Of a stretch of DNA of 64,000 bases, positions 1 to 64,000 are shown in pieces. The DNA comes from Candidatus Woesearchaeota archaeon (GTDB lineage Archaea; Nanobdellota; Nanobdellia; Woesearchaeales; GW2011-AR15). The first letter of the stretch is position 1; every line of letters starts with the position of its first letter. Where the stretch lies: positions 52,292 through 116,291 of the forward strand of contig JAVZBY010000001.1 in the NCBI GenBank assembly GCA_038874655.1. The letters run 5' to 3'. The translations under genes were made by a program, and so were the position numbers. The notes under the pieces are model-generated. The model was not told where the DNA came from. It saw only the letters and a program-made list of their open reading frames with translations, and ran no database searches.

Positions 1-855
1 GAAAGAGGAGTTGATCCTATGGAATGTGTTGCAATGGGAGCAGCAATCCAGGGTGGTGTTTTAGCAGGTGAAGTAAAAGATGTATTATTATTAGATGTTA
101 CTCCATTAAGTTTAGGTATTGAAACATTAGGTGGCATATTTACAGTTATGATTCCAAGAAATACTACTATACCAACAAAAAAAAGTCAAATATTTAGTAC
201 TGCAACAGACAACCAACCAGCTGTAACCATAAAAGTAGGACAAGGAGAAAGACCTATGTTTGCAGATAACAAATTATTAGGTCAATTTGATTTAGTTGGA
301 ATTCCACCAGCTCCAAGAGGAGTTCCTCAAATAGAAGTAACTTTTGACATAGATGCTAATGGAATTGTTCATGTATCAGCAAAAGATTTAGGAACAGGTA
401 AAGAACAGTCAATTAGGATAACAGCATCAACAAAATTAAGTCAAGAAGAAATTGAAAGGATGAGAAAAGAAGCAGAAATGCATGCAGAAGAAGATAAAAA
501 AAGAAAAGAAAGAGCAGAAACCATAAATGAAGCAGAAACTTTAGTTTTCCAATATGAAAAAACATTAAAAGATATGGCTGACAAAGTAGATAAATCTTTA
601 ATAGAACCTATTCAAAAAGACATTGATGCATTAAAAGAACTATTAAAAGATAAAGAGAAAAATTATGAGGCAATAAAAAAAGCAAAAGATCAACTAACAG
701 AAAAATTCCAAAAAGTTTCAGAAGAATTATACAGAAAAGCAGCAGAATCAAGACAATCAACACATACAAATCAAGATAAAGAAAGCAAAGAAAACCAAAA
801 AGAAAAAGTTGTTGATGCTGAAGTAGTTGATGAAGATAAAGAAGATAAAAATTAA
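1..855 (+). CDS. dnaK: Chaperone DnaK (Hsp70), 5'-truncated by window edge
   Basis: [50 protein letters not shown]; frame open to position 1. Confidence 0.98.
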
Positions 856-895
856 ATTAATTATTTTATTTTTGTTATTTTTTATTATAATATTT

Positions 896-1339
896 TTAAT
901 TTGAATATCCACTTTTTCTATTTAAACTTTCTAAATAATCTAATGAAACTATCCATGCAAAATTTTCCATATTACTCAAAACTAAAATATCGTTATTTCT
1001 ATAAAATAAAATTAATCTTTCTACAATTGAATTTAGATTTAATGCTAAATGTAATGAAATATTTCTCCAATCTTCAGGATTTTGGATTAATGCTTCTTCA
1101 ATTCTATTTTTAGTTTCTCTTTGTATAATTAAAGTATCTTTATAAAATTCTATTCTTTCTATTAATTGATGATTCGCAATTTCAACAAGTTCAATATACT
1201 TTTTTGTAAATTCATCATCACTTTCTGTAATTAAATAAAGGCTTACTTTTCTTGCTTTAGGATTTAAATCATATTTTCCTATTAGTGGAAAAATAGGTAT
1301 ATAATTAATAATTCCTAAGCTTTCAATTTCAATATTCAT
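896..1339 (-). CDS. Hypothetical protein
   Basis: 147-aa ORF with protein-like composition filling the gap; no motif recognised. Confidence 0.6.
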   Translation of the reverse strand: MNIEIESLGIINYIPIFPLIGKYDLNPKARKVSLYLITESDDEFTKKYIELVEIANHQLIERIEFYKDTLIIQRETKNRIEEALIQNPEDWRNISLHLALNLNSIVERLILFYRNNDILVLSNMENFAWIVSLDYLESLNRKSGYSN

Positions 1340-1395
1340 TTATTTAGAAAATATTCTCTTTTTTAAATTCTTTTTCACTTTTTTTTAAAAAAGAA

Positions 1396-2004
1396 TTAAG
1401 ATATTATAAACACCTTTACTAAATCTAATAAATAATAAAAAACTAAAAAATTGAATAAAAAATTAGAAACGCTATAAGATATATTCTTTATCATATCATA
1501 ATCAAAAACTATATGATAAAATAAAAAAACAAACAAATTATTGATAAAAGAAGCTATAATTCCTATTAAAAATAAAGACTCTGTTATATTAAAATACTGG
1601 AAAAAAAGAGTAATTAAAGCCATCAACATATAACCCATTAGCATTGGAAATGAAAAAGGACTTATATTAAAACTAACAATAAAACTTAAAATTCCACCTA
1701 AAATAGCAAAAATTAAACCAGCTTTTATTCCAAAATTATAAGTAATTAAAACAATTCCAAAGGTCATAAATTCTATTTCAATTGGTAGTTTAATAAATCT
1801 CTTATAGATAGAAACAACAACATTTATAAAAATAAAAATAGAAACATATATAATTGCTCTTGCAGTTTTTGATCTCATAATAACTAAACTTAATAACAGA
1901 ATAGATACAAAGATAAGAAAATAAAAAATATAATTAAACTTTTCATTATTAATAAAAAATTTATTTATAAAATATTCCAACAAATTTTCATTTTTTTTTG
2001 ACAT
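1396..2004 (-). CDS. Integral membrane protein (about 6 TM), possibly ECF S-component-like
   Basis: Multiple hydrophobic segments; size about 200 aa; family guess is weak. Confidence 0.6.
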   Translation of the reverse strand: MSKKNENLLEYFINKFFINNEKFNYIFYFLIFVSILLLSLVIMRSKTARAIIYVSIFIFINVVVSIYKRFIKLPIEIEFMTFGIVLITYNFGIKAGLIFAILGGILSFIVSFNISPFSFPMLMGYMLMALITLFFQYFNITESLFLIGIIASFINNLFVFLFYHIVFDYDMIKNISYSVSNFLFNFLVFYYLLDLVKVFIIS

Positions 2005-2115
2005 TATATAATAAAAATGAAATACAATTAAAAATCTTTTCTATTAATTTTAAACGAGTTTCTAATAATCAAAATTTAGAAAAAAATATAAACCTAAAAA
2101 GAACTTTTTTAAGTA

Positions 2116-3075
2116 ATGCACGAATTAAGAAAAGATTATCTTATAGACAGATTTGTTATCATATCAAATGAAAGAGGTAAAAGACCTCATGAATTTAAAA
2201 TAGATGAAAAAATTGATGACACAACTCATAAAGAGATATGTTTTTTTTGTCCTGGAAATGAAAATTTAACACCTTCAACTATACATAGATATCCAGACAA
2301 TAATAATTGGCAAATAAGAGTATTTAGCAACAAATTCCCAGCTGTAAAAAACGAAGGCAATCCTATTTTAAAAACAGATAATCATTTTTTTACTTATGCT
2401 AATGCTTTTGGATATCATGAAGTTTTAGTTGAATCAAATGATCATAATAAAACATTAGCAGAACTTTCTATTGAGCAAATATCAAATGTTTTTAAAATAC
2501 TAAAATTAAGGTTTATTGAATTATCAAATAAACCCAATGTAAAATATGTATCAATATTCAAAAATTCAGGAAAAAATGCAGGCACTTCTATAAAACATAC
2601 CCATTGCCAAATAATTGCTTATAATATTATTCCTGAAATAATAAAAACAAAGGAATATTTTGCAAAACAACATCAAAAATGTCCCTATTGTTATATAATA
2701 GATATAGAAAAAAACTCCTATAGAAGATGTTATGAAAATAATAACTTTATCGCATTTACTCCTTATGCTTCAAGATTTCCTTTTGAAATTTGGTTAATGC
2801 CAAAAAATCATTATTCAAGCATAGATGAAATAGAGGATAATTTATTTTATGATTTAGCAGAAATCTTAAAAAAAATATTACTTAAATTAAAAGAATTAAA
2901 TGCAGATTATAATTTTTATTTACAATATAGCCCTAACATTGATTTAAAAGAAAAAATGCACTTTCATATAGAAATATGTCCAAGATTAAGTATACAAGCA
3001 GGTTTTGAATTATCAACTAATACTTTTATTAATACTATTTCTCCAGAGGATGCAGCTTTATTTTATAGAAATTAA
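2116..3075 (+). CDS. galT: Galactose-1-phosphate uridylyltransferase
   Basis: ELRKD, RGKRP, CFFCPGNE, NKFPA, GYHEV, AGTSIKHTHCQ (HxHxQ), HFHIEI. Confidence 0.93.
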   Translation: MHELRKDYLIDRFVIISNERGKRPHEFKIDEKIDDTTHKEICFFCPGNENLTPSTIHRYPDNNNWQIRVFSNKFPAVKNEGNPILKTDNHFFTYANAFGYHEVLVESNDHNKTLAELSIEQISNVFKILKLRFIELSNKPNVKYVSIFKNSGKNAGTSIKHTHCQIIAYNIIPEIIKTKEYFAKQHQKCPYCYIIDIEKNSYRRCYENNNFIAFTPYASRFPFEIWLMPKNHYSSIDEIEDNLFYDLAEILKKILLKLKELNADYNFYLQYSPNIDLKEKMHFHIEICPRLSIQAGFELSTNTFINTISPEDAALFYRN

Positions 3076-3158
3076 ATCTGATAAAATAAAGAAATAAAAC
3101 CAAAACTAAAAAAACAAAAAAGATATAAACAATAAATTATTAATCAAATTCTAAGGGG

Positions 3159-4001
3159 GTGAAATTTATTATAAAATTACTTAAAAAATTTTTTTTTGTA
3201 ATTATCCTTCTAATAGCATTAGTAGGAGTAGGATTTCCAAAACAATCTCAAAATAATTATTTTATTAATTATAAATACCTCTCATTTGAAGACATAAACA
3301 AAAATTTTTTTATTGATAAGGAAATTGAAGTTCCCTTAGTTGCAGTTGTAAACCAAATTTCTGATGATAATATTGAGGACACACTAACTCAAAATATAAT
3401 TCTTGGAAGTTTAAAGATATACTTACTAAAAACTAAAAATAATGAAACTAAAAATAATAATCAAAAACATATCAATCATTATAAAATTTTTATAGATGAT
3501 AAAATAAAACTAAATGAAACAACAATAAAAAGTATATTTGATAGTGTAAATTATATAGAAAAAAAATTAAAAATAGAAAACCAATATTTTATATCATATA
3601 ACTTAAATTCTAAATCTTTATCCGGAACGAGCTCAGGTGCATCAATAGCATTAGGCATCTTTTTATTAAATCATAATAAAAAACCAAATCTTAATTTTAT
3701 TATTTCAGGTTCTATTGATGATGAAGGAAATTTATTGCCTAGTGGCTCTATTTATTATAAATCAATTTTTATTGATAAACACAACCAAAAAATATCTGAG
3801 AAAAACTATGTAGAAAAGTACAGCATAAAAAATAATTTTTATAATATTTTATATGTTAGCAAAGGTCAATCTAAAACATTGTTAAAATTAGATAACAATA
3901 TGTATAAAGAAATAAGTATTAACAATCTAACAAAAACACTAAAAGTTGTTGAATTGAATAATATTGATGAAATTTTAAACAAAATAGATTATTTAGAATA
4001 G
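3159..4001 (+). CDS. Membrane-anchored divergent Lon-like (S16) protease-domain protein
   Basis: N-terminal TM; SGTSSGASIA (cf. GPSAG), ISGSIDDEGNLLPSGSIYYK (cf. TGTI..G.I.PVGG...K). Confidence 0.65.
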   Translation: MKFIIKLLKKFFFVIILLIALVGVGFPKQSQNNYFINYKYLSFEDINKNFFIDKEIEVPLVAVVNQISDDNIEDTLTQNIILGSLKIYLLKTKNNETKNNNQKHINHYKIFIDDKIKLNETTIKSIFDSVNYIEKKLKIENQYFISYNLNSKSLSGTSSGASIALGIFLLNHNKKPNLNFIISGSIDDEGNLLPSGSIYYKSIFIDKHNQKISEKNYVEKYSIKNNFYNILYVSKGQSKTLLKLDNNMYKEISINNLTKTLKVVELNNIDEILNKIDYLE

Positions 4002-4113
4002 AAAATAATAAATTTTGTCAAATAGTTTTTAAAATATTTATCCGAAATTATATATTCTTATAAAAATAAATTTATAAATAAAAAATATTATCCCTATAAG
4101 TAGTGGGGTAAAA

Positions 4114-4665
4114 ATGAGTTGGAAACAAATTGCTAAATCAAACGATTTAATAATTTTTGAAAAGAATCTAAAAAATTATAAAATAAAAATAGAAGCAAGA
4201 AAAACAAATGACTATTGGGAAATCTTTAAAACTAAAATAAAGGGGGAAAGTTCTACACTAATTTCACAATACAAAGTTTCTAATAATGAATTAAATGATA
4301 TACTAAAAAAACTTAAAAAAAATAAACAAGAGGTAAATGAAGAAATAAACTTTAGACCTGAAAAGATATTTATAAGTCTAAAAAGAATCTTTAAAGAAGA
4401 ATTTACTGAAAAATGGGAATTTAAAATTTTAAATGAAGATAAAAATTTTATACTATTACATTTTGAAGATGCATTAGAGGTAGATATTGTTTTAAATAAA
4501 AAATATAAACCCTATGAAAACCAAATACTAAATCAATTAAGAGATAATTTAGGATTAGAAGAATTTTCCTCTAATATTTATACTAGAGTATATTACTTTG
4601 AGACCACCTCTTATTATAGTGAAGAGAATGACTTTTTTACAGTAGATGAAGATTTTTTAAACTAA
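4114..4665 (+). CDS. Hypothetical protein
   Basis: 183-aa ORF with GTGGGG SD-like site upstream. Confidence 0.65.
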   Translation: MSWKQIAKSNDLIIFEKNLKNYKIKIEARKTNDYWEIFKTKIKGESSTLISQYKVSNNELNDILKKLKKNKQEVNEEINFRPEKIFISLKRIFKEEFTEKWEFKILNEDKNFILLHFEDALEVDIVLNKKYKPYENQILNQLRDNLGLEEFSSNIYTRVYYFETTSYYSEENDFFTVDEDFLN

Positions 4666-4709
4666 ACTATAAAAAATAATAATTTTTATAAGAAAATTCA
4701 TTAAAATAA

Positions 4710-5306
4710 TTAATTAATTTTTGCAACAATCTCTTCTTCATCAATTTTTATGAAATCAATAAGTTGTTTTTTTTTTAATTTTTCTATGTATCTATAAAAT
4801 GTTGCTTTTGAACATAAATTCTCTTGATCAACAATAATCTCTTTTATATCAGAAGTACTATAATTTTTTTTTTCAGCCAAGCTCAAAATTCTGTTTATTA
4901 TAATATTTTTTCTTTTTTTATTGATTTTTTCTATGAATTTATTATTTTTCTTTTCTTTTTTCAGCGCACTTTCAACAGCTTCTTTTACAATTATTTTAAT
5001 AACTTCTAAATTTAATTCATTATATTTATTTGGATTATTACTCATAATTTTATTGTTTTCAATTTGATTAGAAAAATTCTCTTTATTTTCACTTAAAATC
5101 TCATGATTATTAATAAAGATGGCATCATTATTATTAATTTTTTTTAAAATTTTTTCTTCTTGAGAAACTTTTTCAGATAACTTTTCTTTTAATATATAAT
5201 TTTCTTTTTTTAAATTTTCAATCTCTAATCTTAATTTTGTAATATCTTCTTTTATTCTCGCAAAAGACTCTATAAGTGCATTTCTATCAATTTCACCCCC
5301 AACCAT
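4710..5306 (-). CDS. Coiled-coil + C-terminal winged-helix DNA-binding protein adjacent to candidate origin
   Basis: N-terminal heptads (SFARIKEDITKLRLEIENLKKEN); C-terminal HTH-like STSDIKEII..CSKATFYRYIEKL followed by a beta wing. Confidence 0.75.
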   Translation of the reverse strand: MVGGEIDRNALIESFARIKEDITKLRLEIENLKKENYILKEKLSEKVSQEEKILKKINNNDAIFINNHEILSENKENFSNQIENNKIMSNNPNKYNELNLEVIKIIVKEAVESALKKEKKNNKFIEKINKKRKNIIINRILSLAEKKNYSTSDIKEIIVDQENLCSKATFYRYIEKLKKKQLIDFIKIDEEEIVAKIN

Positions 5307-5349
5307 GAAAAATTAAATTATTAATCCCTTTTTAAATATTTCTAAATTT

Positions 5350-5510
5350 TGATATTTTTATGATACTAATATGATAATAAAATGAAAATTATTGATACAA
5401 AAATGAGACAAAAAATATTAAAATTTCCATAGGAAATAAAGGGGTGTCTCAATCTAATATTGAGACGAAAAAGATTCATTTTTATAAGAAAATTGATACA
5501 AAAATGATAC
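5350..5510. repeat. 11-bp-periodic TGATAC/TGAGAC repeat array with one inverted pair
   Basis: Cores start at 5350, 5361, 5372, 5383, 5393, 5404, then 5461, 5494, 5505; exact 16-mer ATTGATACAAAAATGA at 5391 and 5492; inverted repeat GTCTCAAT-5 nt-ATTGAGAC at 5446-5466. Confidence 0.85.
5425..5445 (+). promoter_or_regulatory. Origin recognition box (ORB) with G-string
   Basis: TTCCATAGGAAATAAAGGGGT matches the archaeal ORB pattern TTCCAnnGGAAA..GGGG. Confidence 0.75.
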
Positions 5511-5546
5511 TTTATTTATAAATACTTTTAAAAAAAGCATAATTTA

Positions 5547-5559
5547 ATTTCCTATGCAA
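5547..5559 (-). promoter_or_regulatory. Inverted mini-ORB (no G-string)
   Basis: Reverse complement TTGCATAGGAAAT differs by 1 nt from the ORB core TTCCATAGGAAAT. Confidence 0.6.
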
Positions 5560-5684
5560 TATAAAGCAAAGAATAAAATTAATTAAAATAATTTTTAAAT
5601 AAGGAAAACTTCTTTGTTGATATTTTACTTTTTAATTAATATTATTTAACTGCTAATACATGTAAAAAATAAGAGGTGGTGTTT

Positions 5685-6089
5685 ATGGATTGCGTATTTT
5701 GTAAAATAATTGAAAATAAAATACCTTCTTCAAAGATATATGAAGATGATTCAGTAATAGCTTTTTTAGACATAGCACCTGTTCATAAGGGCCATACTTT
5801 AGTTGTTCCAAAAAAACACTCGGAAAATATGCTAAAAGATGATGATGAAGATTTAAAAAAATGTATTGTTGTTTCAAAAAGATTAGCTAACGCGATTTTA
5901 AAAGCAACAAATGCAGATGGAATTAACTTAATAATAAACACTATGCCTGCTGCTGGACAAGTCGTAATGCATACACATTTTCATTTAATTCCAAGATATA
6001 AAAATGATGGCTTAAAACATTGGCCTCAAGGAAAATATGAAAACAATGAAATGGAAAGCATTAAAAAGAGGATTTTAGAATTGATGTAA
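5685..6089 (+). CDS. hit: HIT family hydrolase
   Basis: DCVFCKI, GHTLVVPKKH, AGQVVMHTHFHLIPR; ATG at 5685 follows GAGGTGG SD. Confidence 0.95.
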   Translation: MDCVFCKIIENKIPSSKIYEDDSVIAFLDIAPVHKGHTLVVPKKHSENMLKDDDEDLKKCIVVSKRLANAILKATNADGINLIINTMPAAGQVVMHTHFHLIPRYKNDGLKHWPQGKYENNEMESIKKRILELM

Positions 6090-6136
6090 TAAAATAAATT
6101 AATTTAATAAATATTATTTTTTTAACTATCTAAAAA

Positions 6137-6241
6137 CTACATTCTAAAAAAAGGATTTTCTTTTTCTTCAATTACAGATAAAATTCTGCCGTTAAGATCT
6201 CTTATTATCAAGCTGTCTGCACTTGGTTTTTTTAATAACAT
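6137..6241 (-). CDS. Unannotated 34-aa small protein MLLKKPSADSLIIRDLNGRILSVIEEKENPFFRM
   Basis: ATG at 6241 preceded by GAGGAGG SD; higher GC than flanks; below ORF-track cutoff. Confidence 0.55.
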   Translation of the reverse strand: MLLKKPSADSLIIRDLNGRILSVIEEKENPFFRM

Positions 6242-6549
6242 TTTAACGCCCTCCTCAAGCTTTTTTTATCTTTATTTTGTTTTTATTTTACTATTTTCAT
6301 ATTTATAAACTAATAAGCAATTAGTATACTTTTTTATATACTAATATATCGGACATATTTAAATACTTTTCGTTTTTTTAATTTTAAGAAATAAAAAAAC
6401 CACTTTTTTGTTCAATAAATATTTTAATTCTAACAATAAATAGATTAATTTCTTAATAAAAAATTAATAATAAAACTTAATATAATAAAATTACAATTAT
6501 ACAAGAAAAAATATTTAAAAAATATACAATTAAAAAATTGAAAAGTTCA

Positions 6550-6945
6550 TTAATTTAATCCTAAAGCAGTTTTAAGTTCTTCACTTGGTTGCCAGGGTGG
6601 TTCAAATGTAATTTCTATTTTTACAGTATCTATTTCTTTAACCTCCTCTTTTATTGCTGACTCAATCAAATCCATAAGCATAGGACCATATGGACATAGA
6701 GGAGTAGTAAAAGTCATTGTTATCTCAACTCTATATTTATTAAAACTATTTTTTTCTTTTGTTTTATTACTTTTTTCTAATTTGCTTGTTTTTTTATTCT
6801 CTTTAATATCTAATTTATAAATTAAACCTAAGGTATAAACATCAAGACCTAACTCAGGATCATCAACTCTTTTTAAAACATCAACAACTTTATCTCTAAT
6901 TTGATTTATTTCTTCATGATTATTATCTTGTGATAAGCCACCCAT
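6550..6945 (-). CDS. DUF59/SufT-type Fe-S cluster assembly protein
   Basis: VDDPELGLDVYTLGLIY, MTFTTPLCP, FEPPW. Confidence 0.92.
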   Translation of the reverse strand: MGGLSQDNNHEEINQIRDKVVDVLKRVDDPELGLDVYTLGLIYKLDIKENKKTSKLEKSNKTKEKNSFNKYRVEITMTFTTPLCPYGPMLMDLIESAIKEEVKEIDTVKIEITFEPPWQPSEELKTALGLN

Positions 6946-7087
6946 AATGAATCACCAACACTATAAAATAAAATTAGTTTTATATAATTTATGTTAAAGT
7001 CCTAAACCAATTTTAAACAAAATTATTTATTATTATTTAGTTGATTTATTGAAAAACTATTTATACTAGTTCTCTTTAAATTATAGT

Positions 7088-8596
7088 ATGCAATTAGAAA
7101 AAATAGAGAGATTTATAGAAGATTTCATCATATTTTATTTAATCACAACAAAATTTATGCAATATTTCGGATTTATATCAATTTTTGAAAAAATTGGATT
7201 ATACAGAGAATTTTTTGAATTTGTTGATATTATTGTCTCAATGACAGGATTAGCTTATGTTTTATATAAATCAAGTTTATCTAGTATCTTTTTTGGTACA
7301 AAAAACAAGTTTTTTGACTTTTTTTCAATTTTTTTTTATTTTTTTCTCATTGTTAATAAATTTATAGAATTTAATTATGTTTTAGCTTCAAAAGGCATTT
7401 GTTCATTAGAAAATAGGTTTTTAGCACCTCTAATATGTTACATAGCAAATCCCTTGAATAGTGATTTTCTAATAAATACTGGTTTTTATATAGGAACAAT
7501 TGGCTTAATTTTATTAACTCTTTATGCGACATTTAAAATAAATATTTCTGATAAAAGCATATTAAATGCTTTACATGAAGACAATAAAACTAAAAAATTA
7601 ATAAAATTCATCAGCTCTTTTTTTGTTATATTTGGGTTTTACATTATTTTTTTCAATTTTATAAGTGAATGGTTTACTAGAGTTTTGGATGCTCCAATTA
7701 TGTTAATAGCATTATTAATTTATTTTATTAAATTTCATGGAAAAGCGAATGAAGCAGAAACTATTATATTTAAAGTAAGTTCCTCTGTTGAGAATCTAAT
7801 AGAAAATTTTGTTAATCTTTTTCATGATAGAAAAACTATTTTTTTAGGCATATCCTTAATGCTTGTTTTACATTTAATAAGCGATTTAGCTATATTTATA
7901 ATACCCTATAATTTTGGCGTTGGTAATAATTATGTAATTGAATCATTAGAAGATGAAAAACATCTTTCAATAATAGAGCATTTTAATAAAGATTTAGAAA
8001 AAGGTCATAATCCAATTCTGCTTTTTATTGGATACTTTTTAAACACAATTGGTACTTTTTATTTAATGTTTTTTCCGCTTTTTATTTGGTTTGTGGTTTA
8101 TGATAACCTTACTAACAAAAAACAAAGAAATTTTCCAAACATATTAATTGCAATATTTTTTTCTTGTTTAATCTTTATGGAAGCAATGCCTACCTATAAA
8201 ATAACAAGTTTAGTAAATGAAAATTTAATTGGAACAGATATTCAAACACAATCCTTATTAACTAATGATACAAATTTAACTTTGATACTAATTTTAGATT
8301 TTCTTGTGTTTTTTGTTGTATTAATTTTAATAAATAAACCCTTATTCAAAGATATAGCATTCTTTATTATGACAATAATAACCTTAGGTTTTTTTGGAAT
8401 ATATGTTTATTATTATTTTATAAGTATATTTACATATTTTATTAGTTTGTTGCAATATTACTTAACAAAATACATGATATATAATCTATTATTAAATCTT
8501 ATCTTCTTAGTTTTAATTACTGTATTTTACATAGGTAGTTATTTAAGCTTTTTAATTTATGTTTTCAAAGAAGATAAAAAAGAAAATTTAAATTAA
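7088..8596 (+). CDS. Polytopic membrane protein of unknown function
   Basis: 502 aa with more than 10 hydrophobic segments. Confidence 0.75.
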   Translation: MQLEKIERFIEDFIIFYLITTKFMQYFGFISIFEKIGLYREFFEFVDIIVSMTGLAYVLYKSSLSSIFFGTKNKFFDFFSIFFYFFLIVNKFIEFNYVLASKGICSLENRFLAPLICYIANPLNSDFLINTGFYIGTIGLILLTLYATFKINISDKSILNALHEDNKTKKLIKFISSFFVIFGFYIIFFNFISEWFTRVLDAPIMLIALLIYFIKFHGKANEAETIIFKVSSSVENLIENFVNLFHDRKTIFLGISLMLVLHLISDLAIFIIPYNFGVGNNYVIESLEDEKHLSIIEHFNKDLEKGHNPILLFIGYFLNTIGTFYLMFFPLFIWFVVYDNLTNKKQRNFPNILIAIFFSCLIFMEAMPTYKITSLVNENLIGTDIQTQSLLTNDTNLTLILILDFLVFFVVLILINKPLFKDIAFFIMTIITLGFFGIYVYYYFISIFTYFISLLQYYLTKYMIYNLLLNLIFLVLITVFYIGSYLSFLIYVFKEDKKENLN

Positions 8597-8635
8597 GTTT
8601 TTTAGTTATTACTTTTTTTAATTCATTTTATTATT

Positions 8636-9049
8636 TTAATATCTTCTCTGTTGAAAAGAATAGTTTTTTTCTGTTTCTTGTTTAGCCATATGCTCTAAAT
8701 TTACTAATCTTTGATTAATTGCATCTAAACTGGCTTTTAAATAATCTAACTTTGCAGAAATCAATTCTAAATCTTTTTGTAATGAAGAATTTTGATGTTC
8801 ATATACTTCATTATTATCATGATACATAGAATTCATTCTTTCTTGTCTTATATTTTCACCCAATGGCATTCTCATTCTAGGATCTAATTGCTCTTGATGA
8901 TTACTAAAATTTGGTGTTGATTCTAAACCTTGATTAAAATTTTGTTCATTAAAAGTTTCAAAATTTGGTTTATCTTCTAATGGTGGAAAAACTAAATCAT
9001 CTTTTTTTTTAAAAGGATTTAAATTACTTAGTGTTTCAAAAATACTCAT
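8636..9049 (-). CDS. Hypothetical protein: N-terminal amphipathic helix, disordered middle, C-terminal coiled coil
   Basis: MSIFETLSNLNPFKKK start (ATG 9049 preferred over 9067); KDLELISAKLDYLKASLDAINQRL heptads. Confidence 0.7.
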   Translation of the reverse strand: MSIFETLSNLNPFKKKDDLVFPPLEDKPNFETFNEQNFNQGLESTPNFSNHQEQLDPRMRMPLGENIRQERMNSMYHDNNEVYEHQNSSLQKDLELISAKLDYLKASLDAINQRLVNLEHMAKQETEKNYSFQQRRY

Positions 9050-9140
9050 ATCTTTATGTAGAAACATTATACTTTATTAATCTTATGTTTTTTAAGAAAA
9101 AAAGTATAAAAAAATAAAACTAAATAAAAAAATTAAAGAA

Positions 9141-10136
9141 TTATCTTCTTTTTCTCATATACAATAAACCAATTCCACTTACTAAAATTGCAAAACCAAA
9201 TGTTATTGTGCTAAACTCAGGAACATAGTAAAATTTACAACTATTAGAGCATTCGTCATCATCTATATCATTACCATCATCACATTCTTCACCAGCTCCT
9301 TCTTGTACTATGCCATCACCACAATAAGTGCAAGCATATAAATCAAATTCTGCAGTAGTTCTACATTTACCCTCATTTAAATATCCCATAAATTGATTAT
9401 TTGTACAAATAAAGTCTGTTTCTTCTCCATTTGGCTCACAAGTTTTACTAGAGCCATCATTACAGATAGAATCACCACAATAATTTATAACAACATTAAA
9501 TCTACAATTATTATTACACTGATCATTATCTATATTATTGCCATCATCACACATTTCTCCTGCATCTCTTTGTAAAATACCATCCCCACAATAAGTACAA
9601 GCAAAATCTCCTGAAGTTCTACAAACACCATTAGCTAAATCACCAGTATAAACATTATTAACACATTTCATATCTTTTGTAGGGCCATTAGGCTCACAAG
9701 TTTTACTAGAGCCATCATTACAGATAGAATCACCACAATATGGCTTGGGTTGTTCTGGAATATTACAACCGCATGTAAACTTTTGTCCACAATTTGAACA
9801 TTCTTCTGTTCTGGTATGATGTCCGGGTTTACCAGCATTATCTCTTAAACATCTTTCAACACAGCCTTGCTCATCACAACCACAAGGTTGCCATCCTGAT
9901 TGACAATCTAAATAACAACTACTTCCTCCTGCGTTTATCTCTTCTTGTACACATTGAAATGCACCATTAACTTTTCTGCATGACCACATTTTACCCTCAG
10001 AAGGATCACCAGCTGCATTACATTCAGAACCACTTTCACAACTTCCTGAGCATGAAAAAGCTAAAGTAAAAGATGTTATAAATATTAAAAATAAGCTCAT
10101 TAATAACAGGATTTTAACTTTTTTTTTGATTTTCAT
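9141..10136 (-). CDS. Secreted cysteine-rich surface protein with CGDG..E.CDDGN repeats and PEF-CTERM sorting signal
   Basis: Signal peptide; repeats YCGDGILQ..GEMCDDGN and YCGDGIVQ..GEECDDGN (Myxococcus Cys-rich/DUF4215-like); VPEF + TM + RKRR tail. Confidence 0.85.
   Translation of the reverse strand: MKIKKKVKILLLMSLFLIFITSFTLAFSCSGSCESGSECNAAGDPSEGKMWSCRKVNGAFQCVQEEINAGGSSCYLDCQSGWQPCGCDEQGCVERCLRDNAGKPGHHTRTEECSNCGQKFTCGCNIPEQPKPYCGDSICNDGSSKTCEPNGPTKDMKCVNNVYTGDLANGVCRTSGDFACTYCGDGILQRDAGEMCDDGNNIDNDQCNNNCRFNVVINYCGDSICNDGSSKTCEPNGEETDFICTNNQFMGYLNEGKCRTTAEFDLYACTYCGDGIVQEGAGEECDDGNDIDDDECSNSCKFYYVPEFSTITFGFAILVSGIGLLYMRKRR
9433..9740. repeat. Exact 50-bp intragenic direct repeat (9433-9482 and 9691-9740)
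   Basis: GGCTCACAAGTTTTACTAGAGCCATCATTACAGATAGAATCACCACAATA twice, 258 bp apart; encodes YCGDSICNDGSSKTCEP. Confidence 0.9.
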
Positions 10137-10305
10137 TTTGACCTTAAAAGTTTTTTAAATGATTTAACTACTATTAGGTAGTTAATTTATATTTATAAAT
10201 TTTTCTATTTTATATTTGTTTGATAAGGTATTTTTTATTATAGATAAATTAAACAATTAAATCAAAGAAAATATTTTTATTAAAACATGATTTCTCTATT
10301 TAAAA

Positions 10306-11445
10306 ATGAGAATTTTAATTGTAGGAAGTGGGCCTGCTGGAAATTTTTCTGCTTATTTACTAGCAAAATCGGGGCATGAGGTTTTTGTTTTTGAAAAAGA
10401 TAAAGAAATTGGAAAGCCAATCCAATGTAGTGGTATTTTAAGTGATTATTTTTTAAACTTTTTAAAACCTAATAAGGAATTTTTGTTAAATGAAATTAAA
10501 AGAACAAGAATATATGCTCCAAATGGTAGATATATTGATGCAAAAATCAAAAAAAATTATGTTATTTGCAGATATAAATTTGATAATTATTTGGCTAATT
10601 TAGCTAAAAAAGAAAAAGTCGTTTATTTTTTAGAACATAGTTTTAAAAGATTTATTATAAAAAAAGAGAATAATGATGAAAAAATTGTTGCTTTTTTTAA
10701 TAACAATGGAAAAGAAGTAAAATTCAAAGCAGATATATTAATCGGTGCTGATGGCCCTCTTAGTGAAGTTGGAAAGCAGAGTGGTTTAATTATTGAAAGA
10801 CAAAATTTTATTGGAACACAAATACAAGCTTATATGAAAAATGATAATGTTGTAGAGTTTTATCCTTATATAGGATGTTATGCATGGATAATCCCAGTTA
10901 ATAAAGATATTGTAAGAATAGGTGTTGTTAGTTATAAAAAGAGTGTTGAATTGTTTAAAAAATTTGTATCCGAAAAAATGAAAGATTATGAAAATAAGAT
11001 TATTGAAAATCAATCTGGAATAATACCTATATTTAATCCTAAGATTAATTTACAAACAAAAGATAGAAGAGTTTTTTTAATTGGGGATGCTGCTACGTTA
11101 GTTAAAGCTACAACAGGTGGTGGCATAAATCAATCTTTAAAAGCAGCTACTATTTTGGCTGATTGCATAAATAATAAAAAAGATTATAATAAAGAAATAA
11201 GGAAAAGAATGTTTTTTGAGTTAAAAGTGCATTTAATTGCTCATAAGATTATGCAAAAGTTTAAGGAAGATGATTGGAATTATTTAATTGATGTTTTTTC
11301 TAAAAAAGAAATGAAAAAAATTCTTTATAATGAGAGTAGAGATAATTTAGTAAAAATGCTTTTTAGTGTTATTACAAAAGAACCTAAATTAATTAAATTT
11401 TTAAGGTATTTATCTAAAGAAGAAATTCTGATTTTACTTTCATAA
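10306..11445 (+). CDS. Geranylgeranyl reductase family FAD oxidoreductase
   Basis: GSGPAG, PIQCSG, IGADG, YAWIIP, LIGDAA..VKATTGGGI. Confidence 0.9.
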   Translation: MRILIVGSGPAGNFSAYLLAKSGHEVFVFEKDKEIGKPIQCSGILSDYFLNFLKPNKEFLLNEIKRTRIYAPNGRYIDAKIKKNYVICRYKFDNYLANLAKKEKVVYFLEHSFKRFIIKKENNDEKIVAFFNNNGKEVKFKADILIGADGPLSEVGKQSGLIIERQNFIGTQIQAYMKNDNVVEFYPYIGCYAWIIPVNKDIVRIGVVSYKKSVELFKKFVSEKMKDYENKIIENQSGIIPIFNPKINLQTKDRRVFLIGDAATLVKATTGGGINQSLKAATILADCINNKKDYNKEIRKRMFFELKVHLIAHKIMQKFKEDDWNYLIDVFSKKEMKKILYNESRDNLVKMLFSVITKEPKLIKFLRYLSKEEILILLS

Positions 11446-11555
11446 GAATTTCTTAAAAACTTTGTTTAGGTGTTTATTTTTATATTAATTATTAGTTAAT
11501 TTTAGATTTGTGCTTTTGCATAATATTTTTAAATTAATTTTAATTCATTATTGAT

Positions 11556-11894
11556 ATGATTCCTATAAATCAAAGACAGATGCAGCAAGCAATGAAAAGA
11601 TTGGGTGTTAATCAAAAAGAGATTGATGCAATAGCTGTAATAATTAGAACTAAAAAAGAAGATATTATTATAAGAAATCCTTCTGTGCAAAAAATTAATA
11701 TGATGGGGCAAGAGAGTTATCAAATATCTGGAGAGGAAGAAATAAGGCCTCTTGAAGAAGAAATGAAAATTAATGAAGAAGATATAAAAACAGTAATGGA
11801 ACAAACAAACGCAAATAGAGAAGTTATAATTGAAACTCTAAAAAAGCATAAAGGGGATTTAGCTTCTACAATATTAGAATTACAAAATAGGTAA
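11556..11894 (+). CDS. nac: Nascent polypeptide-associated complex protein
   Basis: RQMQQAMKRLGV, IRNPSV, YQISG, C-terminal UBA-like EEDIKTVMEQT..GDLASTI. Confidence 0.93.
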   Translation: MIPINQRQMQQAMKRLGVNQKEIDAIAVIIRTKKEDIIIRNPSVQKINMMGQESYQISGEEEIRPLEEEMKINEEDIKTVMEQTNANREVIIETLKKHKGDLASTILELQNR

Positions 11895-11950
11895 AACTAA
11901 CAATAAAAATATAATTATTAAAATAAATTATTAAAAAATCAATTAATAAT

Positions 11951-12415
11951 ATGACTGAAGAATATATTATAAAAAAAGAGAAAGCAATAAAAAGTATTAA
12001 GGTAGCAGACTATATATTAAATATGACTTATCCTTTAGTTAAAGATCCTAAATTACTTAAAGTTGTTTTAAATAATATTTATGATGCATTATATAATACA
12101 ATCGCAATGCTTTTATATTATGAAAGATACCATAAAAGGATTCCGCCTTTTACCGAGAATTATGATGCGATGATTGAAATTTGTAAAGAGGTTTTCAATA
12201 AGTATAATATCAGCAAAGGATACATTGGTTTTTTACATAAAATTAAAGAAATAATTGATATACAAAAAAGATCTGAAGTTGAGTTTGTAAGAAAAGAAAA
12301 GGTTGTTTTTGCTTCACAAGAATATGACTTAAATACACTATCTTTAGATGAAATAAAAGATTATATTGATAAAGCAAAATTATTTATTAATGAAATTATG
12401 AGGTTAATAAAATGA
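11951..12415 (+). CDS. Hypothetical helical protein (possibly HEPN-like fold)
   Basis: All-helical; ADYILNMTYP resembles next gene's IDHLIYVTLK. Confidence 0.7.
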   Translation: MTEEYIIKKEKAIKSIKVADYILNMTYPLVKDPKLLKVVLNNIYDALYNTIAMLLYYERYHKRIPPFTENYDAMIEICKEVFNKYNISKGYIGFLHKIKEIIDIQKRSEVEFVRKEKVVFASQEYDLNTLSLDEIKDYIDKAKLFINEIMRLIK

Positions 12416-12861
12416 TTGAATCAATGGAAAATGCAAAAGAGGAATTAAAAAGAATAGACCATTTAATTTATGTAACTTTAAAATACACAAGAACTGTGGA
12501 TGTTTTCATTAATATTATAGAGAGAATGATAAATTGCTATGAGTATTTAGTTGATGCATTAATAAAATTAAGTGAAAAAGAAGGAAAACTAAAAGAAAAT
12601 TTAGATATGCCTGTTGCTAAAGCAAATTTTATATTAAAACAATTTGATTCAAAAAAAGTCAAAGAAAATATTGAATTTTATTTATTGCTTAGAAAATTAA
12701 AAAGAGCTAATTATGAAAGCACAAATGAATTTAGAAGACATGTAACAATGAGTGCTGTTGTTGATGGAAAAGTAATTACTATAAATATAGATAACATAAC
12801 AGAAAAATTTCATATGCTAAAAGATTTCTTAGACTTTGTGGATAAGAAAGTTAAATTATAA
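12412..12861 (+). CDS. Hypothetical helical protein, probable paralog of the upstream gene
   Basis: 4-nt overlap with upstream gene; similar size; EFRR vs EFVR motif. Confidence 0.7.
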   Translation: MIESMENAKEELKRIDHLIYVTLKYTRTVDVFINIIERMINCYEYLVDALIKLSEKEGKLKENLDMPVAKANFILKQFDSKKVKENIEFYLLLRKLKRANYESTNEFRRHVTMSAVVDGKVITINIDNITEKFHMLKDFLDFVDKKVKL

Positions 12862-12981
12862 AGTATTTTTTTAATTTTAAAAGTTTATATTATATAAATT
12901 AAAGATTATTTATATTGACGATTAAATTTAATGTATTAAATATAATTAATTTTATATAATAAAAATTGTTTTTTATTAATT

Positions 12982-13764
12982 ATGACTAAGTTTATTGTTA
13001 TTGCATCAAGTAAAGGTGGTGTTGGTAAAACAACTACAGCCATAAATTTAGGAACTGCTCTAACTCAATTTAGCAGAGATGTCATTTTAGTTGATGCTAA
13101 TTTAAGTACACCTAATGTTTCTTTATACTTAGGAGCACCAAATATTCCTATAACTTTACATGATGTTTTAAACAAAAATAAAAAAATAACAGATGCATTG
13201 TATATGAGTAGTCATGGTTTAAAGATTATACCTGCAAGCATATCTATAAAGGAAACAAATAAAATTGATTATAAAAAATTGGAAAATGTTATAAAAAGCT
13301 TATCTGGCTTAGCTGAGTTTGTAATTATAGATACTTCTGCAGGTTTAACCGATGAAGCTATTAGTGGAATTAAATTAGGTGATGAAATTATTGTTGTTAG
13401 CACACCTGATTTACCTGCTGTAACTGATGCACTAAGAACAATAAAAAAAGCAAAAGAATTAGGAAAAAAGGTTAGTGGTGTTATTCTAACAAGAGCTTAT
13501 GAAGATGAATTAGAACTAAGCAAAAAGGATATTGAAGCGATTTTAGAAACTGAGGTTATAGCTATTGTTCCTGAAGACGAAACAATGAGGGAAGCTGTTA
13601 GAATGAAAAGCCCTGTAACACACAGTCATCCTAATGCGCCTTCTTCTATAAGTTATAAAGAATTAGCTGCAAAATTATTGGGTGAAAAATATATTGCAAG
13701 CTTAGAACAAAAAGAAGAAAAAGGTTTTGATTCATTATTGAAAAAATTGGGATTAAGTAAATAA
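12982..13764 (+). CDS. minD: MinD/ParA-family ATPase (MinD)
   Basis: Deviant Walker A SKGGVGKTT, LVDANL, IIDTSAG; C-terminal amphipathic GFDSLLKKLGL. Confidence 0.9.
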   Translation: MTKFIVIASSKGGVGKTTTAINLGTALTQFSRDVILVDANLSTPNVSLYLGAPNIPITLHDVLNKNKKITDALYMSSHGLKIIPASISIKETNKIDYKKLENVIKSLSGLAEFVIIDTSAGLTDEAISGIKLGDEIIVVSTPDLPAVTDALRTIKKAKELGKKVSGVILTRAYEDELELSKKDIEAILETEVIAIVPEDETMREAVRMKSPVTHSHPNAPSSISYKELAAKLLGEKYIASLEQKEEKGFDSLLKKLGLSK

Positions 13765-13777
13765 AAAAGTGGTGAGA

Positions 13778-14185
13778 ATGAATTTATTTGAATGGACAAA
13801 TGCTTATATTGATAGTATAAATTTTTTTAAAAAGAATTTACTAAAAAAGGAGATTATAAATAAGAACTTAATAAAATGTGAATACAAGGATAAAAAAGAG
13901 GTTTTCTATTATATTAGTGATGTTATTGATGATTCCTGCATAGAATTTATTAAAAATAATTTTGATAAAAAAATAGTAATTGTAAGTTTAAATAGAAAAG
14001 AAAATATGTCATTGTTAATTAATTATTGGGAAGCATTTATAAAAAATAAAGATTTAAAATTTATTTTTTCGAATCCTAAAGAAAATTTATTTTGGGCTAT
14101 TGTTCCATATACACATAATTTAATTTCCGGTAATTTAAAACTAGGAATAAAAACTTTATTTGAAAGTATTCCTTATTGCGAGTGA
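13778..14185 (+). CDS. Hypothetical protein, co-oriented immediately after minD
   Basis: ATG 13778 after GGTGAG SD; 135 aa. Confidence 0.7.
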   Translation: MNLFEWTNAYIDSINFFKKNLLKKEIINKNLIKCEYKDKKEVFYYISDVIDDSCIEFIKNNFDKKIVIVSLNRKENMSLLINYWEAFIKNKDLKFIFSNPKENLFWAIVPYTHNLISGNLKLGIKTLFESIPYCE

Positions 14186-14274
14186 TTTTCTGAAAATTTT
14201 TAATGAATTATTTTATAAATTTTATACAAAACCTTTTTAAATTTACCACAAATCCAAAAGCATAGGTGATTTTT

Positions 14275-14436
14275 ATGGAATGTATCTCATGTAAAACAAA
14301 AATTGCTAATATGCCTGGCTCTGCTAGATTTTTATGTCCACAATGTGGTAAATATGAAATAATCAGATGTGAAACATGCAGAAAAATAGTTGCTAAATAT
14401 ACTTGCCCAGAGTGTGGATTTGTAGGACCTAATTAA
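14275..14436 (+). CDS. Small zinc-ribbon protein (DUF1610/HVO_2753-like), 53 aa, missing from ORF track
   Basis: MECISCKTKIANMPGSARFLCPQCGKYEIIRCETCRKIVAKYTCPECGFVGPN; four CxxC; AGGTGAT SD; usual position upstream of EF-1beta. Confidence 0.92.
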   Translation: MECISCKTKIANMPGSARFLCPQCGKYEIIRCETCRKIVAKYTCPECGFVGPN

Positions 14437-14509
14437 AAGTTAGTTTTACAAATTTTACACCATATAAATTAGTTTACATAAAATATTCAAAAATAGGAGA
14501 GGTAAAAAA

Positions 14510-14788
14510 ATGGCTGATGTTGTTGTTACTTTAAATGTAATGCCTGAATCACCTGATGTTGATTTAGAAAAACTAGAAAAAGAAGTTTTGATTAAAATAA
14601 AAGAATTTTCAGGAATTGATAACCATAAAACAGAAATAAAACCTGTTGCTTTTGGGTTAAAGATGATTTCAATTATGTTTGTTATGCCTGAAAGTTTAGG
14701 TTCTCCGGATAAGTTAGAAGAAGAAATAAAAAAAATTAAGCATGTTTCCAATGTTGAAATTGCTGATGTAAGAAGAGCTATTGGTTAA
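14510..14788 (+). CDS. ef1b: Translation elongation factor aEF-1beta
   Basis: VMPESPDVDLEKL, PVAFGLK; GGAGAGG SD. Confidence 0.95.
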   Translation: MADVVVTLNVMPESPDVDLEKLEKEVLIKIKEFSGIDNHKTEIKPVAFGLKMISIMFVMPESLGSPDKLEEEIKKIKHVSNVEIADVRRAIG

Positions 14789-15273
14789 AGTAATCTTACA
14801 ACTGCATCATAATCTATTAAAAAAACTTTTTTTCCTATATCTTCTTTTTTTAATTCTAATATTGGCTCTGTAAATGCTAAGTTTGACACTATAGGGTCAC
14901 ATAATATTGCATCAGGTCTGATATAATAATCAAATTGTGAAAGTATCTCAAAAGAATCGTTAACTAATGGATAAAAAGGTTGAATTAAAAAAGGAATTCC
15001 TTGAATTGTGCCATTATCTATAATAGGTGCATCAAAATAAGTTATTTTTTTAGGTGGTAATTGTGAAATTTTTAAAACATTTCCATCTGATAATAAAACT
15101 GCTAAGCTATGTCTGCCATGATCTAAAATTTTTTGTGGATTAAATTCATCAAATTCAGAAGGAATTTTTTTACCTTTTACAAAGGGATTTACATCTTCTA
15201 CATACAAATAATAAAATCTAATTTTATATTCTAGAATATATTCCTCAAGAAGCTCTTGTAATCTAGATTGCAT
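14785..15273 (-). CDS. Hypothetical protein with minimal protein-kinase-like motifs
   Basis: LDHGRHSLAV, VLKI, CDPIVSN, FLIDYD in kinase order; start uncertain. Confidence 0.5.
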   Translation of the reverse strand: MQSRLQELLEEYILEYKIRFYYLYVEDVNPFVKGKKIPSEFDEFNPQKILDHGRHSLAVLLSDGNVLKISQLPPKKITYFDAPIIDNGTIQGIPFLIQPFYPLVNDSFEILSQFDYYIRPDAILCDPIVSNLAFTEPILELKKEDIGKKVFLIDYDAVVRLL

Positions 15274-16361
15274 CTTACACCCCAATCTAAAAAATGTGTC
15301 CTAGTTATTTCTTTGTTTATAATTGAACCTATTTTTGGAATTTGTATTTTTTTTATTTTAGCTATATAATGTAAATCATAAAAACCAACTGCATTTATTT
15401 TTGATTCTTGATTTATAATACTTAATAAATTTATAAGTTCATTGTTATGATTATATTTTTGAATGGCATTTTTATACATTTTTCCAACTAAATCAGAATC
15501 CCATAAAGAACCAATCCATATAGGCCCAGCATAATCCCAATCTTTTATACATTTTTGATTAACTATTTTTATATTTTTGATTTCTAAGATGTCATCTACT
15601 ATTAATCTTTGACTTGTTTTCCAGTTATATAATAAAAATTTATGATTTTTTAATATTTCGTCTGCTTTTTGCCTTCCTTTTTCACATTTAAAAAAAACTC
15701 TATAATAATGGTCTTTATAATAAGAAAATATTGGTGTTAATGCTTTTTCATATTGGCTTGCAATTAATTGCACTTTTCTAATTAAAATTCTTATTCCTGT
15801 TTCATGCATAAACTCGTTTTTTAATGGTTTAGAGAAATATTTTCTTAAACATGCATTTTCAGAATTTCCTGATAAAGCTGCTGTATCTGTTGCGGTTATT
15901 GCTAAAATTCCATTTCTGGATAATCTTAAAATAGATGCTTCTAAAAAAGGATTTGGACTACCAAAAGGATCTACATCAATATAATCAAAACCAGAACTTT
16001 CCAATAAAAATTGAACAGCATCTTTTTCATAAACAAAAATGTTAGAATTATCTAATAAACCATTCAATTTTAAATTTTCAAGAATATTGTTTTTTGTTTT
16101 ATAATCATTAATGGATATATTATTTATTTTTCCTTTATCTAATTCTAATAAAAATCTTATGCTTCTTATTCCTGAACCTGCTAAAATATCTGCAATTTGC
16201 ATTTCTCTATTTGAGAGGGAATTTAACAATAAAATTGAAATATCTCTATTTAATTTCATAACAGGATTATAGAAAACATCTAATTTTTTTGAAATCTTTC
16301 CTTCTGAAATTTTTATTTTTGCTAATCCTTCTTGTATAATTGTTTTATTTTTATCTAACAT
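15231..16361 (-). CDS. trm1: tRNA (guanine-26-N2)-dimethyltransferase Trm1
   Basis: VFYNPVMKLNRD, LAGSGIRSIR, IDVDPFGSP, TATDTA, GPIW; true start likely ATG 16361 (MLDKNK). Confidence 0.93.
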   Translation of the reverse strand: MLDKNKTIIQEGLAKIKISEGKISKKLDVFYNPVMKLNRDISILLLNSLSNREMQIADILAGSGIRSIRFLLELDKGKINNISINDYKTKNNILENLKLNGLLDNSNIFVYEKDAVQFLLESSGFDYIDVDPFGSPNPFLEASILRLSRNGILAITATDTAALSGNSENACLRKYFSKPLKNEFMHETGIRILIRKVQLIASQYEKALTPIFSYYKDHYYRVFFKCEKGRQKADEILKNHKFLLYNWKTSQRLIVDDILEIKNIKIVNQKCIKDWDYAGPIWIGSLWDSDLVGKMYKNAIQKYNHNNELINLLSIINQESKINAVGFYDLHYIAKIKKIQIPKIGSIINKEITRTHFLDWGVRCNLDYKSFLRNIF

Positions 16362-16396
16362 TATAATAAAAGAAAAAGTACTTATTAAAAAAGTAT

Positions 16397-16495
16397 TTGC
16401 CCTTCTTTGCCTAGGAACAGATGGACGCCAAACATTTGTTGGACACAGTCCTTTGTGATAGTTAGAGCCCCTTCTCCTAGATTGCAAAAGGGCAA
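16397..16495. ncRNA. Candidate structured non-coding RNA, family unknown
   Basis: GC-rich 99-nt island with nested stems TTGCCCTT/AAGGGCAA, TTGC/GCAA, CTAGGA/TCCTAG. Confidence 0.55.
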
Positions 16496-16560
16496 TTAAC
16501 TTATAGTTTTATAAGAAAATATATAAAGTTTTTTATTTACATAAATAATTTAGACTATTA

Positions 16561-17286
16561 ATGACAAATCAGAGTAAGGAAAGGTTTAAAATATATAAAA
16601 ATGTTTTTGATGAATTTACATTAAATACTTTATTTAAATTAAGTTCTCAAGGTCATTTTGATGAGTTAATTCAACCAATAAGAATTGGTAAAGAATCTAA
16701 TGTTTTTTTAGCAGATACAAAAGAAGGTGATTATGTTATTGTTAAGATATATAGATTAGCTTCATGTAATTTCAACAAAATGTATTATTATATTAAATCT
16801 GATCCTAGATTCATGGATGTGAAAAACAGACGAAGAATTGTTATTTTTAAATGGGTGCAAAGAGAATACAGAAATTTATTAACAGCTAGAGAAGTTATTA
16901 ATGTGCCTATGCCAATTGCTTTTTCTAATAATGTTATTGTTATGGAATCAATTGGAAAAAATAGTCCTGCGCCACAATTAAAAGATCAATATCCAAAAAA
17001 AAAAGATTATTTTTGCAAAAAAGTTATTGATTTTGTTGAAAAATTAGCTAATTGTGGATTAGTTCATGGCGATCTGTCAGAATTCAATATTTTAAATTTA
17101 AATGATGAGCCTTATTTTATAGATTTTTCACAAGCAACTAGTCTAGATGATCCAAATGCTTTTGAGTATTTAAAGAGGGATTTGGAAAATTTAAAAAGAT
17201 TTTTTGAAAAATTAAATTATAAATTTGATTCAATTAAAATTTTTGAAAAAATAAAAGAAAATCATAATAAAAAAATAATAAGATAA
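16561..17286 (+). CDS. rio1: RIO1-family Ser/Thr kinase
   Basis: IGKESNVF, VKIYR, WVQREYRNL, VHGDLSEFNIL, IDFSQA. Confidence 0.95.
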   Translation: MTNQSKERFKIYKNVFDEFTLNTLFKLSSQGHFDELIQPIRIGKESNVFLADTKEGDYVIVKIYRLASCNFNKMYYYIKSDPRFMDVKNRRRIVIFKWVQREYRNLLTAREVINVPMPIAFSNNVIVMESIGKNSPAPQLKDQYPKKKDYFCKKVIDFVEKLANCGLVHGDLSEFNILNLNDEPYFIDFSQATSLDDPNAFEYLKRDLENLKRFFEKLNYKFDSIKIFEKIKENHNKKIIR

Positions 17287-17339
17287 GATAAATAGAAAAA
17301 ATTAAAAATATACATAATTACTTTATAATAGGTGATAAC

Positions 17340-17576
17340 ATGTCTGAATCTTCAAAAGATGAACAAATTGGATTTCATAAAGGTTCTTTGGCTACTTTAG
17401 CAAAAGAAAGACAGGAATTACTGAAAATGGTTTCTATTGTAGAACAATTAATGCAAATGCATGTTAAAGCTTTACAAGAATTAGGTGTTGATTTGCAAAA
17501 ATTAGCAGAAGAAGCTGAAAAACAGCAAAAAAAGCCGATTGATGAAATAGTGGATAAAGAATCAAAACAAAAGTAA
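17340..17576 (+). CDS. Small coiled-coil hypothetical protein
   Basis: AGGTGAT SD; 78 aa, GFHKGSLATLAKERQEL. Confidence 0.75.
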   Translation: MSESSKDEQIGFHKGSLATLAKERQELLKMVSIVEQLMQMHVKALQELGVDLQKLAEEAEKQQKKPIDEIVDKESKQK

Positions 17577-17608
17577 ATAATGAAAAAGCATATCACTTTT
17601 TATTTCAA

Positions 17609-18004
17609 ATGTTTAAAATAATTTTTTCTTTTTCTGGACATGAAAATCTTATTGGCAATCATAAAAACACATTTGAATTTACAAAAGAAAAAGAGTTAAC
17701 AAAAAAAGGAGATTGTATTATAGGGGTTAATTCTAATTTTGACCATACAAAATTAAAAGAATTATGTAAAAAATTTAAAAAAGCAAAAATCATTATTCAA
17801 TCTGATAAATTTAAAGATGATGTTGTTTTTTATTTAAATAAAAATTTTGATGATGAAAAAGAAATTGTTATAAGAAAATCAAATTTTATTTCAAAGAGAA
17901 CTCTGGGAATTTTAGCTGAAAAATCTGCTTTTGAATTAAATAGAGATTTAATAAAGAGTATAAAAAATAAAGGAGGTTTTTGTGAAATAATTCCAATAGC
18001 TTAA
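17609..18004 (+). CDS. DUF371 family protein
   Basis: GHENL.GNHKNTFEFTKE.ELTKKGDCIIGV, IVIRKSNF. Confidence 0.9.
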   Translation: MFKIIFSFSGHENLIGNHKNTFEFTKEKELTKKGDCIIGVNSNFDHTKLKELCKKFKKAKIIIQSDKFKDDVVFYLNKNFDDEKEIVIRKSNFISKRTLGILAEKSAFELNRDLIKSIKNKGGFCEIIPIA

Positions 18005-18019
18005 TTATAAAAGAGTAAA

Positions 18020-18487
18020 ATGAAAAAAGCAATGAATAATAAAGAAGTTAAAGAATTTCTGGAATTAGTAAAAAATGAATATAATTTAGAATTGCATAAA
18101 AAAGAGAGATATGAAATTTTTGACAATAGTAATGCGAATTATAAAATTATTTTAATTAATAATGTGGCTAAATTTTTTTATTATGAAAATAGACTAATTC
18201 CTAGCTTAAAATTAATTTTAGAAAATAATTTTTTGAAAAAAATAATTATTGATATGGGTGCTGTTAAATTTATTGCTTCAGGTGCAGATGTAATGAGGCC
18301 TGGAATTGTTGATATTGAAGAAGGAATTGAAAAGAATTGTGTTGTTTCTATTATTGATGTTAATAATAAAAAACCAATTGCAGTAGGAATTACTTTGTAT
18401 AGTGGAGAGGAAATAAGGAATATGAATTCTGGAAAGGTAATTAAAAATATACATTATGTAGGTGATAAGATTTGGAATTTCCTTTAG
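18020..18487 (+). CDS. PUA-domain RNA-binding protein (DUF1947/MCT-1-like)
   Basis: DMGAVKFIASGADVMRPGI, IHYVGDKIW. Confidence 0.92.
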   Translation: MKKAMNNKEVKEFLELVKNEYNLELHKKERYEIFDNSNANYKIILINNVAKFFYYENRLIPSLKLILENNFLKKIIIDMGAVKFIASGADVMRPGIVDIEEGIEKNCVVSIIDVNNKKPIAVGITLYSGEEIRNMNSGKVIKNIHYVGDKIWNFL

Positions 18488-18557
18488 TAAATTTTATTAC
18501 TAAATAGTAGTTTAAAAACCTAAAATTTATATAATAGTTCTTTTTAGTTTTTGTAAA

Positions 18558-20012
18558 ATGACTTTAAATGATGTTATAATTTCAGTTAATCAAGAGACAG
18601 TTATAGAATGGATTACTGAAATAGAAGAAAGATATCTAAGTGTAAAAAGAAAAGTTAATGAAATTAATTTAGACAATTGGCCAAAACCTTTATCTAGAGA
18701 ACCAAGCTATCTAGTTAATGGACAAAAAAAAACTTTAGAAGAATTAACAGAAGAGGATTTCAATCCTATTATTAATTTTTTAAGTGGAATATTAAATTTA
18801 TCTACTTTTGAAAATGAAGAAAAAAATATAATTGCTAGGTCAATGGCTATTTTAAATACTGTTTTTTGGAATTTTGAAAAAAATGAAGCAAAAACAAGAA
18901 AATATGAAAGTGTATATAGTATAACGCATTTATTATCTGTGGCTTATATGTTTGAAAATCCTGATTTAGAAACTTTATTAGTTGCTTTAAATCATGATAC
19001 TATTGAAGATTCATATAGACATAAAGTTTTGAAAAGATATTATTTAGGAGAAAATATTTCAGATGAAGATGCTGAATTAGTTGGTTTAAGTGAAGAAGAA
19101 TTAAAAATAAAAGATAAAAGGTTAAAAAGAGGCATTTATAATAAACATTTAAAAGAATTGATTATTAATACTTTATCTTTAATTGGTTTAGAGCATGAAA
19201 AAAGTGAAAGAGTAAGGATTTATTTAGATGCATTAACACATAGAATATATGAAAGTTATGAAAATTATATAAAAAGATTAGTTAGAACAGCAACAAGATT
19301 AGGTGTTGAAGGATATAAGTTAGTTCTAATTAAAGGATATGATAGATTAGATAATTCTCATTTTAATCCGCATTATAATATGCCTGAAATATTTGAAAAA
19401 GAAGGACTTAAAATTTTAAGAGATGCTGTAAAAGATGTTTTTGTTTTAGAGGCTATCTCTGATTATATAGCAAATGAAAAGAGCTTAGATGATAAACAAA
19501 TTGAAGAATTATTAAAAGTAAAAGTTGCTTTGGGTTCATTATTAAATAGAAATATGAACCAATTAATGATTTACATAAGAGAAAATTATAGAAATAGAAG
19601 ATTAACGAGAGAGGGTGAGGAAAAGAATTTAGAAGATTGGTTTAATGAATGCGAAAAAAAATTAAATGAATATTATGAACTAGGTGGATTTAATCAAAGA
19701 GATATCAACCCTAGTAGTAAGAATCCTAACGAAATATTTAAATATAATGGAAGCATAACTTCACTTTCTTTATTTATTGAAGATAAAGGCTCAAATCTTT
19801 TTAGAAGCTTAAGCTATGATTTTGATTTATTAAAACTATACAAATTTTGTGCTGTTGCAAAAGCAATTGGTTGTTTAAATGCTGGATATAATCCATTTAT
19901 TAATGGAAGATTAATTACTAATATAGATGAAAATGATATTTATGGATTAAATAGTTGGGGTAACTATGATTCAAAATTATTAAGATTTCAAATAAGTTGT
20001 ATTGTTATTTAA
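18558..20012 (+). CDS. RelA/SpoT-type HD hydrolase (SAH/Mesh1-like) with large extensions
   Basis: RKYESVYSITHLLSVA, ALNHDTIED, LDALTH, YENYIKRL, LIKGYDRLDN. Confidence 0.75.
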   Translation: MTLNDVIISVNQETVIEWITEIEERYLSVKRKVNEINLDNWPKPLSREPSYLVNGQKKTLEELTEEDFNPIINFLSGILNLSTFENEEKNIIARSMAILNTVFWNFEKNEAKTRKYESVYSITHLLSVAYMFENPDLETLLVALNHDTIEDSYRHKVLKRYYLGENISDEDAELVGLSEEELKIKDKRLKRGIYNKHLKELIINTLSLIGLEHEKSERVRIYLDALTHRIYESYENYIKRLVRTATRLGVEGYKLVLIKGYDRLDNSHFNPHYNMPEIFEKEGLKILRDAVKDVFVLEAISDYIANEKSLDDKQIEELLKVKVALGSLLNRNMNQLMIYIRENYRNRRLTREGEEKNLEDWFNECEKKLNEYYELGGFNQRDINPSSKNPNEIFKYNGSITSLSLFIEDKGSNLFRSLSYDFDLLKLYKFCAVAKAIGCLNAGYNPFINGRLITNIDENDIYGLNSWGNYDSKLLRFQISCIVI

Positions 20013-20017
20013 ATAAA

Positions 20018-21409
20018 ATGTCAATAGAAGATATTATCCAAAACTTAATTAAGAGATATGATAAAACAAGAGTAGTTGAAACTCCAGAAGGGTTAAAAAA
20101 ACTTCATCCTGGAGATTGTGATTATGAAAGAGCAAGACCAAGAGAACCTGATGAAATGCCATTAATGAAATTAACAAGAAAACTTTTTTTTCCTAATGGT
20201 AATTATTCTGAACCTGATTTAAATGAAGAAAAAAAAAAAGCATTTATTCAATGGACTAGAAAAAGAAAAGAAAAGGCATCTGCTTTCTTATATATATTAA
20301 GACAATATCTAGGTTATAGATCTATAAACCTAGAATCTGAACCTATTACAACAGAATTAGATTTTTTAAATTTTTTAGCTAATAGATTAACTAAAGATAA
20401 CCTACCTAATAAAAAAGTAATAATTACTGCTGAGGATTATATTACAAAAAACAGTTCTAAAGATTTATTAAAGGAATGGCAAAGGTCTAGTAAAGGAAGT
20501 AAAACATCATATACTCATTTTGAAGGAATAAGAAGAGAAGCAGAAAATGTTCCTTATTTAATGCAGGTTTTTTACTCTCCAAAAATGCCACAAGATAATG
20601 CACCTTTTATGATTTTTACAAGGGTTAAACATAGTGATAGTGCAAATGAAAAATTAGCACAAAGATGGGCTGAAGAACTAGATTTATTAGATAGATTAAA
20701 ATTATTTTTTGAAGGTAAAGAAAAAGTGAGTGGTTATAAAGATTCTAAAGAATTAGCAGATGATTTTAAAAAAAAAAAAACAGAAAATCCTGCATATATA
20801 AGATATGTTAGATCAAAAGGAGAAGATCCTAATAACAAATCAAGATTAGATGAATTAAGAGAAGGTTTTATTTATGAAATAGAGGACTTGTTTGGCTTAA
20901 CAATTGTTTTATCTCAGAGATATGATCAAACTTTTGTAGATAATTTAATTAAAAATTATTTTGGTAATGATTCATTATTTGTTTTTGAAAAAGATTCTTT
21001 AGATTTACATGTTAATGATCCTAATAAACCAGATGAAGCACAATTTAGAGTTAAGATTAACAGACAAAAATTAGTTGAATTAGTAGGAGAAAATTATGCA
21101 GAACAAATTTATGTTCCAGATAGTTTTGAAATTCAAGTTATTAGTGCTTCGGATTTAATTATTAAGCAATTCTCTCCTTTTTTTGGAGAAAGAGCTTACA
21201 AAGAAAGAATGAAAAAAAAAAGAACTAAAGGAAATGCTTATAATTATTATCAAAGAATATTAACTTTTTTAAGAGATATTTCTCCTGGAGAATCTATTGG
21301 AAAAGAACAAGAGAGACATGTTCAACAAATTAGAACTAATTTAAGCAGAATTCCACAACAAACTGGATATGAGGGATTTAGAAAACTATTAGAAAATTTA
21401 TATAATTAA
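20018..21409 (+). CDS. Divergent RelA/SpoT-type synthetase (SAS-like) domain protein
   Basis: RVKHSDSANEK (RxKxxxSxxxK), EDLFGLTIV, FEIQV; ATG 20018 lies 5 nt after the upstream stop. Confidence 0.7.
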   Translation: MSIEDIIQNLIKRYDKTRVVETPEGLKKLHPGDCDYERARPREPDEMPLMKLTRKLFFPNGNYSEPDLNEEKKKAFIQWTRKRKEKASAFLYILRQYLGYRSINLESEPITTELDFLNFLANRLTKDNLPNKKVIITAEDYITKNSSKDLLKEWQRSSKGSKTSYTHFEGIRREAENVPYLMQVFYSPKMPQDNAPFMIFTRVKHSDSANEKLAQRWAEELDLLDRLKLFFEGKEKVSGYKDSKELADDFKKKKTENPAYIRYVRSKGEDPNNKSRLDELREGFIYEIEDLFGLTIVLSQRYDQTFVDNLIKNYFGNDSLFVFEKDSLDLHVNDPNKPDEAQFRVKINRQKLVELVGENYAEQIYVPDSFEIQVISASDLIIKQFSPFFGERAYKERMKKKRTKGNAYNYYQRILTFLRDISPGESIGKEQERHVQQIRTNLSRIPQQTGYEGFRKLLENLYN

Positions 21410-21428
21410 ACTAGATTTAATTTAATTT

Positions 21429-21881
21429 TTAAATTCTTCTTTCTTTCGGCACATAGTTAAACAATTTTTTATTAATTATTTTACCACAGCCAATGAAATT
21501 ATTATTGTTTTTTATTAAATAAAAACTATTCTTATAGTCTTGATTTAAATCAATATCCAACCCTTTAAGCCATTGTTCTGCTAATTCATTATTTAATTCT
21601 AAGATGTTTTTTTTTGCACTCTTTCCAATTATTTGAGAACCTTCAATACTCAATCTTAATTCATTATTATAAATTTCACCTAAATACAAGCCTAAAGAAT
21701 TAATTCTTAATTCCTTAATATCTATTTTTGAAAAGTCATTTGATATAATGAATATTTTATTTTTAGGATTAATTAAAAAGATATATTGATCTAAATCTGA
21801 AAGATTTGAATCAAATTGCTCTTTTATTTTATTTAATAATTCTTTTTTTTCTTTTGAGTTTAAGATTCTTAGATTTTGCAT
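21429..21881 (-). CDS. NIP7/RsmF-C-terminal PUA-like ribosome biogenesis protein
   Basis: GLYLGEI, RLSIEGSQIIG, WLKG.DI, IGCGK, NYVPKERR. Confidence 0.8.
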   Translation of the reverse strand: MQNLRILNSKEKKELLNKIKEQFDSNLSDLDQYIFLINPKNKIFIISNDFSKIDIKELRINSLGLYLGEIYNNELRLSIEGSQIIGKSAKKNILELNNELAEQWLKGLDIDLNQDYKNSFYLIKNNNNFIGCGKIINKKLFNYVPKERRI

Positions 21882-21933
21882 TTTTTATTAGAATAAAAAT
21901 AATTTTAAAAATTTGATTAATATTCTAAAATGA

Positions 21934-22860
21934 ATGTCTTTTTCACATTTAAATCCTTTAGATTTTAATTATTTAGATTATTATTCTTATTTAGAGAGAA
22001 ATAATATTCAATTTAAAGAGAGAGTTATAAAAAGTTTAGAAGAAGAATTAGGAGAAATATGTGAAGGAATGTGTATTGGTTGTGTAGGTAGTGATGCGAG
22101 AAATGAAAATTGGGGTTCAAAAATAGAATTGCTTTTTATAAATTTATGTGATGATGAATTGTCATTTGAGTTAATATTTAATTACATACTTAACTCAAAA
22201 ATAAAAGAATATTTGGCTGATGCAATAGAAGTAAAAAATAGAACAACAAATGATTTATTTAATTCTAGATTATTAATAAGAGGAAAAAAAGAAAGTGTTA
22301 TTTGGTCACCATATAGAACAATTGATTCTTTGTTTTTGTTTGGAGATTTTTCTGCATTAGAATTTATAAAAACTAGATTTTTAGAGTATGGATTATCCAA
22401 TAAAGAATTAATAGAAAGAATGAAAAAAAGAAGAAATTCACATAAAAAAATAAGTGAAACTGGGGAACAAAGATTTAAAGGAGAAAAATTAGAACATTAT
22501 AATATAAATGAAGGCTTTTGCATTTATGACCTTGATTCTCATTTATGGTCTTTTAAACAGGGGCCTTTGAGATATGTTCAATATGCTTTATCTTATAGAA
22601 TAATATCTTCCAAATTAAAAGATTTATTATATGAGCCAAATACTAAAAAAAGAATAGAATTTTTAAATTCTATTAGAATAATTAATAAAGATTATAAAGA
22701 TAGTTTAATTGATACTTATTTATTTTTTTTACATCAATATCATATATCGCAATATGAATTTTATGTTAATCAAAGAAAAAGAATAATGTTTAATCCTAAA
22801 TTAAGAAGAGAAATAGAAGAAAGATTAAATCAACTTAACAATTATATCACTAATATTTAA
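21934..22860 (+). CDS. Putative nucleotidyltransferase (GlnD/DUF294-like NT + helical substrate domain)
   Basis: CVGSDARNE..SKIELL (GS motif); SFKQGPLRYVQ resembles the DxK.G.LR motif. Confidence 0.55.
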   Translation: MSFSHLNPLDFNYLDYYSYLERNNIQFKERVIKSLEEELGEICEGMCIGCVGSDARNENWGSKIELLFINLCDDELSFELIFNYILNSKIKEYLADAIEVKNRTTNDLFNSRLLIRGKKESVIWSPYRTIDSLFLFGDFSALEFIKTRFLEYGLSNKELIERMKKRRNSHKKISETGEQRFKGEKLEHYNINEGFCIYDLDSHLWSFKQGPLRYVQYALSYRIISSKLKDLLYEPNTKKRIEFLNSIRIINKDYKDSLIDTYLFFLHQYHISQYEFYVNQRKRIMFNPKLRREIEERLNQLNNYITNI

Positions 22861-22877
22861 TGGTTAAAGATGTTTAT

Positions 22878-24641
22878 CTAAATCCCCCAGACTGGATTTT
22901 TTTCTCTCATTATTTCTGCTATTGTTTTTAGAACTTCTATTTCTCCTTGCGATAAATATTTAGATAATTTTTTCAATTGTTTAAAGTCATCTTCTGGAAT
23001 ATAACTATATAGAATATCGCCTTCATTTATTTGCCTGCCTATTGTAACATGTTCTAAAGACATTGCAACTTGTTTTCCTTTAGTAATGCTCTGTAAATGC
23101 TCTTTTTCATGCTGTATATCTTTTATTGTTGTTATAGGAATTCCATTTTTCATTAATTGCGTGCCTGTTTTTATTTTTCCTTCTAATATATCAACTCCGA
23201 CTATTGCAGGATTACTTTGTCTAAAAACATAGTTTGGCATTATTTGCAATTTACATGGTCTAATTAAATTATCTAATTCTTTTGCTTCTAATAATTTTGT
23301 CTGTGTTTCTTTCCATTGCTCATATTCTTCTAATATCTTATAGATAATGTTGCTTGTAATTATTTTTACTTTTTCTGTGCTAGAAACATCAAAATCTCTT
23401 TCAACATTAAAACCTAAAATTACTGATTCAAATGGATTTTTTTCATAATTTGCCTCTGCATCAATAATGTCTTTTTTTGTAATTTTACCAATAGATGCTT
23501 TTCTTACAGGAATATTTTTTTCTTTTAATAAAAACATTAATGCTTCTAATGAACCAAGTGTGTCTGCTTTTATTATTAATCCATGTTCATCTGTTTTTAT
23601 CATTACTTCTTGAACTTCTTTTTGTATATCTTTTATTATTTTTTCTTTTTCTGAATCATCTTTATAACTTTGTAATGGCATTCCTGCTATAACTTCATCT
23701 AAATCTGGAGCACTTATTTTAACGCCTGTAGCTGCTATTACAGAATCAACACTTTTAAATTGTGTCTTCTTATCTCTCATCTCTTTTAATGGAACAGGAC
23801 AAAGTAATGCTTTTATTCTTGTTTCTATTGGTTTTTCAATACTACCAATTATTATTTTATCATTTTTTTTTAATATACCATCATATAATATAACATCAAT
23901 TGTTTTTCCTAATCCCTGTGTTTCTTTTACTTCTAAAACAACTGCCTTTGCATTTCCTTGATTTAATTTTAAGTTTTTTTCTAAAAATTTTTGACTTAAT
24001 CCAATTAAGACCATTAATAATTCAGGGATTCCATCACCTGTTAATGCAGAAATAGGGATAATTGCTATTTGTTTTGTATAATCTTCAACTCTATCAAATC
24101 TCTCTGAGTTTAACCCCATTTCTGAAAGTTTTCCAACTATTTCATAAATTTTTGTTTCTAATTTTTCAATAACATAAGGATCTTGGTTGTTAAGATTTTT
24201 TATTAAATTTTTATCTAATTGCCTATATCCTGGAATTAAATCAATTTTATTTGCTGCAATTACAAAAGGTGTTTTAAAACTCTTTAGAATTTCAATACTT
24301 TCTATTGTTTGTGGCATTAAACCTTCATTTATATCAATAACTAGGATTGCAATATCTGCTATTGAGCCACCTCTTTTTCTTAATGTTGTAAAAGCAGCAT
24401 GACCTGGAGTATCAATAAATAATAAGCCTGGAATATTAAATTTAATTTTTTCATTTAATAAGGAACCACATATCTTTTTGATGGTATCTAAAGGAATTAT
24501 GGATGCTCCAATTGCTTGTGTGATTCCACCTGCTTCACTTGTTTGGATAGCTGTTCCTCTGATTTTATCTAATAATTTTGTTTTTCCATGATCTACATGT
24601 CCTAATGTAGAAATTACAATCTGTCTTAATGGACATTCCAT
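22878..24641 (-). CDS. infB: Translation initiation factor aIF5B (IF-2)
   Basis: GHVDHGKT, EAGGITQ, DTPGH, NKID, KADTLGSLEAL. Confidence 0.98.
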   Translation of the reverse strand: MECPLRQIVISTLGHVDHGKTKLLDKIRGTAIQTSEAGGITQAIGASIIPLDTIKKICGSLLNEKIKFNIPGLLFIDTPGHAAFTTLRKRGGSIADIAILVIDINEGLMPQTIESIEILKSFKTPFVIAANKIDLIPGYRQLDKNLIKNLNNQDPYVIEKLETKIYEIVGKLSEMGLNSERFDRVEDYTKQIAIIPISALTGDGIPELLMVLIGLSQKFLEKNLKLNQGNAKAVVLEVKETQGLGKTIDVILYDGILKKNDKIIIGSIEKPIETRIKALLCPVPLKEMRDKKTQFKSVDSVIAATGVKISAPDLDEVIAGMPLQSYKDDSEKEKIIKDIQKEVQEVMIKTDEHGLIIKADTLGSLEALMFLLKEKNIPVRKASIGKITKKDIIDAEANYEKNPFESVILGFNVERDFDVSSTEKVKIITSNIIYKILEEYEQWKETQTKLLEAKELDNLIRPCKLQIMPNYVFRQSNPAIVGVDILEGKIKTGTQLMKNGIPITTIKDIQHEKEHLQSITKGKQVAMSLEHVTIGRQINEGDILYSYIPEDDFKQLKKLSKYLSQGEIEVLKTIAEIMREKNPVWGI

Positions 24642-24756
24642 AATAAAAAGGAGTTTTAATATGTTTTTAAAGATGTATATTTTCTTATAAGATATCTTTA
24701 TAAATTTTCAAGATTTTTGATAATTAAAATAAAAACTTAAGTTAAAAGGTGATAAA

Positions 24757-25236
24757 ATGGCAATAATAGGATTTCATTTTACAAAAATGAGTGTAGAAAG
24801 AAAAAAACAACCTAGCGGAAAAATAAATGTAAAAAATAATGTTATTTTAACTGATATTAAAGAAGCTAATGTTATCAGCAATGTTAAGCAAAAAGCAATT
24901 GAATTTAAGTTTGCATATAATACTATTTATGAACCAGAGATAGCTTCTCTTTCATTAGAAGGTGCATTAGTTTTTGTCGGAAATGATGAATTAGTTAATA
25001 AAGCATTGGAAACATGGAATAAAGAAAAAAAATTAGTTGAAGAAATAATCCCTGAAGTTTATAATTATTTGTTAGAAAAATGCAGTATTGAAGCATTGAT
25101 TTTAGCAAAAGAAATGAATTTGCCGCCTCATGTGCCATTGCCTAAAGTTAGTTCAGAAAAACAAAGTGAAGAAGTAAAAGAAGATAGCGAAAATAAAGAA
25201 AAAAAAGAAGATAAAGAAACTAAAAAGAAGAAATAA
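24757..25236 (+). CDS. Hypothetical archaeal protein (possible SecB-like fold)
   Basis: AGGTGAT SD; beta-rich N half followed by helix and LPPHVPLP. Confidence 0.7.
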   Translation: MAIIGFHFTKMSVERKKQPSGKINVKNNVILTDIKEANVISNVKQKAIEFKFAYNTIYEPEIASLSLEGALVFVGNDELVNKALETWNKEKKLVEEIIPEVYNYLLEKCSIEALILAKEMNLPPHVPLPKVSSEKQSEEVKEDSENKEKKEDKETKKKK

Positions 25237-26464
25237 ATTTTAAAAAAGGGATTATTTTTATTTTTTTATTATTAATTTTTTCTTCTGATTCTTGATCAAA
25301 AGTTATTATTAAAGATTGATTTAAATTAAATTTTTCCATTGCTTCTAATAAGCCATTAAATTCTCTTTTTTTATTTGTTTCTGTTATTCCAAAGGTTACT
25401 TGTATTGCCTCTTTTATTAAATTTGATTCTTTAATTAAAAAATCAACCTCGTTTTTTTCTGAAAAATAATAAAATTCTTTGCTTCTTCTTTTTAATTCAA
25501 TGGCAATTAAATTTTCTAATAGCTTTCCTTTATCTTCATTAAATAACATTAAATTAGAAAAACCATTGTCAATCAAATAAATTTTTTTTGGATTAAAAAT
25601 TCGCTTTTTTAAAGATATTGAATATTTTTCTGAACTAATTATAAAAAAAGATTCAGAAAGCTCATATAAAAATTTAGATATTGTTTTTTTGCTTATGCTT
25701 ATTGAATTTGATTTTAAAAAATTTGTAAATTTGCTTATTGAAAAATATTTACTAAAATTAGATAATAAATAATTCATAAGAATCAATAAATTTTCTGGTT
25801 GTTCTATTTTATATCTTTCTGATAAATCTTTATAAAAAATTGTTTCATAATAGCTTTTTAAAAGGTCTTTTTTTTCTTGTTCTTTTTCTTTTTTTATGAC
25901 TTCAGGAAAGCCACCAAATTTTAAGTATTCATTTATTAAATTATTTAATATGCCTTTTTTTAAGTAAATTAAATCTTTAGTTAAAGTTACATTTTTTAAT
26001 TTTAAGAATTCATTAAATGAAAAAGGCAAAATTATTTTTGAAATATATCTGCCTCTTAATTCTGTTGCAATCTCCTTAGAAAGCAGTTTAGATGATGAGC
26101 CAGAGATAATTATTTTAAAACCATTATTATGTAATGTTCTAATAATTTTCTGCCAATTTTTTAAGGATTGAATTTCATCTAGAAAAAGAAATTTAGGATT
26201 ATTATTAAAAAGCTCTTGATATGCTTCTAATATTAAATCAAAGTTATTTAAATTTATTAACCTATAGTCTTCAAAATCTAAAAATAAAACTTGATTAAAA
26301 TTTAATTTTTGTATCATCTCAAACATACAAAAGGTTTTTCCTGCTCTTCTAGGACCTATTAAGGCTGTAATATCTGTTTCACTAAAATCTATATTTCTAT
26401 TAACTAAGGAAACTTTTGCTCTTTCTAAATTCTCTAAAATAAGTTTCTTATAAACTTCTTTCAT
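25220..26464 (-). CDS. AAA+ ATPase (AAA_14) with DUF4143 domain
   Basis: GPRRAGKT, FLDEIQ, SGSSS, LRGR, GGFPE, KIYLIDNG, EVDF. Confidence 0.92.
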   Translation of the reverse strand: MKEVYKKLILENLERAKVSLVNRNIDFSETDITALIGPRRAGKTFCMFEMIQKLNFNQVLFLDFEDYRLINLNNFDLILEAYQELFNNNPKFLFLDEIQSLKNWQKIIRTLHNNGFKIIISGSSSKLLSKEIATELRGRYISKIILPFSFNEFLKLKNVTLTKDLIYLKKGILNNLINEYLKFGGFPEVIKKEKEQEKKDLLKSYYETIFYKDLSERYKIEQPENLLILMNYLLSNFSKYFSISKFTNFLKSNSISISKKTISKFLYELSESFFIISSEKYSISLKKRIFNPKKIYLIDNGFSNLMLFNEDKGKLLENLIAIELKRRSKEFYYFSEKNEVDFLIKESNLIKEAIQVTFGITETNKKREFNGLLEAMEKFNLNQSLIITFDQESEEKINNKKIKIIPFLKFISSF

Positions 26465-26673
26465 ATCTTTTAAAAAAGTAAAAGAAATATTTAAATGTTT
26501 CTTTTAGGAAACAATTTTAATAATTATTGTTTCCTGTGAAAAACAGATTTTATATAAAAAAAGTATTTTTGCATAAAATTTTATCGATTTATAAAGAAAA
26601 AATAGATTAAAAAAAGTAAGGAAATTGAAGAAACTAAAAAAAGAGAAAAAATAAATAAAATAATCTTTTTTTA

Positions 26674-27201
26674 TTAACTTAATTCCTTTCTTGTTTTTGC
26701 CATATACCCTAAAAAGTCAGAAACTCCTTTAAAAATAGCACCTAACGGTTCTTCTACTGCTGTTTTTACGAATGTTGTTCCATATGTTGCTAATGTTGTT
26801 GCTAAGCCAGCTTTTCCAATTTCTTGTAGATAAGATTTAAGCATTTCTTTATATTCGGTTATTTGTAAAGGATCTCCTTGTAAAAAAGAATATGTTAAAC
26901 CTCCAATCGTTCCTGCTAACCCTGCTGAAAAAATATTTTCTATAATTGCACTTACTAAATTTTTACCATTAGACATATTTTTCCAATTTTCTTTAATATC
27001 TCTATAAAGATTAGGTAGGAAATAACTAACACTTGAAACAACACCTACTTCAGCTGGAGAAACAGTATTTCCTGTGATTGCTGAATAAACTAAATAACCT
27101 AAAATTGCACCAATAGAACCTGTTAAATTTGGTTTAGATTCTGCCATCATATCTTTTTTCATATCTAAAAAATAGTTTTGAACTTTACTAATTAAAGACA
27201 T
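26674..27201 (-). CDS. Hypothetical membrane-associated protein with Gly/Ala-rich helices
   Basis: GSIGAILG, AGLAGTIGG small-residue motifs; AGGTGAG SD. Confidence 0.7.
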   Translation of the reverse strand: MSLISKVQNYFLDMKKDMMAESKPNLTGSIGAILGYLVYSAITGNTVSPAEVGVVSSVSYFLPNLYRDIKENWKNMSNGKNLVSAIIENIFSAGLAGTIGGLTYSFLQGDPLQITEYKEMLKSYLQEIGKAGLATTLATYGTTFVKTAVEEPLGAIFKGVSDFLGYMAKTRKELS

Positions 27202-27410
27202 ATTTTCTCACCTTTTAGTCTATTAGATTTAAAATATTATTGCCTATTAAGCATATTATAATAAGCGATATTTTAATATAATTATAAATCTTTTGTTATT
27301 TAACTACTAAAAAATAAAAAAATAATTGTTTCACCGATACCTTTATTTATACCCTATTTTTTATTTTATTCATAGGTTTTAATGTTAGATAAATTTTTGT
27401 AGGTGGGATT

Positions 27411-30017
27411 ATGTCTGAAATTAAATTAAAGGTTGCAGAAGCTATACAAGATGATGTTAACAAAGGTATTGTTAGAATAGATTCTAGTTTTATGCATGAT
27501 TTAGGAATAAGACCTGGAGATATTGTCGAAATAACAGGTGAAAGAAAAACTGTTGCTATTGCAGATAGAGCTTATCCTGGTGATATTGGATTAAATATTA
27601 TAAGAATGGATGGTCTAATTAGAAGAAATGCTAAAGCTACAATTGGTGAAATGGTAAGTGTGAAAAAAGCCAATGTTGTCGAAGCTAAAAAGGTAATTAT
27701 AGCGCCACAAAAAAAAGGAATTGTAGTAAGAGCAAGTCCTTTAATATTTAAACAAGGGTTATTAGGAAGAGCTGTTTTAAAAGGAGATATTGTTTCTTTA
27801 GGTGGCACAAGAAGAAGAAGAACAACAATGTCTTCTAATCCGTTATTTGGAGATGATTTTTTTAATATGCTAGATGAAAGTTTAATGGGTTTTGGTTTAG
27901 GTGATTTAAAGTTTGTTGTTGTAGATACTTTGCCTAAACAAGCTGTTTTGATAACTGAAAATACAGAAGTACAATTTAATCCTGAAGCAGTTGAAGTTTC
28001 TGAAGAAAGAATGTTAGAAGTTACTTATGAAGATATTGGCGGCTTAGATGAAGAAGTTAAAAAAATAAGAGAAATGGTAGAATTGCCATTAAAGCATCCA
28101 GAGTTGTTTGAAGCTTTAGGAATTGAGCCGCCAAAAGGTGTTTTATTACATGGGCCACCAGGAACAGGAAAAACATTATTGGCTAAAGCTGTTGCTAATG
28201 AAACAGCAGCTAATTTTTTCTTGATAAATGGGCCAGAAATAATGAGCAAATACTATGGTGAGTCAGAGCAAAACTTAAGAAAAAAGTTTGAGGAAGCAGA
28301 AAAAAACGCACCTTCAATAATTTTTATTGATGAAATTGATGCTATTGCTTCAAAAAGAGAAGAATCAAAAGGCGAAGTTGAAAGAAGAGTTGTTGCTCAA
28401 TTATTAGCTTTAATGGATGGGTTAAAATCTAGAGGAAAGGTTGTAGTTATTGGTGCTACAAATATTCCAAATGAATTAGACCCTGCTTTGAGAAGACCTG
28501 GAAGATTTGATAGAGAATTAGAAATTGGTGTTCCGGATAAACAAGGTAGATTAAATATATTAAAGATACATACTAGAAATATGCCTTTAATATCTGAAGA
28601 AATTTATGAAGATCTATTGCAAAAAAAATTATTACAAGCTATTGGAAAAAAGTATGATGAACTTCATAATGAAGTTAAACACAAAGAAAATAAAGATAAA
28701 AAAGAATTAGAAGAAAAATTACAAAAATTAAAGCAAATTAAAGATTTGGGTGAGATTACAAGTATAATAAAAAAGAGTTTTGAAAATAAAGATTTATTTA
28801 CTGGAGATTATAAAAAATTAATTTTAGAAAACGCAGGTAAAGAAAAGAAGAATATTGAATTATTATTAGATTTGGATATTATTAATGAACAATTGAAAAA
28901 TGAAGTTATAAAAGAAGGTGTACAAAGAGATTTAGAAGATATTGCTGAAATAACTCATGGTTTTGTTGGTGCAGATTTAGCCGCTTTAGCAAAAGAAGCT
29001 GCTATGAATTTATTGCGAAGTATTTACCCTGATTTAAAATTAGAAGAAGATCAACCTATACCTAAAGAAGTCTTGGAAAAATTAAAAGTTTCTAAAAAAT
29101 ATTTCATTGAAGCATTAAAAGTTGTTAGACCTAGTGCACTAAGAGAAGTATTGATTGAAGTTCCAAATGTAAAATGGGAAAATGTTGGTGGCCTAGAAGA
29201 TGTTAAACAAAAGTTAAAAGAAGCTGTGGAATGGCCTTTAAACAATGCTAGTGTTTTTGCTAGAATGGGAATAAGACCTCCTAAAGGAATTTTATTGTAT
29301 GGGCCACCGGGAACAGGAAAAACATTATTGGCTAAAGCTGTTGCTAATGAAAGTAAAGCTAATTTTATTTTAGTAAAAGGGCCTGAGTTAATGAATAAAT
29401 GGGTAGGTGAATCTGAAAAAGCTGTAAGAAAAGTTTTTGAAAAAGCTAGACAGGCAAGTCCTGCTATAATATTCTTTGATGAGATTGATGCATTAGCTCC
29501 TAGAAGAGGATTTGATGCTTCAGAAGGCCATGTTTCAGATAAAGTTGTTAACCAATTACTAACTGAATTAGATGGGATGGTAGAATTACATAATATAGTT
29601 GTTATTGGTGCTACAAATAGACCAGACATTTTGGATACTGCTTTATTAAGGCCTGGTAGGTTTGATAGAATTTTATTAGTGCCTCCACCAGATGAAAAAG
29701 GTAGATTAGAGATTTTAAAAATACATACAAAGGGAATGCCTTTAGCTAAAGATGTGAATTTAGAAGAATTAGCTAAAAAATTAGAGGGTTATGTTGGAGC
29801 TGATATAGAAGCAATATGTAGAGAGGCTGCAATGATAGCTTTAAGAGAGAATATAAAAGCAGATAAAATTTATTTGAAACATTTTGAAGAAGCAATTAAA
29901 GAAGTTTCACCATCAGTTTCAAAAGAAGTTGAAGAAGCATATAGAGAATTACAAAATCAGTTTAGAGCAGCAAGAGGAAAAGAGATGAAAGAAACTAAAC
30001 CTGCTTATTACGGTTAA
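27411..30017 (+). CDS. cdc48: CDC48/VAT AAA+ ATPase with a helical insertion in the D1 lid
   Basis: N-domain, two GPPGTGKT Walker A, IFIDE/IFFDE, RPGRFDR; C-terminal YYG. Confidence 0.97.
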
Positions 30018-30107
30018 TAAAATAAAGATTAATAAAAATTCTTTTTTTAATATTTTTTGGCGTTTTATTAACAATCTTTAAAAGTATTTGTTTTTTTCAT
30101 TTAAAAT

Positions 30108-30668
30108 ATGTTTAGTTATGAAATAAAAATACCTAAAGAAAGAATTGCTGTATTAATAGGAAAAAAAGGAGAAATAAAAAAACAGATAGAGGAAAATACA
30201 AACACTAAATTAGAAATTGATAGTAAAGAAGGAGATGTTATTGTTTCTGGGGAAGATGCTATTTTACTTTATTCTGCAAGAAATATTATAAGAGCTATTG
30301 GGAGAGGTTTTAACCCTGAATTAGCTATGCTATTGCTAAAACAAGATTATTCTTTTGAAATAATAAATCTGCCAGATTTTGAAAATCCTAATCAACTAAA
30401 AAGAATTAGAGGTAGAGTTATTGGTAAAGAAGGCAGAACAAGAGAAATTATAGAAGAGATGACTGAATGTTATGTTTCTGTTTATGGAAAAACCATTGGG
30501 ATAATTGGTACTATAGAATCTGTTATTAATGCAAAAAGGGCTATTGAAATGTTAATTAAAGGAAGTCCTCATGCTAATGTTTATAAATGGCTTGAAAAAA
30601 GAAGACGAGAACAAAAAAAAAGAGAATTGGAAGAATTCTATATAAAAAGAGATAATATTGATATATAA
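30108..30668 (+). CDS. KH-domain pre-rRNA processing protein (Dim2/Pno1/Krr1 family)
   Basis: RIAVLIGKKG, AIGRGFNPE, RGRVIGKEG, GSPHANVY. Confidence 0.93.
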   Translation: MFSYEIKIPKERIAVLIGKKGEIKKQIEENTNTKLEIDSKEGDVIVSGEDAILLYSARNIIRAIGRGFNPELAMLLLKQDYSFEIINLPDFENPNQLKRIRGRVIGKEGRTREIIEEMTECYVSVYGKTIGIIGTIESVINAKRAIEMLIKGSPHANVYKWLEKRRREQKKRELEEFYIKRDNIDI

Positions 30669-30757
30669 GTAAATTCTATATTTTATTAAAATTATATATA
30701 AATAAAGTAAATTTTTTTATTATTTTTTGATAAATATTAAAAAATAAGGTATGTAAA

Positions 30758-31702
30758 ATGGAACAAGTCAAAGATTTTTTATGGAAAAAAAATATGTCTG
30801 TTAAAGAATTAGTTGAAAATTTAGGAAAGGTTGGTTTTCAAAGCGTTGAAATTAAAAAAGCTGTTGATGTTATTATTAAAATGAAAAAAGACGGTGCAAA
30901 AATTTTTTTTACTTATACAAGTAATATGGTTACTAGTGGTTTAAGAGGATTTTTTGCTCAATTAGTTGAATTAGGTATGGTTGATATTATTGTTACTACT
31001 GTTGGTGGCATTGAAGAAGATATTATGAAAGCAAAAGGTGAAAAGTTTGTAATTGGAAAATTTAAACCTGATGATGTTGAGCTTTATGAAAAAGGAGTAA
31101 ATAGAGTAGGTAATTTATTTATAAGAAATGAAAGTTATTTGAATTTTGAAGATTATATAACTCAAGTGTTAAATAAATTGTATGAAAAAAAACCTAGATG
31201 GGCTGTTTCTGAATTATTAAGAGAAATTGGTTTAATGTTAGATGATAAAAATTCTATTTTATATCAAGCTGCAAGAAAAAATGTTCCTATATTTTGTCCT
31301 GGAATTACTGATGGTGCTTTTGGTTTTCATTTATTTATGCTTCAACAAAAAAAACCTGATTTTGTAGTTGATGTTGTAAAGGATTTTGCAAATATTTTAT
31401 TTTCTACTACTTACGATGATAAAAAGGGATTAATTTCTATTGGTGGCAGCATCTCAAAACATCATGCAATATTAGCTGCTTTACTAAATGGTGGCTTAGA
31501 TTATGCTGTTTATTTGACAACTGCACATCCTACTGATGGTAGTATGTCTGGAGCATCTACAGATGAAGCAAAAAGTTGGGGTAAAGTTAAAGATGATAGT
31601 GATGTAGCAACCATAATAGGTGATGCTAGTTTTACTTTTCCATTAGTAATGATTGGAGTTTTGGAAAAATTATCTGATGAAGGATTAATTAAATTGGATT
31701 AA
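30758..31702 (+). CDS. dys: Deoxyhypusine synthase
   Basis: YTSNMVTSGLR, GGIEED, GGSISKHH, DGSMSGA, EAKSWGK. Confidence 0.93.
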   Translation: MEQVKDFLWKKNMSVKELVENLGKVGFQSVEIKKAVDVIIKMKKDGAKIFFTYTSNMVTSGLRGFFAQLVELGMVDIIVTTVGGIEEDIMKAKGEKFVIGKFKPDDVELYEKGVNRVGNLFIRNESYLNFEDYITQVLNKLYEKKPRWAVSELLREIGLMLDDKNSILYQAARKNVPIFCPGITDGAFGFHLFMLQQKKPDFVVDVVKDFANILFSTTYDDKKGLISIGGSISKHHAILAALLNGGLDYAVYLTTAHPTDGSMSGASTDEAKSWGKVKDDSDVATIIGDASFTFPLVMIGVLEKLSDEGLIKLD

Positions 31703-31740
31703 TACAAATAATAAAAAAAATATTTTATGCGTGAGATAAA

Positions 31741-32811
31741 ATGTTGAGCAAAGCAAGATTTATTTTAAGTAGAAGTAAAGTTATTGAAAAATATAATGAG
31801 ATAAAAGAATTAAGTGATTATATCTCATATAGTTATAAAACAAATATGGATGTTGGATTAGTTTTAGAAAAAGAAACAGATTGCTTTTTCAGTGTTCATA
31901 CAATAGAAGATTTTAAAACATTAAAAAACGGAGAAAGAGTATGGTTTTTTAGTCAAGCTTGGAATTTTGAAGAATTAGATATTTTGTTTTCTAAAAAGGT
32001 TAATAAATTTGTAGTTGATAACGAAGTTGATTTGAAAATATTAGTTGATTATATTGAGGATAAAAATAAAAAAATTAAGAATGAAAATGAAAAATTTAAG
32101 ATATGGCTTTTATTAAGAATGAAATTAAAAGAAAACACAATACATACAGGAAAACATTTTGTTTATGGAATGATAAGTAGCAAAATAAATTATCTATTGC
32201 CTATTTTAAAAAAAAATCCTTATATTGAAAAATTAGGTATTCATTTTCATAGAAAAACACAAAATGTTAGTGAGTGGGATCTAAAGGAAGAGTTAAATGA
32301 TAGTATTAATAAAGATAATTGGAGAATTATTGATTTTGTGAATATTGGCGGTGGATTACCTGCAGAATATAAAAATTATAATATGTCTATTTTAGAAAAT
32401 ATAAAAAGAAAAATATTAGAATTAAAAGAGTGGCTTAATAATAAAAATATTAAAATGATAATTGAGCCAGGTAGATTTATTGCTGCTCCTTCTGTAAAAT
32501 TAGAAGCTAATATAAAAAGTATATACGATAATAATATTATTGTTGATTGTTCTGTTTATAATTCTGCAATGGATACTTTTGTAGCACATATAAGGTTATT
32601 AGTTGAGAATGAATTAAATGAAAATGATAATGGTGCAATTGCTTATACAATAAAAGGTAATACTCCTGATAGTATGGATATTTTTAGATATAGAGTTTTT
32701 TTAAAAGAACAAAAAGTAGGAAACAAAATTGTTTTTTTAAATGCTGGTGCTTATAATTATTCTAGTGATTTTTGTAATTTGCCAAAATTGGAAACTGTTG
32801 TTGTGGATTAA
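31741..32811 (+). CDS. PLP-dependent Orn/Lys/Arg/DAP decarboxylase (alanine-racemase fold)
   Basis: YSYKTN (PLP Lys), IHFH, NIGGG, EPGRF, GNTPDSMD, NAGAY. Confidence 0.88.
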   Translation: MLSKARFILSRSKVIEKYNEIKELSDYISYSYKTNMDVGLVLEKETDCFFSVHTIEDFKTLKNGERVWFFSQAWNFEELDILFSKKVNKFVVDNEVDLKILVDYIEDKNKKIKNENEKFKIWLLLRMKLKENTIHTGKHFVYGMISSKINYLLPILKKNPYIEKLGIHFHRKTQNVSEWDLKEELNDSINKDNWRIIDFVNIGGGLPAEYKNYNMSILENIKRKILELKEWLNNKNIKMIIEPGRFIAAPSVKLEANIKSIYDNNIIVDCSVYNSAMDTFVAHIRLLVENELNENDNGAIAYTIKGNTPDSMDIFRYRVFLKEQKVGNKIVFLNAGAYNYSSDFCNLPKLETVVVD

Positions 32812-32844
32812 CTACATAAATAGTTAAAATTTAAAAATAAAAGA

Positions 32845-33732
32845 TCATAAACTAATCAAAAAGATTGCTAAAATTGTTAAGATAATTCCAATTTTTTGAT
32901 TTAAAACTAATTTTTCTCTTAATATAAAATAAGCTAAAAGAACTGTTATTGCGGGATATAATGAGCTTATTGGTGTAATTATAGATAAATTACCTATTGA
33001 AATTCCATAATTAACAGATATCCATGCTAAGTTATAGAGGAAAAAATTTATTAATAAAATTAGCCATATTTTTTTATCTAATTTTTTATGAAAAAGATTT
33101 TTCTTAGTTTTAATATATGAGAATGTAATTAAAAAGATATTCGTAAATAATCCTGTTATAAAAAAAAGTGATATTGCAGAAATTAATTTAGATACACCTA
33201 TATTAATTAAATTTTTTGAAACTAAACCTATAAGAAAAAAATAAAAACCCCATCCTATAAATGCTAATATTGCTTGTTTAACGCCTTTAACTGATTTTAT
33301 ATGTTTAAGTTTATTTAGATTCGTTGAAACTAACATAATTCCTAAAATACATAAAATTATTGAAATTATTTTTAATAAAGTTAATGTTTCTTTTAGAAAG
33401 ATTACTGCTAAAATTACTGTGATTATAGAATAACTAGAGGATATTGGTGTTACAATGCTTATTTCTCCTTCCTCAAATGATTTCATAAACATATAAACTG
33501 CAACTAAATTAATAAAAGCAGAGAAAAAAAGGATTAATGTATTTTTTATTTCAATATAGATATAACCTTTTGATAAAAAGTAAAGAAAAGCAAAAAAGGT
33601 TGGAAAAAAACCAATTATGTTTCCAAAAAACATTATTTTTAATGAATTTGTTTTTTTTATCGCTATTGCCTGTAAAAAATCTGCAATTCCCCAACACAGC
33701 ATTGCTATTAATCCTAAAAAAATTTCAATCAT
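32845..33732 (-). CDS. EamA/DMT family transporter
   Basis: About 10 TM in two repeats; SIVTPISS, FLKE/ILREK motifs. Confidence 0.9.
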   Translation of the reverse strand: MIEIFLGLIAMLCWGIADFLQAIAIKKTNSLKIMFFGNIIGFFPTFFAFLYFLSKGYIYIEIKNTLILFFSAFINLVAVYMFMKSFEEGEISIVTPISSSYSIITVILAVIFLKETLTLLKIISIILCILGIMLVSTNLNKLKHIKSVKGVKQAILAFIGWGFYFFLIGLVSKNLINIGVSKLISAISLFFITGLFTNIFLITFSYIKTKKNLFHKKLDKKIWLILLINFFLYNLAWISVNYGISIGNLSIITPISSLYPAITVLLAYFILREKLVLNQKIGIILTILAIFLISL

Positions 33733-33794
33733 AAAAAATGGTTTTTTTATTTGTTTAAATAAATTTTTAAAGTATTATTTTTTTAAATAAAAAA

Positions 33795-34640
33795 ATGATA
33801 ATTAAAACTTTTGATGGTATAAATATTTATTATAATAAAATAAATAAAATTAAAGATAAAAAAGAGAAAAAATACGCTGTTTTCATTCATGGTGGTTTTC
33901 AAGGAAACAATACCTTAATAAAAAAATTATATTCTTATTTTTATGATGAATATGTTATTATTGCCCCTGATTTAAGAGGGAGAGGCGATTCTGACTTTCC
34001 AAAAGATATTAAAAATCACAAGTTAGAAGATTATGCTAAAGATATATTAGAAATATTAGAAAAAGAAAAAATTAAAGAAATTTATTTAGTTGGAATTAGT
34101 TTTGGTGGCTTAGTTGCTTTGAAATTTACTTATATGTTTTCAAATTTAGTAGATATAAAAAAATTAGTTCTGATATCTTCAAACTATACTTTAAAAAAAA
34201 TAAGAAAAAGAACTAGATTATTTGGATTATTTTATATCCCCTTAGGAAATTTGGTATATTACTTATCAAAAAATGGAAAATTAACTAAAAAAAAAGGTAT
34301 TGATTATTCTAGTATTAAAAATCCTTTTTTTAGCATAAAGTATGGGTTAAAAAGCACATTAAATAATTCTCTAAGAGTTCAAGCATTAAGATATCAATTA
34401 ATGAAAAGTTCTATGAATTTTTCAATTGATAATGAAGATTTAAAAAAAGTTATTTGCCCTGTGCTATTAATTTATGGAAAAAAAGACTTCTTTTTTAATA
34501 AAAAAACACAATATGATATATTAAAAAATATTAAGAAATGTGAAATAAAAATTTTTCAAAAAGGTGGGCATAATTTATATATAGATAATGCAAAAGAAGT
34601 AAGTAAAATAATTAAAGCATTTTTTAATAAGAAAGATTAA
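33795..34640 (+). CDS. Alpha/beta hydrolase
   Basis: FIHGG, PDLRGRGDS, GISFGG nucleophile elbow, GGH. Confidence 0.9.
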   Translation: MIIKTFDGINIYYNKINKIKDKKEKKYAVFIHGGFQGNNTLIKKLYSYFYDEYVIIAPDLRGRGDSDFPKDIKNHKLEDYAKDILEILEKEKIKEIYLVGISFGGLVALKFTYMFSNLVDIKKLVLISSNYTLKKIRKRTRLFGLFYIPLGNLVYYLSKNGKLTKKKGIDYSSIKNPFFSIKYGLKSTLNNSLRVQALRYQLMKSSMNFSIDNEDLKKVICPVLLIYGKKDFFFNKKTQYDILKNIKKCEIKIFQKGGHNLYIDNAKEVSKIIKAFFNKKD

Positions 34641-34654
34641 TGAAGATTAAAAAA

Positions 34655-36004
34655 TTAGATTTTTGTTATGCTTATACCTTCTAAATTATTATCAAAATTC
34701 CATTTAACATAATCTATGATTTGATTCATTTTTATTAAGTAAATAGCCCCTTTTTTATTTTGTAGAGGATATTTTGGAATTATGTTTAAAGATTGATTTG
34801 TTTTAATATTTCCATTTAATTGCTGTATGTTCTTTCCATTGCTTATCTTGTAATAAGCCAAATCAATATTTTTATCAGTTGGATTATAAATCTCTATTTT
34901 TTCATTATTCTTGTCATTACCTATTGGATTAGGCAAAATTGATTTTATTATTAAATCATCTGATTTTATGAAAGTTTTGTCATTAATATTATTTATTTGT
35001 TCATCTAATGGAATTTGATTATAAACTTTAAAAAAGTTTTTCAAATATTTTTGAGCAATGTCTCTATCTTCAATAATTATTAAATTTTCATCATTATAGA
35101 AGTTTGCATTTTTTGTAGGATTATATGAGCCTGTTAATATTGTTTTGTTGTCTATAATAAAAACTTTATTATGCATTTTATATTCATTTTTATCTAGAAT
35201 TGAAAAGTTTTTTAGAATATAATATGTTGAATAATTTGAAATTTGACTGCTATCATAAACTCCTATTATTGTTAAGTTTTTTTTGATTTTATTGTTTAAA
35301 AGAGTGTATGCAATTTCATAATCAGTGAAACTAAATGTCATAAAATAGATATTGTGTTTTGCATTTTCTATTTTTTTAAAAACTTGATATTGACAATTAT
35401 CTTCTGGACAAAAATAAACCTCAATCTTTGTTTTATTAAAATATATTATGTTGTTTCCAGATTTTTTCCCCTTACCATAAATATTGTTTTTTAACTCGTA
35501 AAATTCATCTAAAAATAATTCTGCTAATTTTTTTGATTCAATAATTAAAATATTGTTATCATTTAAGTAATTATCATTAAATGTTGGATTCATGCTGCCT
35601 GTAAAAACTATTTTTTTATCAAATATACAAAATTTATTATGCATTAATGCCTTAGAAAATCCTGATAAAAAGGAATAATTTCTATTTGATGAATTTGAAA
35701 AAGTATCTATATAGAGATTTTTATTTTTTTTATAGGTTGAATCTTCAATTATTATTTCTGAATTTTTTGTTTTTAAAAGTTCTATAATATCATTTAAATT
35801 TAATTCATAAAAAGCACATTTTATCTCACTAGAATTTTTTATATATGATATTAAGATATATTTACAATAATCTTCTGGACAAAAATATGTGAAAATTTTT
35901 AGTTCCTCTTCTATAGTGTTTTCATATTTTTTATCATTCTCATAAAGGGAGATTGCTATTAGAAATATTGAAAATAGAAAAATAAAGATAATATATTTTT
36001 TCAT
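34655..36004 (-). CDS. Secreted phospholipase D-family protein with C-terminal lamin-tail domain
   Basis: Signal/TM; two HKD motifs HNKFCIFD and HNKVFIID with TGS.N; PNPIG.D..NEKIEIYN. Confidence 0.9.
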   Translation of the reverse strand: MKKYIIFIFLFSIFLIAISLYENDKKYENTIEEELKIFTYFCPEDYCKYILISYIKNSSEIKCAFYELNLNDIIELLKTKNSEIIIEDSTYKKNKNLYIDTFSNSSNRNYSFLSGFSKALMHNKFCIFDKKIVFTGSMNPTFNDNYLNDNNILIIESKKLAELFLDEFYELKNNIYGKGKKSGNNIIYFNKTKIEVYFCPEDNCQYQVFKKIENAKHNIYFMTFSFTDYEIAYTLLNNKIKKNLTIIGVYDSSQISNYSTYYILKNFSILDKNEYKMHNKVFIIDNKTILTGSYNPTKNANFYNDENLIIIEDRDIAQKYLKNFFKVYNQIPLDEQINNINDKTFIKSDDLIIKSILPNPIGNDKNNEKIEIYNPTDKNIDLAYYKISNGKNIQQLNGNIKTNQSLNIIPKYPLQNKKGAIYLIKMNQIIDYVKWNFDNNLEGISITKI

Positions 36005-36084
36005 TATTAATATTTTAGTAATAAAATCTATTTTTAAACTTTATGTATATAAGGGTATAAAAAAATTTTATAAAAATATAAAAA

Positions 36085-36801
36085 TTATTTTGGGAGTTGT
36101 TTTTTTAATTCGTGAATTGATTTCAGAATTGCAAAATTTATTTCAGGATATTCCTTAGATAAATTATCTAAAATTAATTTTCTGTTATTGTTTTTCATAT
36201 TGATTGGAAGAGTTATTTTTTTAATTTTAAAGTAAATTTTTATTTCTTCTTCTGAAATATGAATTAAAGGCTTAAAAAAATAATATTTATGCTTAAAGTG
36301 TAAAATTTTTGTTTTTTTGAAATTTTTATTATAAAAAACTGATTCAAGAAATAGGTTTGCTTCTTGTTCTAAATTCCATGGTAAAATTATTAATTGATCT
36401 GATTTTTTATTTTCAGTTTTATTTTTTTTTATTTTATGCTTATTTTTTTCTTTAGCATCAATAAAGTTTATTGCTTCTTTTACTAAATAATTTAAGTAAT
36501 TAGTTAAAGTGTTTTTTTCTTTATTTTTGTGAGTTTTATTATTTAAGTTTATTATTTTTATTTTATGCTCTTTTTTATTAATATCTTTAAAGAAAGAAAT
36601 AAAAAATTTTATATTAAAAATTGAATTATATGTTTTATCATCGATCAGATAAAAATCTGCGTCCTTATAAAATTTATAAATATTTGAATCTCTAATCTCT
36701 TTTCTTATTCTTTTATCTATGATTTTTATAAAGCATTTATCACATGCTTGATATGTTTTCAAAAAGATTGTCGCTTTATTATTGCATTTAATGCATCTCA
36801 T
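36085..36801 (-). CDS. Degenerate TtuA/Ncs6-like protein lacking the PP-loop
   Basis: CIKC..CDKCFIK..KRIRKEI N-terminus, KPL..ISEEEI..Y, LD.L...YP.I; no SGGKDS. Confidence 0.55.
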   Translation of the reverse strand: MRCIKCNNKATIFLKTYQACDKCFIKIIDKRIRKEIRDSNIYKFYKDADFYLIDDKTYNSIFNIKFFISFFKDINKKEHKIKIINLNNKTHKNKEKNTLTNYLNYLVKEAINFIDAKEKNKHKIKKNKTENKKSDQLIILPWNLEQEANLFLESVFYNKNFKKTKILHFKHKYYFFKPLIHISEEEIKIYFKIKKITLPINMKNNNRKLILDNLSKEYPEINFAILKSIHELKKQLPK

Positions 36802-37004
36802 TAAAAATAAAGAATTTAAAAATAGTTATAAATGTTTTTTAATAAAAAGTTTTATGATAAATACTTTATTTTTTCAAAAAATTTTATTTTTTATTATTTA
36901 TCTTTAATTGTTACCACTTTAAAATTACTTCAAAATCGAAAAATTTAAATATTAGAAACTACTCTTTAGTAGATACTAAATAAGATTTATTATCACCTCT
37001 TTTT

Positions 37005-37041
37005 CCCTGGAAGAGTCCTTAGGGGCTCTTCGAGGGTTTTT
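37005..37041 (+). terminator. GC-rich hairpin followed by T-tract
   Basis: CCCT-G-GAAGAGTCC-TTAG-GGGCTCTTC-G-AGGG then TTTTT, in a divergent intergenic region. Confidence 0.55.
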
Positions 37042-37104
37042 AAATAAACTTTTAAATAGAAAAAGTTTATATTTTCTTTTATTAATTAAAAATTGGTGGG
37101 GTTT

Positions 37105-38847
37105 ATGACTAAATATAAAGATGAAACTATTTTTTCGTTTTTAAGTTCAAAAAAAATTAAGGATCTAAAATTTAATTATTTTATACTTGCTTTAATTGTA
37201 TTATTAGGTTTCTATTTAAGATTTTATCACATCCAGTATCCTCTAATAGGATATCATAATTGGAAAAGTGCACATTACATAACAGAAGCAAGAAATTTTG
37301 CAAGAGAGGGTTTTTTTAAGTATGGATTTTTTGTTCCTATGAGAGATACTACAGAAAATATAAATGAACCCTTAGATGGACAACATAGTGATACCTTTCC
37401 AATGATTTCTGTTATTGTTGCTGTTTTTTTTAAAGTATTTGGAGAAAATTTAGTTATTGCCAGGCTAATTAATATATTTTTTACTTTAGCTAGTGTTATT
37501 GTATTTTATTTTTTATTAAAAAAATTATTTGAAAAAGAAGAATTTGCTTTATTAGGTGCTTTTTTCTTTTCAATAAACCCTATGTATGTTTTTTTTAGTC
37601 ATAATATTGATGTTGTCAATCCTGGAATTTTTTTTATGTTATTAGGTGCATTATTTTATGTGAGATGGCATAAAGAGCAAGTAAAAAATAAGAAATATAG
37701 TTTTTTAGTTTTAAGTTTATTATTTGTAATGTTAGCATCTATAACAAAATATACCTTTGTAGTTATTGGGATTCCAATGTTTTTTACTTTTCCATTTAAA
37801 GATGTTTTTAATCAAATAAAAAAAGATAAAAAAGTATTTTTATATTTGGCAATTGGTTTAATTCTATTTTCATTTTTTCCTGCATGGATGTTATATTCAG
37901 AGATATATGTAAAGAATAATGTCTTTGGAAAAAATTTTAGTCAAGAAGCTTTAGATAGTTATGATTTAGTAAATTTGATTGATTTCAGTATTTTAGGGAA
38001 AGCAGATTTTTGGCAAATAATGAAAAGTTTTATTGCTGATAATTATAGCATAATTGGCTTTTGGTTTGCTGTTTTTGGCTCTATATTTTTTGTTTTTGTT
38101 TTTATTTCAAAAAAATTAAGTGATTTTAGCTATAGTTTTATGTTTTGGGCATTAATCTCGGTTTTTATTTTCTTGTTTATAATGGGTTATAAGTTATCAG
38201 GACATAGTTATCATCAGTATCCTGTAGGTTATGTTATTGTTTTTATGATGACTTTTTTTATTGAGTTTATTGGAACAAATATTGGGTTGTTGATAAAAGA
38301 ATATAAATTAGTTATTAAAATGATTGTTTTTACAATTCTTGTTTTTGGTTTTCCAATTTATAGTAAATCCATAGAAGCAATTAATAGGCAATTTGATACT
38401 CAGTTTCCAGGATTAGATATTGCTGGTGATTATATGAGAGAACATAAAGATCCTGGTGATAGAATGTTTCATAGTTCACATCAAAGTTTTGGTGTCGTAT
38501 GGCATGCTGATATGAAAGGATATAAACCACCTAGAGATTCTGAATATTTAAAAAAAGCAGAAATTGAAAACAATGTTTCCTGGATTTTTATGTATCAATG
38601 GGGTATCAATAGCTATTTTCAAAATCAAGATGTAATGAATTATATAAGAAATAATTATAGATTAGTGCAATTTGGTTTTGTGCAGCAAGGAAATATAAAT
38701 CAACCTATATTTTTATTGTTTAGAAAAGGTGGCTCGTTTAATGAAACAAAGTTAAATGAATTATTACAAAATAAACCTGTTTATTCTAGACAATATTCCT
38801 ATTCTGGGAATAGATTTTATGAGATTAGATATATAAATGTTGAGTAA
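37105..38847 (+). CDS. GT-C fold glycosyltransferase (ArnT/PMT family)
   Basis: LGFYLRFY, multi-TM, ARLINIFF, FFSINP, ITKY; C-terminal soluble domain. Confidence 0.85.
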   Translation: MTKYKDETIFSFLSSKKIKDLKFNYFILALIVLLGFYLRFYHIQYPLIGYHNWKSAHYITEARNFAREGFFKYGFFVPMRDTTENINEPLDGQHSDTFPMISVIVAVFFKVFGENLVIARLINIFFTLASVIVFYFLLKKLFEKEEFALLGAFFFSINPMYVFFSHNIDVVNPGIFFMLLGALFYVRWHKEQVKNKKYSFLVLSLLFVMLASITKYTFVVIGIPMFFTFPFKDVFNQIKKDKKVFLYLAIGLILFSFFPAWMLYSEIYVKNNVFGKNFSQEALDSYDLVNLIDFSILGKADFWQIMKSFIADNYSIIGFWFAVFGSIFFVFVFISKKLSDFSYSFMFWALISVFIFLFIMGYKLSGHSYHQYPVGYVIVFMMTFFIEFIGTNIGLLIKEYKLVIKMIVFTILVFGFPIYSKSIEAINRQFDTQFPGLDIAGDYMREHKDPGDRMFHSSHQSFGVVWHADMKGYKPPRDSEYLKKAEIENNVSWIFMYQWGINSYFQNQDVMNYIRNNYRLVQFGFVQQGNINQPIFLLFRKGGSFNETKLNELLQNKPVYSRQYSYSGNRFYEIRYINVE

Positions 38848-38853
38848 TAAAAA

Positions 38854-39813
38854 ATGAAAATAAAAAATATTTTATTTTCTATTACTATATCAATTATTTT
38901 TTTGTATTTTATTTTTAAAATAATAAATATAAATGATCTAAAAATTATTTTTCAACTGCCTATTAAAATAGTTATATTTTGCTTTTTTTTATATTTATTA
39001 TCAAATATTTTAAGAGCTTTAAGATTTAAACTTTTTTTAAATATGAATTTTTTAGATATAACTTCAATGACTTTTTTACATAATATGATTAATAACATTA
39101 TCCCTTTAAGAATTGGTGATCTAAGTATTATATTTTTAGGAAAAGACAAAAAGATAAAGAATGTAATTGCTTTAATATATAGTAGAATTTTTGATGTCTT
39201 AGCTATAAGTTCATTACTTATAACTTCAATGATTATTTATCTTTTAAAGTTGAACAAAAATTTTGAATTATTTAGCCTAATAGAAAAAAAAATAGTATAT
39301 GCGAGTATTATATTAGTGATAATGATTTTTTTTATTTTAGCACTGATTTTTTTTATTTTAAAATATGAACTTTTAAATAAAATTCTATCAATTAGTCTTG
39401 TTAAAAAATTTATTAATACTCATTTTATTTCTAGAAAAATAGTTGAAATAAAGAAAAATATTTCTTTAAAAAAATCTATTTTTGCTTATTTTTATTCTTT
39501 ATTAATATGGTTTTTAAATTTTTATATAACTAATAATATTATTAATTTAGTGGGTATTAATTTAAATTTTTATGAAGTAGTATTTGTTTTTAGTTTTACC
39601 ACACTAATTTCTTTATTACCTATTCATGGATTTTTAGGGTTGGGAACATTAGAAGCTGGATGGGCACTTATTTTAGTATTTTTTGGCGTTGAAAAAGAAT
39701 TAGCTCTTATTTCTGCTTTTGCATTTCACATTATAAATATTGTTTTTTTTATGATATTAGGTGTTTTTGGTTTGTTGTATAATTTATTACAAAATATTAT
39801 TATAAAGCATTAA
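38854..39813 (+). CDS. Flippase-like membrane protein (lysylphosphatidylglycerol synthase TM/UPF0104)
   Basis: LRALRF, NNIIPLRIGD, RIFD, LPIHGFLGLGTLE. Confidence 0.85.
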   Translation: MKIKNILFSITISIIFLYFIFKIININDLKIIFQLPIKIVIFCFFLYLLSNILRALRFKLFLNMNFLDITSMTFLHNMINNIIPLRIGDLSIIFLGKDKKIKNVIALIYSRIFDVLAISSLLITSMIIYLLKLNKNFELFSLIEKKIVYASIILVIMIFFILALIFFILKYELLNKILSISLVKKFINTHFISRKIVEIKKNISLKKSIFAYFYSLLIWFLNFYITNNIINLVGINLNFYEVVFVFSFTTLISLLPIHGFLGLGTLEAGWALILVFFGVEKELALISAFAFHIINIVFFMILGVFGLLYNLLQNIIIKH

Positions 39814-39817
39814 TTAT

Positions 39818-40435
39818 TCATCTTAATTTTACTAATGCATAATTAATTTTTAGTATTCCATCTTTTTTTATAAATATATCCTGTATTGGCAATATTTTTA
39901 CTACATATTTATTCCTATCTAGAGAATCTATTAATTTTTTACAACCACTATTCATTCTATTCCAATAATCATCAAACAAGACATTTGTTTTTTTATGCAT
40001 CAATTTTTTAGAATAATTCCAATCATTTTCTATTGTTTCTAAGGAATGACCACCATCAATTATTATCAAATCCATCTTTGGTAGGTTTTTATAATTTTTA
40101 GGTAAAGTTTCTAAGGTGTTGCCTTTAAAGAGATATATATTTGTTTTTGTTTTTTTTAGTTTTTCATAAATATTTTTTTCACTTAATGGATTTTTTGAAA
40201 TCTCCTTCTCAAATGTTTTTTTATCCATGGATTCAAATAAATCAAAGCCATAATAATTTATTTCAGAAGGTTTATGATATTTTTTTGCAATTTCTAAAAT
40301 TTTTATAGAGTTTTCACCATCAAATACACCTATGTCCATTATGTTTTTAGGTTTTATTTTTTCAACTAGTTGAAACAATTGATTATACCTTCTTGCATAA
40401 AATTTTTTTAGATAGTTTTTAAGTTTGTTAAACAT
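39818..40435 (-). CDS. Class I SAM-dependent methyltransferase (Methyltransf_24-like)
   Basis: DIGVFDG, YGFDLF, IIDGGHS, LFDDY. Confidence 0.85.
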   Translation of the reverse strand: MFNKLKNYLKKFYARRYNQLFQLVEKIKPKNIMDIGVFDGENSIKILEIAKKYHKPSEINYYGFDLFESMDKKTFEKEISKNPLSEKNIYEKLKKTKTNIYLFKGNTLETLPKNYKNLPKMDLIIIDGGHSLETIENDWNYSKKLMHKKTNVLFDDYWNRMNSGCKKLIDSLDRNKYVVKILPIQDIFIKKDGILKINYALVKLR

Positions 40436-40600
40436 TTTTTTATAAAAAATTAATTTGTATATTATAATATTTAAAAATTTTCATTAAAATATATATGAAA
40501 AGTATTTTTTCCATATTTAAAAATAAATGTTCTACTTTATATATAAAAAATAACAATAGTTAATATTTAAACTTTTGGATAAAATTAAAACTAAAAATTA

Positions 40601-41725
40601 TTATATTGATTTAAGTAAATATTTTTCATATTTTTTAGATATATCTCTCCATAAATAGTTTTTAATTAGACGTCTATAAGCTTGCAATGCTTTTTTATTT
40701 AAAATTTTAGGATTAGACATCAAAAAGATGAGAAGATCCTTTATTTTTATAACATCTTCCGGATCAACTAAAAAACCAGTATTTCCGATTGTTTCTTTAC
40801 AACCTGAACTATTTGAGGTAATTATTGCACATTTAGCAAGCATTGCTTCTAATAAAGAAATACTTGCATTCTCATTTTTTGAGGTTAGTATAAATATTTT
40901 TGATTGTTTAAGTATTTTTTGATATTCTATTGTGCCTGGATTAAGCCAACCATGAAAAAAAACCTTAATCTTTGATTTTTTTGCTTTTTCTAACAGTTCA
41001 TTTTTATAAGGTCCATCACCAAGAATATGATATTCCCAAGACATTGCAAACTTTTTAAAATCATCTTTACTCAGTGCTTCTAAAACATATTGTATACCTT
41101 TTCTTGGAAATAGTCTTGCGGAGGTTGTAATAAAATTTTTTTTGGAAAATTTTTTATTACCTAATCTATCAAGATTAATACCATTTGGTATAACTTGAAT
41201 ATTATAATTACCTATGTTTTTTCTAGCTAAGTTTGCTAAATAGTTTGATGGAGATATAACATATCTTGAGTTTTGAATAATTAATCGTAAAATAGGTATA
41301 GTGAATTTATGTGCAAAAACAAATCTATCTTGGTTAAATCCTGGAACATCTGAACCATGGATTGTTATTATATAAGGTATTTTATAGATTTTATGAATTA
41401 GATATGCTAAAATTCCTGTAGGGATTATAAAATGACAATGAATCACATCATACTTTTTTTTATTATTTTTTAAAAAAAAAAAAGAAGAAAATAAATAAGA
41501 TAACATTTCAAAAATATTAGTATGTGTTTTATTTTTTCTTATACATTTTACTCTAAAAACATTTATACCTTCAACTATTTCATGTTCTTTTAGGCCATTA
41601 AAATGCATTGTTATTAAATCAACTTCATGTCCTAATTTAACAAGATTTTTAGAAAGTTCATATGTAACTTGCCCTGCTCCTCCACCTAAAGGAGGAAATT
41701 CATAATTCAAAACAAGGATTTTCAT
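40601..41725 (-). CDS. GT4 glycosyltransferase
   Basis: EFPPLGGGAG, TIHGSDV, IPNGI, RKG, ENASISLLEAM. Confidence 0.92.
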   Translation of the reverse strand: MKILVLNYEFPPLGGGAGQVTYELSKNLVKLGHEVDLITMHFNGLKEHEIVEGINVFRVKCIRKNKTHTNIFEMLSYLFSSFFFLKNNKKKYDVIHCHFIIPTGILAYLIHKIYKIPYIITIHGSDVPGFNQDRFVFAHKFTIPILRLIIQNSRYVISPSNYLANLARKNIGNYNIQVIPNGINLDRLGNKKFSKKNFITTSARLFPRKGIQYVLEALSKDDFKKFAMSWEYHILGDGPYKNELLEKAKKSKIKVFFHGWLNPGTIEYQKILKQSKIFILTSKNENASISLLEAMLAKCAIITSNSSGCKETIGNTGFLVDPEDVIKIKDLLIFLMSNPKILNKKALQAYRRLIKNYLWRDISKKYEKYLLKSI

Positions 41726-41782
41726 TTTTTTATTTAATATTTTTTTATCTTTTTATTTTTTAGTAAATATTTTTGTTCTGTT

Positions 41783-42769
41783 TTAAGTTATTTTTTCAAT
41801 AGAATAATTTTTTTTACCACCTGAGTAATAAAGTTTTATTAATATGTCTGCAATTAATCCAAATATAATAAATTGAATTCCTAAAATAACAAATAAAATT
41901 GATAATAATAACAAAGGTCTGTTTGAAATTGGAACTGCTTTAAAAAATTTCAAATATAATAAGTAAATGCCTGTTAAAAAGCCAAAAAAGGTCATTAATA
42001 TTCCAAAAGAGCCAAATAAATGAATTGGTCTAGCAGAATATTTTTGCCAAAAAGCAACAACTAATAAATCTAAAAAACCCTTTGGCAATCTAATTAAATT
42101 GTATTTTGTTTTTCCAAATTTTCTTGGCAAATGATTTACTTTAACTTCTCCAATTTTATATCCTTTTAAAGCTAATATTTCTGTTATATATCTATGCATT
42201 TCGCCTTTTAACTCTAAATCTTGCAAACATTCACTTTTATATGCTTTTAATGAACAACCTGAATCATGAATTTTATCATTAATTATTATATTTCTAAAAA
42301 ATTTTGCTAATTTAGAAAAAAATTTTTTTGTGAATGAATCCTTTCTATTGAAACGCCATCCTGAAACAACATCCAAGTTTTTATTTTTCATTTCTAATAA
42401 TAGTTTGGGAATATCCTCTGGGTCATTTTGCAAATCAGCATCCATTGTTATTATTATTTTTCCTTTAGCATAAGAAAAACCTGCATCCCAGGCAGCACTT
42501 TGACCAAAATTTTTTCTGAATTTTATTATTCTCAGATTTTTGTCTTTCTCTGCTAAATCTTGTAAAATATAAAAAGTATTATCTGTAGAACCATCATCAA
42601 CAAAGATTATTTCGTAAGAATTTATTTCAAGGTTTTTTTCACTTTTTTGTTTTTGAATTAATTTTTGCATTACATTAGTTATTTTTTTGTATAGTTCTGA
42701 AACATTATGCTCTTCATTATAAGCTGCAATAACAATCGATAAATCAAGTGCTTTATTTTGTATATCCAT
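41783..42769 (-). CDS. GT2 polyprenol-phosphate glycosyltransferase (ArnC/DPM-like)
   Basis: AYNEE, VDDGSTD, NFGQSAA, MDADLQNDP; two C-terminal TM. Confidence 0.92.
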   Translation of the reverse strand: MDIQNKALDLSIVIAAYNEEHNVSELYKKITNVMQKLIQKQKSEKNLEINSYEIIFVDDGSTDNTFYILQDLAEKDKNLRIIKFRKNFGQSAAWDAGFSYAKGKIIITMDADLQNDPEDIPKLLLEMKNKNLDVVSGWRFNRKDSFTKKFFSKLAKFFRNIIINDKIHDSGCSLKAYKSECLQDLELKGEMHRYITEILALKGYKIGEVKVNHLPRKFGKTKYNLIRLPKGFLDLLVVAFWQKYSARPIHLFGSFGILMTFFGFLTGIYLLYLKFFKAVPISNRPLLLLSILFVILGIQFIIFGLIADILIKLYYSGGKKNYSIEKIT

Positions 42770-42887
42770 ATCAAGAATAAATGTTGTTTTTTATATAAAA
42801 GTTGCTATTTAATATGTTATTTAATAATAGTTTATTAGATAATGTGTTTTAAATATCTTTTTAAAGATGTAAAAAATATTTATTTGT

Positions 42888-43793
42888 ATGGACTATACAA
42901 GAGACAATATAAGAAAACCTGTTGTTTCTGGACAATTTTATGAGGGAAATTTTAATAATCTAAATAAACAAATAGAAACATGTTTTTATTCCAATAAAGG
43001 TCCTGGAGAGTTGCCTATAAAAAGAAGATTAAATAAATTAATTGGTGTAATAAGCCCACATGCAGGATATTTTTTTTCAGGGCCATGTGCTTCTTGGGCA
43101 TATATGGAAATTGCAGAATCCGAGTTTCCTCATGCTTATGTAATTTTAGGACCTAATCATTATAATGTTTTTTCAGGTTTGTCTAAAAAAGACTGGGAAA
43201 CACCACTAGGAATTATAAAAACAGAGAAAGAGATTATAAAATTACTAGAAGAAAAAACAAATTTAAAGGTAAATGAGAGTTGCCATGAATTTGAGCATTC
43301 TATTGAGGTACAATTACCTTTTTTGCAATTTGCTTCAAGAGACAGATTAGATGATTTAAGAATTGTACCTATTTCATTAGGACATGATATTGAATTTAGA
43401 GATATCGGAAAACAACTATATAATGTTTTTTTTAATTTGTTAAAAAATAAAAAAATTGTTTTTATTATAAGCAGTGATTTTACGCATTATGGAAGAAATT
43501 ATGGATATTTGCCTTTTACATCAGATATAAAGAAAAGAATTTATGATTTAGATAATGGCGCAATAGAATTAATAAAAAAAATTGATGTAATTGGTTTAAA
43601 AGAATATTTAAACAATACTGGAATAACTATTTGTGGCTATATTCCTATATTAGTTTTTTTAAGTATGTTAAATGAAATGAAAGAAAAAGAAAATAAGAAT
43701 ATAAAATCAATTGTTTTAATGCATTATACCTCTGGTGATGTTATAGGAGATTTTAAAAATTCAGTAAGCTATGTCAGCATGGCTTTTAGATAA
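42888..43793 (+). CDS. MEMO1 family (AmmeMemoRadiSam protein B)
   Basis: VSGQFY, PHAGY, GPNH, EHSIEVQLPFLQ, SSDFTHYG, TICG. Confidence 0.93.
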   Translation: MDYTRDNIRKPVVSGQFYEGNFNNLNKQIETCFYSNKGPGELPIKRRLNKLIGVISPHAGYFFSGPCASWAYMEIAESEFPHAYVILGPNHYNVFSGLSKKDWETPLGIIKTEKEIIKLLEEKTNLKVNESCHEFEHSIEVQLPFLQFASRDRLDDLRIVPISLGHDIEFRDIGKQLYNVFFNLLKNKKIVFIISSDFTHYGRNYGYLPFTSDIKKRIYDLDNGAIELIKKIDVIGLKEYLNNTGITICGYIPILVFLSMLNEMKEKENKNIKSIVLMHYTSGDVIGDFKNSVSYVSMAFR

Positions 43794-44525
43794 TTTTTCT
43801 AAATAATTTAAAATTCCTTTCACATGACCTGCACCTATTACTGCTATAATTATTTTATCAGAATATTTATTAGATAGAATAAATAATTTTTTTGCCATAT
43901 ACAAATCTCTCTCGTCAATAAGAACTTTATATATTGAAGGATAGGATTTTTTTGTTTCTGTTAATACATAATCAATTAATTCTTGATCTGGAATTTTTGA
44001 AATATCAAAGTTTATTTTTTCTTTTTTAAATATAGTTGCAAAAGGATAAAATAAAAATTCAAAAAATATTTTTAGTAATTCTCTTTTTTTAATTTTTTTA
44101 GAAAATCTTGATAAAGTGAATTTAATATCTCTATCAATAAAATAAATAGGAATATTTTTTTCTTTTGCTAATTTTATAGCTTCATACATATCTAATCCAG
44201 GATTTACATTTAAAATATCACCATATTTTTTTTGTAAAGATTCACCTAATTTGTAAAAAAGAAATCCTAAAAGACCTATTTCTTTAATTAATGCAAAATC
44301 TTTTTTTTTGGATTTTTTTTTCTCTTTATCCTTTATATTTTTTAATTTATTATTTTCATTTTTATGTTCTATTTCTATGTTATACTCAAGATTTATTGCC
44401 CTATTTTCGTCTAGTTCTATTGCAACTATATCCGGATTTATTTCAAATGCTTTTCTTATTTTTGTAATGCTTTCTTTTGAAACATGAGAAGTACCAACTA
44501 AATGGATGTTATGAAAGGTTATCAT
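43761..44525 (-). CDS. TraB/PrgY family protein
   Basis: VGTSHVS, VAIELD..R, PGLDM, IDRDI, LIDERD, VIGAGHV. Confidence 0.9.
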   Translation of the reverse strand: MITFHNIHLVGTSHVSKESITKIRKAFEINPDIVAIELDENRAINLEYNIEIEHKNENNKLKNIKDKEKKKSKKKDFALIKEIGLLGFLFYKLGESLQKKYGDILNVNPGLDMYEAIKLAKEKNIPIYFIDRDIKFTLSRFSKKIKKRELLKIFFEFLFYPFATIFKKEKINFDISKIPDQELIDYVLTETKKSYPSIYKVLIDERDLYMAKKLFILSNKYSDKIIIAVIGAGHVKGILNYLEKLSKSHADIAY

Positions 44526-44602
44526 GAATTAGAAAAATAAAAATTTACTTTTATTTTTATCTTTTTTAAAAAAATTTGATAGAATAATAAATTTAAATAG
44601 AT

Positions 44603-46333
44603 CTATGAAAAATTTGTTTTATTTGTTTTTATTTTCAAAACAAGTTTTTTCAATCGATACTTTATTAATTTATATTTTTTAATGAATAAAATTATCAAAG
44701 CTATAATAATTGAATAAATAAATAAAGTTAAAAGATATGATTTAATTAGTTCTGTATTGATATTTGTTAAGGTTGCTTTTTTTATTAATTCTGTGCTTAT
44801 ATACATAGGATTATATTTTGCTTTCTCTATTATATAGGAAGGCATACTTTCTAAAGGAAATATTACTCCTGATGTTAATAAGAATATTGTCCCTATTGAT
44901 AAAGAAGCCAACATTGATATTTCCTCTGAGTTAAATATGTTTCCAATTAATAAACCTAAAAAGATGAAAAAGGTTATAATAATGATTAAAGAAATTATAA
45001 AAATCAAAATATGCTTTATATTTAAAAAATTAAATTCTATTTTGAAATAATAATTACTTACTAGGAATATTAATAATAATTGAATAAAAATAACTAATAA
45101 AGATGTCAAATATGTTGCAAAAACAAATAATCTATTTTTATTTGGTGTGGTAAAAACCCTAAAAAATGCTCTTGAGTTTTTTTCCATAATTACTAATGTT
45201 GATGCTAAAAATATTCCAGTAAACATAATAAGCATTGAAATTAATGAAGGAAATAAAAATCCTAGATTTGTAGATTGTTTAACTACAGGATTAATTTGTG
45301 TTATTATAGGATTAGCAATATTCTCTGAGTTTAGTATTTCAATAGAATTAATGTTATCTAAAATGCTCCTTATATTATTTTTAATTTCTTGATTATTTGC
45401 TTTTACTTTATTTAGATTATCAATTACTTGTAAAAGGTTATTATAAACTTGCTGATTTGTGTTTTTAGCTTTTTCTAATTTTTCAGAAAAATCTGAAATA
45501 GTTTGATCTAATTGCTCTTCAAATGTTGAAAACTCATTATTAAGATCTGTTTGACCTGTTTCTAATCTTATTTTTAAATTGTTCAGATTTGTCTTTAATT
45601 TATTTAAATAAGATGTTCCATTAGACATTACCCAATCGTCTAATGAATTAATCGTATTTATAGAATCACTAATATAAGTTAAAGAATCTGTTATCAATTG
45701 TGTGGTTTTTATGTTTATTGATTCTGTTGTAATTGTTTGTGTTTCTGTTGCTGAAAAATCCAAAGATAAAATAGAACTTGCTGAATTGTTTAATAAAGAA
45801 TTACTCGTATCTGTGTATTCATCTATTAATTTAATGTTTTTTTCAATTGTGTTTAATTTAGCTTTAGAGAAAATTATTGAAGAAATTAATTTATCAGTTA
45901 ATTCCTTGCTTATTTCTGTTGTTTTTTGCCCCAGTGATTCCATTAGCGTAGATAAAACTAAGTAAGCTAAATTTATTTTTGATTGATCAACATAAATTTT
46001 TATAAGCTCCTGTTTATCATTAGAAATTTTCATATTTCTTGGAAAAATTAAGCATGCTTGTGAAAAAGAATCTATCACAGAATTAATACAATCTGTTTCT
46101 GAATTTTCTTTCAAGATAAAGTAATTATTATCTGTGAGTGTTTTTATTAGTGATTCACTTAACGGAGAATATTGCTCAGAAAATACAGAAACTTTTATGT
46201 TAAAAGAACTAGTACTAAATGATAATCCAACTAAAAATATTATTAGTAATGGACCTAAAATTAATACAAAATTAGAAACTTTATTTCTAAGTAATAATTT
46301 TATATTTTTTTTAATGACGGATATTATTTTCAT
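44603..46333 (-). CDS. ABC-2 type permease with large extracellular coiled-coil loop
   Basis: N-terminal TM, long helical loop, six C-terminal TM with SGVIFPLESMP. Confidence 0.88.
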   Translation of the reverse strand: MKIISVIKKNIKLLLRNKVSNFVLILGPLLIIFLVGLSFSTSSFNIKVSVFSEQYSPLSESLIKTLTDNNYFILKENSETDCINSVIDSFSQACLIFPRNMKISNDKQELIKIYVDQSKINLAYLVLSTLMESLGQKTTEISKELTDKLISSIIFSKAKLNTIEKNIKLIDEYTDTSNSLLNNSASSILSLDFSATETQTITTESINIKTTQLITDSLTYISDSINTINSLDDWVMSNGTSYLNKLKTNLNNLKIRLETGQTDLNNEFSTFEEQLDQTISDFSEKLEKAKNTNQQVYNNLLQVIDNLNKVKANNQEIKNNIRSILDNINSIEILNSENIANPIITQINPVVKQSTNLGFLFPSLISMLIMFTGIFLASTLVIMEKNSRAFFRVFTTPNKNRLFVFATYLTSLLVIFIQLLLIFLVSNYYFKIEFNFLNIKHILIFIISLIIIITFFIFLGLLIGNIFNSEEISMLASLSIGTIFLLTSGVIFPLESMPSYIIEKAKYNPMYISTELIKKATLTNINTELIKSYLLTLFIYSIIIALIILFIKKYKLIKYRLKKLVLKIKTNKTNFS

Positions 46334-46344
46334 TTTTTAAAGTT

Positions 46345-47274
46345 TTATTGCATTTTTGTAAATATATCTTGCAAATTTAATCTTGATATTTTTAAGTCAA
46401 TTATATTTTCATTTGTTTTTGATAACAAAGGAAATAATTTTTTAATTACAATATCTGGTTTTAATGTGTAAATTACAAGTTCAGAACCTCTGTTTTCTTT
46501 TTTTATGATTGAACTATCATCAAAACTTTTCAGAAGTTTTTCATAGTTTCCGGGATATGTTTCTAAATGTATTTCTTGACCTTTTGAAAATGTATTTATA
46601 AGCTCATATAAAGTTCCAATTTTTATTTGTGATTTTGCTAATATTGCAATTCTTGTGCAAAAGTATTCTAAATCTGAAAAATTATGGCTTGCTACTATGA
46701 TTGTTGTTCCTTTTTTGTTTATTTTATGAAGCAATTGCCAAATTTGTTTTGCTATTAAGGGATCTAAATCTGAGGTTGGTTCGTCAAGAATTAAGATATC
46801 CGGATTATGTATTAGGGCACATGCAATATCTAATCTTCTTTGCATTCCTCCTGATAAGTTTTCTGCTAAAACATTTTTTGAGTTCTCAAGCTCTACCATA
46901 TTAAGTAGAATATTAATATTATTTTTTTTTGCTTCTTTATTTAATCCATATAGGGAAGCAAAATAATCTAAATTTTCATATACTGTCAATTTTGAATAAA
47001 AAGAAGGTAATTGTGCTGCAAATCCAAATTTTAGTTTTATCTTATCTTGATTTTCAAAAACAGAGATATATTTATTTTCATCTAAATAAAGAACATCACC
47101 TTTATCAGGTTCTATAAAACCGATCAGGGAATTAAGAAATGTTGTTTTACCACTGCCAGACATTCCTATTAATCCAATAATTTCAGTCCTTTTAATTTCT
47201 AAATTAATATTATCTAATACTATATTATTTCCAAAAGATTTGGTTAAATTTGTGATTTTTAGAATTGTTTCCAT
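46345..47274 (-). CDS. ABC transporter ATP-binding protein
   Basis: GMSGSGKT, LSGGMQRR, ILDEPT, SH. Confidence 0.95.
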   Translation of the reverse strand: METILKITNLTKSFGNNIVLDNINLEIKRTEIIGLIGMSGSGKTTFLNSLIGFIEPDKGDVLYLDENKYISVFENQDKIKLKFGFAAQLPSFYSKLTVYENLDYFASLYGLNKEAKKNNINILLNMVELENSKNVLAENLSGGMQRRLDIACALIHNPDILILDEPTSDLDPLIAKQIWQLLHKINKKGTTIIVASHNFSDLEYFCTRIAILAKSQIKIGTLYELINTFSKGQEIHLETYPGNYEKLLKSFDDSSIIKKENRGSELVIYTLKPDIVIKKLFPLLSKTNENIIDLKISRLNLQDIFTKMQ

Positions 47275-47451
47275 TTGACCCCTTTTTTTATATAAAAAAA
47301 TAGAGAACTATTTTTATATTTTTTGATTTAAAAAGAAAAAATACATAAAAAAAGTTATAATAAATTATAAAATGAGAAAAAAGGATAAAATTTATTTTTC
47401 ATATTAATAACTAGTATATATATTAAATTAAAATAGATATCAATGTACTAT

Positions 47452-48036
47452 TTATTTTTTGAATTTTTTTAAAATTATTTCAACCCAAATAAAATAAATA
47501 ACTAATGTCAATAAACTACCTAACAAAAACCAAAATGCAAAATCTTGATTTGTATTGGAAAAAGGCATACTTCTTAATGATACTTCTTGTGCCATTAACA
47601 TTGGTTCTGATTTTGAAGATTTTGATATGAAAAATATATCAGAATATTTTAAAAAGAAGGTTATTGCACCTGATATAATAACTACAGGTAAAAATTTTTT
47701 TAGATTCTCTTTTAAATTTTCTTTAAAGGAGGATATATTTTTTGGTGCTATAATGACATATTTATTTGATAAAGAATAATGAATTATTTCTTTACCTTTT
47801 TCTGAATAAGAATAATGCTCATCTGAAACTAAACTTGATTTTACTAACAAAGATAAATTATAATGAACTGTAGATAAAGGCATGTTTAACTCTTTTGAAA
47901 TCTGTGTTTCTGTTGCATGCTCTACTTTTGCTAAGTAATTTAAAATTTTTCTTGAAGTGTCATTACTTAAAACTTGTGCTAATGCCTTTGCTTTTTCTTC
48001 TTCTAGTGAAACTAATAAAAATGGTTCATCTGTCAT
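47452..48036 (-). CDS. ArsR-like HTH regulator with two C-terminal TM helices
   Basis: LSNDTSRKIL, TETQISKELNMPLSTVHYNL; hydrophobic C-terminal segments. Confidence 0.85.
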   Translation of the reverse strand: MTDEPFLLVSLEEEKAKALAQVLSNDTSRKILNYLAKVEHATETQISKELNMPLSTVHYNLSLLVKSSLVSDEHYSYSEKGKEIIHYSLSNKYVIIAPKNISSFKENLKENLKKFLPVVIISGAITFFLKYSDIFFISKSSKSEPMLMAQEVSLRSMPFSNTNQDFAFWFLLGSLLTLVIYFIWVEIILKKFKK

Positions 48037-48099
48037 ATTATTTTATAATAGTAAGATATATTTAAATAATTGGAAAACTTTAATTTAAGTTGAAGTAAT

Positions 48100-48348
48100 A
48101 TGGCAAAAAAAATAAAAAATGAAATTTATGAAAAAAAGATTAATTTAGAGGATAAAGATAAGATTGATTTAATTGTTATTTTGCTGTTTTCTATTGCATT
48201 AAGTTTTGTTGTTGAGATTAGTTATTTTTTTGCTAAAGAACTTTTTGAGATTGAAAATCAATTTTTTACTTTGTTTTTATGGATACTAATCATTATTGTG
48301 TTTTTTATATCTTTATTTTTAATAATAAGGAGATATTTTTTTAAATAA
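48100..48348 (+). CDS. Small two-TM membrane protein
   Basis: 82 aa, two hydrophobic helices. Confidence 0.6.
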   Translation: MAKKIKNEIYEKKINLEDKDKIDLIVILLFSIALSFVVEISYFFAKELFEIENQFFTLFLWILIIIVFFISLFLIIRRYFFK

Positions 48349-48367
48349 TTTCATTTTAATATATATT

Positions 48368-48672
48368 GTAGGGCAGTACTTAACTTCCGGCATCTTTGCT
48401 GAGGAAAGTCCACCCACCATTAAAAAGCACTTGCGAAAGCAAGATTCCGAAAGGAATGGCAACCGCTCAGAAACGAGACCACTTGCAAGGAAGATGATAA
48501 ATGCGAAAGTTATTGTAAAATAACTGAGATAACCTTTTGATGCTCTTGCAAGAACGGATGAAACGGCGAGTCCTGCTGGTGCAACCTTTAAAAGGGCATA
48601 GTTGAATGTTAAGAAGGACTACTGATTTTTTACAAATCAAGTCCTACAAAAGGTGGCTTACAACTGCTCTAC
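48368..48672 (+). ncRNA. rnpB: RNase P RNA (archaeal)
   Basis: GAGGAAAGTCC, CAGAAAC, GGATGAAACGG, GGTGCAA, ACAAAAGGTGGCTTAC; P1 GTAGGGCAGT/ACTGCTCTAC. Confidence 0.95.
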
Positions 48673-48700
48673 ATTTCTATTTTTATTTTTAAAAAATTTT

Positions 48701-49345
48701 TTACTGTTTCCATAACTTTGCATCATCTAAAAACTTTTTAATACCTATATCAGTTAATGGATGTTTTGCAATTTCTTCTAATATTGATGGTGGAACTGTA
48801 ATACAATCAACCCCAATTAATGCAGAATTCAAAATATGTTCTTTGTTTCTTATGCTTGCTGCTAAAATTTTTGTTTTAAATTTATAGTTGTCAAATATTT
48901 GTTTTATTTGTTTTAATACTTCAATCCCTGAAACACCTGAGTCATCTAATCTACCCAAAAAAGGACTTACATATGTAGCACCAGATTTAGCTGCATATAA
49001 AGCTTGCAAAGGACTGAAAATTAAAGTTACATTTGTTTTTATTCCTTTTTTTGATAAATAGGAAACAGCTTTCATTCCTTCATTTGTCATTATAATTTTT
49101 ATAACTATGTTTTTTCCCCATTTAACATATTCTAATGCCTCTTTTATCATGCCTTCTGAATTTTCACTTAATGTTTCAACACTAATAGGGCCATCTATTA
49201 TTTTAGAAATTTCTCTAATTACTTGTTCGTGATTTTTTCCAGATTGCTTTATTAAGGTAGGATTTGTAGTAATGCCATCACATAAGCCATAGCTGTTTAA
49301 AAGTTTTATTTTCTCAACATCTGCTGTGTCTATAAAAATTTCCAT
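48701..49345 (-). CDS. tal: Transaldolase / fructose-6-phosphate aldolase family
   Basis: FIDTAD, GITTNPTL, VIKI, NVTLIFS, YVSPFLGRLDD, LAASIR. Confidence 0.92.
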   Translation of the reverse strand: MEIFIDTADVEKIKLLNSYGLCDGITTNPTLIKQSGKNHEQVIREISKIIDGPISVETLSENSEGMIKEALEYVKWGKNIVIKIIMTNEGMKAVSYLSKKGIKTNVTLIFSPLQALYAAKSGATYVSPFLGRLDDSGVSGIEVLKQIKQIFDNYKFKTKILAASIRNKEHILNSALIGVDCITVPPSILEEIAKHPLTDIGIKKFLDDAKLWKQ

Positions 49346-49532
49346 TTTATCACCTTTTTTTATTTTATTTAAATTACAAAATTATTAATTTATAAAATTT
49401 ACAATAAACTATTTTAATCAAAAAAATATTTAGTAAATAAAAATTTGTTTTTTAATATTTTATTTAATATAAAAATAAAAGTAATTTAACAAAATTTAAC
49501 AAATATAAAAGTTATTATTATAAAATTTATTC

Positions 49533-49859
49533 TTATAGTTTATCTATTAGTTTAAGCATTTCTAAAAAGTGTTTTGTTATTATATCGATATTTCGGAAAT
49601 TTCTTGCTAATTTTGCTAAATAAAACAATGAAAAAAATAATATTTCTTTGGTTGGGTTTTCAAAAGTGCTACCTGCTTCTTTGAAAGCATCTTTCATTAT
49701 AAGAACAACAGAATTTTTGTTAAATTTTTCTCTTAATTCTTCATCTATTTGAACATTATTTAATGCTTCTTGATGTGCTTTTAGAAAACAATCTATTATT
49801 GCATCCCTGACTTGGATAGGCGTTAATTTTTTATTTGTTGTTTTACACTCTTTTTTCAT
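49533..49859 (-). CDS. Hypothetical helical protein
   Basis: 108-aa ORF; VRDAIIDCF, FENPTKE. Confidence 0.65.
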   Translation of the reverse strand: MKKECKTTNKKLTPIQVRDAIIDCFLKAHQEALNNVQIDEELREKFNKNSVVLIMKDAFKEAGSTFENPTKEILFFSLFYLAKLARNFRNIDIITKHFLEMLKLIDKL

Positions 49860-50049
49860 AGAGTTAATTAATTAAATAATATTAATAAATTTTACTAATT
49901 TTAATAATTAGAATTCAAAAAGATATGAAAAATATAAATTAAAAATAAAATAATAACAAACAAATAAAAAATTGAAAAAATATAAATAAAATATACTAAA
50001 GGTAAATAAAACCAAAATCTTAAATAGTTATATTTTATTTTAAAAAAAG

Positions 50050-51804
50050 ATGAAAAATAAGGAGATGTTTTTTTTTATATTATTTATTTTAGTAGTAATT
50101 AATTTAAATAGTGTTTACTCTAAATCTGGAAGTATTAAACTATTGGCTGTTTCTGAGGAAAGTGAAAAAGGTAGTATTGCAAATGTTAATTTAGAAATAA
50201 AAGAAGGATCTGGTAGAGTTTTTATTGATTCTTATCCTTTATCAAAGATAGACACACAAATTTCCACAAGATTTGCTAAAGAGGTTGCATGTAATTTTTT
50301 GGAATTAGATTGCAGCAATTATGACTTTTTTTATACTATTAAAGCTAATAGTGCTATTGTTGGTGGTCCTAGCGCAGGAGCTGCAATTTCTGTTTTAACA
50401 GTAGCTGTTTTAAGTGATTTACCTATTGATGATAAAACTACAATGACAGGAACAATAAATAGTGGCGGCATTATTGGGCCAGTTGGTGGGGTTTTACCAA
50501 AAATAAGCGCTGCTTCTGAAGTTGGTATTAAAAAAGTTTTAATACCTAAATATAGTGGTTTAAATGAGAGTAATATTAGTGATTTAGAAAAAAAATATAA
50601 AATAAAAATAGTACAAGTTTCTTTTTTAGAAGAAGCATTAAAAGAGATTACCGGTAAAGATTTTGAAAAAAATGTTGAAATTAATATAAGTACTTCCTAT
50701 TTAGAAACTATGAGTAAAGTTGCTAAGGATATGTGCAATAGAGCAAATTCTTTATATGAAGAAAACGAAATAACTTATAAAATTAAGAAAGGTGATGAAG
50801 AATTTAAAAATGCTAGTTTAATTTATTTACAAAGAGGTATAAATGCAACAAAAGATAATGAATTTTATAGCGCTGCTAGTTATTGCTTTGGAAGTGCGTT
50901 AAATTCACAATACCTAAAATTAAAAAATGAATTAAAAAGTGAAAAAAGTGAGGAAATAGATAAAATAAAGTTAATAAAAAAAATTAATGATACAAAACAA
51001 AGAATTAATGATTATAATTTATTTATAAAAAATAGGGAATTAAAAACTATAACTGATTTAGAAATTTATATGATAGTAAATGATAGATTAATTGAAGCTG
51101 ATGAAAGATTAAAAAATGCATTAGAAACAAATAACACTAATCAAAGTGTTTATAACTTAGCTTACGCTATTGAAAGATTAAATAGTGCTATTTCTTGGAC
51201 TAATTTTTTTGATATGAAAGGAAAGAAATTTAGTATTAATAAAGCCACATTAGATGAAAGTTGTTTAAGGAAAGTTTCTGAAGTAGAAGAAAGATTACAA
51301 TATTTAAAATTGTTTTTACCTGCGGAATTAGAAGATATAGAGAAATCAGTTAAAGATTCATATGAGAATTATAACAATCAAAAATCAGAATTATGTTTAT
51401 ATAAGGCAAGTATTGCAAAAGCAAGAGTTAATTTAATATTAAATACTATGGCAATTAATAACGAGGACATAAAAAATTTGATTGATGATAGAAGTTTTTT
51501 AGTAAAGAAAATAATTTCAAAACAGAATAAAAGAGATATTTTTCCTGTTTTAGCTTATAGTTATTATGAATATGGAAACTCATTAAAAAATAACGATGAA
51601 TACTCTGCTCTATTGTATTTAGAATATGCATTAGAATTAGGTAATTTAGATATTTATTTTGAGAAAAGTAAATTGCCAATTAATTTGCCTAAAATAGAAA
51701 AAAATTATATCTATATTTTTGTGGCTGGCTTAATTTTTGGAATTCTTTTTGGAATGGCTTTTATGTATGATATTTATCATTTAAAAAGAAAATTAAAAAA
51801 ATAA
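50050..51804 (+). CDS. Secreted/membrane-anchored archaeal Lon-like (S16) serine protease
   Basis: Signal peptide; GSGRVF, GGPSAG, TGTINSGG.IGPVGGV..K (Ser-Lys dyad); C-terminal TM. Confidence 0.9.
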   Translation: MKNKEMFFFILFILVVINLNSVYSKSGSIKLLAVSEESEKGSIANVNLEIKEGSGRVFIDSYPLSKIDTQISTRFAKEVACNFLELDCSNYDFFYTIKANSAIVGGPSAGAAISVLTVAVLSDLPIDDKTTMTGTINSGGIIGPVGGVLPKISAASEVGIKKVLIPKYSGLNESNISDLEKKYKIKIVQVSFLEEALKEITGKDFEKNVEINISTSYLETMSKVAKDMCNRANSLYEENEITYKIKKGDEEFKNASLIYLQRGINATKDNEFYSAASYCFGSALNSQYLKLKNELKSEKSEEIDKIKLIKKINDTKQRINDYNLFIKNRELKTITDLEIYMIVNDRLIEADERLKNALETNNTNQSVYNLAYAIERLNSAISWTNFFDMKGKKFSINKATLDESCLRKVSEVEERLQYLKLFLPAELEDIEKSVKDSYENYNNQKSELCLYKASIAKARVNLILNTMAINNEDIKNLIDDRSFLVKKIISKQNKRDIFPVLAYSYYEYGNSLKNNDEYSALLYLEYALELGNLDIYFEKSKLPINLPKIEKNYIYIFVAGLIFGILFGMAFMYDIYHLKRKLKK

Positions 51805-51928
51805 AGATTATAATTATAAAAATTATGACTATAAAATAATTAATAAAATAATTTAAAAATAAGATAATTTAATAATTTAAAAAAGCAATTTTTATAAATA
51901 AACATTTTTTCTTTAACTTAAAAGCCAA

Positions 51929-52037
51929 AAACAGCAGATTAGCTTTTTAAAGTTAAAATAAAATTTAAAAAGGACTGCTGTTTGAAACTGCTGAGGCGAG
52001 AAAAATGCAGTTGCTAACTGCTATTTCTATTGCCTTA
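51929..52037 (+). promoter_or_regulatory. Candidate structured 5' leader of rps2 (two hairpins)
   Basis: AAACAGCAG/CTGCTGTTT enclosing CTTTTTAAA/TTTAAAAAG; GCAGTT/AACTGC enclosed by TGAGGC/GCCTTA; TATA-like box at about 51891-51900. Confidence 0.55.
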
Positions 52038-52107
52038 ATTATAATCAAAATATATGTAAAAAATTAATAAAAAGTTAATAAAAAGGATAAAAAACATAGG
52101 TGAGAAA

Positions 52108-52695
52108 ATGACAGAAGAATCATTATTGGTGCCAAATGATGTGTATTTAAAAGCAGGAATACATATTGGAACAAAATTTAAAAGTAAGTTTATGGAAAAT
52201 TTTATTTATAAAACAAGGCCAGATGGATTATCTGTTTTAAATGTACAAAAGATTGATGAAAGAATAAAATTAATGGCAAATATGCTTTCTAAATATGAAC
52301 CGAAGGATATTTTAGTTGTTAGCAGAAGAGAAAATGGTTGGCAAGCTGTTAAATTGTTTGCAAAGGCAATTGGTTGCAAATTTTATGCTGGAAGATATCC
52401 GCCAGGAGCATTAACAAATCCAAGTTTAAAAACTTTTATAGAGGCAAAAATTGTTGTTGTAACAGATGCCTGGCCAGATAGAAATGTAGTATTAGATGCT
52501 TTAAAAGTTGGAATACCTGTAATTGCTTTATGTGATACAAATAATCAAGCAAATAACATTGATTTAGTTGTCCCATGTAATAATAAAGGAAAGAAAAGTT
52601 TAGGCTTATTATTTTATATTGTGGCAAGAGAATACATGAAATTAAGAAATATGGGTGAATTAAAGATTACAATGGAAGAGTTTATGGCTGAATAA
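52108..52695 (+). CDS. rps2: 30S ribosomal protein uS2 (archaeal)
   Basis: YLKAGIHIGT, RPDGL, GRYPPGALTNP, ALCDTNN, PCNNKG. Confidence 0.97.
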   Translation: MTEESLLVPNDVYLKAGIHIGTKFKSKFMENFIYKTRPDGLSVLNVQKIDERIKLMANMLSKYEPKDILVVSRRENGWQAVKLFAKAIGCKFYAGRYPPGALTNPSLKTFIEAKIVVVTDAWPDRNVVLDALKVGIPVIALCDTNNQANNIDLVVPCNNKGKKSLGLLFYIVAREYMKLRNMGELKITMEEFMAE

Positions 52696-52726
52696 ATATT
52701 TAAAAAATAACTTTTTCTTTTTCTTT

Positions 52727-53575
52727 ATGTTTTTAATTTCTGTGTATCAAGCTGAGCAATTATTAAAAGATTTAGAAACAAATAAAGAAGAAAGTTTAAT
52801 TTCTTTAGATTTAGGATTAAGTAATTCAGTTGTTAAAATTGATAGAAAGGAAAGTAAATTTATTTTTCCAGATGAACAAGTTTTAGGGTTAGAGAAAATA
52901 AAGAAGATTATTAAAAAAGATACAATTTGTTTTTATATTAAAAATAATGACATTTTTCCAGTTTCTATTTTTTCTGAAGAGACAAATAACTATTATAAAT
53001 TAGTTCCAACTGGTTTATGTAATTGGCCAACTCTTGAAATTTCTGGAATTCGGATGCATGTTACAAAAAAATATGGTCCAAAAGAAGACACTGAAGAAAA
53101 AATTTCTTTTATTGCTCCTTGTGTTGGTGCTGTTTTAGATACATGTACAGGATTAGGTTATACTGCAATAATGGCTGCAAAAACAGCTAATTTAGTTTTT
53201 ACAATTGAAAGAGATAAAAATGTAATTGAAATTGAAAAAATTAATCCTTATTCTAAAGAACTTTTTACAAATGAGAAAATAAAAAGAATAATTGGAGATT
53301 CTTTTGAAGAGATTAAAAAGTTTAAAGCTTGTTATTTTGACAGAATTATACATGATCCACCTAGAGTTGCTTTATCTCCTTTGTTATATAGCCAGGAATT
53401 TTACAATGAATTGTTCAGAGTTTTAAAATACAAAGGCAAAATATTTCACTATACTGGCGATCCTGGAAGTAAAAAAGGTTTAGACATAAGAGCTGGCATA
53501 ATAAAAAGATTCGAAAAAGCTGGCTTCAAAAATATTAAAAGGGTTTTTAATGGAATTAGTGCTGAAAAGATATAA
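52727..53575 (+). CDS. SAM-dependent methyltransferase (archaeal COG2521-like)
   Basis: PTLEISGIRMH, VLDTCTGLGYTA, IIHDPPR, FHYTG.PG. Confidence 0.88.
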   Translation: MFLISVYQAEQLLKDLETNKEESLISLDLGLSNSVVKIDRKESKFIFPDEQVLGLEKIKKIIKKDTICFYIKNNDIFPVSIFSEETNNYYKLVPTGLCNWPTLEISGIRMHVTKKYGPKEDTEEKISFIAPCVGAVLDTCTGLGYTAIMAAKTANLVFTIERDKNVIEIEKINPYSKELFTNEKIKRIIGDSFEEIKKFKACYFDRIIHDPPRVALSPLLYSQEFYNELFRVLKYKGKIFHYTGDPGSKKGLDIRAGIIKRFEKAGFKNIKRVFNGISAEKI

Positions 53576-53583
53576 AAATAATC

Positions 53584-54264
53584 TCAAATAAAAATACCAT
53601 TTTCTTTAATTTCATAAAAAATAGTTTTTCCTACTAAAGATTCATCTAATTTATGTTTAATTAATTTTGCTTGTCTTTTTTTGTCATCTATCTTATTTAA
53701 TTCTATTATGGTTTGACACATATTTGAAAACATTTTGTTAGCAATCATTTTAAAATTCTTGTTGTCAGAAAAATCTGCTTTTACTTGATTAGTTATTAAA
53801 ACAATTTTATCTTTGTCTCTAGCAATTCTAATTAAAGATTGTATTTGTTGTCCCATTAACATATTAATTTTTTTTGGTTCTTTATTTAGTTCTAATTTGT
53901 AGAAATTGGATATTGAATCGATAATTAGAATAAAAAATTTTGATGTTTTGGAATTATATATTTTAGAAATTTGTTCATGCAGCTCAAAAAAATTAGTTGG
54001 TTGAAGTAAGAATAAATAATCTAAATAATTTTTTGTAAATTCTTTTTCCTTTTTTATTAATTGATTAAATCTATCAATACTGAATGTTTTTTCTGTATCA
54101 ATAAAAATAACTTTTTTTTGATTTTTTATAGCTGAAATTGCTGCCAATAAACATGTTGTTGTTTTTCCTGAGGAGGCATTTCCATAAATACCAGTAATAA
54201 AACCAGAATGGAATTCATCTATTAAATAACTAATTGCTTGATTGTTTGGATTTAAGGTTATCAT
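53584..54264 (-). CDS. radB: DNA repair protein RadB
   Basis: IYGNASSGKTT, FIDTE..FS.DR, IIDSI, LITNQV, KH motif; no N-terminal HhH domain. Confidence 0.85.
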   Translation of the reverse strand: MITLNPNNQAISYLIDEFHSGFITGIYGNASSGKTTTCLLAAISAIKNQKKVIFIDTEKTFSIDRFNQLIKKEKEFTKNYLDYLFLLQPTNFFELHEQISKIYNSKTSKFFILIIDSISNFYKLELNKEPKKINMLMGQQIQSLIRIARDKDKIVLITNQVKADFSDNKNFKMIANKMFSNMCQTIIELNKIDDKKRQAKLIKHKLDESLVGKTIFYEIKENGIFI

Positions 54265-54347
54265 TTTTTATCTTTTATTTTTTTAATAAAATATTATTAA
54301 AAAAGAAATTTATAAAATTTGCTAATTCTTTATTTTTTAAATCTTTT

Positions 54348-55526
54348 TTAGGAATTTATTACCTTTTTATAAAAAGATTCTACTTCTTTTGCTATCTTCT
54401 CCCAATCATAATCTTTGATATAATCTAATTCTTTTATTTTTTCTTTATAAAGGATTTTATCTGTTAAAAGTTGTTTTAATTTTTTACTTAAATCTAAATA
54501 ATTGTCTGGTTTAAAAAATAATCCACCTCTTTTGTTTGTTATTTCTATGAAAGGTGGAATCTCTGTGCAAACAAAGGGTATTTTTAATGCTATTGCTTCT
54601 AATAATACAATTCCAAAACCTTCCACATTACTGGGAGAACAAAAAACATGACTTTTTTTTATTTCATTTAAAACTTCTTCATGAGATTTTAAAAATCCTA
54701 AAAAACTTATGTTTTTTTCTAAATTTAAATTTGAAGAAAGTTTTTTTAAATTATTTAATTCTTGTCCTTGACCTATTATTTTTAGTTTTATATCTGGAAT
54801 TTCCTTTTTTAACAAAGAAATAGATTTAATTAAGATATCTACTTTTTTTGTTTTTATTAATCTGCCTACATAAATAATTGTTGGTCTTTTCTCTTTTTTT
54901 ATTTGATTTTTATTTATTAAATTAAATTTTTCCAAATCAATTCCATTTGAAATTACTTTAATTTTATGTTCATTTACTCCATTTTGAATTAATCTTTTTT
55001 TTGTGAAATTACTAACAGAAATAAAAGCATCAAAGTTTAATTTTAATATTAATCTTTCATAAACTTCATATGGAAGTGCAATTATCCCTTTATTTTTTAT
55101 CCATTCGTTTATCCATGTTTCATGATAAGTTGCTATTATTTTTTTTTTTAGTTTTCTTGCTATTTTATAGCCTGGCAAATAAGTAGTAAAATTATATGCA
55201 TCTATAATATCTATATTTTTGAAACTTTTCGCTTGATTTACTAATGCACATGCAAAATTTAACCTAGATAAAAAACCTGCATTATTAGAATATGGATGAT
55301 GATCCCCAACTCGATAAACTAAAAAACTATGTTTTATTTTTTTATTTTTATCAATAAATTTAAACTCTGTTTTTCGTTCTAAATTATTTCGCCAAGATGT
55401 TAAGATATAAACACTATGTTTTTTTGATAGTTCTTTTGCTAAATAAAATGCTCTTGATTCAACTCCACCTGTAATGTCTGAACTTGTTGTTTCAGGAAAA
55501 TATTCAGATAAAATTAAAATATTCAT
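54348..55526 (-). CDS. GT4 glycosyltransferase
   Basis: GGVESR, ISNGID, YVGRL..TK, EGFGIVLLEA. Confidence 0.92.
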   Translation of the reverse strand: MNILILSEYFPETTSSDITGGVESRAFYLAKELSKKHSVYILTSWRNNLERKTEFKFIDKNKKIKHSFLVYRVGDHHPYSNNAGFLSRLNFACALVNQAKSFKNIDIIDAYNFTTYLPGYKIARKLKKKIIATYHETWINEWIKNKGIIALPYEVYERLILKLNFDAFISVSNFTKKRLIQNGVNEHKIKVISNGIDLEKFNLINKNQIKKEKRPTIIYVGRLIKTKKVDILIKSISLLKKEIPDIKLKIIGQGQELNNLKKLSSNLNLEKNISFLGFLKSHEEVLNEIKKSHVFCSPSNVEGFGIVLLEAIALKIPFVCTEIPPFIEITNKRGGLFFKPDNYLDLSKKLKQLLTDKILYKEKIKELDYIKDYDWEKIAKEVESFYKKVINS

Positions 55527-55545
55527 TTTATTTCAATTTGTGTTA

Positions 55546-55872
55546 TTATTTTTTTTTTCTTAGTGCGTTTTCTCTAACTAATTTTGTTATTTCCATTTCA
55601 ACTTCTTCTAATTTAACATATAGTCTAAATAATAAATAAAATAATATTACAATACTTGAATAAACTAAAACATCTACACCTCTGCCTATGCCTATAAATG
55701 AAGCAACTTTGGTTAAAATATTTGGAAAAAAGACAACGAAGATTAAACCTATCCAAATTCCTAACCAAAAAAATAATTCTAGTAATGTGATTTTTTTGTC
55801 TTTTGCTCTTAATATTGCTCTGCTGGCAGCAAATGAAAAAAATAGTATTGCTATTATTTGGATTATTGTCAT
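55546..55872 (-). CDS. DUF2304 family membrane protein
   Basis: FWLGIW, GIGRGVD, ITKLVRE; follows a GT2 gene. Confidence 0.88.
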   Translation of the reverse strand: MTIIQIIAILFFSFAASRAILRAKDKKITLLELFFWLGIWIGLIFVVFFPNILTKVASFIGIGRGVDVLVYSSIVILFYLLFRLYVKLEEVEMEITKLVRENALRKKK

Positions 55873-55909
55873 TTTTACCTCCTTTAATCAATTCCTTAGA
55901 TATTTACTT

Positions 55910-56596
55910 TTATTTCAATAATTTTTTAAGTAGCATTTTAAAACCTAATACAAAGCTTCTATCCCAAGATTGACCTTTAAGAACAGAATATTTACTATAA
56001 ATAACTGTAATTGGAACTTCTTTATATGTTAGTCTGTGTCTCATAATTTCTGAAAAAAATTCACCTGCATGTTCCATCCTGTCAGAGGTTATTTCTATTT
56101 TTTTAGCTGCTTCTAATGAAATAGCTCTAAAACCGCATTGTGAATCTGTAACTTTTATACCATATAAAAGATACACAACAATTACACCTATTTTTAAAAT
56201 AATTTTTTTAAAAAAAGGTATGTTTATTGCCTTTCCTAAAAATCTTGAACCTAAGGTTATGTCTGCTTCTTTATTGACAATTGGTTTTATCATATTTTTT
56301 ATATCTCTTGCTAAAAATTGACCATCTGCATCAAAAGTTATAATAATATCTGCATTTTTTTTGATTGCATATTCAATACCTGTTTTTAAGGCTGCACCTT
56401 GACCTCTATTTATTATGTGTCTTAAAGCAATAACCTTTTTTTTTAATGCTATTTCATAGGTTTTATCAGATGAGCCATCATCAACAACAATTATATTATG
56501 ATAACCTTCTTTTTTTAAATCTTCAATTACTTTAGAAATAGCTTTTTCTTCATTATAAGCTGCAATGACAACAAAAATTTTTAATTTTTCTTTCAT
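55910..56596 (-). CDS. GT2 glycosyltransferase (DPM1-like)
   Basis: AYNEE, VVDDGSSD, NRGQGAA, TFDADGQ, GSRF, TDSQCGFRA. Confidence 0.93.
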   Translation of the reverse strand: MKEKLKIFVVIAAYNEEKAISKVIEDLKKEGYHNIIVVDDGSSDKTYEIALKKKVIALRHIINRGQGAALKTGIEYAIKKNADIIITFDADGQFLARDIKNMIKPIVNKEADITLGSRFLGKAINIPFFKKIILKIGVIVVYLLYGIKVTDSQCGFRAISLEAAKKIEITSDRMEHAGEFFSEIMRHRLTYKEVPITVIYSKYSVLKGQSWDRSFVLGFKMLLKKLLK

Positions 56597-56697
56597 CTTT
56601 TAGAATAAATTATTTTTTAATATTTAATAGTTATTTTTTATGAAACTTTTTGCTTTAGAAAAAATTATAAAGGAATTCTCACTTTTTATATTTGAAA

Positions 56698-57468
56698 ATG
56701 GGGGTCTTTGATAAATTATTTAAAAAAGAAATTAAAGAAATCCAAAATAATTCTAGCAATATACATCAGGAACTACATAATGAACTAAAAAAACATCATG
56801 AGAGATTAGAAAAATTAAATGAATATAGTCAAAATTTACATAAATATATTTATTATATTGAACATAGTAATACTAAACATAAAAAAGAGATAATTGAACA
56901 TATTAATAATGTTAATAAATGGATTGAATATTTAAATGAGAGTCATAATAATCTAAAAAGAGAATTAAATGATTTTAAAATAAATATACGAAAAAGGTTA
57001 AAAGAAGATCTTGCTTATTATCATGAATTAATTGAAGAATATCTCACTTTTAAGATTAACAGCTTAGAAAACAAACTAGAAGAATATAAAAAAGAACACA
57101 CAAAAATTGTTGAAAATAAAGAAAAAAACGAAAAAATAGATATTGATACATTAAAAAAAAGTATAAAAGATGAAATTTTGAAAGAAATTTCAATTAATAA
57201 TATAAAGAATACAAGTGAACTTAAAGAAAATCTAGAATTATCAAAACCAGAAAAAGATATTTTAAGACTAATGTTCAATGAAGGAAAACCTATGACCTAT
57301 GAACAAATTGCTGAAAAATTAAATAAATCTGTTAATAGTATAAGAGTTTATATGAATAATATTAAATTAAAAAAACCAATTGTAGAAGAATTTTTAACAA
57401 GTAATGGAATAAAAGTATTTAGTATAAAAAATTCTGAAATGGTTAAAACATTATTTAATTCTTATTGA
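56698..57468 (+). CDS. N-terminal amphipathic helix + long coiled coil + C-terminal winged-helix protein
   Basis: MGVFDKLFKK start; heptad-rich middle; LSKPEKDILRLM..PMTYEQIAEKLNKSVNSIRVYMNNIK HTH followed by a wing. Confidence 0.8.
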   Translation: MGVFDKLFKKEIKEIQNNSSNIHQELHNELKKHHERLEKLNEYSQNLHKYIYYIEHSNTKHKKEIIEHINNVNKWIEYLNESHNNLKRELNDFKINIRKRLKEDLAYYHELIEEYLTFKINSLENKLEEYKKEHTKIVENKEKNEKIDIDTLKKSIKDEILKEISINNIKNTSELKENLELSKPEKDILRLMFNEGKPMTYEQIAEKLNKSVNSIRVYMNNIKLKKPIVEEFLTSNGIKVFSIKNSEMVKTLFNSY

Positions 57469-57504
57469 AAAGTTTTAATAATTAAACTTTATTTTTAAAT
57501 TTGG

Positions 57505-57655
57505 CATTATATAATGCATTATAATGACATTATATAACATTATAATGCACATTATGTGTTTTCACGACTACATTATATAATATTATAACACGCATTATAA
57601 CACATTATAATGCGCATTATATAACATTATAATGCGCATTATCCTCATTATATAA
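57505..57655. repeat. About 11-bp-periodic CATTAT / palindromic CATTATAATG array
   Basis: Cores at 57505, 57517, 57528, 57538, 57550, 57571, 57581 (TATTAT), 57593, 57603, 57615, 57625, 57637, 57646. Confidence 0.93.
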
Positions 57656-57767
57656 TATGTTTAAAAAAATAATTTAATAATTAAATAAATTTTTAAAAAA
57701 ATTGTTATATAAATAATAAATTATTTTTTATATTTAAGTTTATATTAAAGATTAGATTAAAATCAGA

Positions 57768-58457
57768 TTAACCCCATGCATCAAGAATAATATTTTCTTC
57801 TTTAATTCCTAAGTTTAATAATGCATTTTTTATATTTGTTAGCATAATTGGTGGACCACATAAAAAATAATCCTTATTTTGTAAATCATTAAAAGTCGCT
57901 TCTTTTATAAAATTAGAATCTATAAAACCTGTATGAAATTTCCATGATTCATCTGGCTTATCAACTGTTAAAAAAAGTTTAAAATTAGGATTACTTAAGA
58001 AAGAATGAAATTCCTCATTAAAAAGTATATCTTTTGGTGATCTTGCTCCATAAATTAAGGTTATTTTTGTATTTAAGTTTAAATCTATAGAGTATTTTAT
58101 CATAGACCTAAAAGGTGTTACTCCTGAACCACCACCTATGAAAACAACATTTTGTTTGTTTTCCATAGTAAATTTACCAAAGGGTGCATTAAAAGTGAGA
58201 GTATCACCTATATTTAAATTAAATAAATATGTTGTCATTTTTCCATTTGGAATTAGTCTAACTGTAATTGCTAAATGCTTCTCAGTCGGAGAACTTGAAA
58301 AAGAATAAGATCTTCTTATTATCTCTGAGTCAGTTTTGTGCTCAAAAATTCCATATTGACCTGCTTTATAAGTAAAGTTTTCTGGTTTTTCAAAGTAAAA
58401 TGTTTTTGTGTCATGTGTTTCTTGTTTTATATTAATTATTTTGCTTGTGTATGGCAT
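57768..58457 (-). CDS. FAD/NAD(P)-binding oxidoreductase (ferredoxin reductase family)
   Basis: KAGQY, RSYSFSS, GKMT, PFGKF, GGSGVTPF, FLCGPP. Confidence 0.92.
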   Translation of the reverse strand: MPYTSKIINIKQETHDTKTFYFEKPENFTYKAGQYGIFEHKTDSEIIRRSYSFSSSPTEKHLAITVRLIPNGKMTTYLFNLNIGDTLTFNAPFGKFTMENKQNVVFIGGGSGVTPFRSMIKYSIDLNLNTKITLIYGARSPKDILFNEEFHSFLSNPNFKLFLTVDKPDESWKFHTGFIDSNFIKEATFNDLQNKDYFLCGPPIMLTNIKNALLNLGIKEENIILDAWG

Positions 58458-58509
58458 TTTTTACCTCTTTTTACATATTTTTATATATGTTCTTTTATTA
58501 TTTTTTGTT

Positions 58510-59253
58510 ATGGATAGATATTTAAGACAAAGAGTATATAAAAATATCGGTAATAAACAAGAGTTAATTAGAAAAACAAGTGTTTGCATTATTGGTTTAG
58601 GTGCTTTAGGAAGTGTTTGTGCTGATTTATTAACAAGAGCAGGAATTGGCAAATTATATTTGTTTGATTATGAAAAGGTTGAATTAATAAATTTACAAAG
58701 GCAGTTTTATGATGAAAAAGATGTCGGAAAATTTAAGATTTATGCTACAAAAAAAAGATTAAAAAAAATAAATTCTGATGTTGAAATTTTTGCTTATAAC
58801 AAAAGAATTAATGAAAAAAATTTAGATTTAATTGAAAAAACTAAAGCTGGTATTATTTTAGTTTGTACTGATGATATGGCTACAAGGTTTTTATTAAATG
58901 AATATTGTATTTATAAAAAAAAGGTTTTTATTACTGGCTTAGTAAGTGGTTCAAAAGGATATTTAATGAAAGTTGATAATAGATTCAGAAGTAAAAAAAT
59001 AAAAGAACATAAGGATTTTCCTTGTTTTAATTGTGTTTTTAAAAAAGAATCTTGTTTTAATTGCCAAAATCAAGGAATTTTGAATTCTTTGTCTGTTATG
59101 ATTAGTGGTTTAATAGTTAATGAAACAATAAAAAGTATTGTTATTGATAAAGAAAAAAGAGAAAATTTTGTTCTTTTAAGTTTTGAAATATGGAATAATG
59201 AATTTGATAGGATAAATGTAAAAAGTAAATGTGAATTACATAGCAAAAATTAA
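58510..59253 (+). CDS. ThiF/MoeB (E1-like) adenylyltransferase
   Basis: DRYLRQ, IGLGALGS, NLQRQ, CTDD, PCFNC; ATG at 58510. Confidence 0.9.
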   Translation: MDRYLRQRVYKNIGNKQELIRKTSVCIIGLGALGSVCADLLTRAGIGKLYLFDYEKVELINLQRQFYDEKDVGKFKIYATKKRLKKINSDVEIFAYNKRINEKNLDLIEKTKAGIILVCTDDMATRFLLNEYCIYKKKVFITGLVSGSKGYLMKVDNRFRSKKIKEHKDFPCFNCVFKKESCFNCQNQGILNSLSVMISGLIVNETIKSIVIDKEKRENFVLLSFEIWNNEFDRINVKSKCELHSKN

Positions 59254-59257
59254 AATA

Positions 59258-60190
59258 TTAAACCACACTTTTAATATTTTTCTTAATTATTTCTGCTGAT
59301 TTTTTTAATGCTTTTATTTCTGTTTTGTCTAATGGAATTTTTAATTTTTTTATTATTCCTTGTCTGCTTAATACAACAGGAATGCTTAAACATACATCAT
59401 TTACACCATAGTAATCTTTTAATAATGTAGATAAAGGCAAGACTTCATGCTGATCTGTTAGTATTGTTCTAACTATTTTTGTTATTGCTAAGCCAATTGC
59501 GTAATATGTTGCTCCTTTTCTAGATATTATCTCATAAGCTGCATTTTTTGTTTTTTGAAATATTTCATCTAATTTTTTTTTATCATATTTCTCAAATTTT
59601 TTTAAAGGTATTCCTGCTATATTAGCAGAACTCCAAACAGGAAATTCACTATCCCCGTGTTCACCTAAGATATAAGCATGGATACTTTGAGGATTTACTT
59701 TATAATATTCCGATAAATTATGCGTAAATCTTGCAGTATCCAATATTGTTCCTGTGCCAAAAACCTTATTAGGTGTAAATCTAGATAATTTTAATGCTAA
59801 ATAGGTCATTACATCTAAAGGATTAGTAACCATTAATAGTATAGCATTTTTATTATACTTTACTATTTCTGGAATTATTTCCTTCATAATTGCTGCATTT
59901 TTCTTTGTTAAATCAAGCCTTGTTTCTCCTGGTTTTTGATTTGCACCTGCTGTTATTACAATAATGTCTGCATTTTCACATAATTTGTAATCAGAGCCAT
60001 AATTTACTTTAGTATATTTTGAAAATAACATTCCATGAACTAAATCTAAAGCTTCACCTTGTGCTTTTTCTTTTTTAACATCAATTATTGAAATTTCAGA
60101 AGCAATGCCATCAATAAATAATGCATATGCAGCTGTAGAACCAACAAACCCAGCACCAATTATAGCAATTTTTGTCTTATCATATTCCAT
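59258..60190 (-). CDS. ldh: L-lactate dehydrogenase
   Basis: GAGFVG, GANQKPGETRLDL (Gln specificity residue), TNPLD, LDTARF, GEHGDS, KGATYY. Confidence 0.93.
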   Translation of the reverse strand: MEYDKTKIAIIGAGFVGSTAAYALFIDGIASEISIIDVKKEKAQGEALDLVHGMLFSKYTKVNYGSDYKLCENADIIVITAGANQKPGETRLDLTKKNAAIMKEIIPEIVKYNKNAILLMVTNPLDVMTYLALKLSRFTPNKVFGTGTILDTARFTHNLSEYYKVNPQSIHAYILGEHGDSEFPVWSSANIAGIPLKKFEKYDKKKLDEIFQKTKNAAYEIISRKGATYYAIGLAITKIVRTILTDQHEVLPLSTLLKDYYGVNDVCLSIPVVLSRQGIIKKLKIPLDKTEIKALKKSAEIIKKNIKSVV

Positions 60191-60279
60191 TTTATACCTC
60201 TTTTAATATTTTTTTAATTATTAAAAAAAGTAATTCCTAGAAACTATAATATTTAATTTATAGTTTAAAAAAATTTTGT

Positions 60280-61203
60280 TTAATTTGTTTTACTTAATTC
60301 TTTATCAATTATTTCTTTGAAATATGCATAAGGTTTATTTCCAACTACGATTTTGTCGTTTATAAAAAAGGTTGGTGTCCCATATAAGCCATTTGCTCTT
60401 GCTTCTTCATAAGTTTGGTTTATTTCATTTTCATATGTTCTTTGTTCTAAACAAGTGTCAAATGATTGATTTAATTTTATATTTTTTGCTAGTGTTTTTA
60501 AATCATCTATTGTAAGATTTTTTTCTTGATTTTCAAATAATAAATTGTGATACTCTAAGAATTTTCCTAAAGAGGCAGCACACTTTGCTGCATTTGACCT
60601 TAGTAAAGAGGTTTCATGTTCTTTTATTGGAAAATCTCTGTAAATAAATTTTATTTTTGTTCCGTAATTTTTTAAAATCTCATTAACAATTGGTTGCGCT
60701 TTTTTTGTATAAGAACATGAATAACAACCATATTCAATAATTATTAATTTTGCTAAGGGGTTTCCTAAAATAATATCGTTTTTATTTTCTTTAGGAATGA
60801 ATTTTATTTCTTGTTTTTTTATATTTGGATCTTCGCATGTTGCTTCATTTGGATGTATTGCATCAAATATACAAAACTCATTAGAATTTTGACCATTACA
60901 ATTGCCATAAATTATGTAAAAGTAAATTCCTCTTACAGAAAAAACAATAGATGCGATCATTAAAATTGTAAAAATCCATGATAATATTTCAAAATTTTTA
61001 GCAACGAATTTTGCTATTTTTGTATTTCTTTTAGAGAAAAACACAATAATATCTGTTTTTACTTTTTGATCTAAGCCGGATTGACATGGTCTTAAAGTTA
61101 TTCTTCTAAAAACACAATCAAATGCTTTAGCTGCTAATTTTCTATGTGTTGCACTAAAAATTCCTAAAATACTAAATACAATTAAAGCTAGTAAACAAAT
61201 CAT
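60280..61203 (-). CDS. Membrane-anchored DsbA/thioredoxin-fold protein
   Basis: GNP.AKL.IIEY, CSYT at active site, YRDFP, GTPTFFIN. Confidence 0.85.
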   Translation of the reverse strand: MICLLALIVFSILGIFSATHRKLAAKAFDCVFRRITLRPCQSGLDQKVKTDIIVFFSKRNTKIAKFVAKNFEILSWIFTILMIASIVFSVRGIYFYIIYGNCNGQNSNEFCIFDAIHPNEATCEDPNIKKQEIKFIPKENKNDIILGNPLAKLIIIEYGCYSCSYTKKAQPIVNEILKNYGTKIKFIYRDFPIKEHETSLLRSNAAKCAASLGKFLEYHNLLFENQEKNLTIDDLKTLAKNIKLNQSFDTCLEQRTYENEINQTYEEARANGLYGTPTFFINDKIVVGNKPYAYFKEIIDKELSKTN

Positions 61204-61276
61204 AATTGTTTTGAAATGAAAAAGATTTTAATAGTTTTTGCTTAAAAATCTTTTTTAGTAAAATAAAGATTTTTAT

Positions 61277-61690
61277 TTAAGCTTTATCTATTTTTTCTTT
61301 TTCTTCTAGAACTTTATTTAATATTTTTTCTGCTGAGTTTATGCTTTCTTCAGCGTCTTCTAAATCATAAAAATCAACTGGAGTTTGATCTGGTAAAGCA
61401 TCTGGATATCTTGTTGCTAAATAATTACTATCCAATCTTTTTGCATCTTTTTTAAAATCTAAAAAATCTTTATTATATTCTGAGCATACTTGAATTAATA
61501 AAACAATTGAATGTGTAATTAAGTCTCTTTTTCCTTTTAAGTATAAAAATGCTTTTAGTGCTTTTTCGGCTGATTGCTGTGATAAAAAACATGAATTATA
61601 TGGAAATTCTTTTTTGTTAGCTTTTGCTGCATTTAAATCTGCTATTGCCTGTTTTAACCATTTATTGAATTCATTTAAGTTTTTATTCAT
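61277..61690 (-). CDS. HEPN domain protein
   Basis: WLKQAIADL, CFLSQQSAEKALKA, THS, YLATRYPD. Confidence 0.9.
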   Translation of the reverse strand: MNKNLNEFNKWLKQAIADLNAAKANKKEFPYNSCFLSQQSAEKALKAFLYLKGKRDLITHSIVLLIQVCSEYNKDFLDFKKDAKRLDSNYLATRYPDALPDQTPVDFYDLEDAEESINSAEKILNKVLEEKEKIDKA

Positions 61691-62004
61691 AGCTCAATAC
61701 CCTCATTAAGTGCTTTTTCTATTAGTTTATTTGATTTTTTAAATTCTTCTGGTGTATAAACAAAAACATCAATTGGAATATCATATTCAATTTTATTTAA
61801 AACTTCTTCTGTTCTTTTATTAAATTTTTTATCTGTCTCTTTTATTATTAAAAGGTCAATGTCTGATTTTTCATTCTCTGTTCCCTTAGCATAACTGCCA
61901 AAAAGGATTATTTTTTCAGGATTGTATTTTTTTTTTATTTGATATACAATGTTTTTTATTTTGCTATTATTTAATATTTTTTTTTTATTTAATTTAACGG
62001 ACAT
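61687..62004 (-). CDS. Minimal nucleotidyltransferase (MNT), partner of HEPN
   Basis: ILFGSYAKG, SDIDLLII, DVFVYTPEE; 4-nt overlap with the HEPN gene. Confidence 0.92.
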   Translation of the reverse strand: MSVKLNKKKILNNSKIKNIVYQIKKKYNPEKIILFGSYAKGTENEKSDIDLLIIKETDKKFNKRTEEVLNKIEYDIPIDVFVYTPEEFKKSNKLIEKALNEGIEL

Positions 62005-62100
62005 ATTCTTTTATATGTATTAGATATATAAAAAGGTTATTTTTATTTTTTGTTTGTAAAAAAACAAAGGTTTTATACTAAATAGAATTATTTTTTTATT

Positions 62101-62493
62101 ATGCGAATTTATGTATTCGGCAATTTGCTTTATGAAAAAGATTCTTTACCTATAAAGCTAATTCATTTATTGAAAAAAGAATTTCCTAAGATTGAGTTTA
62201 TTGAATTTGAACCTACTGAAGGGATTGAAACATTAAAAGAAAAGAATTTGATTATAATTGACACAATTCAAGGAATAAATGATGTTGTTTTATTTAAGGA
62301 AATTGAAAAAATAAAAACAGAATCTATTGTTTCTTTACATGATTTTGATTTGGGTTATAATTTGAAATTGTTGAAAAAGTTTGGGTTAATTGAAAATGTG
62401 TTTATTATAGGTGTGCCTGAAAATATTGAAGTAAATATGGCAATTGAAAAAATAAAAAGTATTTTGATTAAGCTATCTTTAAATATATTTTAA
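62101..62493 (+). CDS. Hydrogenase maturation protease-like protein
   Basis: VFGNLL..KD, IIIDT, SLHDFDL; next to hydrogenase large subunit. Confidence 0.7.
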   Translation: MRIYVFGNLLYEKDSLPIKLIHLLKKEFPKIEFIEFEPTEGIETLKEKNLIIIDTIQGINDVVLFKEIEKIKTESIVSLHDFDLGYNLKLLKKFGLIENVFIIGVPENIEVNMAIEKIKSILIKLSLNIF

Positions 62494-62743
62494 ATATTTC
62501 ACTTGTATGTCCAAAGTTGTCTCCAATATAAATACTTTTGCCTTTTTGCATAAATTCTAAAATATTATTTTCATTCAAATTGTTCATATGAGAAAGAATA
62601 TCGGCAGGAGCATTTCCAAATCCTTTAACTCTACCTTTTAATTGAACACCTCCCCCTTGGATTTTTTCTGCTTGAATATTGTTTTTTTCTGCTGTTAATA
62701 AATACCATGAACCACTTTGTGTTAAAATCAAAAATTCTTTCAT
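62468..62743 (-). CDS. Small hypothetical protein
   Basis: GGGTGAT SD; 91 aa, TQSGSWY. Confidence 0.6.
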   Translation of the reverse strand: MKEFLILTQSGSWYLLTAEKNNIQAEKIQGGGVQLKGRVKGFGNAPADILSHMNNLNENNILEFMQKGKSIYIGDNFGHTSEIFKIYLKIA

Positions 62744-62797
62744 AATATCACCCTTATTTTTAAATTATTTAGTTTATTTAAATATTTTTTAAAAAAC

Positions 62798-64000
62798 TTA
62801 GAGCCAATTAATCTTTAAAAAGTGTGTTGCACAGCTCATACAAGGATCATAAGCTCTAATTATTTTTTCTATTTCTAAAGCCATTTTTTCTTTATCTATG
62901 TCTAAATTATTTTCTACAAATGTCTTTATGTCGTTTTCAATGTTTATTTGATTTTGCTGTGTTGGAACAATGACATCCGCATGCTCAATTAACCCATTTT
63001 CTGCTATATCAACTTTATAGTAAAGTGTGCCTCTTGGAGCTTCAATTACACCAATTCCTGAAGATTTTTTTGGTTTTAATATTGTAAGTTTTTCTGGTTC
63101 AAAATTAGTATTTTCTAATATTTCTATACTATGGTCTATAGAATGCAGAATTTCTATTGCTTGTGCTAAATTGTTATGAAATATATTCTTGCTTGGGAAT
63201 AATTTTAAGTATTTTTCAGCGTCTTTTTTTGTGTTCGGATGCAAGGCCTCTTTGTTTAAATTTAATCTTGCTAAAGAGCCTACAAAATAATTACCTTCTT
63301 CAAATTTATAGCCTGTTGCAGTTGAATAAGGAATAATTGTTTTTTCTAAATAGTGTGCATAATCTTTTTGTTGAATAATTCTTCCATTACTTGTTTTTAA
63401 ATTTCCACCTATAAAACTAAAATCTGGATTTATTTGTGCTATAAAAGTTGTTTCTCTTTCTAAATTTGCATTCCAATTTTCAAAAACTGCCATAATATTA
63501 AAAACATGTTTTCTAACTTTTTTTAATTCTTCAATTGATTTTTTTATTCCTTCTTTGTCTGGAAAATGCGTAAAGCCTGAAATCATTGGATAAGGTGCAT
63601 GAACTGCTTTTCCTGCAATTAACTTTGATAAATTATTACCTGCTGCTTTTAATTCAAATGCTTGGTGAACTAAATCATGTTGCAAAGGATCATTCTCATC
63701 AAAATCTAAGACAGAATCTTTTCCTAAAACATCAGGTAATGAAAAAAAATAAAGATGTAATGCATGATCTCTTATCATTAAACTATACATAGTTAATTTT
63801 CTTAATATTTTTGTTTGTTCACTTGGTTTAAAGTCTAATGCATTTTCTATTGCTTCTATACAGCAAATAAGATGGGCAATACTACATGTGCCACATATTC
63901 TTGACATTAATGATGGAGCAGAAATAAATGGTTTTCCTTCTATTGCTGTTGTATAAAATCTTTTATTTTCTGTTATTTTAAAATGTATGTATTCAACTTT
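62798..64000 (-). CDS. [NiFe] hydrogenase large (alpha) subunit, group 3b-like, 5'-truncated by window edge
   Basis: L1 SRICGTC, HALH, EAPRGTL, PTQQN, L2 RAYDPCMSCATH plus short tail; frame open to window end. Confidence 0.93.
   Translation of the reverse strand, partial: KVEYIHFKITENKRFYTTAIEGKPFISAPSLMSRICGTCSIAHLICCIEAIENALDFKPSEQTKILRKLTMYSLMIRDHALHLYFFSLPDVLGKDSVLDFDENDPLQHDLVHQAFELKAAGNNLSKLIAGKAVHAPYPMISGFTHFPDKEGIKKSIEELKKVRKHVFNIMAVFENWNANLERETTFIAQINPDFSFIGGNLKTSNGRIIQQKDYAHYLEKTIIPYSTATGYKFEEGNYFVGSLARLNLNKEALHPNTKKDAEKYLKLFPSKNIFHNNLAQAIEILHSIDHSIEILENTNFEPEKLTILKPKKSSGIGVIEAPRGTLYYKVDIAENGLIEHADVIVPTQQNQINIENDIKTFVENNLDIDKEKMALEIEKIIRAYDPCMSCATHFLKINWL

Follow-up and report, generated by a model that had tools for sequence, protein, structure and literature searches.

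ParR is a ribbon-helix-helix protein and TubR a winged-helix protein. In R1 parC-ParR and TubR-tubC, helically phased short repeats, often in two clusters, lie beside the gene encoding the binding protein; R1 parC is described as two sets of five iterons. In ParB-parS and at archaeal SegB sites, the gene of a site-specific protein lies near the palindrome that the protein targets, and SegB is described as binding the centromeric sequence that adjoins segAB. Among archaeal origins, the Orc1/Cdc6 oriC of Sulfolobus and Pyrococcus carries ORBs, and the mini-ORB has a conserved TTCC and GAA core (mini-ORB passage of PMC1904270). At Sulfolobus oriC3, the gene encoding WhiP, a Cdt1-like tandem winged-helix protein, lies beside its presumed motifs, which are found directly downstream (as outlined in PMC3607249). 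UBP of the Sulfolobales, an abundant 111-aa nucleoid protein with >300 genomic sites, is a non-Orc protein that reads a short motif, ucm, inside the origin, and passages of the paper on it raise the question of analogous origin factors in other archaeal lineages (Nat Commun 2025, PMC12141716).

In DPANN archaea, replication origins and chromosome segregation are essentially uncharted. One DPANN complete-genome study sets the start of its genomes at orc1/cdc6, and its text contains none of the terms "ORB", "origin recognition" and "GC skew". A search of a limited set of papers found no description of arrays or proteins such as those reported here in Woesearchaeota or in DPANN origin work.

The window analysed here (the whole stretch of 64,000 nucleotides) comes from a 1.26-Mb assembly (G000) with 24% G+C; the DPANN label applies to it only by way of the database names Woesearchaeota and Nanoarchaeota given to relatives. 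It contains two modules, in each of which a gene (encoding p1 or p2) adjoins its own array, a layout that resembles the known pairing of each origin with an adjacent initiator gene. As in R1 parC-ParR and TubR-tubC, the arrays are helically phased short repeats beside the gene of a putative binding protein, and TubR itself is a weak Foldseek match (rank 34); unlike ParMRC and TubZRC, the modules are chromosomal, encode proteins with long coiled coils and have no adjacent ParM, TubZ or ParA gene. The p2 module resembles ParB-parS and SegB sites in its palindromic target near its own gene and in its usually origin-proximal location. While the p2 motifs lie directly downstream of the gene, as do those of WhiP, p1 and p2 each carry one winged helix behind long helices rather than the tandem winged helices of WhiP/Cdt1-like initiators, and, unlike oriC3, the modules are at most predicted origins. 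Array 1 contains an ORB with the TTCC...GGAAA dyad and G-string of the Sulfolobus and Pyrococcus oriC but, unlike these, has a single strong ORB and no orc1/cdc6 neighbour. It is also surrounded by GTCTCA iterons, which the orc1-1 origins of its own lineage lack, and adjoins a gene for a coiled-coil winged-helix protein. Like UBP, p1 would be a non-Orc reader of a short motif; in contrast to the many sites of UBP, its iteron doublets are restricted to a single locus.

Two winged-helix genes and their arrays

The features of the two modules, in window positions, are:

4710..5306, minus strand: gene 1, encoding p1 (198 aa; N-terminal conserved motif and coiled coil, C-terminal winged helix)
5330..5339, minus strand: putative TATA box of gene 1, TTTAAATA-type, within a conserved AAA..TTTAWATA block of 14 aligned upstream regions (predicted promoter)
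5350..5510, minus strand: array 1, GT(C/A)TCA iterons (TGAKAC on the plus strand) at 5350, 5361, 5372, 5393, 5404, 5461, 5494 and 5505
5425..5450, plus strand: ORB TTCCATAGGAAATAAAGGGG, then TGTCTC; same consensus as upstream of orc1-1, mini-ORB core as in the mini-ORB passage of PMC1904270
5446..5466, no strand assigned: palindrome GTCTCAAT-ctaat-ATTGAGAC, abutting the ORB G-string
5547..5559, minus strand: putative weak ORB-core-like element ATTTCCTATGCAA with no G-string, on the HIT-gene side
5676..6089, plus strand: HIT-family gene (Pfam HIT, E 4.9e-27), divergent neighbour of gene 1
56678..56687, plus strand: leader element CTCACTTTTT, directly 5' of the gene 2 start codon, in G000 and in the upstream flanks of several relatives
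56698..57468 (alternative start 56692), plus strand: gene 2, encoding p2 (256 aa, or 258 aa from 56692)
57505..57651, no strand assigned: array 2, 12 CATTAT cores in overlapping palindromes of GCATTATA(TA)ATGC type, period 10-12 with a 22-bp double unit
57768..58457, minus strand: FAD/NAD oxidoreductase gene (Pfam), convergent and bounding array 2; context only

An earlier note on this DNA had described both genes as encoding a coiled coil followed by a C-terminal winged helix-turn-helix, and this is borne out by the AlphaFold2 models, in which long helices precede a winged-helix domain of three helices and a beta-hairpin wing. The p1 model (mean pLDDT 82.6) has helices at 8-88, 100-146, 151-161 and 167-179 and strands at 183-188 and 191-196. 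In the p2 model (mean pLDDT 78.4), a long helical hairpin with conserved His/Trp positions (helices 4-55 and 59-166) is followed by helices 183-195, 201-208, 212-225 and 247-253 and strands 229-233 and 239-243. The recognition helix is CSKATFYRY in p1, invariant in the alignment of its family, and SVNSIRVYMN in p2. Pfam matches were FUR for p1 (E 2.2e-4, below cut-off) and Sigma70_r4 for p2 (E 1.4e-5), and Foldseek searches of the PDB with either model returned only generic winged-helix regulators (ZitR/MarR, Fur, TFE, PadR and SSV1 F-93). An assignment of p2 to ParB/Spo0J was rejected (TIGR00180, 18.4 bits against a cut-off of 58.45, with the match over the HTH only).

The further proposal that both genes belong to a single protein family had to be dropped, as no homology between p1 and p2 was detectable (BLASTP E=2; hhalign of the family alignments, probability 1.5%). 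Judged by sequence, each founds a family of its own. The layouts differ as well; array 1 consists of direct iterons upstream of its gene that run into the promoter, array 2 of palindromes 3' of the stop codon.

Homologues of p1 were found in 40 of 61 related genomes examined, and p2-family genes in 58 of the 401 genomes sampled from the order (53 of 396 excluding five unpublished genomes); neither is universal in the sampled genomes at the search sensitivity used. G000 itself contains no paralogue of either gene. In one genome, p1-like and p2-like genes are adjacent and the array is absent. A Pfam scan of 10 neighbours on each side of both modules identified housekeeping genes, with no integrase-like or other mobile-element genes and no ParA-, ParM- or TubZ-type gene; the sole ParA/MinD-type gene of G000 (window 12982-13764) adjoins neither array. 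By eye, the HIT-gene neighbour of gene 1 is kept in most relatives (from the conserved beginning of the flank), and the oxidoreductase next to array 2 in the three closest relatives (L003-L005, from a similar downstream flank). The element CTCACTTTTT is not a general leader, as only 7 of its 42 genomic copies precede an ORF.

Each gene lies about 40 bp from an array phased at about 11 bp, as the note had reported, with 44 bp between the gene 1 start codon and array 1 and 37 bp between the gene 2 stop codon and array 2. The sites keep helical register: 59 of 82 GTCTCA spacings and 105 of 156 CATTAT spacings are within 1 bp of a multiple of 11. The pairing of gene and array is conserved in relatives for both p1 and p2. 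The arrays are also distinctive within the genome; the remaining three 5-copy clusters of the window lack periodicity, in agreement with the note, and only one further hexamer cluster of 10 copies in 170 bp, at C4:46471, was found in the whole 1.26-Mb assembly.

Array 1, its ORB and the orc1-1 locus

In array 1, TGATA(C) starts at 5350, 5361, 5372, 5393, 5494 and 5505, TGAGAC at 5404 and 5461 and an inverted GTCTCA at 5446; successive iterons are spaced by 11, 11, 21, 11, 57, 33 and 11 nt. The intergenic region between gene 1 and the HIT gene measures 369 bp. Upstream of gene 1 orthologues, the array is conserved base for base; in 14 aligned upstream regions, the boxes are invariant while the flanks diverge, and the palindrome is maintained as CGTCTCA-N(about 10)-TGAGAC-ACCCC. 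At least four GTCTCA/TGAGAC copies are found in the 400 bp upstream of p1 in 17 of 21 loci, and the p1-upstream density of 7.5-22.5 per kb compares with 0-4.6 per kb elsewhere in the same loci, where the background is <2.4 per kb except in a locus at a contig end (L031). The doublet GTCTCA-N4-6-GTCTCA has nine matches in five whole genomes, eight of them at the p1 locus. The array threshold is not reached at several distant p1 loci. In p1 paralogues with the recognition helix CSKSSFYR, the iterons, again at multiples of 11 bp, read [AG]TTCCCA.

The sequence at 5425-5444 matches the ORB pattern (TTCC-N3-GGAAA dyad with G-string) with 0 mismatches, and GTCTCA iterons lie on either side at multiples of 11 bp, in gene 1 orthologues too. 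Allowing up to 1 mismatch, this pattern occurs in G000 at just two places, array 1 and a point some 60 bp upstream of orc1-1. The same consensus was found upstream of orc1-1 in all six of six genomes, with a GTCTCA count of 0 there, and the two strict matches in a complete relative genome (G016) correspond to orc1-1 and the p1 array. Array 1 combines one strong ORB with the weak core at 5547-5559, to which weak cores in some relatives are comparable, whereas orc1-1 loci show clear inverted ORB pairs 110-150 bp apart around an AT-rich gap. No orc1/cdc6 gene is found beside array 1 (C1:57.7 kb); orc1-1 lies at C1:179713, 122 kb away, and the distance is 402 kb in G016. Along the 295-kb contig, cumulative GC skew increases monotonically and singles out none of the candidate sites, the canonical origin included. 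Of the proposal that the modules act in replication initiation, what stands is the presence within array 1 of an ORB resembling the orc1-1 ones, while the initiation role itself is a prediction.

The last iteron of array 1 is directly upstream of the putative TATA box of gene 1, and p1 would therefore also regulate its own gene. In p1-type genes generally, the last GTCTCA or TTCCCA iteron lies right at the TATA box, which would equally be expected of a plain autoregulator. Both proteins might be ordinary autoregulators with the arrays as oversized operators, the ORB reflecting Orc1-1 acting as a transcription factor, and with no role in replication or segregation. This explanation is rather unlikely, although the closest structural matches are generic regulator folds, archaeal Orc1/Cdc6 proteins appear to have roles in transcription (according to passages of PMC3607249) and no ORB is found in the arrays of p1 paralogues. 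Against it, outside array 1 the ORB pattern occurs solely at the orc1-1 origin, 8-12 sites over 150-600 bp go far beyond the needs of repression, and dispersed regulon sites were not found, either for CATTATAATG in G000 or for the GTCTCA doublet in five whole genomes. The p2 arrays weigh against it further, as a location 3' of a stop codon, often between convergent genes, is a poor operator position.

Array 2 and co-variation of site and recognition helix

The unit of array 2 is the 10-bp palindrome CATTATAATG, for which four of five genomic sites are inside the array. The 12 CATTAT copies start from 57505 to 57646 with spacings of 12, 11, 10, 12, 21, 22, 10, 12, 10, 12 and 9, and Tandem Repeats Finder reports 57505-57642 with period 22, 6.3 copies and a score of 121. 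Relatives across the order keep the gene-plus-array unit in differing gene neighbourhoods, with arrays 3' of the p2 stop codon in L003-L009 and L049-L052. Among distant p2 loci, 20 of 27 attain a 7-mer cluster score that was attained by 13 of 352 null segments, and 7 of 27 are below threshold. Local amplification is suggested by some relatives in which the coding linker of the gene also contains copies of that gene's motif.

Core motifs co-vary with the recognition helix, a check that the note had suggested. Seven p2 palindrome core types track this helix (e.g., RVYMN with CATTATAATG and RVNMN with CATTGCAATG), and the p1 paralogues with CSKSSFYR and [AG]TTCCCA provide a parallel. A gene-array unit that persists while its neighbourhood changes, and whose site and helix co-evolve rapidly, is more usual for a centromere or iteron module than for an autoregulator. 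Co-variation also bears on whether the arrays could be neutral slippage products or chance clusters in AT-rich DNA, unconnected to the neighbouring genes. At 24% G+C, the genome is rich in low-score short tandem repeats (174 Tandem Repeats Finder rows in the window), and the motif copies in coding linkers would fit slippage. This explanation, which is scarcely credible, is already contradicted by boxes that are invariant over 14 genomes while the flanks diverge, by the recurrence of the gene-array pairing in different neighbourhoods, by motifs that change along with the recognition helix and by the null segments, only 2 of 352 of which contain a cluster of at least seven.

Where both genes are on one contig, p2 lies 6.7-71 kb from orc1-1 in six of seven genomes; three of the seven are from one genus, and these distances are biased short because both genes must share a contig. 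ORBs are found directly upstream of the gene at 5 of 40 p2-family loci, and one p2 subfamily has two ORBs just upstream. Module 2 could represent a captured replicon, that is, an iteron-type origin with p2 as its dedicated initiator, paralleling WhiP-oriC3 of Sulfolobus. The array lies directly downstream of the gene, as in the WhiP-oriC3 layout (outlined in PMC3607249), clusters flank AT-rich spacers in L006-L009, L061 and L063, the specificities co-evolve as in Rep-iteron pairs, and the ORBs beside one p2 subfamily point the same way. Capture is nevertheless improbable, since in four genomes the module lies 6.7-15 kb from orc1-1, where a second origin would add little, since p2 is a single winged helix with neither an ATPase nor Cdt1-like tandem winged helices, and since no relative was found in viral contigs (IMG/VR) and no integrase-like or mobile-element genes among the scanned neighbours.

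Possible roles in Woesearchaeales-type DPANN archaea

It is judged somewhat probable that p1 and p2 each bind an array at a specific locus and are linked to the Orc1 origin system, with module 1 origin-type and module 2 centromere-like. Binding, oligomerisation, the polymerisation along one face of the DNA put forward in the note and a role in replication or segregation are predicted for both proteins. Each array reader probably dimerises through its long N-terminal helices, and its winged helix would read the short core once per helical turn, in a unique array beside its own gene. As the core is repeated once per turn in one array, many protomers would line up on one stretch of DNA. At module 1, GTCTCA iterons flank an orc1-1-type ORB, and Orc1-1 and p1 would therefore occupy the same region of about 200 bp. 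Module 1 may then be an origin-type locus, either a second Orc1-dependent initiation site or an initiation-control site, with p1 as its locus-specific factor. Within the genome, p2 would have its only dense target in array 2, which usually lies near the orc1-1 origin, and module 2 could serve as a landmark, centromere-like or close to the origin, that p2 would coat, leaving its coiled coils free to bridge or tether.

With seven or more palindrome specificities among them, the natural pairs of protein and site make binding testable in vitro without cultivation. Module 1, as another locus with an ORB, kept throughout the order and equipped with a dedicated protein, bears on the question raised in passages of the UBP paper (PMC12141716), and module 2 offers a candidate for a centromere-like element of the chromosome whose putative binding protein is of a new kind. 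More speculatively, and rather doubtfully, an undescribed class of array readers may organise the chromosome in Woesearchaeales-type DPANN archaea. The p1 locus would then act as an additional origin dependent on Orc1-1, or as a switch for origin control, with a lineage-specific co-factor; the p2 array would be a chromosomal centromere on which the coiled coil serves as a minimal kinetochore without an adjacent ParA-type motor gene, and the co-evolving pairs would represent a natural winged-helix recognition code.

Two coiled-coil winged-helix proteins and their repeat arrays

The source assembly (1.26 Mb in 17 contigs, 24% G+C) was placed by the database names of its relatives, which are those of Woesearchaeota/Nanoarchaeota-type archaea. 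The window covers 52292-116291 of contig C1 of this assembly. Two real open reading frames in the window each lie beside an array of short repeats, and gene 1 with array 1 and gene 2 with array 2 are referred to as modules 1 and 2.

4710-5306, minus strand: gene 1, encoding p1 (198 aa)
5350-5510: array 1, with TGATA(C)/TGAGAC cores (plus strand; GTCTCA/GTATCA on the minus strand) at 5350, 5361, 5372, 5393, 5404, 5461, 5494 and 5505 and an inverted copy at 5446
5425-5444: central element of array 1, TTCCATAGGAAATAAAGGGG, an origin recognition box (ORB)
56678-56687: CTCACTTTTT, just before the gene 2 start codon
56698-57468, plus strand: gene 2, encoding p2 (256 aa)
57505-57646: the 12 CATTAT cores of array 2, with spacings of 9-12 or 21-22 bp

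AlphaFold2 models, for which 24 and 22 relatives were aligned, had a mean pLDDT of 82.6 for gene 1 and 78.4 for gene 2, and in both, N-terminal helices of great length lead into a bundle of three helices and a beta-hairpin wing, in agreement with the coiled coil and C-terminal winged helix-turn-helix (HTH) that an earlier note had described for both genes. The suggestion in that note that the two genes belong to one family did not hold; BLASTP gave E=2, profile-profile comparison gave a probability of 1.5%, and only the fold is common. The two families of coiled-coil winged-helix proteins are independent, and no paralogue of either gene was found in the source assembly. The HTH was the sole part of both proteins matched in Pfam, the Foldseek matches of both models were generic winged-helix regulators only, and NCBIfam, Pfam and ESM Atlas gave no functional name past HTH or winged helix, the nearest ESM Atlas clusters being unnamed Nanobdellota/Woesearchaeota proteins. 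Names on the source records, for example "response regulator" or "regulator of replication initiation timing", are automatic labels and were given no weight. A viral origin of the modules was rejected, as neither family had a relative in IMG/VR; in addition, no integrase-like or other mobile-element gene was found among the neighbours of either module.

Tandem Repeats Finder described array 2 as a 22-bp double unit in 6.3 copies. Other hexamer clusters in the window gave no comparable periodic array, consistent with the earlier claim that such arrays occur nowhere else in it, and each protein goes with a helically phased array that is unique and lies next to its gene. Outside the window, the only other cluster in the genome with 10 hexamer copies per 170 bp (TCATCA/CATCAT, contig C4:46471-46643) may be a coding repeat. 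A known-RNA reading of both intergenic regions was rejected, as Rfam gave only sub-threshold miRNA-like matches on palindromes. Among four DNA sequencing runs, the probable source run alone spans the stretch; contigs from the others were partial, breaking around the repeat. The assembly has a single ParA/MinD-type P-loop ATPase gene (12982-13764; CbiA, ParA, AAA_31 and MipZ matches), and directly after it comes a 138-aa ORF without a known family (13769-14185). The pair, 7.5 kb from array 1, was considered as a possible partner but adjoins neither module.

Array 1 is built around an origin recognition box

Homologues of p1 were found in 40 of 61 related genomes (source assembly counted), including 35 of the 45 high-quality ones, and at least four GTCTCA/TGAGAC copies were present within 400 bp upstream of the gene in 17 of 21 loci. 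The four exceptions were the source assembly itself, with 3 copies and three GTATCA variants, locus L020, where the automatic gene start is misplaced and the array is visible in the flank and the upstream alignment, a locus at a contig end (L031) and a distant homologue (L013). Some distant loci, like L020, had incorrect automated gene starts, and arrays scored as "inside" genes were re-read by eye. Several array 1 iterons in the source assembly have drifted to GTATCA, and GTCTCA/TGAGAC is under-represented across this genome (132 copies versus approximately 250 expected from base composition).

The spacing of about one helical turn was also found in the flanks of homologues: of the same-strand GTCTCA spacings of up to 70 bp, 59/82 deviated by no more than 1 bp from a multiple of 11 (chance, approximately 27%) and 24/82 were exactly 11 bp. 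An upstream alignment of 14 genomes showed an identical order of elements throughout, namely two or three GTCTCA boxes, CGTCTCA-N(about 10)-TGAGAC-ACCCC-ttt-ATTTCCTnTGGAA, two GTCTCA boxes with an 11-bp spacing, then TGAGAC paired with GTATCA and, after a final GTCTCA, a TATA box approximately 25 nt before the start codon. The doublet GTCTCA-N4-6-GTCTCA had 9 matches in the whole genomes of five relatives (approximately 7.5 Mb in total), 8 of them at the p1 locus; therefore, the predicted target of p1 is a single locus rather than a regulon.

The central element of array 1 is an ORB. In the source assembly, TTCCWNWGGAAANNNNGGGG with at most one mismatch occurs in two places only, array 1 and approximately 60 bp upstream of an orc1/cdc6 gene (TIGR02928, 412.9 bits), where a further inverted box is found approximately 140 bp from the first, across AT-rich DNA. 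The canonical origin beside orc1-1 (L035:1200-1392, about 179.4-179.6 kb of contig C1, outside the window) has two inverted ORB-like boxes; upstream of it is a divergent gene for a 262-aa HTH protein, a layout common to five relatives. A passage on the 13-bp mini-ORB gives it as TTCCAGTGGAACT, with invariant TTCC and GAA motifs (PMC1904270). ORB-type boxes were found upstream of orc1-1 in all six genomes examined, where GTCTCA was absent in all six, and at none of six loci of the paralogue orc1-2. In the complete genome G016, a strict ORB pattern had exactly two matches, orc1-1 and the p1 array, and a regular expression found an ORB with its G-string in 14 of 20 p1 loci, the remaining six having variant cores such as TTCCACTGGAG. 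A third strict match in genome G349 is inside a permease-like ORF and was taken as chance. The p1 array is thus the one further locus in these genomes with the look of an Orc1-1 site, and the ORB at the centre of array 1 is of the type found in its own genome.

By analogy, module 1 may resemble an archaeal ORB origin with a lineage-specific origin factor, a class of protein about which a question is raised, in a passage on UBP/ucm (PMC12141716). Unlike a canonical oriC, module 1 has no adjacent orc1 gene (orc1-1 is 122 kb away in the source assembly and 402 kb in G016, where orc1-1 is at about 469 kb and the p1 array at about 870 kb; the p1 array of G010 is 17 kb from orc1-2), and where the orc1-1 loci have clear inverted ORB pairs, it has one strong ORB and a weak core without a G-string. 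GC and AT skew on C1 were uninformative as origin markers, as cumulative GC skew rises monotonically over the 295-kb contig with no turn at array 1, array 2 or even the orc1-1 origin. The main rival explanation is plain autoregulation, with Orc1-1 acting at this site as a transcription factor; the iterons do overlap the p1 promoter, but the rarity of ORBs would be left unexplained. We favor a role in which p1 would bind its array cooperatively and act with Orc1-1 at an origin-type locus, in addition to regulating its own promoter.

Palindrome arrays at gene 2 and co-variation of site and helix

Among close relatives, 13 of 61 gave a p2 homologue, and a profile search gave one in 58 of 401 genomes sampled across the order (53/396 without five unpublished genomes). 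A search of 1.84 billion proteins returned 168 family representatives at E<=1e-3. The seven full-length homologues (L003-L009), with 32-49% identity by tblastn, all have arrays of GCATTATAATGC-type palindromes that start no more than tens of bases past the stop codon, as do four further loci, and neighbouring genes differ among the array-bearing loci. A 7-mer cluster of at least five in 250 bp was reached by 20 of 27 more distant loci (one unpublished locus excluded) versus 13 of 352 random 3.5-kb segments of the source assembly, two of which reached at least seven, and small arrays were seen by eye at some of the 7 sub-threshold loci. Along with the 17/21 p1 loci, these counts support the expectation that homologues carry adjacent arrays. 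Autoregulation fits palindrome arrays downstream of gene 2 poorly. Four of the five CATTATAATG sites in the source assembly are inside array 2; composition predicts approximately 8 sites genome-wide.

The p2 array core is always a 10-bp palindrome, which changes along with the recognition helix.

Core palindromes of p2 arrays, with recognition helix or loci
CATTATAATG: helix ..RVYMN
CATTGCAATG: helix ..RVNMN
CGTTATAACG: L058, L059, L062, L065; L010 with a GTTATAAC core
CGTAATTACG: L011/L068, array upstream here
TAGTCGACTA: L073
CGTCTAGACG: L076, L079
GGACATGTCC: helix ..SIRNxIYE

A parallel split was found in the p1 superfamily. The p1 recognition helix, CSKATFYRY, is invariant in the family alignment, and in paralogues whose helix is CSKSSFYR[IL]L, the upstream iterons are [AG]TTCCCA instead of GTCTCA, at 11-bp multiples and without an ORB; at L107, L110 and L111 (genomes G028, G037 and G020), 5-11 such iterons at exact 11-bp multiples end at the gene's own TATA box. 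Both the p1 orthologue and a CSKSSFYR-type paralogue are present in G037 and G032. Site and reading helix therefore co-vary in both the p2 palindromes and the GTCTCA/TTCCCA split, as the idea of cognate protein-array pairs had anticipated.

At L065, L070 and L071, the cognate motif (CGTTATAAC or AGGACA) is repeated approximately 11 bp apart in the variable coding linker of the p2-like gene as well as after the stop codon; the array appears to run over into the gene. The CTCACTTTTT element, which relatives have at this position in identical or close CTCAC(T)-type form, is not a general leader motif in the source assembly (7/42 copies precede an ORF); as it differs from the cognate palindrome, gene 2 may be under the control of another factor. 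In the complete genome G035, p2-like and p1-like genes are back to back, 140 bp apart (L013:1357-2703), and neither the space between them nor their flanks hold a repeat array.

Module 2 and the origin system

In 5 of 40 p2-family loci (L049-L052 and L057), two direct ORBs approximately 85 bp apart lie between the p2-like gene and a divergent TBP gene, whose product has a lysine-rich N-terminal extension. The three genomes of this subfamily, all from one genus, have orc1-1 at a distance of 6.7-10.7 kb, and the profile detected no p1 homologue in them. Among ten p2-bearing genomes examined, p2 and orc1-1 were on a common contig in seven and on different contigs in three.

Distance from p2 to orc1-1
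G349: 6.7 kb
G264: 10.6 kb
G314: 10.7 kb
G011: 14 kb
G182: 54 kb
G000 (source assembly): 71 kb
G311: 208 kb

These distances suggest that module 2 is origin-proximal, although requiring both genes on one contig favors short distances and one genus accounts for three of the seven genomes. Module 2 could possibly be a captured replicon similar to WhiP/oriC3, as a passage on WhiP has it binding motifs immediately downstream of its gene (PMC3607249), but closeness to the orc1-1 origin makes this less likely. The module may also be compared to a centromere and its binding protein, such as R1 parC-ParR, TubR-tubC and SegB sites; those systems have an adjacent NTPase gene, whereas module 2 has none and its protein differs in architecture. 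Identity of p2 as a ParB was rejected (18.4 bits versus a cut-off of 58.45). In the favored reading, p2 would bind cooperatively to its own array and may coat a centromere-like, origin-proximal landmark.

Follow-up and report, generated by a model that had tools for sequence, protein, structure and literature searches.

Between two divergent genes of a Woesearchaeota chromosome lies an intergenic region that resembles part of a replication origin and has no initiator gene beside it, which raises the question of whether copying of this chromosome can start away from orc1/cdc6 and with what machinery it would do so. The window, meaning the whole 64-kb stretch of DNA analysed, had been described in an initial annotation as holding an oriC served by Cdc6 in trans, with an inverted pair of origin recognition boxes (ORBs) around a duplex-unwinding element (DUE). 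The reading favoured here is that one ORB and the repeats around it form a module that acts as a cdc6-distal origin, dominant in this lineage, to which a probability of roughly 0.55 is assigned.

The box itself, TTCCATAGGAAATAAAGGGGT, is located at window positions 5425-5445 on the + strand, and its G-string is directed away from the winged-helix gene. Its presence there had been claimed initially and is upheld by pattern scans: it is the sole match in the window at up to 3 mismatches, and 100 shuffles returned 0 matches. ORB matches are not scattered over the genome either, as a scan of both strands of the 1.26-Mb sequence at up to 4 mismatches returned three sites including this one, the remaining two being an inverted pair 5' of the main orc1/cdc6 gene (C1:179,415-435 on the - strand and C1:179,578-598 on the + strand, C1 being the contig that contains the window). 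One ORB consensus describes 5425-5445 and both ORBs of the cdc6-adjacent origin, this consensus is common to 36 of 41 genomes of the order, and the site agrees with the order-wide consensus at 21/21 positions. The contig of a diverged relative (X3 record 19) carries an identical ORB despite differing flanks. Judged by its letters, 5425-5445 is a genuine Orc1/Cdc6 origin recognition box.

The partner that would make this box an inverted pair fares less well. An inverted near-copy of the ORB core had been placed at 5547-5559 (ATTTCCTATGCAA), and 12 of its 13 bases do equal the reverse complement of the core, but it has no G-string and, among the 16 family loci scanned, its counterpart occurs in the closest relative (G001) only. 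The ORB core is itself a dyad, so the label 'inverted' means little for this element, and CATAGGAAA is found 18 times in the genome. AT-rich DNA is generally rich in weak inverted repeats, with 68 pairs within 501 bp. The 101 bp between the ORB and the dyad, described before as very AT-rich unwinding DNA, are 82.2% A+T against a median of 81.2% over 73 intergenic stretches of contig C1; the spacer at the cdc6-adjacent origin reaches 87.3%. Conserved iterons occupy the stretch, with A-tracts between them, and where relatives have 37-42% GC, predicted binding sites take up nearly the whole intergenic region, which holds no long AT-rich stretch. The inward G-string geometry proposed earlier is the reverse of what the order shows at 13 of 14 cdc6-adjacent origins, whose G-strings face outward. 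No inverted pair of full ORBs exists at the module, and the ORBs of other families are in tandem. With one full ORB, a weak dyad and a spacer that is not unusually AT-rich, the anatomy of inverted ORBs around a DUE finds no support, while the broader idea of an origin-type Orc1/Cdc6 site lying away from cdc6, and served in trans, is retained.

On either side of the ORB runs an array of helically phased 11-bp iterons, TGAGAC or TGATAC (Table 1), the latter proposed to be a partly decayed TGAGAC in a genome of 24% GC. The density of TGA[GT]AC reaches 7 in 145 bp at the module and at most 3 anywhere else in the genome, while the paired iteron pattern has 3 matches in the window, against 0.01 expected, and 3 genome-wide, 2 of them at the module. 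GTCTC-N9-14-GAGAC has a single genomic occurrence, the inverted iteron pair, which is kept in the family alignment as GGGGTGTCTCA...TGAGACGAGAAAGATAC and whose region, taken as a single strand, folds at -9.9 kcal/mol (z -5.3). In a relative assembled in one contig (G016), the densest iteron cluster again lies at the module (6, versus at most 2 elsewhere), as do 2 of the 3 paired units of that genome. The TATA-like box aligns with a conserved TAT.TAAAt block in 16 family relatives. A 5,042-nt public-run contig crosses the module with 0 differences and confirms the assembly there, although the run may be the source sample. TGAGAC was also considered as a general origin motif and rejected, because among 14 cdc6-adjacent origin regions the lone match is inside a coding region; iteron arrays in the intergenic part of these origins number 0/14. 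The locus itself had no match in Rfam or tRNA scans, the sole Rfam match of the window being an RNase P RNA at 48,368-48,672, with 0 tRNAs in the 64 kb.

Table 1. Features of the ORB-iteron module and its neighbouring genes (window coordinates).
Feature	Position	Strand	Description
Winged-helix protein gene, 198 aa	4710-5306	-	Open reading frame; proposed iteron-binding factor of the module
Complete ORB-iteron module, proposed replicator	5307-5675	.	Between the divergent winged-helix and HIT genes
TATA-like box, putative promoter of the winged-helix gene	5329-5339	-	24-35 nt upstream of the start codon
Degenerate iteron neighbours	TGATAT 5350-5355; TGATAA 5372-5377		Beside unit 5361-5366
Iteron, TGATAC variant, first unit of left array	5361-5366	+	Sequence, iteron scan, family alignment
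Iteron pair TGATAC-N5-TGAGAC	5393-5409	+	Left of the ORB; units 11 bp apart; position kept in 16 relatives
Full ORB	5425-5445	+	Dyad TTCCATAGGAA plus G-string GGGGT; sequence reading, pattern scans
Inverted iteron pair GTCTCA-N9-TGAGAC	5446-5466	.	Abuts the G-string; 8-bp dyad GTCTCAAT/ATTGAGAC, then GAAAAAGATTC
Iteron pair TGATAC-N5-TGATAC, right array	5494-5510	+	Pair scans, family alignment
Mini-ORB-like dyad without G-string	5547-5559	-	Reverse complement TTGCATAGGAAAT; weak, function doubtful
HIT-family hydrolase gene	5685-6089	+	Pfam HIT, 95 bits

The flanking genes are those named initially, a winged-helix (wHTH) gene and a HIT gene. The latter keeps its synteny at 5 related loci (L020, L021, L023, L027 and L029) and is missing beside the module in other families; it is a syntenic family neighbour, outside the mechanism. 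The 198-aa product of the former begins with a conserved motif, GGxIDRNAL..SF.RIKEDI, continues through a long coiled coil and a basic INKKRK stretch, and ends in a winged helix with an invariant CSKATFYR, features read from an alignment of 33 homologs. Its AlphaFold2 model (pLDDT 82.6) consists of helices at 8-88 and 100-146 and a wHTH at 151-196. Most likely, this protein binds the neighbouring iterons.

The protein has no described family in the collections searched. Pfam returned FUR only, at a sub-threshold 21.8 bits, and the Fur family (PF01475) was rejected because the score lies below the cut-off of 23.1 and the match covers profile positions 5-69 of 121, the DNA-binding part only. NCBIfam gave no family, Foldseek against the PDB gave generic wHTH folds only, limited to about 64 aligned columns and including weak matches to TubR and ScpB, a PDB profile search gave coiled-coil noise only, and matches in the ESM Atlas were confined to Woesearchaeota/Nanobdellota clusters labelled 'hypothetical protein'. 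A WhiP/Cdt1-like initiator was set aside, as the protein has a single C-terminal wHTH after about 145 residues of helix and no Pfam or NCBIfam family; an iteron-plasmid Rep protein was set aside as well, no Rep family appearing among the Pfam or NCBIfam matches and the locus layout alone being alike. The name 'regulator of replication initiation timing', attached to a homolog in one source, is probably a coiled-coil match and was given no weight. Viral contigs yielded 2 weak 34-residue matches and no real relatives.

Comparison across genomes indicates that box, repeats and gene are kept together. The gene is present in 16 of the 20 family genomes, this genome (G000) included, and in all 16 the ORB stands about 90-165 bp upstream of the gene's profile match with the iterons in fixed register; throughout the relatives the gene is always adjacent to the ORB-iteron array. 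ORBs and iterons also lie beside it in eight other families (G037, G039, G025, G086, G098, G150, G157 and G137), which have 1-3 ORBs at the module, oriented relative to the gene in reverse to this family. In G203, iterons are present with no ORB and no composition switch. When about 185,000 species genomes were scanned for the exact pattern, 15 matches were returned, 13 of which come from archaeal MAGs or genomes, each accompanied by 3-14 iterons within 150 bp. The gene family was detected in 86 of 401 genomes of the order (E<=1e-15).

As the initial annotation had stated, no cdc6/orc1 gene adjoins the site. The nearest one (TIGR02928, 412.9 bits) starts at C1:179,713, about 122 kb off and across a scaffold gap, and a second, weaker orc1/cdc6 paralog is on contig C2. 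Whether or not a genome has the module, such a second paralog is nearly always present (40 of 41 genomes); its distance from the module is 16-30 kb in G010, G009, G039 and G150, and much greater in G016, G098 and G086. The cdc6-adjacent ORB pair of this genome flanks an AT-rich spacer upstream of the main orc1/cdc6 gene, and this origin architecture is fully conserved, a 12-nt palindrome being found once per spacer in 14 of 14 cdc6-adjacent origins. The palindrome is absent from the module under study and occurs within 200 bp of a module ORB at 1 of 19 module loci.

What suggests origin activity at the module is strand composition. The skew inflection expected there is absent from the raw curves, GC and AT skew over the window and contig C1 showing none at the module or at cdc6. 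Since raw skews are dominated by gene orientation, third-codon-position skews (GC3 and AT3) adjusted for gene strand were used instead, with 500 permutations, in a survey of all contigs of at least 20 kb, 13 in number. The corrected GC3 skew keeps one sign along each of these contigs except C1, where negative values give way to positive ones between the genes with midpoints at C1:60,133 and 61,929, the ORB being at C1:57,716. The switch statistic is 2.24, compared with a maximum of 0.90 in the permutations (0/500); AT3 switches independently at 61,929/63,166 (0/500), and non-ORF DNA agrees (p 6e-6). The inflection thus exists after correction, as the sole switch within any contig, and is placed not at the ORB but 2.4-5.5 kb (2-4 genes) rightward of it. 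On the left side of the module there are scaffold gaps at distances of 5.4 and 8 kb, the switch falls within gap-free sequence, and because the six genes from the gap at 52,291 to the module are all negative, the gap is not its cause. At the cdc6-adjacent ORBs of this genome there is no sign change, only a small nearby step from 0.207 to 0.293 (p 0.004).

The polarity of the switch was calibrated in G150, where a negative-to-positive switch at 108-112 kb coincides with the main cdc6 gene at 111.4 kb, and the polarity in this genome is that of an origin. Because strand composition flips near the module, copying of the chromosome probably starts there; and because the leading-strand composition switch goes with the module and not with the cdc6-adjacent ORB pair, the module would be the dominant origin of the lineage. 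Overall, two relatives have a switch at the module and five others do not. In G098 the switch lies 1-2 kb from the module; since the sign reverts after another 60 kb, it may reflect an inversion that has the module at one of its ends. In G016, cumulative GC skew reaches its global minimum 2.7 kb from the ORB, a run of 14 minus-strand genes stops at the module, and divergence of gene orientation peaks genome-wide at this point (0.09% of positions reach the value); the corrected GC3 test of G016 is not significant (p 0.997). G150, G086 and G137 show no switch at the module with ORBs and iterons intact, the end-to-start join of the G086 contig being unreliable. G157 has a local maximum of raw skew, the corrected signal being not significant.

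These observations can be assembled into a mechanism in which window positions 5307-5675 would form a composite replicator, one ORB within two phased iteron arrays. Orc1 encoded 122 kb away would bind the ORB in fixed polarity, and dimers of the 198-aa protein would coat the iterons on one helix face and on both sides of the ORB, the inverted unit touching its G-string end. The resulting complex may assist both MCM loading and the opening of the A-tract-rich DNA that separates the units, and may feed back on the putative promoter of the winged-helix gene, which lies right after the first iteron. Elsewhere, lineages would rely chiefly on the cdc6-adjacent origin, the module being minor or dormant. 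A more far-reaching proposal is put forward tentatively, with rather less than even confidence: the chromosome of this DPANN (Woesearchaeota-type) lineage may be replicated mainly from a cdc6-distal composite origin instead of a textbook cdc6-adjacent oriC, this origin may be one Orc1 box held between phased arrays for a lineage-specific coiled-coil/winged-helix protein that serves as a new origin-specifying co-factor, and the dominant locus may have switched repeatedly between lineages (module in G000 and G098, both loci in G016, cdc6 site in G150).

The same layout could instead belong to a regulatory region only, with Orc1/Cdc6 acting as a transcription factor at a lone ORB and an autoregulating winged-helix protein, tying expression of the gene, and perhaps of the HIT gene, to the replication cycle without any initiation. 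Orc1 paralogs are known as regulators, as far as the accessible part of PMC9738581 describes them. In 16 of 16 family relatives the array adjoins the upstream side of the gene's TATA-like box, sites for a DNA-binding protein in front of its own gene are the textbook arrangement for autoregulation, and this account also accommodates the single or tandem ORBs, the missing inverted pair, AT-rich spacer and DUE palindrome, and the modules of G150, G086 and G137 that show no switch. It leaves unexplained, however, that the assembly's only switch, the G098 switch, and the G016 skew minimum and orientation maximum all fall about 1-5 kb from the module, and clustered sites only upstream of the protein's own gene in two genomes mean that no regulon is visible. 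It is regarded as the main rival reading, though an unlikely one.

Two blocks of phased 11-bp direct repeats with a central site between them recall plasmid centromeres, for example parC of R1, and the iterons might be coated by the protein as a partition or anchoring complex near the origin region, with the ORB coupling it to Orc1. One iteron cluster per genome, a coiled coil joined to a wHTH, and weak structural matches that include TubR and ScpB would suit such a chromosome-organising site, yet no partition NTPase gene is linked, the neighbours being the HIT gene and an uncharacterised 183-aa gene, and the site is not near a composition switch in G150, G086 or G137; the idea is very improbable. 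Very improbable, too, is an initiator-control locus like bacterial datA/DARS, a non-origin cluster that titrates Orc1 or resets its nucleotide state with an accessory protein: 1-3 ORBs away from the cdc6-adjacent origin, together with predicted sites for a second protein, are kept across families, and the architecture of the cdc6-adjacent origin is itself fully conserved, but the composition switch observed at the site would not be expected of such a locus, and no datA/DARS-like locus is known in archaea. Chance resemblance or an assembly artefact, for which the many weak inverted repeats of AT-rich genomes and the nearby scaffold gaps might speak, is next to negligible and is refuted by the shuffles, the synteny in 16 of 16 relatives, the spanning public-run contig, subject to its possible origin in the source sample, and the gap-free position of the switch.

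In the searchable literature on Woesearchaeota origins and DPANN origin recognition boxes, no mapped DPANN replication origin was found, and 208 complete Nanobdellota genomes were rotated to ORC1/Cdc6 with the origin not mapped (preprint 10.64898/2026.05.13.725050). If the module is an origin, genomes of some lineages have their origin set at the wrong place when they are rotated or annotated by cdc6, a canonical Orc1 box can be joined in archaeal origins by iterons of plasmid type and by a new DNA-binding factor, and the choice between two loci of one ORB consensus can be tackled in both evolutionary and mechanistic terms. Hundreds of closed Nanobdellota genomes can already be put to the strand-corrected GC3 test, and in vitro assays of the 198-aa protein and of a 200-bp DNA fragment would be easy.

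Among known systems, iteron plasmid origins such as those of pSC101 and pPS10 combine a host-initiator box, phased direct repeats, an inverted repeat and an adjacent winged-helix gene, whose product has a leucine-zipper-like N-terminus and represses its own promoter. The layout of the module appears to match origins of this type, autorepression being conjectural here. Unlike these plasmids, the module is chromosomal and vertically inherited within the family, and its protein is not a Rep by Pfam or NCBIfam.

According to the accessible parts of PMC4010727 and PMC12141716, the canonical archaeal oriC1 is an ORB-DUE-ORB arrangement beside orc1/cdc6. The module is like it in sharing the ORB consensus of its own cdc6-adjacent origin, in its intergenic position with divergent genes, and in a composition switch of origin polarity; it differs in having one full ORB, the opposite G-string polarity, an initiator gene 122 kb off, no long AT-rich spacer or conserved spacer palindrome, and iteron arrays. 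Sulfolobus oriC3 adjoins whiP instead of orc1/cdc6, and WhiP, a Cdt1-like tandem winged-helix protein, binds repeats at this locus, which fires without any Orc1/Cdc6 (PMC3607249, available text). Compared with that description, the module likewise stands away from orc1/cdc6 and beside a winged-helix gene, as a proposed replicator-initiator pair on a chromosome that also has a conserved Orc1-1/oriC1-type pair, but it keeps a canonical ORB, and its protein is one winged helix with a long coiled coil and of no described family.

Haloarchaea have dormant or alternative origins, several per chromosome, not all of which fire or leave a signature (PMC4595724), and each lies beside its own cdc6 gene (PMC4010727), in the portions of these articles that could be accessed. 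Plurality of this style would explain a switch at the module in G000 and G098 versus one at the cdc6-adjacent site in G150, although here, unlike in the haloarchaea so described, one ORB consensus serves both loci and only one locus is beside cdc6. Finally, the ucm motif at Sulfolobus origins is a non-ORB element with a separate protein, UBP, that helps origin activation and is an abundant nucleoid protein with hundreds of sites (PMC12141716, accessible part). Unlike ucm as presented there, the TGAGAC array is essentially unique in its genome and absent from cdc6-adjacent origins; like it, the module has a second, non-ORB element within the proposed origin and a separate protein for which binding is proposed.

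The module studied here, an origin recognition box (ORB) of Orc1/Cdc6 with TGAGAC/TGATAC iterons beside a winged-helix gene, is read, at a probability of roughly 55%, as a cdc6-distal origin that is dominant in this lineage, a composite replicator of ORB and iterons, linked to a new coiled-coil/winged-helix protein, rather than an ORB-DUE-ORB origin (DUE, duplex-unwinding element). The source assembly, G000, is archaeal, with 1.26 Mb in 17 contigs at 24% GC; the window covers its C1:52,292-116,291, and the assembly of the module is supported with 0 differences by a 5,042-nt contig, from a run that may be that of the source sample. The winged-helix and HIT genes named as neighbours in the initial annotation were both recovered.

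Features of the module and comparison sites (window positions, unless contig C1 of G000 or the extracted locus L001 is named)
Feature	Position	Strand	Evidence
198-aa winged-helix gene	4710-5306	-	ORF
Intergenic region with ORB and iterons	5307-5675 (369 bp)		between divergent genes
TGA[G/T]AC iterons	5361, 5393, 5404, 5461, 5494, 5505	+	motif count
Inverted iteron copy	5446	inverted	motif count
HIT-family gene	5685-6089	+	Pfam
Archaeal RNase P RNA	48368-48672	+	RF00373, 157.4 bits
Main orc1/cdc6 gene	C1:179,713-180,801		TIGR02928, 412.9 bits
cdc6-adjacent origin (outside window)	L001:1200-1390 = G000:C1:179,412-179,602

ARAGORN found zero tRNA genes across all 64 kb of the window. An uncharacterised 183-aa gene (4114-4665, plus strand), with no family match in Pfam or NCBIfam, runs convergently to the winged-helix gene, and this synteny is kept in four related loci (L029, L022, L021, L020). 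A possible small ORF of about 35 codons (6139-6250, minus strand), with a GGAGG-like motif ahead of it as read by eye, sits in the 460 bp that separate the HIT gene from the FeS-assembly gene.

The ORB TTCCATAGGAAATAAAGGGGT is present exactly as reported at 5425-5445 and is the sole match in the window at up to 3 mismatches, with 0 matches in 100 shuffles. When up to 4 mismatches are allowed on both strands of all G000 contigs, the 21-mer has exactly 3 sites, the other two forming a pair upstream of the main orc1/cdc6 gene; equally good boxes are thus not scattered genome-wide. Of 41 genomes sampled across the order, 36 carry the same consensus, TTCCAyAGGAAAynAAGGGGT, and the reversed pattern, used as a control, yields 0-2 matches per strand per genome. 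Because of these counts, the box is a genuine member of the lineage's ORB class. The proposed inverted near-copy (5547-5559) matches at 12 of 13 bases but lacks the G-string; CATAGGAAA has 18 copies in the genome, and an equivalent of the near-copy was seen only in the closest relative, G001. The 101-bp spacer, described as very AT-rich, has 82.2% A+T against a median of 81.2% in 73 intergenic stretches of C1. What remains of the original observation is a real and nearly unique ORB, with a weak partner and a spacer that is not specially AT-rich; the candidate origin away from cdc6 is retained, but its ORB-DUE-ORB anatomy is not.

The iterons distinguish the site further. TGA[G/T]AC occurs in 7 copies within 145 bp at the module and in no more than 3 anywhere else in G000. 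The iterons are paired, with units 11 bp apart, a pattern found 3 times in the genome, twice at the module (window expectation 0.01). The inverted unit GTCTCA directly adjoins the ORB G-string and forms, with the next unit, the sole GTCTC-N9-14-GAGAC dyad genome-wide. In G000, several TGAGAC units have become TGATAC by decay. The adjacent 198-aa protein has no NCBIfam match, and Pfam returns only a Fur-type winged helix, below threshold. Its AlphaFold2 model (pLDDT 82.6) comprises helices at 8-88 and 100-146 and a wHTH at 151-196, for which Foldseek retrieved generic wHTH regulators only (E ~0.01). Across 24 aligned homologs, the recognition helix CSKATFYR is invariant and the N-terminal motif GGDIDRNAL..SF.RIKEDI is conserved, together with a coiled coil whose length varies and a basic INKKRK stretch; homologs are labelled Woesearchaeota or Nanobdellota. 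Since an invariant recognition helix is encoded next door to an invariant hexamer, the protein is the putative binder of the iterons.

Conservation was followed with a profile of the 198-aa protein (A1), which detects the gene in 29 of the 41 sampled genomes and, within the family, in 16 of 20 including G000; the four family genomes without it are 76-88% complete. By tblastn, the lone ORBs of relatives adjoin orthologs of this gene, and paired ORBs adjoin cdc6. Each of the 16 family genomes that have the gene carries an ORB (0-4 mismatches) about 90-165 bp upstream of the profile match, its G-string directed away from the gene, and the iterons keep a fixed register relative to the ORB start of about -66, -34, -23, +37, +58 and +81, with the inverted unit at +21. 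With GC contents from 24% to 42% among these genomes, composition does not account for the pattern. Outside the family, eight genomes (G037, G039, G025, G086, G098, G150, G157, G137) have 1-3 tandem ORBs directed towards the gene, with iterons reading mostly away from it and 1-2 inverted units, except in G025, where units lie on both strands; in most, the G-string adjoins a TGAGAC unit, some copies of which are degenerate. Iterons without a recognisable ORB are found in G036, G026 and G203. Neither ORB nor iteron cluster is present at 9 of 14 non-family loci, one of which has two scattered TGAGAC copies and another a single copy; these nine are more distant, longer homologs and loci whose ORB lies on the opposite side of the gene. 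In G203, a cluster of 6 iterons lies just downstream of the winged-helix gene (L201-L204; G203:C1:203,314-203,430), and in G023, G032, G022 and G026 an ORB lies on the gene's 3' side, so the layout is not fixed across the order.

On a wider scale, the gene family occurs in 86 of the order's 401 genomes with a completeness of 90% or more, three unpublished ones (G246, G405, G179) included (E<=1e-15). An exact-pattern scan for the ORB-iteron junction, with one genome per prokaryotic species, gave 15 matches: 13 come from archaeal MAGs or genomes and have 3-14 iterons apiece within 150 bp, and the two bacterial ones are presumably chance. In a diverged relative's contig aligned to the window, the ORB and adjoining unit are unchanged and the flanks differ.

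The canonical origin of the order was characterised from 14 cdc6-adjacent loci (L001 and 13 related). Its ORB pair surrounds an AT-rich spacer with outward-pointing G-strings in 13 of 14; in G000 the inverted pair encloses 142 bp of 87% A+T. Most loci carry a third mini-ORB over the cdc6 promoter (TATA region) and an upstream TrmB-like gene, Pfam-checked only in L001. A 12-nt palindrome of the TTCTATATAGAA class stands once in mid-spacer in 14 of 14, and two whole genomes hold just 5 copies each; like the ucm motif, it may be bound by an additional origin factor. Two copies of this palindrome class lie 125 bp apart at G000:C4:82,373 and 82,498, about 150-270 bp from the contig end. The intergenic origin regions of the 14 loci contain no TGAGAC. 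The module has neither the palindrome nor an inverted pair nor a long spacer; its construction differs from that of the canonical origin. The main orc1/cdc6 gene is the sole full copy in G000. A second paralog (355 aa, G000:C2:164,577-165,641, L002:1462-2529) is weaker (172.4 bits, cut-off 181.3) and has no Pfam Cdc6_C winged-helix match; 40 of the 41 genomes sampled have it, at 16-30 kb from the module in G010, G009, G039 and G150 and 120-209 kb in G016, G098 and G086. Either this paralog or the main Orc1 may read the module's ORB.

Raw GC skew is positive throughout C1, with no inflection. Because gene orientation dominates raw skew, a corrected measure, r, was used: GC skew at third codon positions of ORFs of at least 120 aa, minus the mean coding-strand bias and signed by strand. 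Every one of the 13 G000 contigs of at least 20 kb is single-signed in r except C1, which is negative at 1-57.6 kb and positive at 61-295 kb. The best split falls between genes centred at C1:60,133 and 61,929 (window 7,842 and 9,638), with a statistic of 2.24, where 500 permutations reach at most 0.90. AT3 skew switches independently at 61,929-63,166 (0/500 permutations), and the skew of non-ORF DNA goes from -0.006 to +0.085 through +0.149 (p 6e-6). From the scaffold gap (52,291) up to the module, all six genes have negative r (-0.19 to -0.51), so the switch lies inside gap-free sequence. The ORB (C1:57,716) lies 2.4-5.5 kb (2-4 genes) away from the change point as estimated, and intergenic regions nearer that point hold no ORB or notable repeat; with gene strand corrected for, an inflection exists near the ORB. 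At the cdc6-adjacent ORB pair (179.5 kb, in a gap-free 70-kb piece), r does not change sign. It steps from 0.207 to 0.293 nearby, with the best split at 171-172 kb (post-hoc test, 3/500 permutations, MWU p 0.004), as expected if the cdc6-adjacent origin fires in a minority of cycles.

Among relatives, G150 switches from negative to positive at 108-112 kb, coinciding with its main cdc6 gene (111.4 kb), which identifies this polarity as origin-type; its module (214 kb) shows no switch. G098 has a switch of the same polarity 1-2 kb from the module (379.6 kb), reverting at about 440 kb, and none at cdc6 (496.6 kb); the pattern is also compatible with an inversion that ends at the module. At that cdc6 gene (G098:C1:~500 kb, L168-L169), the strand bias D jumps from about -0.26 to -0.81 with its sign unchanged. 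The single contig of G016 (1,157,790 bp, 42.5% GC) has its global raw-skew minimum at 873,171, 2.7 kb from the module ORB, and a second, broad minimum near cdc6; the corrected test gives p 0.997, the third-position bias being too weak. A run of 14 minus-strand genes ends at this module, where divergent gene orientation (+-100 kb) peaks genome-wide at 0.695, a value reached by 0.09% of positions. G157 has a local maximum of raw skew at the module, and its corrected signal is not significant. No switch was found at the module of G086, where an apparent one at the artificial end-to-start join is unreliable, of G137, or of G203, which has no ORB. Besides G000, the origin-type signature is present within 1-3 kb of the module in two relatives and absent in five; the cdc6-adjacent site has a sign switch in one of four examinable genomes.

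The main rival, which appears rather unlikely, is an autoregulated promoter controlled by Orc1 at which no initiation takes place. It accounts for the layout of the locus but leaves the composition switches unexplained, and the three coincidences of composition signature and module are unlikely to be accidental, since for any one genome the chance of falling within a few kb is no more than about 1 in 100. Most of the remaining likelihood belongs to centromere-like and initiator-control readings. For the cdc6-distal origin itself, the relatives without a switch imply that dominance of the module is not universal.

The literature searched, which did not extend to the supplements of one bioRxiv preprint, contains no description of the module and no mapped DPANN origins. 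In its arrangement, the module presumably resembles the origins of iteron plasmids. The closest known systems are canonical oriC1 (PMC4010727) and the Sulfolobus oriC3-whiP pair (PMC3607249).

Follow-up and report, generated by a model that had tools for sequence, protein, structure and literature searches.

A putative, highly diverged two-gene RSH module in a Woesearchaeota-type archaeon

Results

Organization of the locus

In the window, a stretch of 64,000 nucleotides, two intact open reading frames, gene 1 and gene 2, lie in tandem between a DUF1947 + PUA gene and a NIP7-like gene (Table 1). The stop codon of gene 1 (TAA, 20010-20012) is followed by ATAAA and then by the ATG of gene 2, which leaves an intergenic gap of 5 nt. 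Gene 2 has an alternative TTG start; P0002, its closest homologue, starts at the equivalent Met. Both genes have the same base composition as their surroundings (about 23% G+C). We infer that TTTATATA, upstream of gene 1, may be an archaeal promoter for a short-leader or leaderless transcript, a reading to be taken cautiously because such a word is common by chance at this G+C content. An earlier sequence-only reading had stated that both proteins were larger than typical SAH and SAS enzymes, and they are indeed about 2.4 times the typical size. The same reading had proposed a DPANN-type host, in agreement with the source names of the homologues (Woesearchaeota or Nanoarchaeota) and with the flanking genes, which are archaeal translation genes by Pfam. 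The host is therefore regarded as a DPANN-type, Woesearchaeota-type archaeon; its genome of 1.26 Mb is dense with translation genes.

Table 1. Features of the locus (positions in the window)
Feature	Position	Strand	Remarks
DUF1947 + PUA gene	18020..18487	+	Upstream slot border; Pfam
TATA-box-like TTTATATA	18526..18533	+	24 nt upstream of gene 1 ATG; read from sequence
Gene 1	18558..20012	+	ATG start, 484 aa; intact ORF
Gene 1 HD-domain core, residues 100-270	18855..19367	+	Range aligned to long-RSH HD domain
Gene 1 motif H146-D-T-I-E-D151	18993-19010	+	HDxxED
Gene 1 motif K259-G-Y-D-R-L-D-N266	19332-19355	+	KxxDxLxN; preceded by I258
Gene 2	20018..21409	+	463 aa from ATG; intact ORF
Gene 2, alternative start	19997..21409	+	TTG at 19997; 470 aa in ORF list
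Gene 2 synthetase-like fold, residues 70-401	20225..21220	+	Model range aligned to RelQ and RelP
Gene 2 motif R202-V-K-H-S-D-S-A-N-E-K212	20621-20653	+	RxKxxxSxxxK
Gene 2 motif region D290..T295	20885-20902	+	D290..T295
Gene 2 motif region E371..K395	21128-21202	+	E371..K395
NIP7-like pre-PUA/PUA gene	21429..21881	-	Downstream slot border, convergent with gene 2; Pfam

Gene 1 encodes a diverged HD hydrolase protein of the RSH type

The translation of gene 1 carried the hydrolase motifs of RelA/SpoT homologues (RSH), known from bacteria as enzymes that degrade and synthesize alarmone nucleotides, in the order previously claimed: R114-K-Y-E-S-V-Y-S-I-T-H124-L-L-S-V-A, then H146 to D151, then I258 to N266. 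In the family alignment, H146, D147, E150, D151, K259 and N266 were kept in 8/8 rows, and D262 (7/8) was the sole exception among the motif residues. The HMM search suggested earlier, with PF04607 and PF13328, reached neither protein even at E <= 1. Gene 1 had no Pfam match, and gene 2 had none even at that threshold. Kinship is visible only through family profiles, for gene 1, and through a structure model, for gene 2.

Gene 1 itself matched the NCBIfam SpoT model at E 0.034 and phrog_990 (metal-dependent phosphohydrolase) at E 9e-6. Its family profile of 8 sequences (A6) was aligned by hhalign to an alignment of 9 long RSHs over the HD domain (probability 97.0%, E 8.2e-11), and a smaller alignment (A4) matched long RSH (94.9%, E 4.2e-8) over 121 columns spanning HDxxED and KLADRLHN. 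When A6 was compared with PDB sequences at E <= 1, 19 of the 20 matches were RSH hydrolase-domain proteins, led by S. aureus Rel (7oiw_A, E 9.1e-9) and including M. tuberculosis Rel, RelA, SpoT, Drosophila Mesh1 (3nqw, E 1e-5), human HDDC3 (3nr1, E 1.5e-3) and the (p)ppApp hydrolase 7smg (E 1.4e-3); the twentieth was an RNA helicase fragment (E 0.3). Across 376 genomes of the order, 36 had an A6 match at E <= 1e-5, and among the matches listed most lay in ORFs of about 640-700 aa, over the HD region of the profile. An earlier search (A1) had given 19 weak-match loci; HD_4 was present in 15 of the 17 that were scanned with Pfam, and 8 of these 17 were full long RSHs (HD_4+RelA_SpoT+TGS).

Gene 1 has the same HD motif set as MESH1 and other SAH enzymes. 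Unlike these proteins (149-204 residues for the Mesh1, HDDC3 and 7smg chains, against 484 aa), it carries some 50 additional residues between HDxxED and KxxDxLxN, which are also an insertion relative to long RSH, and a C-terminal region of about 200 residues. The latter is common to the slot-mates in genomes G051 and G169, and the G051 protein reached 26.2 bits for HD_4 against a cut-off of 27.2. Moreover, a stand-alone paralogue of gene 1 sits between L7Ae and aIF2-gamma. Gene 1 thus encodes a very divergent HD hydrolase protein of the RSH type, extended at both termini, which, judged from the profiles, is very probably derived from RSH.

Gene 2 is predicted to adopt an RSH synthetase fold

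The AlphaFold2 model of gene 2 had a pLDDT of 87.2 and a pTM of 0.87. Structure prediction had also been suggested as a check, and for gene 2 it found RSH synthetases first: in a VIA-align comparison with 48,161 PDB representatives, run without Foldseek, ranks 1-8 were all RSH synthetase domains (Z 8.6-6.0), with alignments covering about 78% of the SAS chain. Only three chains reached Z >= 8, all of them small alarmone synthetases, namely RelQ (5dec_A, Z 8.6, 3.6 A, 148/188 residues aligned), RelP (6ewz_A, Z 8.3, 155/202 residues) and 6fgk_A (Z 8.0). At Z >= 5, 10 of the 13 chains were RSH; the best non-RSH chain was TENT5B at rank 9 (Z 5.7), and MenT1 (Z 5.3) and Pol mu (about 5) came lower. 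Foldseek gave nothing at E <= 1e-3 (best 0.017, TM 0.15/0.32); its own top matches were RelP, RelQ, RelSeq and CapRel, and ranks 1-25 of the re-examined list were all RSH. A best VIA-align Z of 7-8 is typical for models without a clear Foldseek match, whatever the kinship of those best matches. The structural scores are thus moderate, and the case for the fold draws on a single family filling the top ranks, together with the motifs, and not on Z by itself.

The presence of RxKxxxSxxxK, DLFG and EIQ in a gene starting 5 nt downstream, as first read from the letters, was borne out by the raw sequence and the translation. We take RxKxxxSxxxK to be the RSH-type motif, R202, K204 and K212 to be ATP-binding, and D290 and E371 to be Mg-holding positions. 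In the family alignment, K204, S208 and K212 were kept in 9/9 rows and R202 in 8/9, and D290, E371, Q373 and Y394 in 10/10. In both gene families, the residues that bind metal or ATP in active RSH enzymes were the most conserved positions. E371 and Y394-K395 are 23 residues apart, compared with 22 (E389 to Y411-K412) in the long RSH of the same genome. Furthermore, the collinear pattern RxKxxxSxxx[KR] .. Dxx[GA]x[RT] .. E[IVL]Q .. Y[KR] matched just two of the genome's 1,410 stop-to-stop frames no shorter than 100 aa, gene 2 and the canonical long RSH, and none of 20 residue shuffles gave a matching frame; the pattern was devised after both sequences had been seen, so the scan checks specificity and does not test the identity independently.

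NGYxSxH is the guanine-nucleotide acceptor motif of classical synthetases, and it was not kept in gene 2 when aligned with long RSH. In addition, DxxGxR is changed to DxxGxT (T295 for R) and EIQIRT to EIQVIS (I375-S376 for R-T). Because these classical motif residues are altered, the chemistry of gene 2 may be different or none.

Gene 2 had no NCBIfam, PADLOC or PHROG match, and its profile had none among PDB sequences. Comparison with long RSH by hhalign gave a probability of only 0.9-3.8% (E 0.06-0.011), although the alignment was in register. An exhaustive profile search of 1.84 billion representatives returned 11 matches, with canonical RSH not among them; the 6 with a source name were all from DPANN archaea and annotated as hypothetical proteins. 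As leads only, the ESM Atlas gave a cluster with RelA_SpoT in 15% of its members (score 0.91, 183 shared features) and, for residues 190-405, 19 of 30 named-cluster matches in the RelA_SpoT set. On the basis of the model, gene 2 is predicted to adopt the RSH synthetase fold of a RelA_SpoT-like nucleotidyltransferase, with additional helices at both termini, and its derivation from RSH is considered highly likely. The proposed identity of a split RSH hydrolase and synthetase is accordingly upheld by profiles for gene 1 and by the AlphaFold2 fold and motifs for gene 2.

Related pairs, the variable slot and the long RSH

The close tandem arrangement of genes 1 and 2 has counterparts in other DPANN genomes. 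The locus tags of P0006 and P0002 are neighbours in a Woesearchaeota MAG from NCBI, and the slot of genome G081 likewise holds an HD-like gene with a gene 2-like gene after it. In G169, a 569-aa HD-like gene precedes a protein of 709 aa whose synthetase motifs are in register but weak, and in G555 and G351, from other families, an HD-like gene precedes a candidate synthetase-like gene. The synthetase-like status of the partners in G169, G555, G351 and G099 is weak (single-comparison E-values of 0.01-0.05 only), and the G099 partner had no similarity to the gene 2 family.

By Pfam, the neighbours are genes for translation and ribosome biogenesis, namely aEF-1beta, Trm1, Rio1, PUA, NIP7-like and aIF5B. 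Of the earlier claim that the pair was inserted among translation genes, the translation neighbours stood; the insertion is better described as occupancy of a variable slot, which is present between the PUA and NIP7-like genes in 8/8 family genomes. The DUF1947 + PUA and the NIP7-like orthologues each lay beside the slot in 6/6 other family genomes tested, and also in L036 and in L005 and L036, respectively. The cargo differs across all eight genomes and includes a PIN + RNA-ligase pair, and the gene 1/gene 2 pair was found in just 3 of the 8. In three genera the pair is found at the same chromosomal position, which points to long vertical inheritance. No mobile-element genes flanked the pair by Pfam, PADLOC gave no match among 8 proteins, and a phage match search for the locus found none. 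Between the window and L036, flanking genes were 40-75% identical, whereas gene 2 was 31% identical and gene 1 had no BLASTP match; by these comparisons, the pair evolves far faster than its flanks.

The genome of the window also encodes a canonical long RSH of 704 aa with TGS and ACT domains (L032 121-2235, minus strand). Eight more were found among relatives, and the canonical long RSHs were mutually 41-57% identical. The premise that RSH genes are rare in archaea therefore fails for this lineage, for which PMC8407392 likewise gives RelA/SpoT in 41.7% of Woesearchaeota.

Discussion

Genes 1 and 2 would constitute a co-transcribed, highly diverged two-gene RSH module, and the two proteins are likely an opposing pyrophosphokinase/pyrophosphohydrolase pair. 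In the proposed mechanism, gene 2 would be a RelA_SpoT-fold pyrophosphokinase that uses ATP (R202/K204/K212), holds Mg on D290 and E371, and places pyrophosphate onto the 3'-OH of an acceptor, and gene 1, as a SpoT/MESH1-type HD pyrophosphohydrolase dependent on metal, would take the pyrophosphate off again. Catalysis by both enzymes and their opposing action on one product are what we infer. Since NGYxSxH is not kept, the acceptor is probably not GDP or GTP; possible acceptors are an adenine nucleotide and the 3' end of an RNA or tRNA, as for the FaRel and FaRel2/CapRel toxSAS. The synthetase may be growth-arresting or defensive, with the upstream hydrolase restraining it enzymatically.

The closest organizational parallel is considered to be toxSAS-SAH. 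As described by Jimmy et al. (10.1101/575399), the SAH antitoxin ATfaRel of Cellulomonas marina is encoded directly upstream of the toxSAS FaRel, and the present pair is likewise bicistronic with the hydrolase gene directly upstream. In both systems, an RSH-type HD hydrolase is paired with an RSH-fold synthetase, a housekeeping long RSH is present as well, and the distribution is patchy. Unlike toxSAS-SAH, the pair has an archaeal (DPANN) host, proteins of about 470-480 aa each (compared with SAS chains of about 185-205 residues in the PDB lists) that fall under Pfam thresholds, a changed acceptor motif, and a fixed chromosomal slot instead of a prophage-like region; the gene 2 model matched the FaRel chain 8pu1_B at a Z of only 4.2.

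Structurally, gene 2 comes closest to the Firmicutes enzymes RelQ (SAS1) and RelP (SAS2), with 148-155 of 188-202 residues aligned, and shares with them, collinearly, RxKxxxSxxxK, the Mg-binding D, ExQ and YK. Identity is only 15-16% over aligned residues, however, and gene 2 differs by some 65 residues inserted between its first two motifs, about 70 N-terminal and 60 C-terminal extra residues, the absence of NGYxSxH and T for R in DxxGxR. The longest structural alignment was with CapRel (176-182 residues, model 42..405, Z 6.8-6.9). According to Kurata et al. (10.1101/2021.04.30.441581), CapRel/FaRel2 are RSH-fold enzymes with a non-alarmone acceptor, to which gene 2 may be likened, and SAH enzymes undo the toxSAS pyrophosphorylation of the tRNA 3'-CCA. 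Unlike CapRel, a fused single-gene toxin-antitoxin, the pair is a two-gene unit, and no phage-defence context was found for it with PADLOC or the phage match search. Long RSHs (Rel/SpoT, including the 704-aa copy) show the same order of HD then synthetase, an HD domain homologous to gene 1 (hhalign 97%) and a synthetase fold that matches the gene 2 model (Z 7.2-5.7). In contrast to them, the pair is split into two genes in which TGS and ACT were not detected by Pfam, each half has unrelated extra regions, and divergence is far greater than among the canonical long RSHs themselves.

As a whole, the reading of a toxSAS-SAH-like pair with a role in conflict or growth arrest is given about an even chance. 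Fast divergence, the variable slot cargo, the 11-member gene 2 family and the genome's own long RSH count for a conflict-like role, and such a role is likelier than that of the main stringent-response system because the canonical long RSH already fills the latter. Counted against a toxin-antitoxin or defence function are the lack of PADLOC and phage matches and of mobile genes, the unchanged base composition, the single chromosomal position across three genera, and the size of each protein, about 2.4 times that of a typical SAS or SAH.

Alternatively, though this is tentative and rather unlikely, the pair could serve as a second nucleotide-messenger system with a housekeeping function. Gene 2 would then make (p)ppApp, ppGpp or a related compound and gene 1 would degrade it, tuning translation or ribosome biogenesis as a long RSH split into two with new sensor domains. 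The gene order mirrors the domain order of long RSH, the position is shared by three genera, the gene 1 paralogue also lies between translation genes, mobile-element and defence signatures were absent from the locus, and the roughly 250 extra residues per protein could be regulatory. The neighbours from aEF-1beta to aIF5B also fit, but are weak evidence in a 1.26-Mb genome so dense with translation genes. Moreover, a canonical long RSH with TGS and ACT is already present, the pair occupies the slot in just three of eight family genomes and unrelated cargo fills it elsewhere, divergence relative to the flanks is extreme and unusual for a core regulator, and the guanine-nucleotide acceptor motif is not kept.

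It is improbable that gene 2 is a nucleotidyltransferase with other chemistry, such as the RNA 3'-end nucleotidylation of MenT or TENT, with an RSH resemblance that is ancestral only and with gene 1 as an HD phosphohydrolase for some other substrate. The substitutions at T295 and I375-S376, the missing NGYxSxH, the generic nucleotidyltransferases in the structural lists (TENT5B, MenT1 and Pol mu) and the failure of every sequence method to assign gene 2 to PF04607 are consistent with this view. However, RSH synthetases outrank all other nucleotidyltransferases and cover most of the SAS chain, RxKxxxSxxxK is nearly invariant, and the partner matches RSH hydrolases in particular rather than HD proteins in general (19/20 PDB matches).

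Finally, extreme divergence, failure of Pfam detection, patchy distribution and apparent loss in most relatives could point to catalytically dead split-RSH relics with a structural or binding role or nearing loss, but this is very improbable, as both ORFs and their homologues are intact, the metal- and ATP-binding residues are the most conserved in both families, and the model of gene 2 is confident and compact.

Results

Organization and neighbourhood of the gene pair

Gene 1 and gene 2 lie on the forward strand, with the features compiled in the table below. The ORF list opens gene 2 at a TTG codon, while the raw sequence shows that gene 1 ends with TAA at 20010-20012, followed by ATAAA and then by an ATG at 20018, leaving an intergenic gap of 5 nt. 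Because this ATG is present in the raw sequence and the closest homologue of gene 2 begins at the equivalent Met, gene 2 is best read from this ATG, as a predicted protein of 463 aa. The start 5 nt downstream of gene 1 proposed in the sequence-only reading corresponds to this codon, and the motifs quoted there for both genes were all found. A TATA-like word upstream of gene 1 weakly suggests that the two genes may have their own promoter and be co-transcribed; such a word is weak promoter evidence because the DNA is only about 23% G+C. The sequencing runs holding all or part of the stretch comprised four DNA runs, one of which may be the source of the sequence, with no RNA run listed.

The host is a DPANN archaeon, and the relatives of both proteins were labelled Woesearchaeota or Nanoarchaeota by their sources. 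The G+C content of the pair (0.234-0.238) was no different from that of its surroundings and the rest of the window, and no mobile-element gene was found among the Pfam-scanned neighbouring ORFs. A recent insertion of the pair was rejected because its G+C resembles the rest of the window and because both the pair and its chromosomal position are syntenic in another genus. Further downstream, the AAA_14 and DUF4143 ATPase gene overlaps the end of a lysine/glutamate-rich ORF to which no family was assigned.

Coordinates of the gene pair, its neighbours and the related loci (window coordinates unless a locus is named)
Feature	Position	Strand	Remarks
aEF-1beta	14510-14788		Pfam
Trm1	15231-16487	-	Pfam
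RIO1 kinase	16561-17286		Pfam
DUF371	17609-18004	+	Pfam; directly upstream of PUA gene
DUF1947+PUA	18020-18487		Pfam; precedes gene 1
TATA-like TTTATATA	18526-18533		24 nt before gene 1 ATG; read from sequence
Gene 1	18558-20012	+	ORF list; ATG start, 484 aa
Gene 2, as in ORF list	19997-21409	+	ORF list; TTG start, 470 aa
Gene 2, best reading	20018-21409	+	ATG start
NIP7-like pre-PUA/PUA gene	21429-21881	-	Pfam; after gene 2
308-aa ORF	21934-22860	+	no Pfam family; conserved GSDAR-x-ENW stretch
aIF5B	22878-24641	-	Pfam
Lysine/glutamate-rich ORF, 159 aa	24757-25236		
AAA_14/DUF4143 ATPase, 414 aa	25220-26464	-	Pfam
Canonical long RSH, 704 aa	this genome (G000), contig C2, L032 121-2235	-	HD_4, RelA_SpoT and TGS/ACT-like regions; outside window
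Stand-alone gene 1 paralogue	this genome (G000), contig C4, L003 1096-2400	-	between L7Ae gene and aIF2-gamma
Short gene 1 family member (genome G041)	L002 1300-2217	-	short members, 305-318 aa
Short gene 1 family member (genome G552)	L008 211-1167	-	short members, 305-318 aa
PIN_4 (genome G193)	L039 502-1194	+	
RNA ligase (genome G193)	L039 1200-1931	-	
Three-gene cargo (genome G246)	L042 551-4762		

Relationship of gene 1 to RSH hydrolases

No Pfam family matched gene 1 at E <= 1. When HD_4 (PF13328) and RelA_SpoT (PF04607, at E <= 1) were searched over the whole genome, the sole match of each was one and the same ORF on contig C2, which encodes a canonical long RelA/SpoT homologue (RSH) with the textbook motifs LHDIVEET, IKLADRLSNMRT, GRAKYFYSIYRKM and EVQIRT. 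The two HMMs with which the sequence-only reading had proposed to verify the pair left gene 1 (HD_4) and gene 2 (RelA_SpoT) unmatched, short of the curated cut-offs. A protein related to gene 1, located at the same chromosomal position in genome G051, scored 26.2 bits against the HD_4 gathering cut-off of 27.2. For gene 1 itself, NCBIfam returned the SpoT model alone and weakly (E 0.034), and PHROGs returned a metal-dependent phosphohydrolase family (E 9e-6). A match to YjgA in a single-sequence PDB search (E 4.3) was judged to be due to chance.

Three successive profiles of the gene 1 family, with five (A1), six (A4) and eight (A6) members, were compared with other sequences. Profile A1 matched 23 of 401 genomes of the order at E <= 0.01. 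Its weak matches comprised 19 loci, of which 17 were scanned against Pfam, L026 and L027 being left out because of internal stops; HD_4 was present in 15 of the 17 (one of these, L021, is from genome G518, which is unpublished), and eight of these 15 were complete long RSHs with HD_4, RelA_SpoT and TGS. Comparison with hhalign against an alignment of nine long RSHs gave a probability of 94.9% (E 4.2e-8) for A4, spanning HDxxED and KLADRLHN, and of 97.0% (E 8.2e-11) for A6. Moreover, 19 of the 20 matches of A6 to PDB sequences at E <= 1 were proteins with an RSH hydrolase domain, including S. aureus Rel (the best, 9.1e-9), M. tuberculosis Rel, RelA and SpoT, with Mesh1 at 1e-5 and a (p)ppApp hydrolase at 1.4e-3. 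When 376 genomes of the order were searched with A6, 36 of them gave a match at E <= 1e-5, and most of the listed matches were ORFs of approximately 640-700 aa aligned over the HD region of the profile. When the gene 1 alignment was used in a word-index search for homologues, two already known members were returned and nothing further.

The motif set of gene 1 consists of H124, H146-D147-x-x-E150-D151 and K259-x-x-D262-R-L-x-N266. H146, D147, E150, D151, K259 and N266 were invariant in all eight family rows, and D262 was kept in seven of the eight. We take H...HDxxED...KxxDRLxN to be the metal-binding and catalytic motif set of the RSH hydrolase domain. On the basis of this profile-level homology and the invariant motif residues, it was concluded that gene 1 probably encodes a member of the RSH hydrolase superfamily that has kept the catalytic set. 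The protein is not a typical small alarmone hydrolase (SAH), because its HD domain is interrupted by an insertion of about 50 residues and is extended by about 100 N-terminal and 200 C-terminal residues, parts of which are common to the related proteins of genomes G051 and G169.

The relatives of gene 1 occur in several contexts. P0006, a protein from an NCBI Woesearchaeota MAG, is 69% identical to gene 1. The stand-alone paralogue of this genome, a protein of 434 aa with 38% identity across residues 21-303, has no adjoining synthetase-like gene. The related proteins of G051 (608 aa) and G169 (569 aa) are both encoded between the PUA and NIP7-like genes, and that of genome G081 has 409 aa. The short family members of genomes G041 and G552 carry HDWIED and IKLIDKLHN, and their genes have a beta-CASP/metallo-beta-lactamase RNase gene directly upstream; no synthetase-like neighbour was found beside either.

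Predicted fold and motif residues of gene 2

In single-sequence scans, gene 2 matched nothing in Pfam (including PF04607, at E <= 1), NCBIfam, PADLOC or PHROGs, and PF04607 was found in none of five relatives scanned. The gene 2 family profile (A3) retrieved no RSH from PDB sequences, and a fragment of the anthrax protective antigen retrieved by a single-sequence PDB search (E 0.036) was judged to be a chance match. The hhalign comparisons with the long RSHs were not significant, either with A3 (probability 0.9%, E 0.062) or with the gene 2 core alone (3.8%, E 0.011), the latter being collinear over three motifs: EDLFGLTIV was placed opposite yDLIAvRII, S-x-D-x-H..KP opposite FKDYI..PK and EIQ..YK opposite EVQ..YK. 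The family is very small. A word-index search of 5.8 billion proteins gave four members including the query, and a five-sequence profile run against all 1.84 billion representatives gave 11 members, none of them a canonical RSH; the six proteins of the family named by their sources are all 'hypothetical protein'. Feature searches of the ESM Atlas with gene 2 pointed to clusters with RelA_SpoT in 12-15% of their members, which serves as a lead only.

The AlphaFold2 model of gene 2, built from 11 sequences, had a mean pLDDT of 87.2 and a pTM of 0.87, with no segment below 50. Foldseek returned nothing from the PDB at E <= 1e-3, and its top rows were all RSH synthetases: RelP (6ex0_A, with the best E of 0.017 and probability 0.90), RelQ, RelSeq (24io_A, probability 0.96) and CapRel. 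When the Foldseek list was realigned with VIA-align, ranks 1-25 were RSH synthetases, the best match being 5ded_G (Z 9.0, 3.6 A, 147 of 190 residues). A second VIA-align search, independent of Foldseek and covering 48,161 PDB representatives, ranked RelQ (5dec_A, Z 8.6), RelP (6ewz_A, Z 8.3), SAS2 of B. subtilis (6fgk_A, Z 8.0), Rel (8acu_B, Z 7.2), CapRel (7ztb_A, Z 6.8), an exported small alarmone synthetase (SAS; 8vx3_A, Z 6.2), RelA (5l3p_z, Z 6.1) and a further Rel (6yxa_A, Z 6.0) before the first non-RSH chain, TENT5B (rank 9, 6jyj_A, Z 5.7). In that search only three chains, all of them SAS, reached Z >= 8, and 10 of the 13 chains at Z >= 5 were RSH. The gene 2 model covered 148-155 of the 188-202 residues of the SAS chains (approximately 78%).

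The fold was not assigned by Z alone, because models that lack a clear Foldseek match commonly have a best Z of 7-8. It was concluded from the model that gene 2 is predicted to have the RSH synthetase (RelA_SpoT nucleotidyltransferase) fold, because of the purity of the top ranks, the SAS coverage, the near-invariant ATP/Mg motifs and the matching motif spacing. In the gene 2 family, R202 is kept in eight of nine rows, K204, S208 and K212 in all nine, and D290, E371 and Q373 in all ten. We take RxKxxxSxxxK, the D of DxxGxR and ExQ to be the ATP-phosphate and Mg motifs of RSH synthetases. A collinear motif pattern, which was written post hoc, occurred among 1,410 genome frames in gene 2 and the canonical RSH alone, and in none of 20 shuffles.

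In other respects gene 2 departs from classical synthetases. The acceptor motif NGY(Q/R)SxH is missing in gene 2, where the equivalent stretch reads S327-L-D-L-H...K337-P-D-E-A-Q-F; T295 replaces the R of DxxGxR, and EIQVIS replaces EIQIRT. Furthermore, about 65 residues are inserted behind the first motif, and the protein has extra helices at its two ends. We take NGY(Q/R)SxH, together with the R of DxxGxR, to be the guanine-nucleotide acceptor motif, and T295, EIQVIS and the absent NGYxSxH suggest that the acceptor of gene 2 may be other than GDP or GTP. The changed acceptor site would lower the chance that (p)ppGpp is the product and has no bearing on the fold.

Distribution and divergence of the pair

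In the NCBI MAG, the homologues of gene 1 and gene 2 bear neighbouring locus tags, with the gene 2 homologue being 84% identical. In G081, a genome of the same family and another genus, the HD-like gene lies 28 nt from a gene 2-like gene of 496 aa, and the NIP7-like and aIF5B genes that follow the pair are those also seen in the window. A search of genome contigs with a further alignment (A2) gave one locus, L036, which has the same gene arrangement as G081 and is preceded by Rio1-DUF371-PUA, as in the window; it was not counted as independent, since G081 itself or a close relative of that genome may be its source. The metagenome contigs searched with A2 and with the database protein P0007 gave no locus. 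In a phylum sample of 401 genomes, gene 2 as a query matched two; in an order sample of 401 genomes, its family profile matched three, one of them marginally (E 0.009).

Between the window and L036, identity was 75% for aIF5B, 65% for Rio1, 55% for the NIP7-like protein, 46% for PUA and 40% for DUF371, compared with 31% for gene 2 and no BLASTP match (E > 0.3) for gene 1. Because these values are lower for the pair than for the flanks, the pair is judged to evolve far faster than its neighbours.

The PUA and NIP7-like genes were near neighbours in all eight family genomes examined, and the content of the slot between them differs as follows.

Content of the slot between the PUA and NIP7-like genes in eight genomes of the family
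Genome	Content
G000 (window)	HD-like gene and synthetase-like gene
G081	HD-like gene and synthetase-like gene
G169	HD-like gene and 709-aa protein with weak in-register motif matches (E 0.04, 0.045)
G051	HD-like gene alone
G099	575-aa protein, no assignment
G036	344-aa homologue of the window 308-aa ORF (30% identity, E 2e-44)
G193	PIN_4 and RNA ligase
G246	284-aa protein, 827-aa class I aaRS-like protein (HMGH / KMSKS) and methyltransferase-like protein, the two labels read by eye from the sequence

The slot gives the impression of a hotspot for cargo directed at RNA and translation. The G036 homologue of the 308-aa ORF occupies the position held in the window by the RSH-like pair, and the ORF may belong to this variable cargo as well. 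The 709-aa and 575-aa proteins had no match among PDB sequences at E <= 10. The 575-aa protein was left unassigned: one hhalign match at E 0.025 was its sole sign of being synthetase-like, and it resembled neither the gene 2 family (E 0.41) nor the G169 protein.

In two further genomes, both outside the family, a candidate synthetase-like gene comes immediately after an HD-like gene. In G555, a 531-aa HD-like protein precedes one of 404 aa, which aligned with the gene 2 family at E 0.011 over 114 collinear columns and with the long-RSH alignment at a best E of 0.015, outside the synthetase motifs. In G351, a 504-aa HD-like protein precedes one of 956 aa, which aligned with the long RSHs at E 0.036 over NGYxxxH..E.Q..AAHxxYK. 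With the G169 arrangement, these may be regarded as candidate pairs, and the partner assignments in G555 and G351 are weak.

Discussion

RSH enzymes are the core of stringent control in bacteria, and toxic SAS enzymes (toxSAS) are a recently discovered toxin class that makes (pp)pApp or pyrophosphorylates tRNA. To our knowledge, this biology is all bacterial or phage-borne. In this study, two intact adjacent genes were found in a DPANN archaeon, the first encoding an RSH hydrolase homologue with the catalytic set and the second a protein with the RSH synthetase fold and the ATP/Mg set. The premise of the sequence-only reading that RSH genes are rare in archaea is out of date for DPANN, because the same genome has its own canonical long RSH and because RelA/SpoT occurs in 41.7% of Woesearchaeota, where it is attributed to transfer from bacteria (PMC8407392). 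In other Woesearchaeales genomes, eight similar long RSHs were found. Earlier, Atkinson et al. 2011 (PMC3153485) gave the lack of long RSHs as a feature common to PVC bacteria, archaea and eukaryotes.

In the proposed mechanism, gene 2 would take pyrophosphate from ATP and attach it to a 3'-OH, gene 1 would remove the added group, and the two proteins would be made together and oppose each other. That the pair is a growth-arrest or conflict module resembling toxSAS-SAH systems is the reading we favour, with a chance that we consider about even. It is favoured because the genome already has a canonical RSH, the pair diverges fast and is patchily distributed, and the slot resembles a cargo hotspot, with PIN and RNA-ligase genes in one genome. 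It is further favoured by two known cases: the ATfaRel-FaRel genes of C. marina, where a hydrolase gene likewise precedes the synthetase gene (10.1101/575399), and the reversal of tRNA 3'-CCA pyrophosphorylation by SAH enzymes (10.1101/2021.04.30.441581). The bicistronic order of an SAH-type and an SAS-type gene, found here with adjacent homologues elsewhere, is that of toxSAS-SAH modules, whereas both window proteins are much larger than a typical SAS or SAH. The complex prediction for the two proteins gave a score of 0.00, which was obtained without controls and counts neither way on binding.

Several observations count against a toxSAS-like role. No PADLOC defence model matched the pair, tblastn with gene 2 found no match in the phage collection, and no mobile-element gene was found nearby; as to a mobile or defence setting, the variable slot with its PIN and RNA-ligase cargo in G193 points the other way. 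Moreover, the pair keeps one position in three genera. The main alternative is that the two genes form a further messenger system with a regulatory role linked to translation, for which the stable position beside translation genes may be set against the fast divergence and the canonical RSH already present; we regard it as rather unlikely. A different nucleotidyltransferase chemistry for gene 2 seems improbable: the altered acceptor site and the TENT5B match would allow it, and the purity of the RSH ranks and the kept ATP/Mg residues speak for RSH chemistry. That both genes are inactive relics, as their fast divergence might suggest, is very improbable given two intact reading frames with kept motif residues.

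A more specific form of the toxSAS-like reading is proposed only tentatively: the two-gene RSH modules of Woesearchaeales, in which a large HD hydrolase gene precedes that of a large synthetase-fold enzyme in a variable, translation-adjacent hotspot, may be a fast-evolving class that has so far gone unrecognized. They would represent the first toxSAS-like system in archaea and would stop translation by adding pyrophosphate to an adenine nucleotide or to the 3' end of an RNA or tRNA, with the paired hydrolase as antidote. Such a system might be aimed at the cell's own translation under virus attack or at that of the host cell that sustains the episymbiont.

An RSH hydrolase with an RSH synthetase in a toxSAS-SAH-like arrangement is of a known kind. 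The new features are the archaeal (DPANN) two-gene form, the double-sized proteins with extra regions, sequences lying under every curated threshold, the changed acceptor site and the place in a variable chromosomal slot. No description of an archaeal toxSAS-like pair surfaced in the titles and abstract openings of the papers listed, and related sequences from archaea may be contained in the RSH database tables of Jimmy et al. and in Fig. S34 of PMC8407392. For ppGpp or the stringent response in Woesearchaeota or DPANN, the literature searched gave only the genome-survey statement of PMC8407392.

Should the two proteins prove active, archaea would be added to the organisms with RSH-based growth control or conflict systems, and the synthetase would probably have a new acceptor specificity. 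The two genes, expressible in E. coli, would then also offer a tractable test for RSH chemistry on RNA ends outside bacteria. One DPANN archaeon holds an ordinary long RSH together with a separate, diverged hydrolase/synthetase pair that curated HMMs missed. Surveys of RSH distribution by Pfam-level HMMs undercount such divergent members, and all database copies of the pair proteins are labelled hypothetical.
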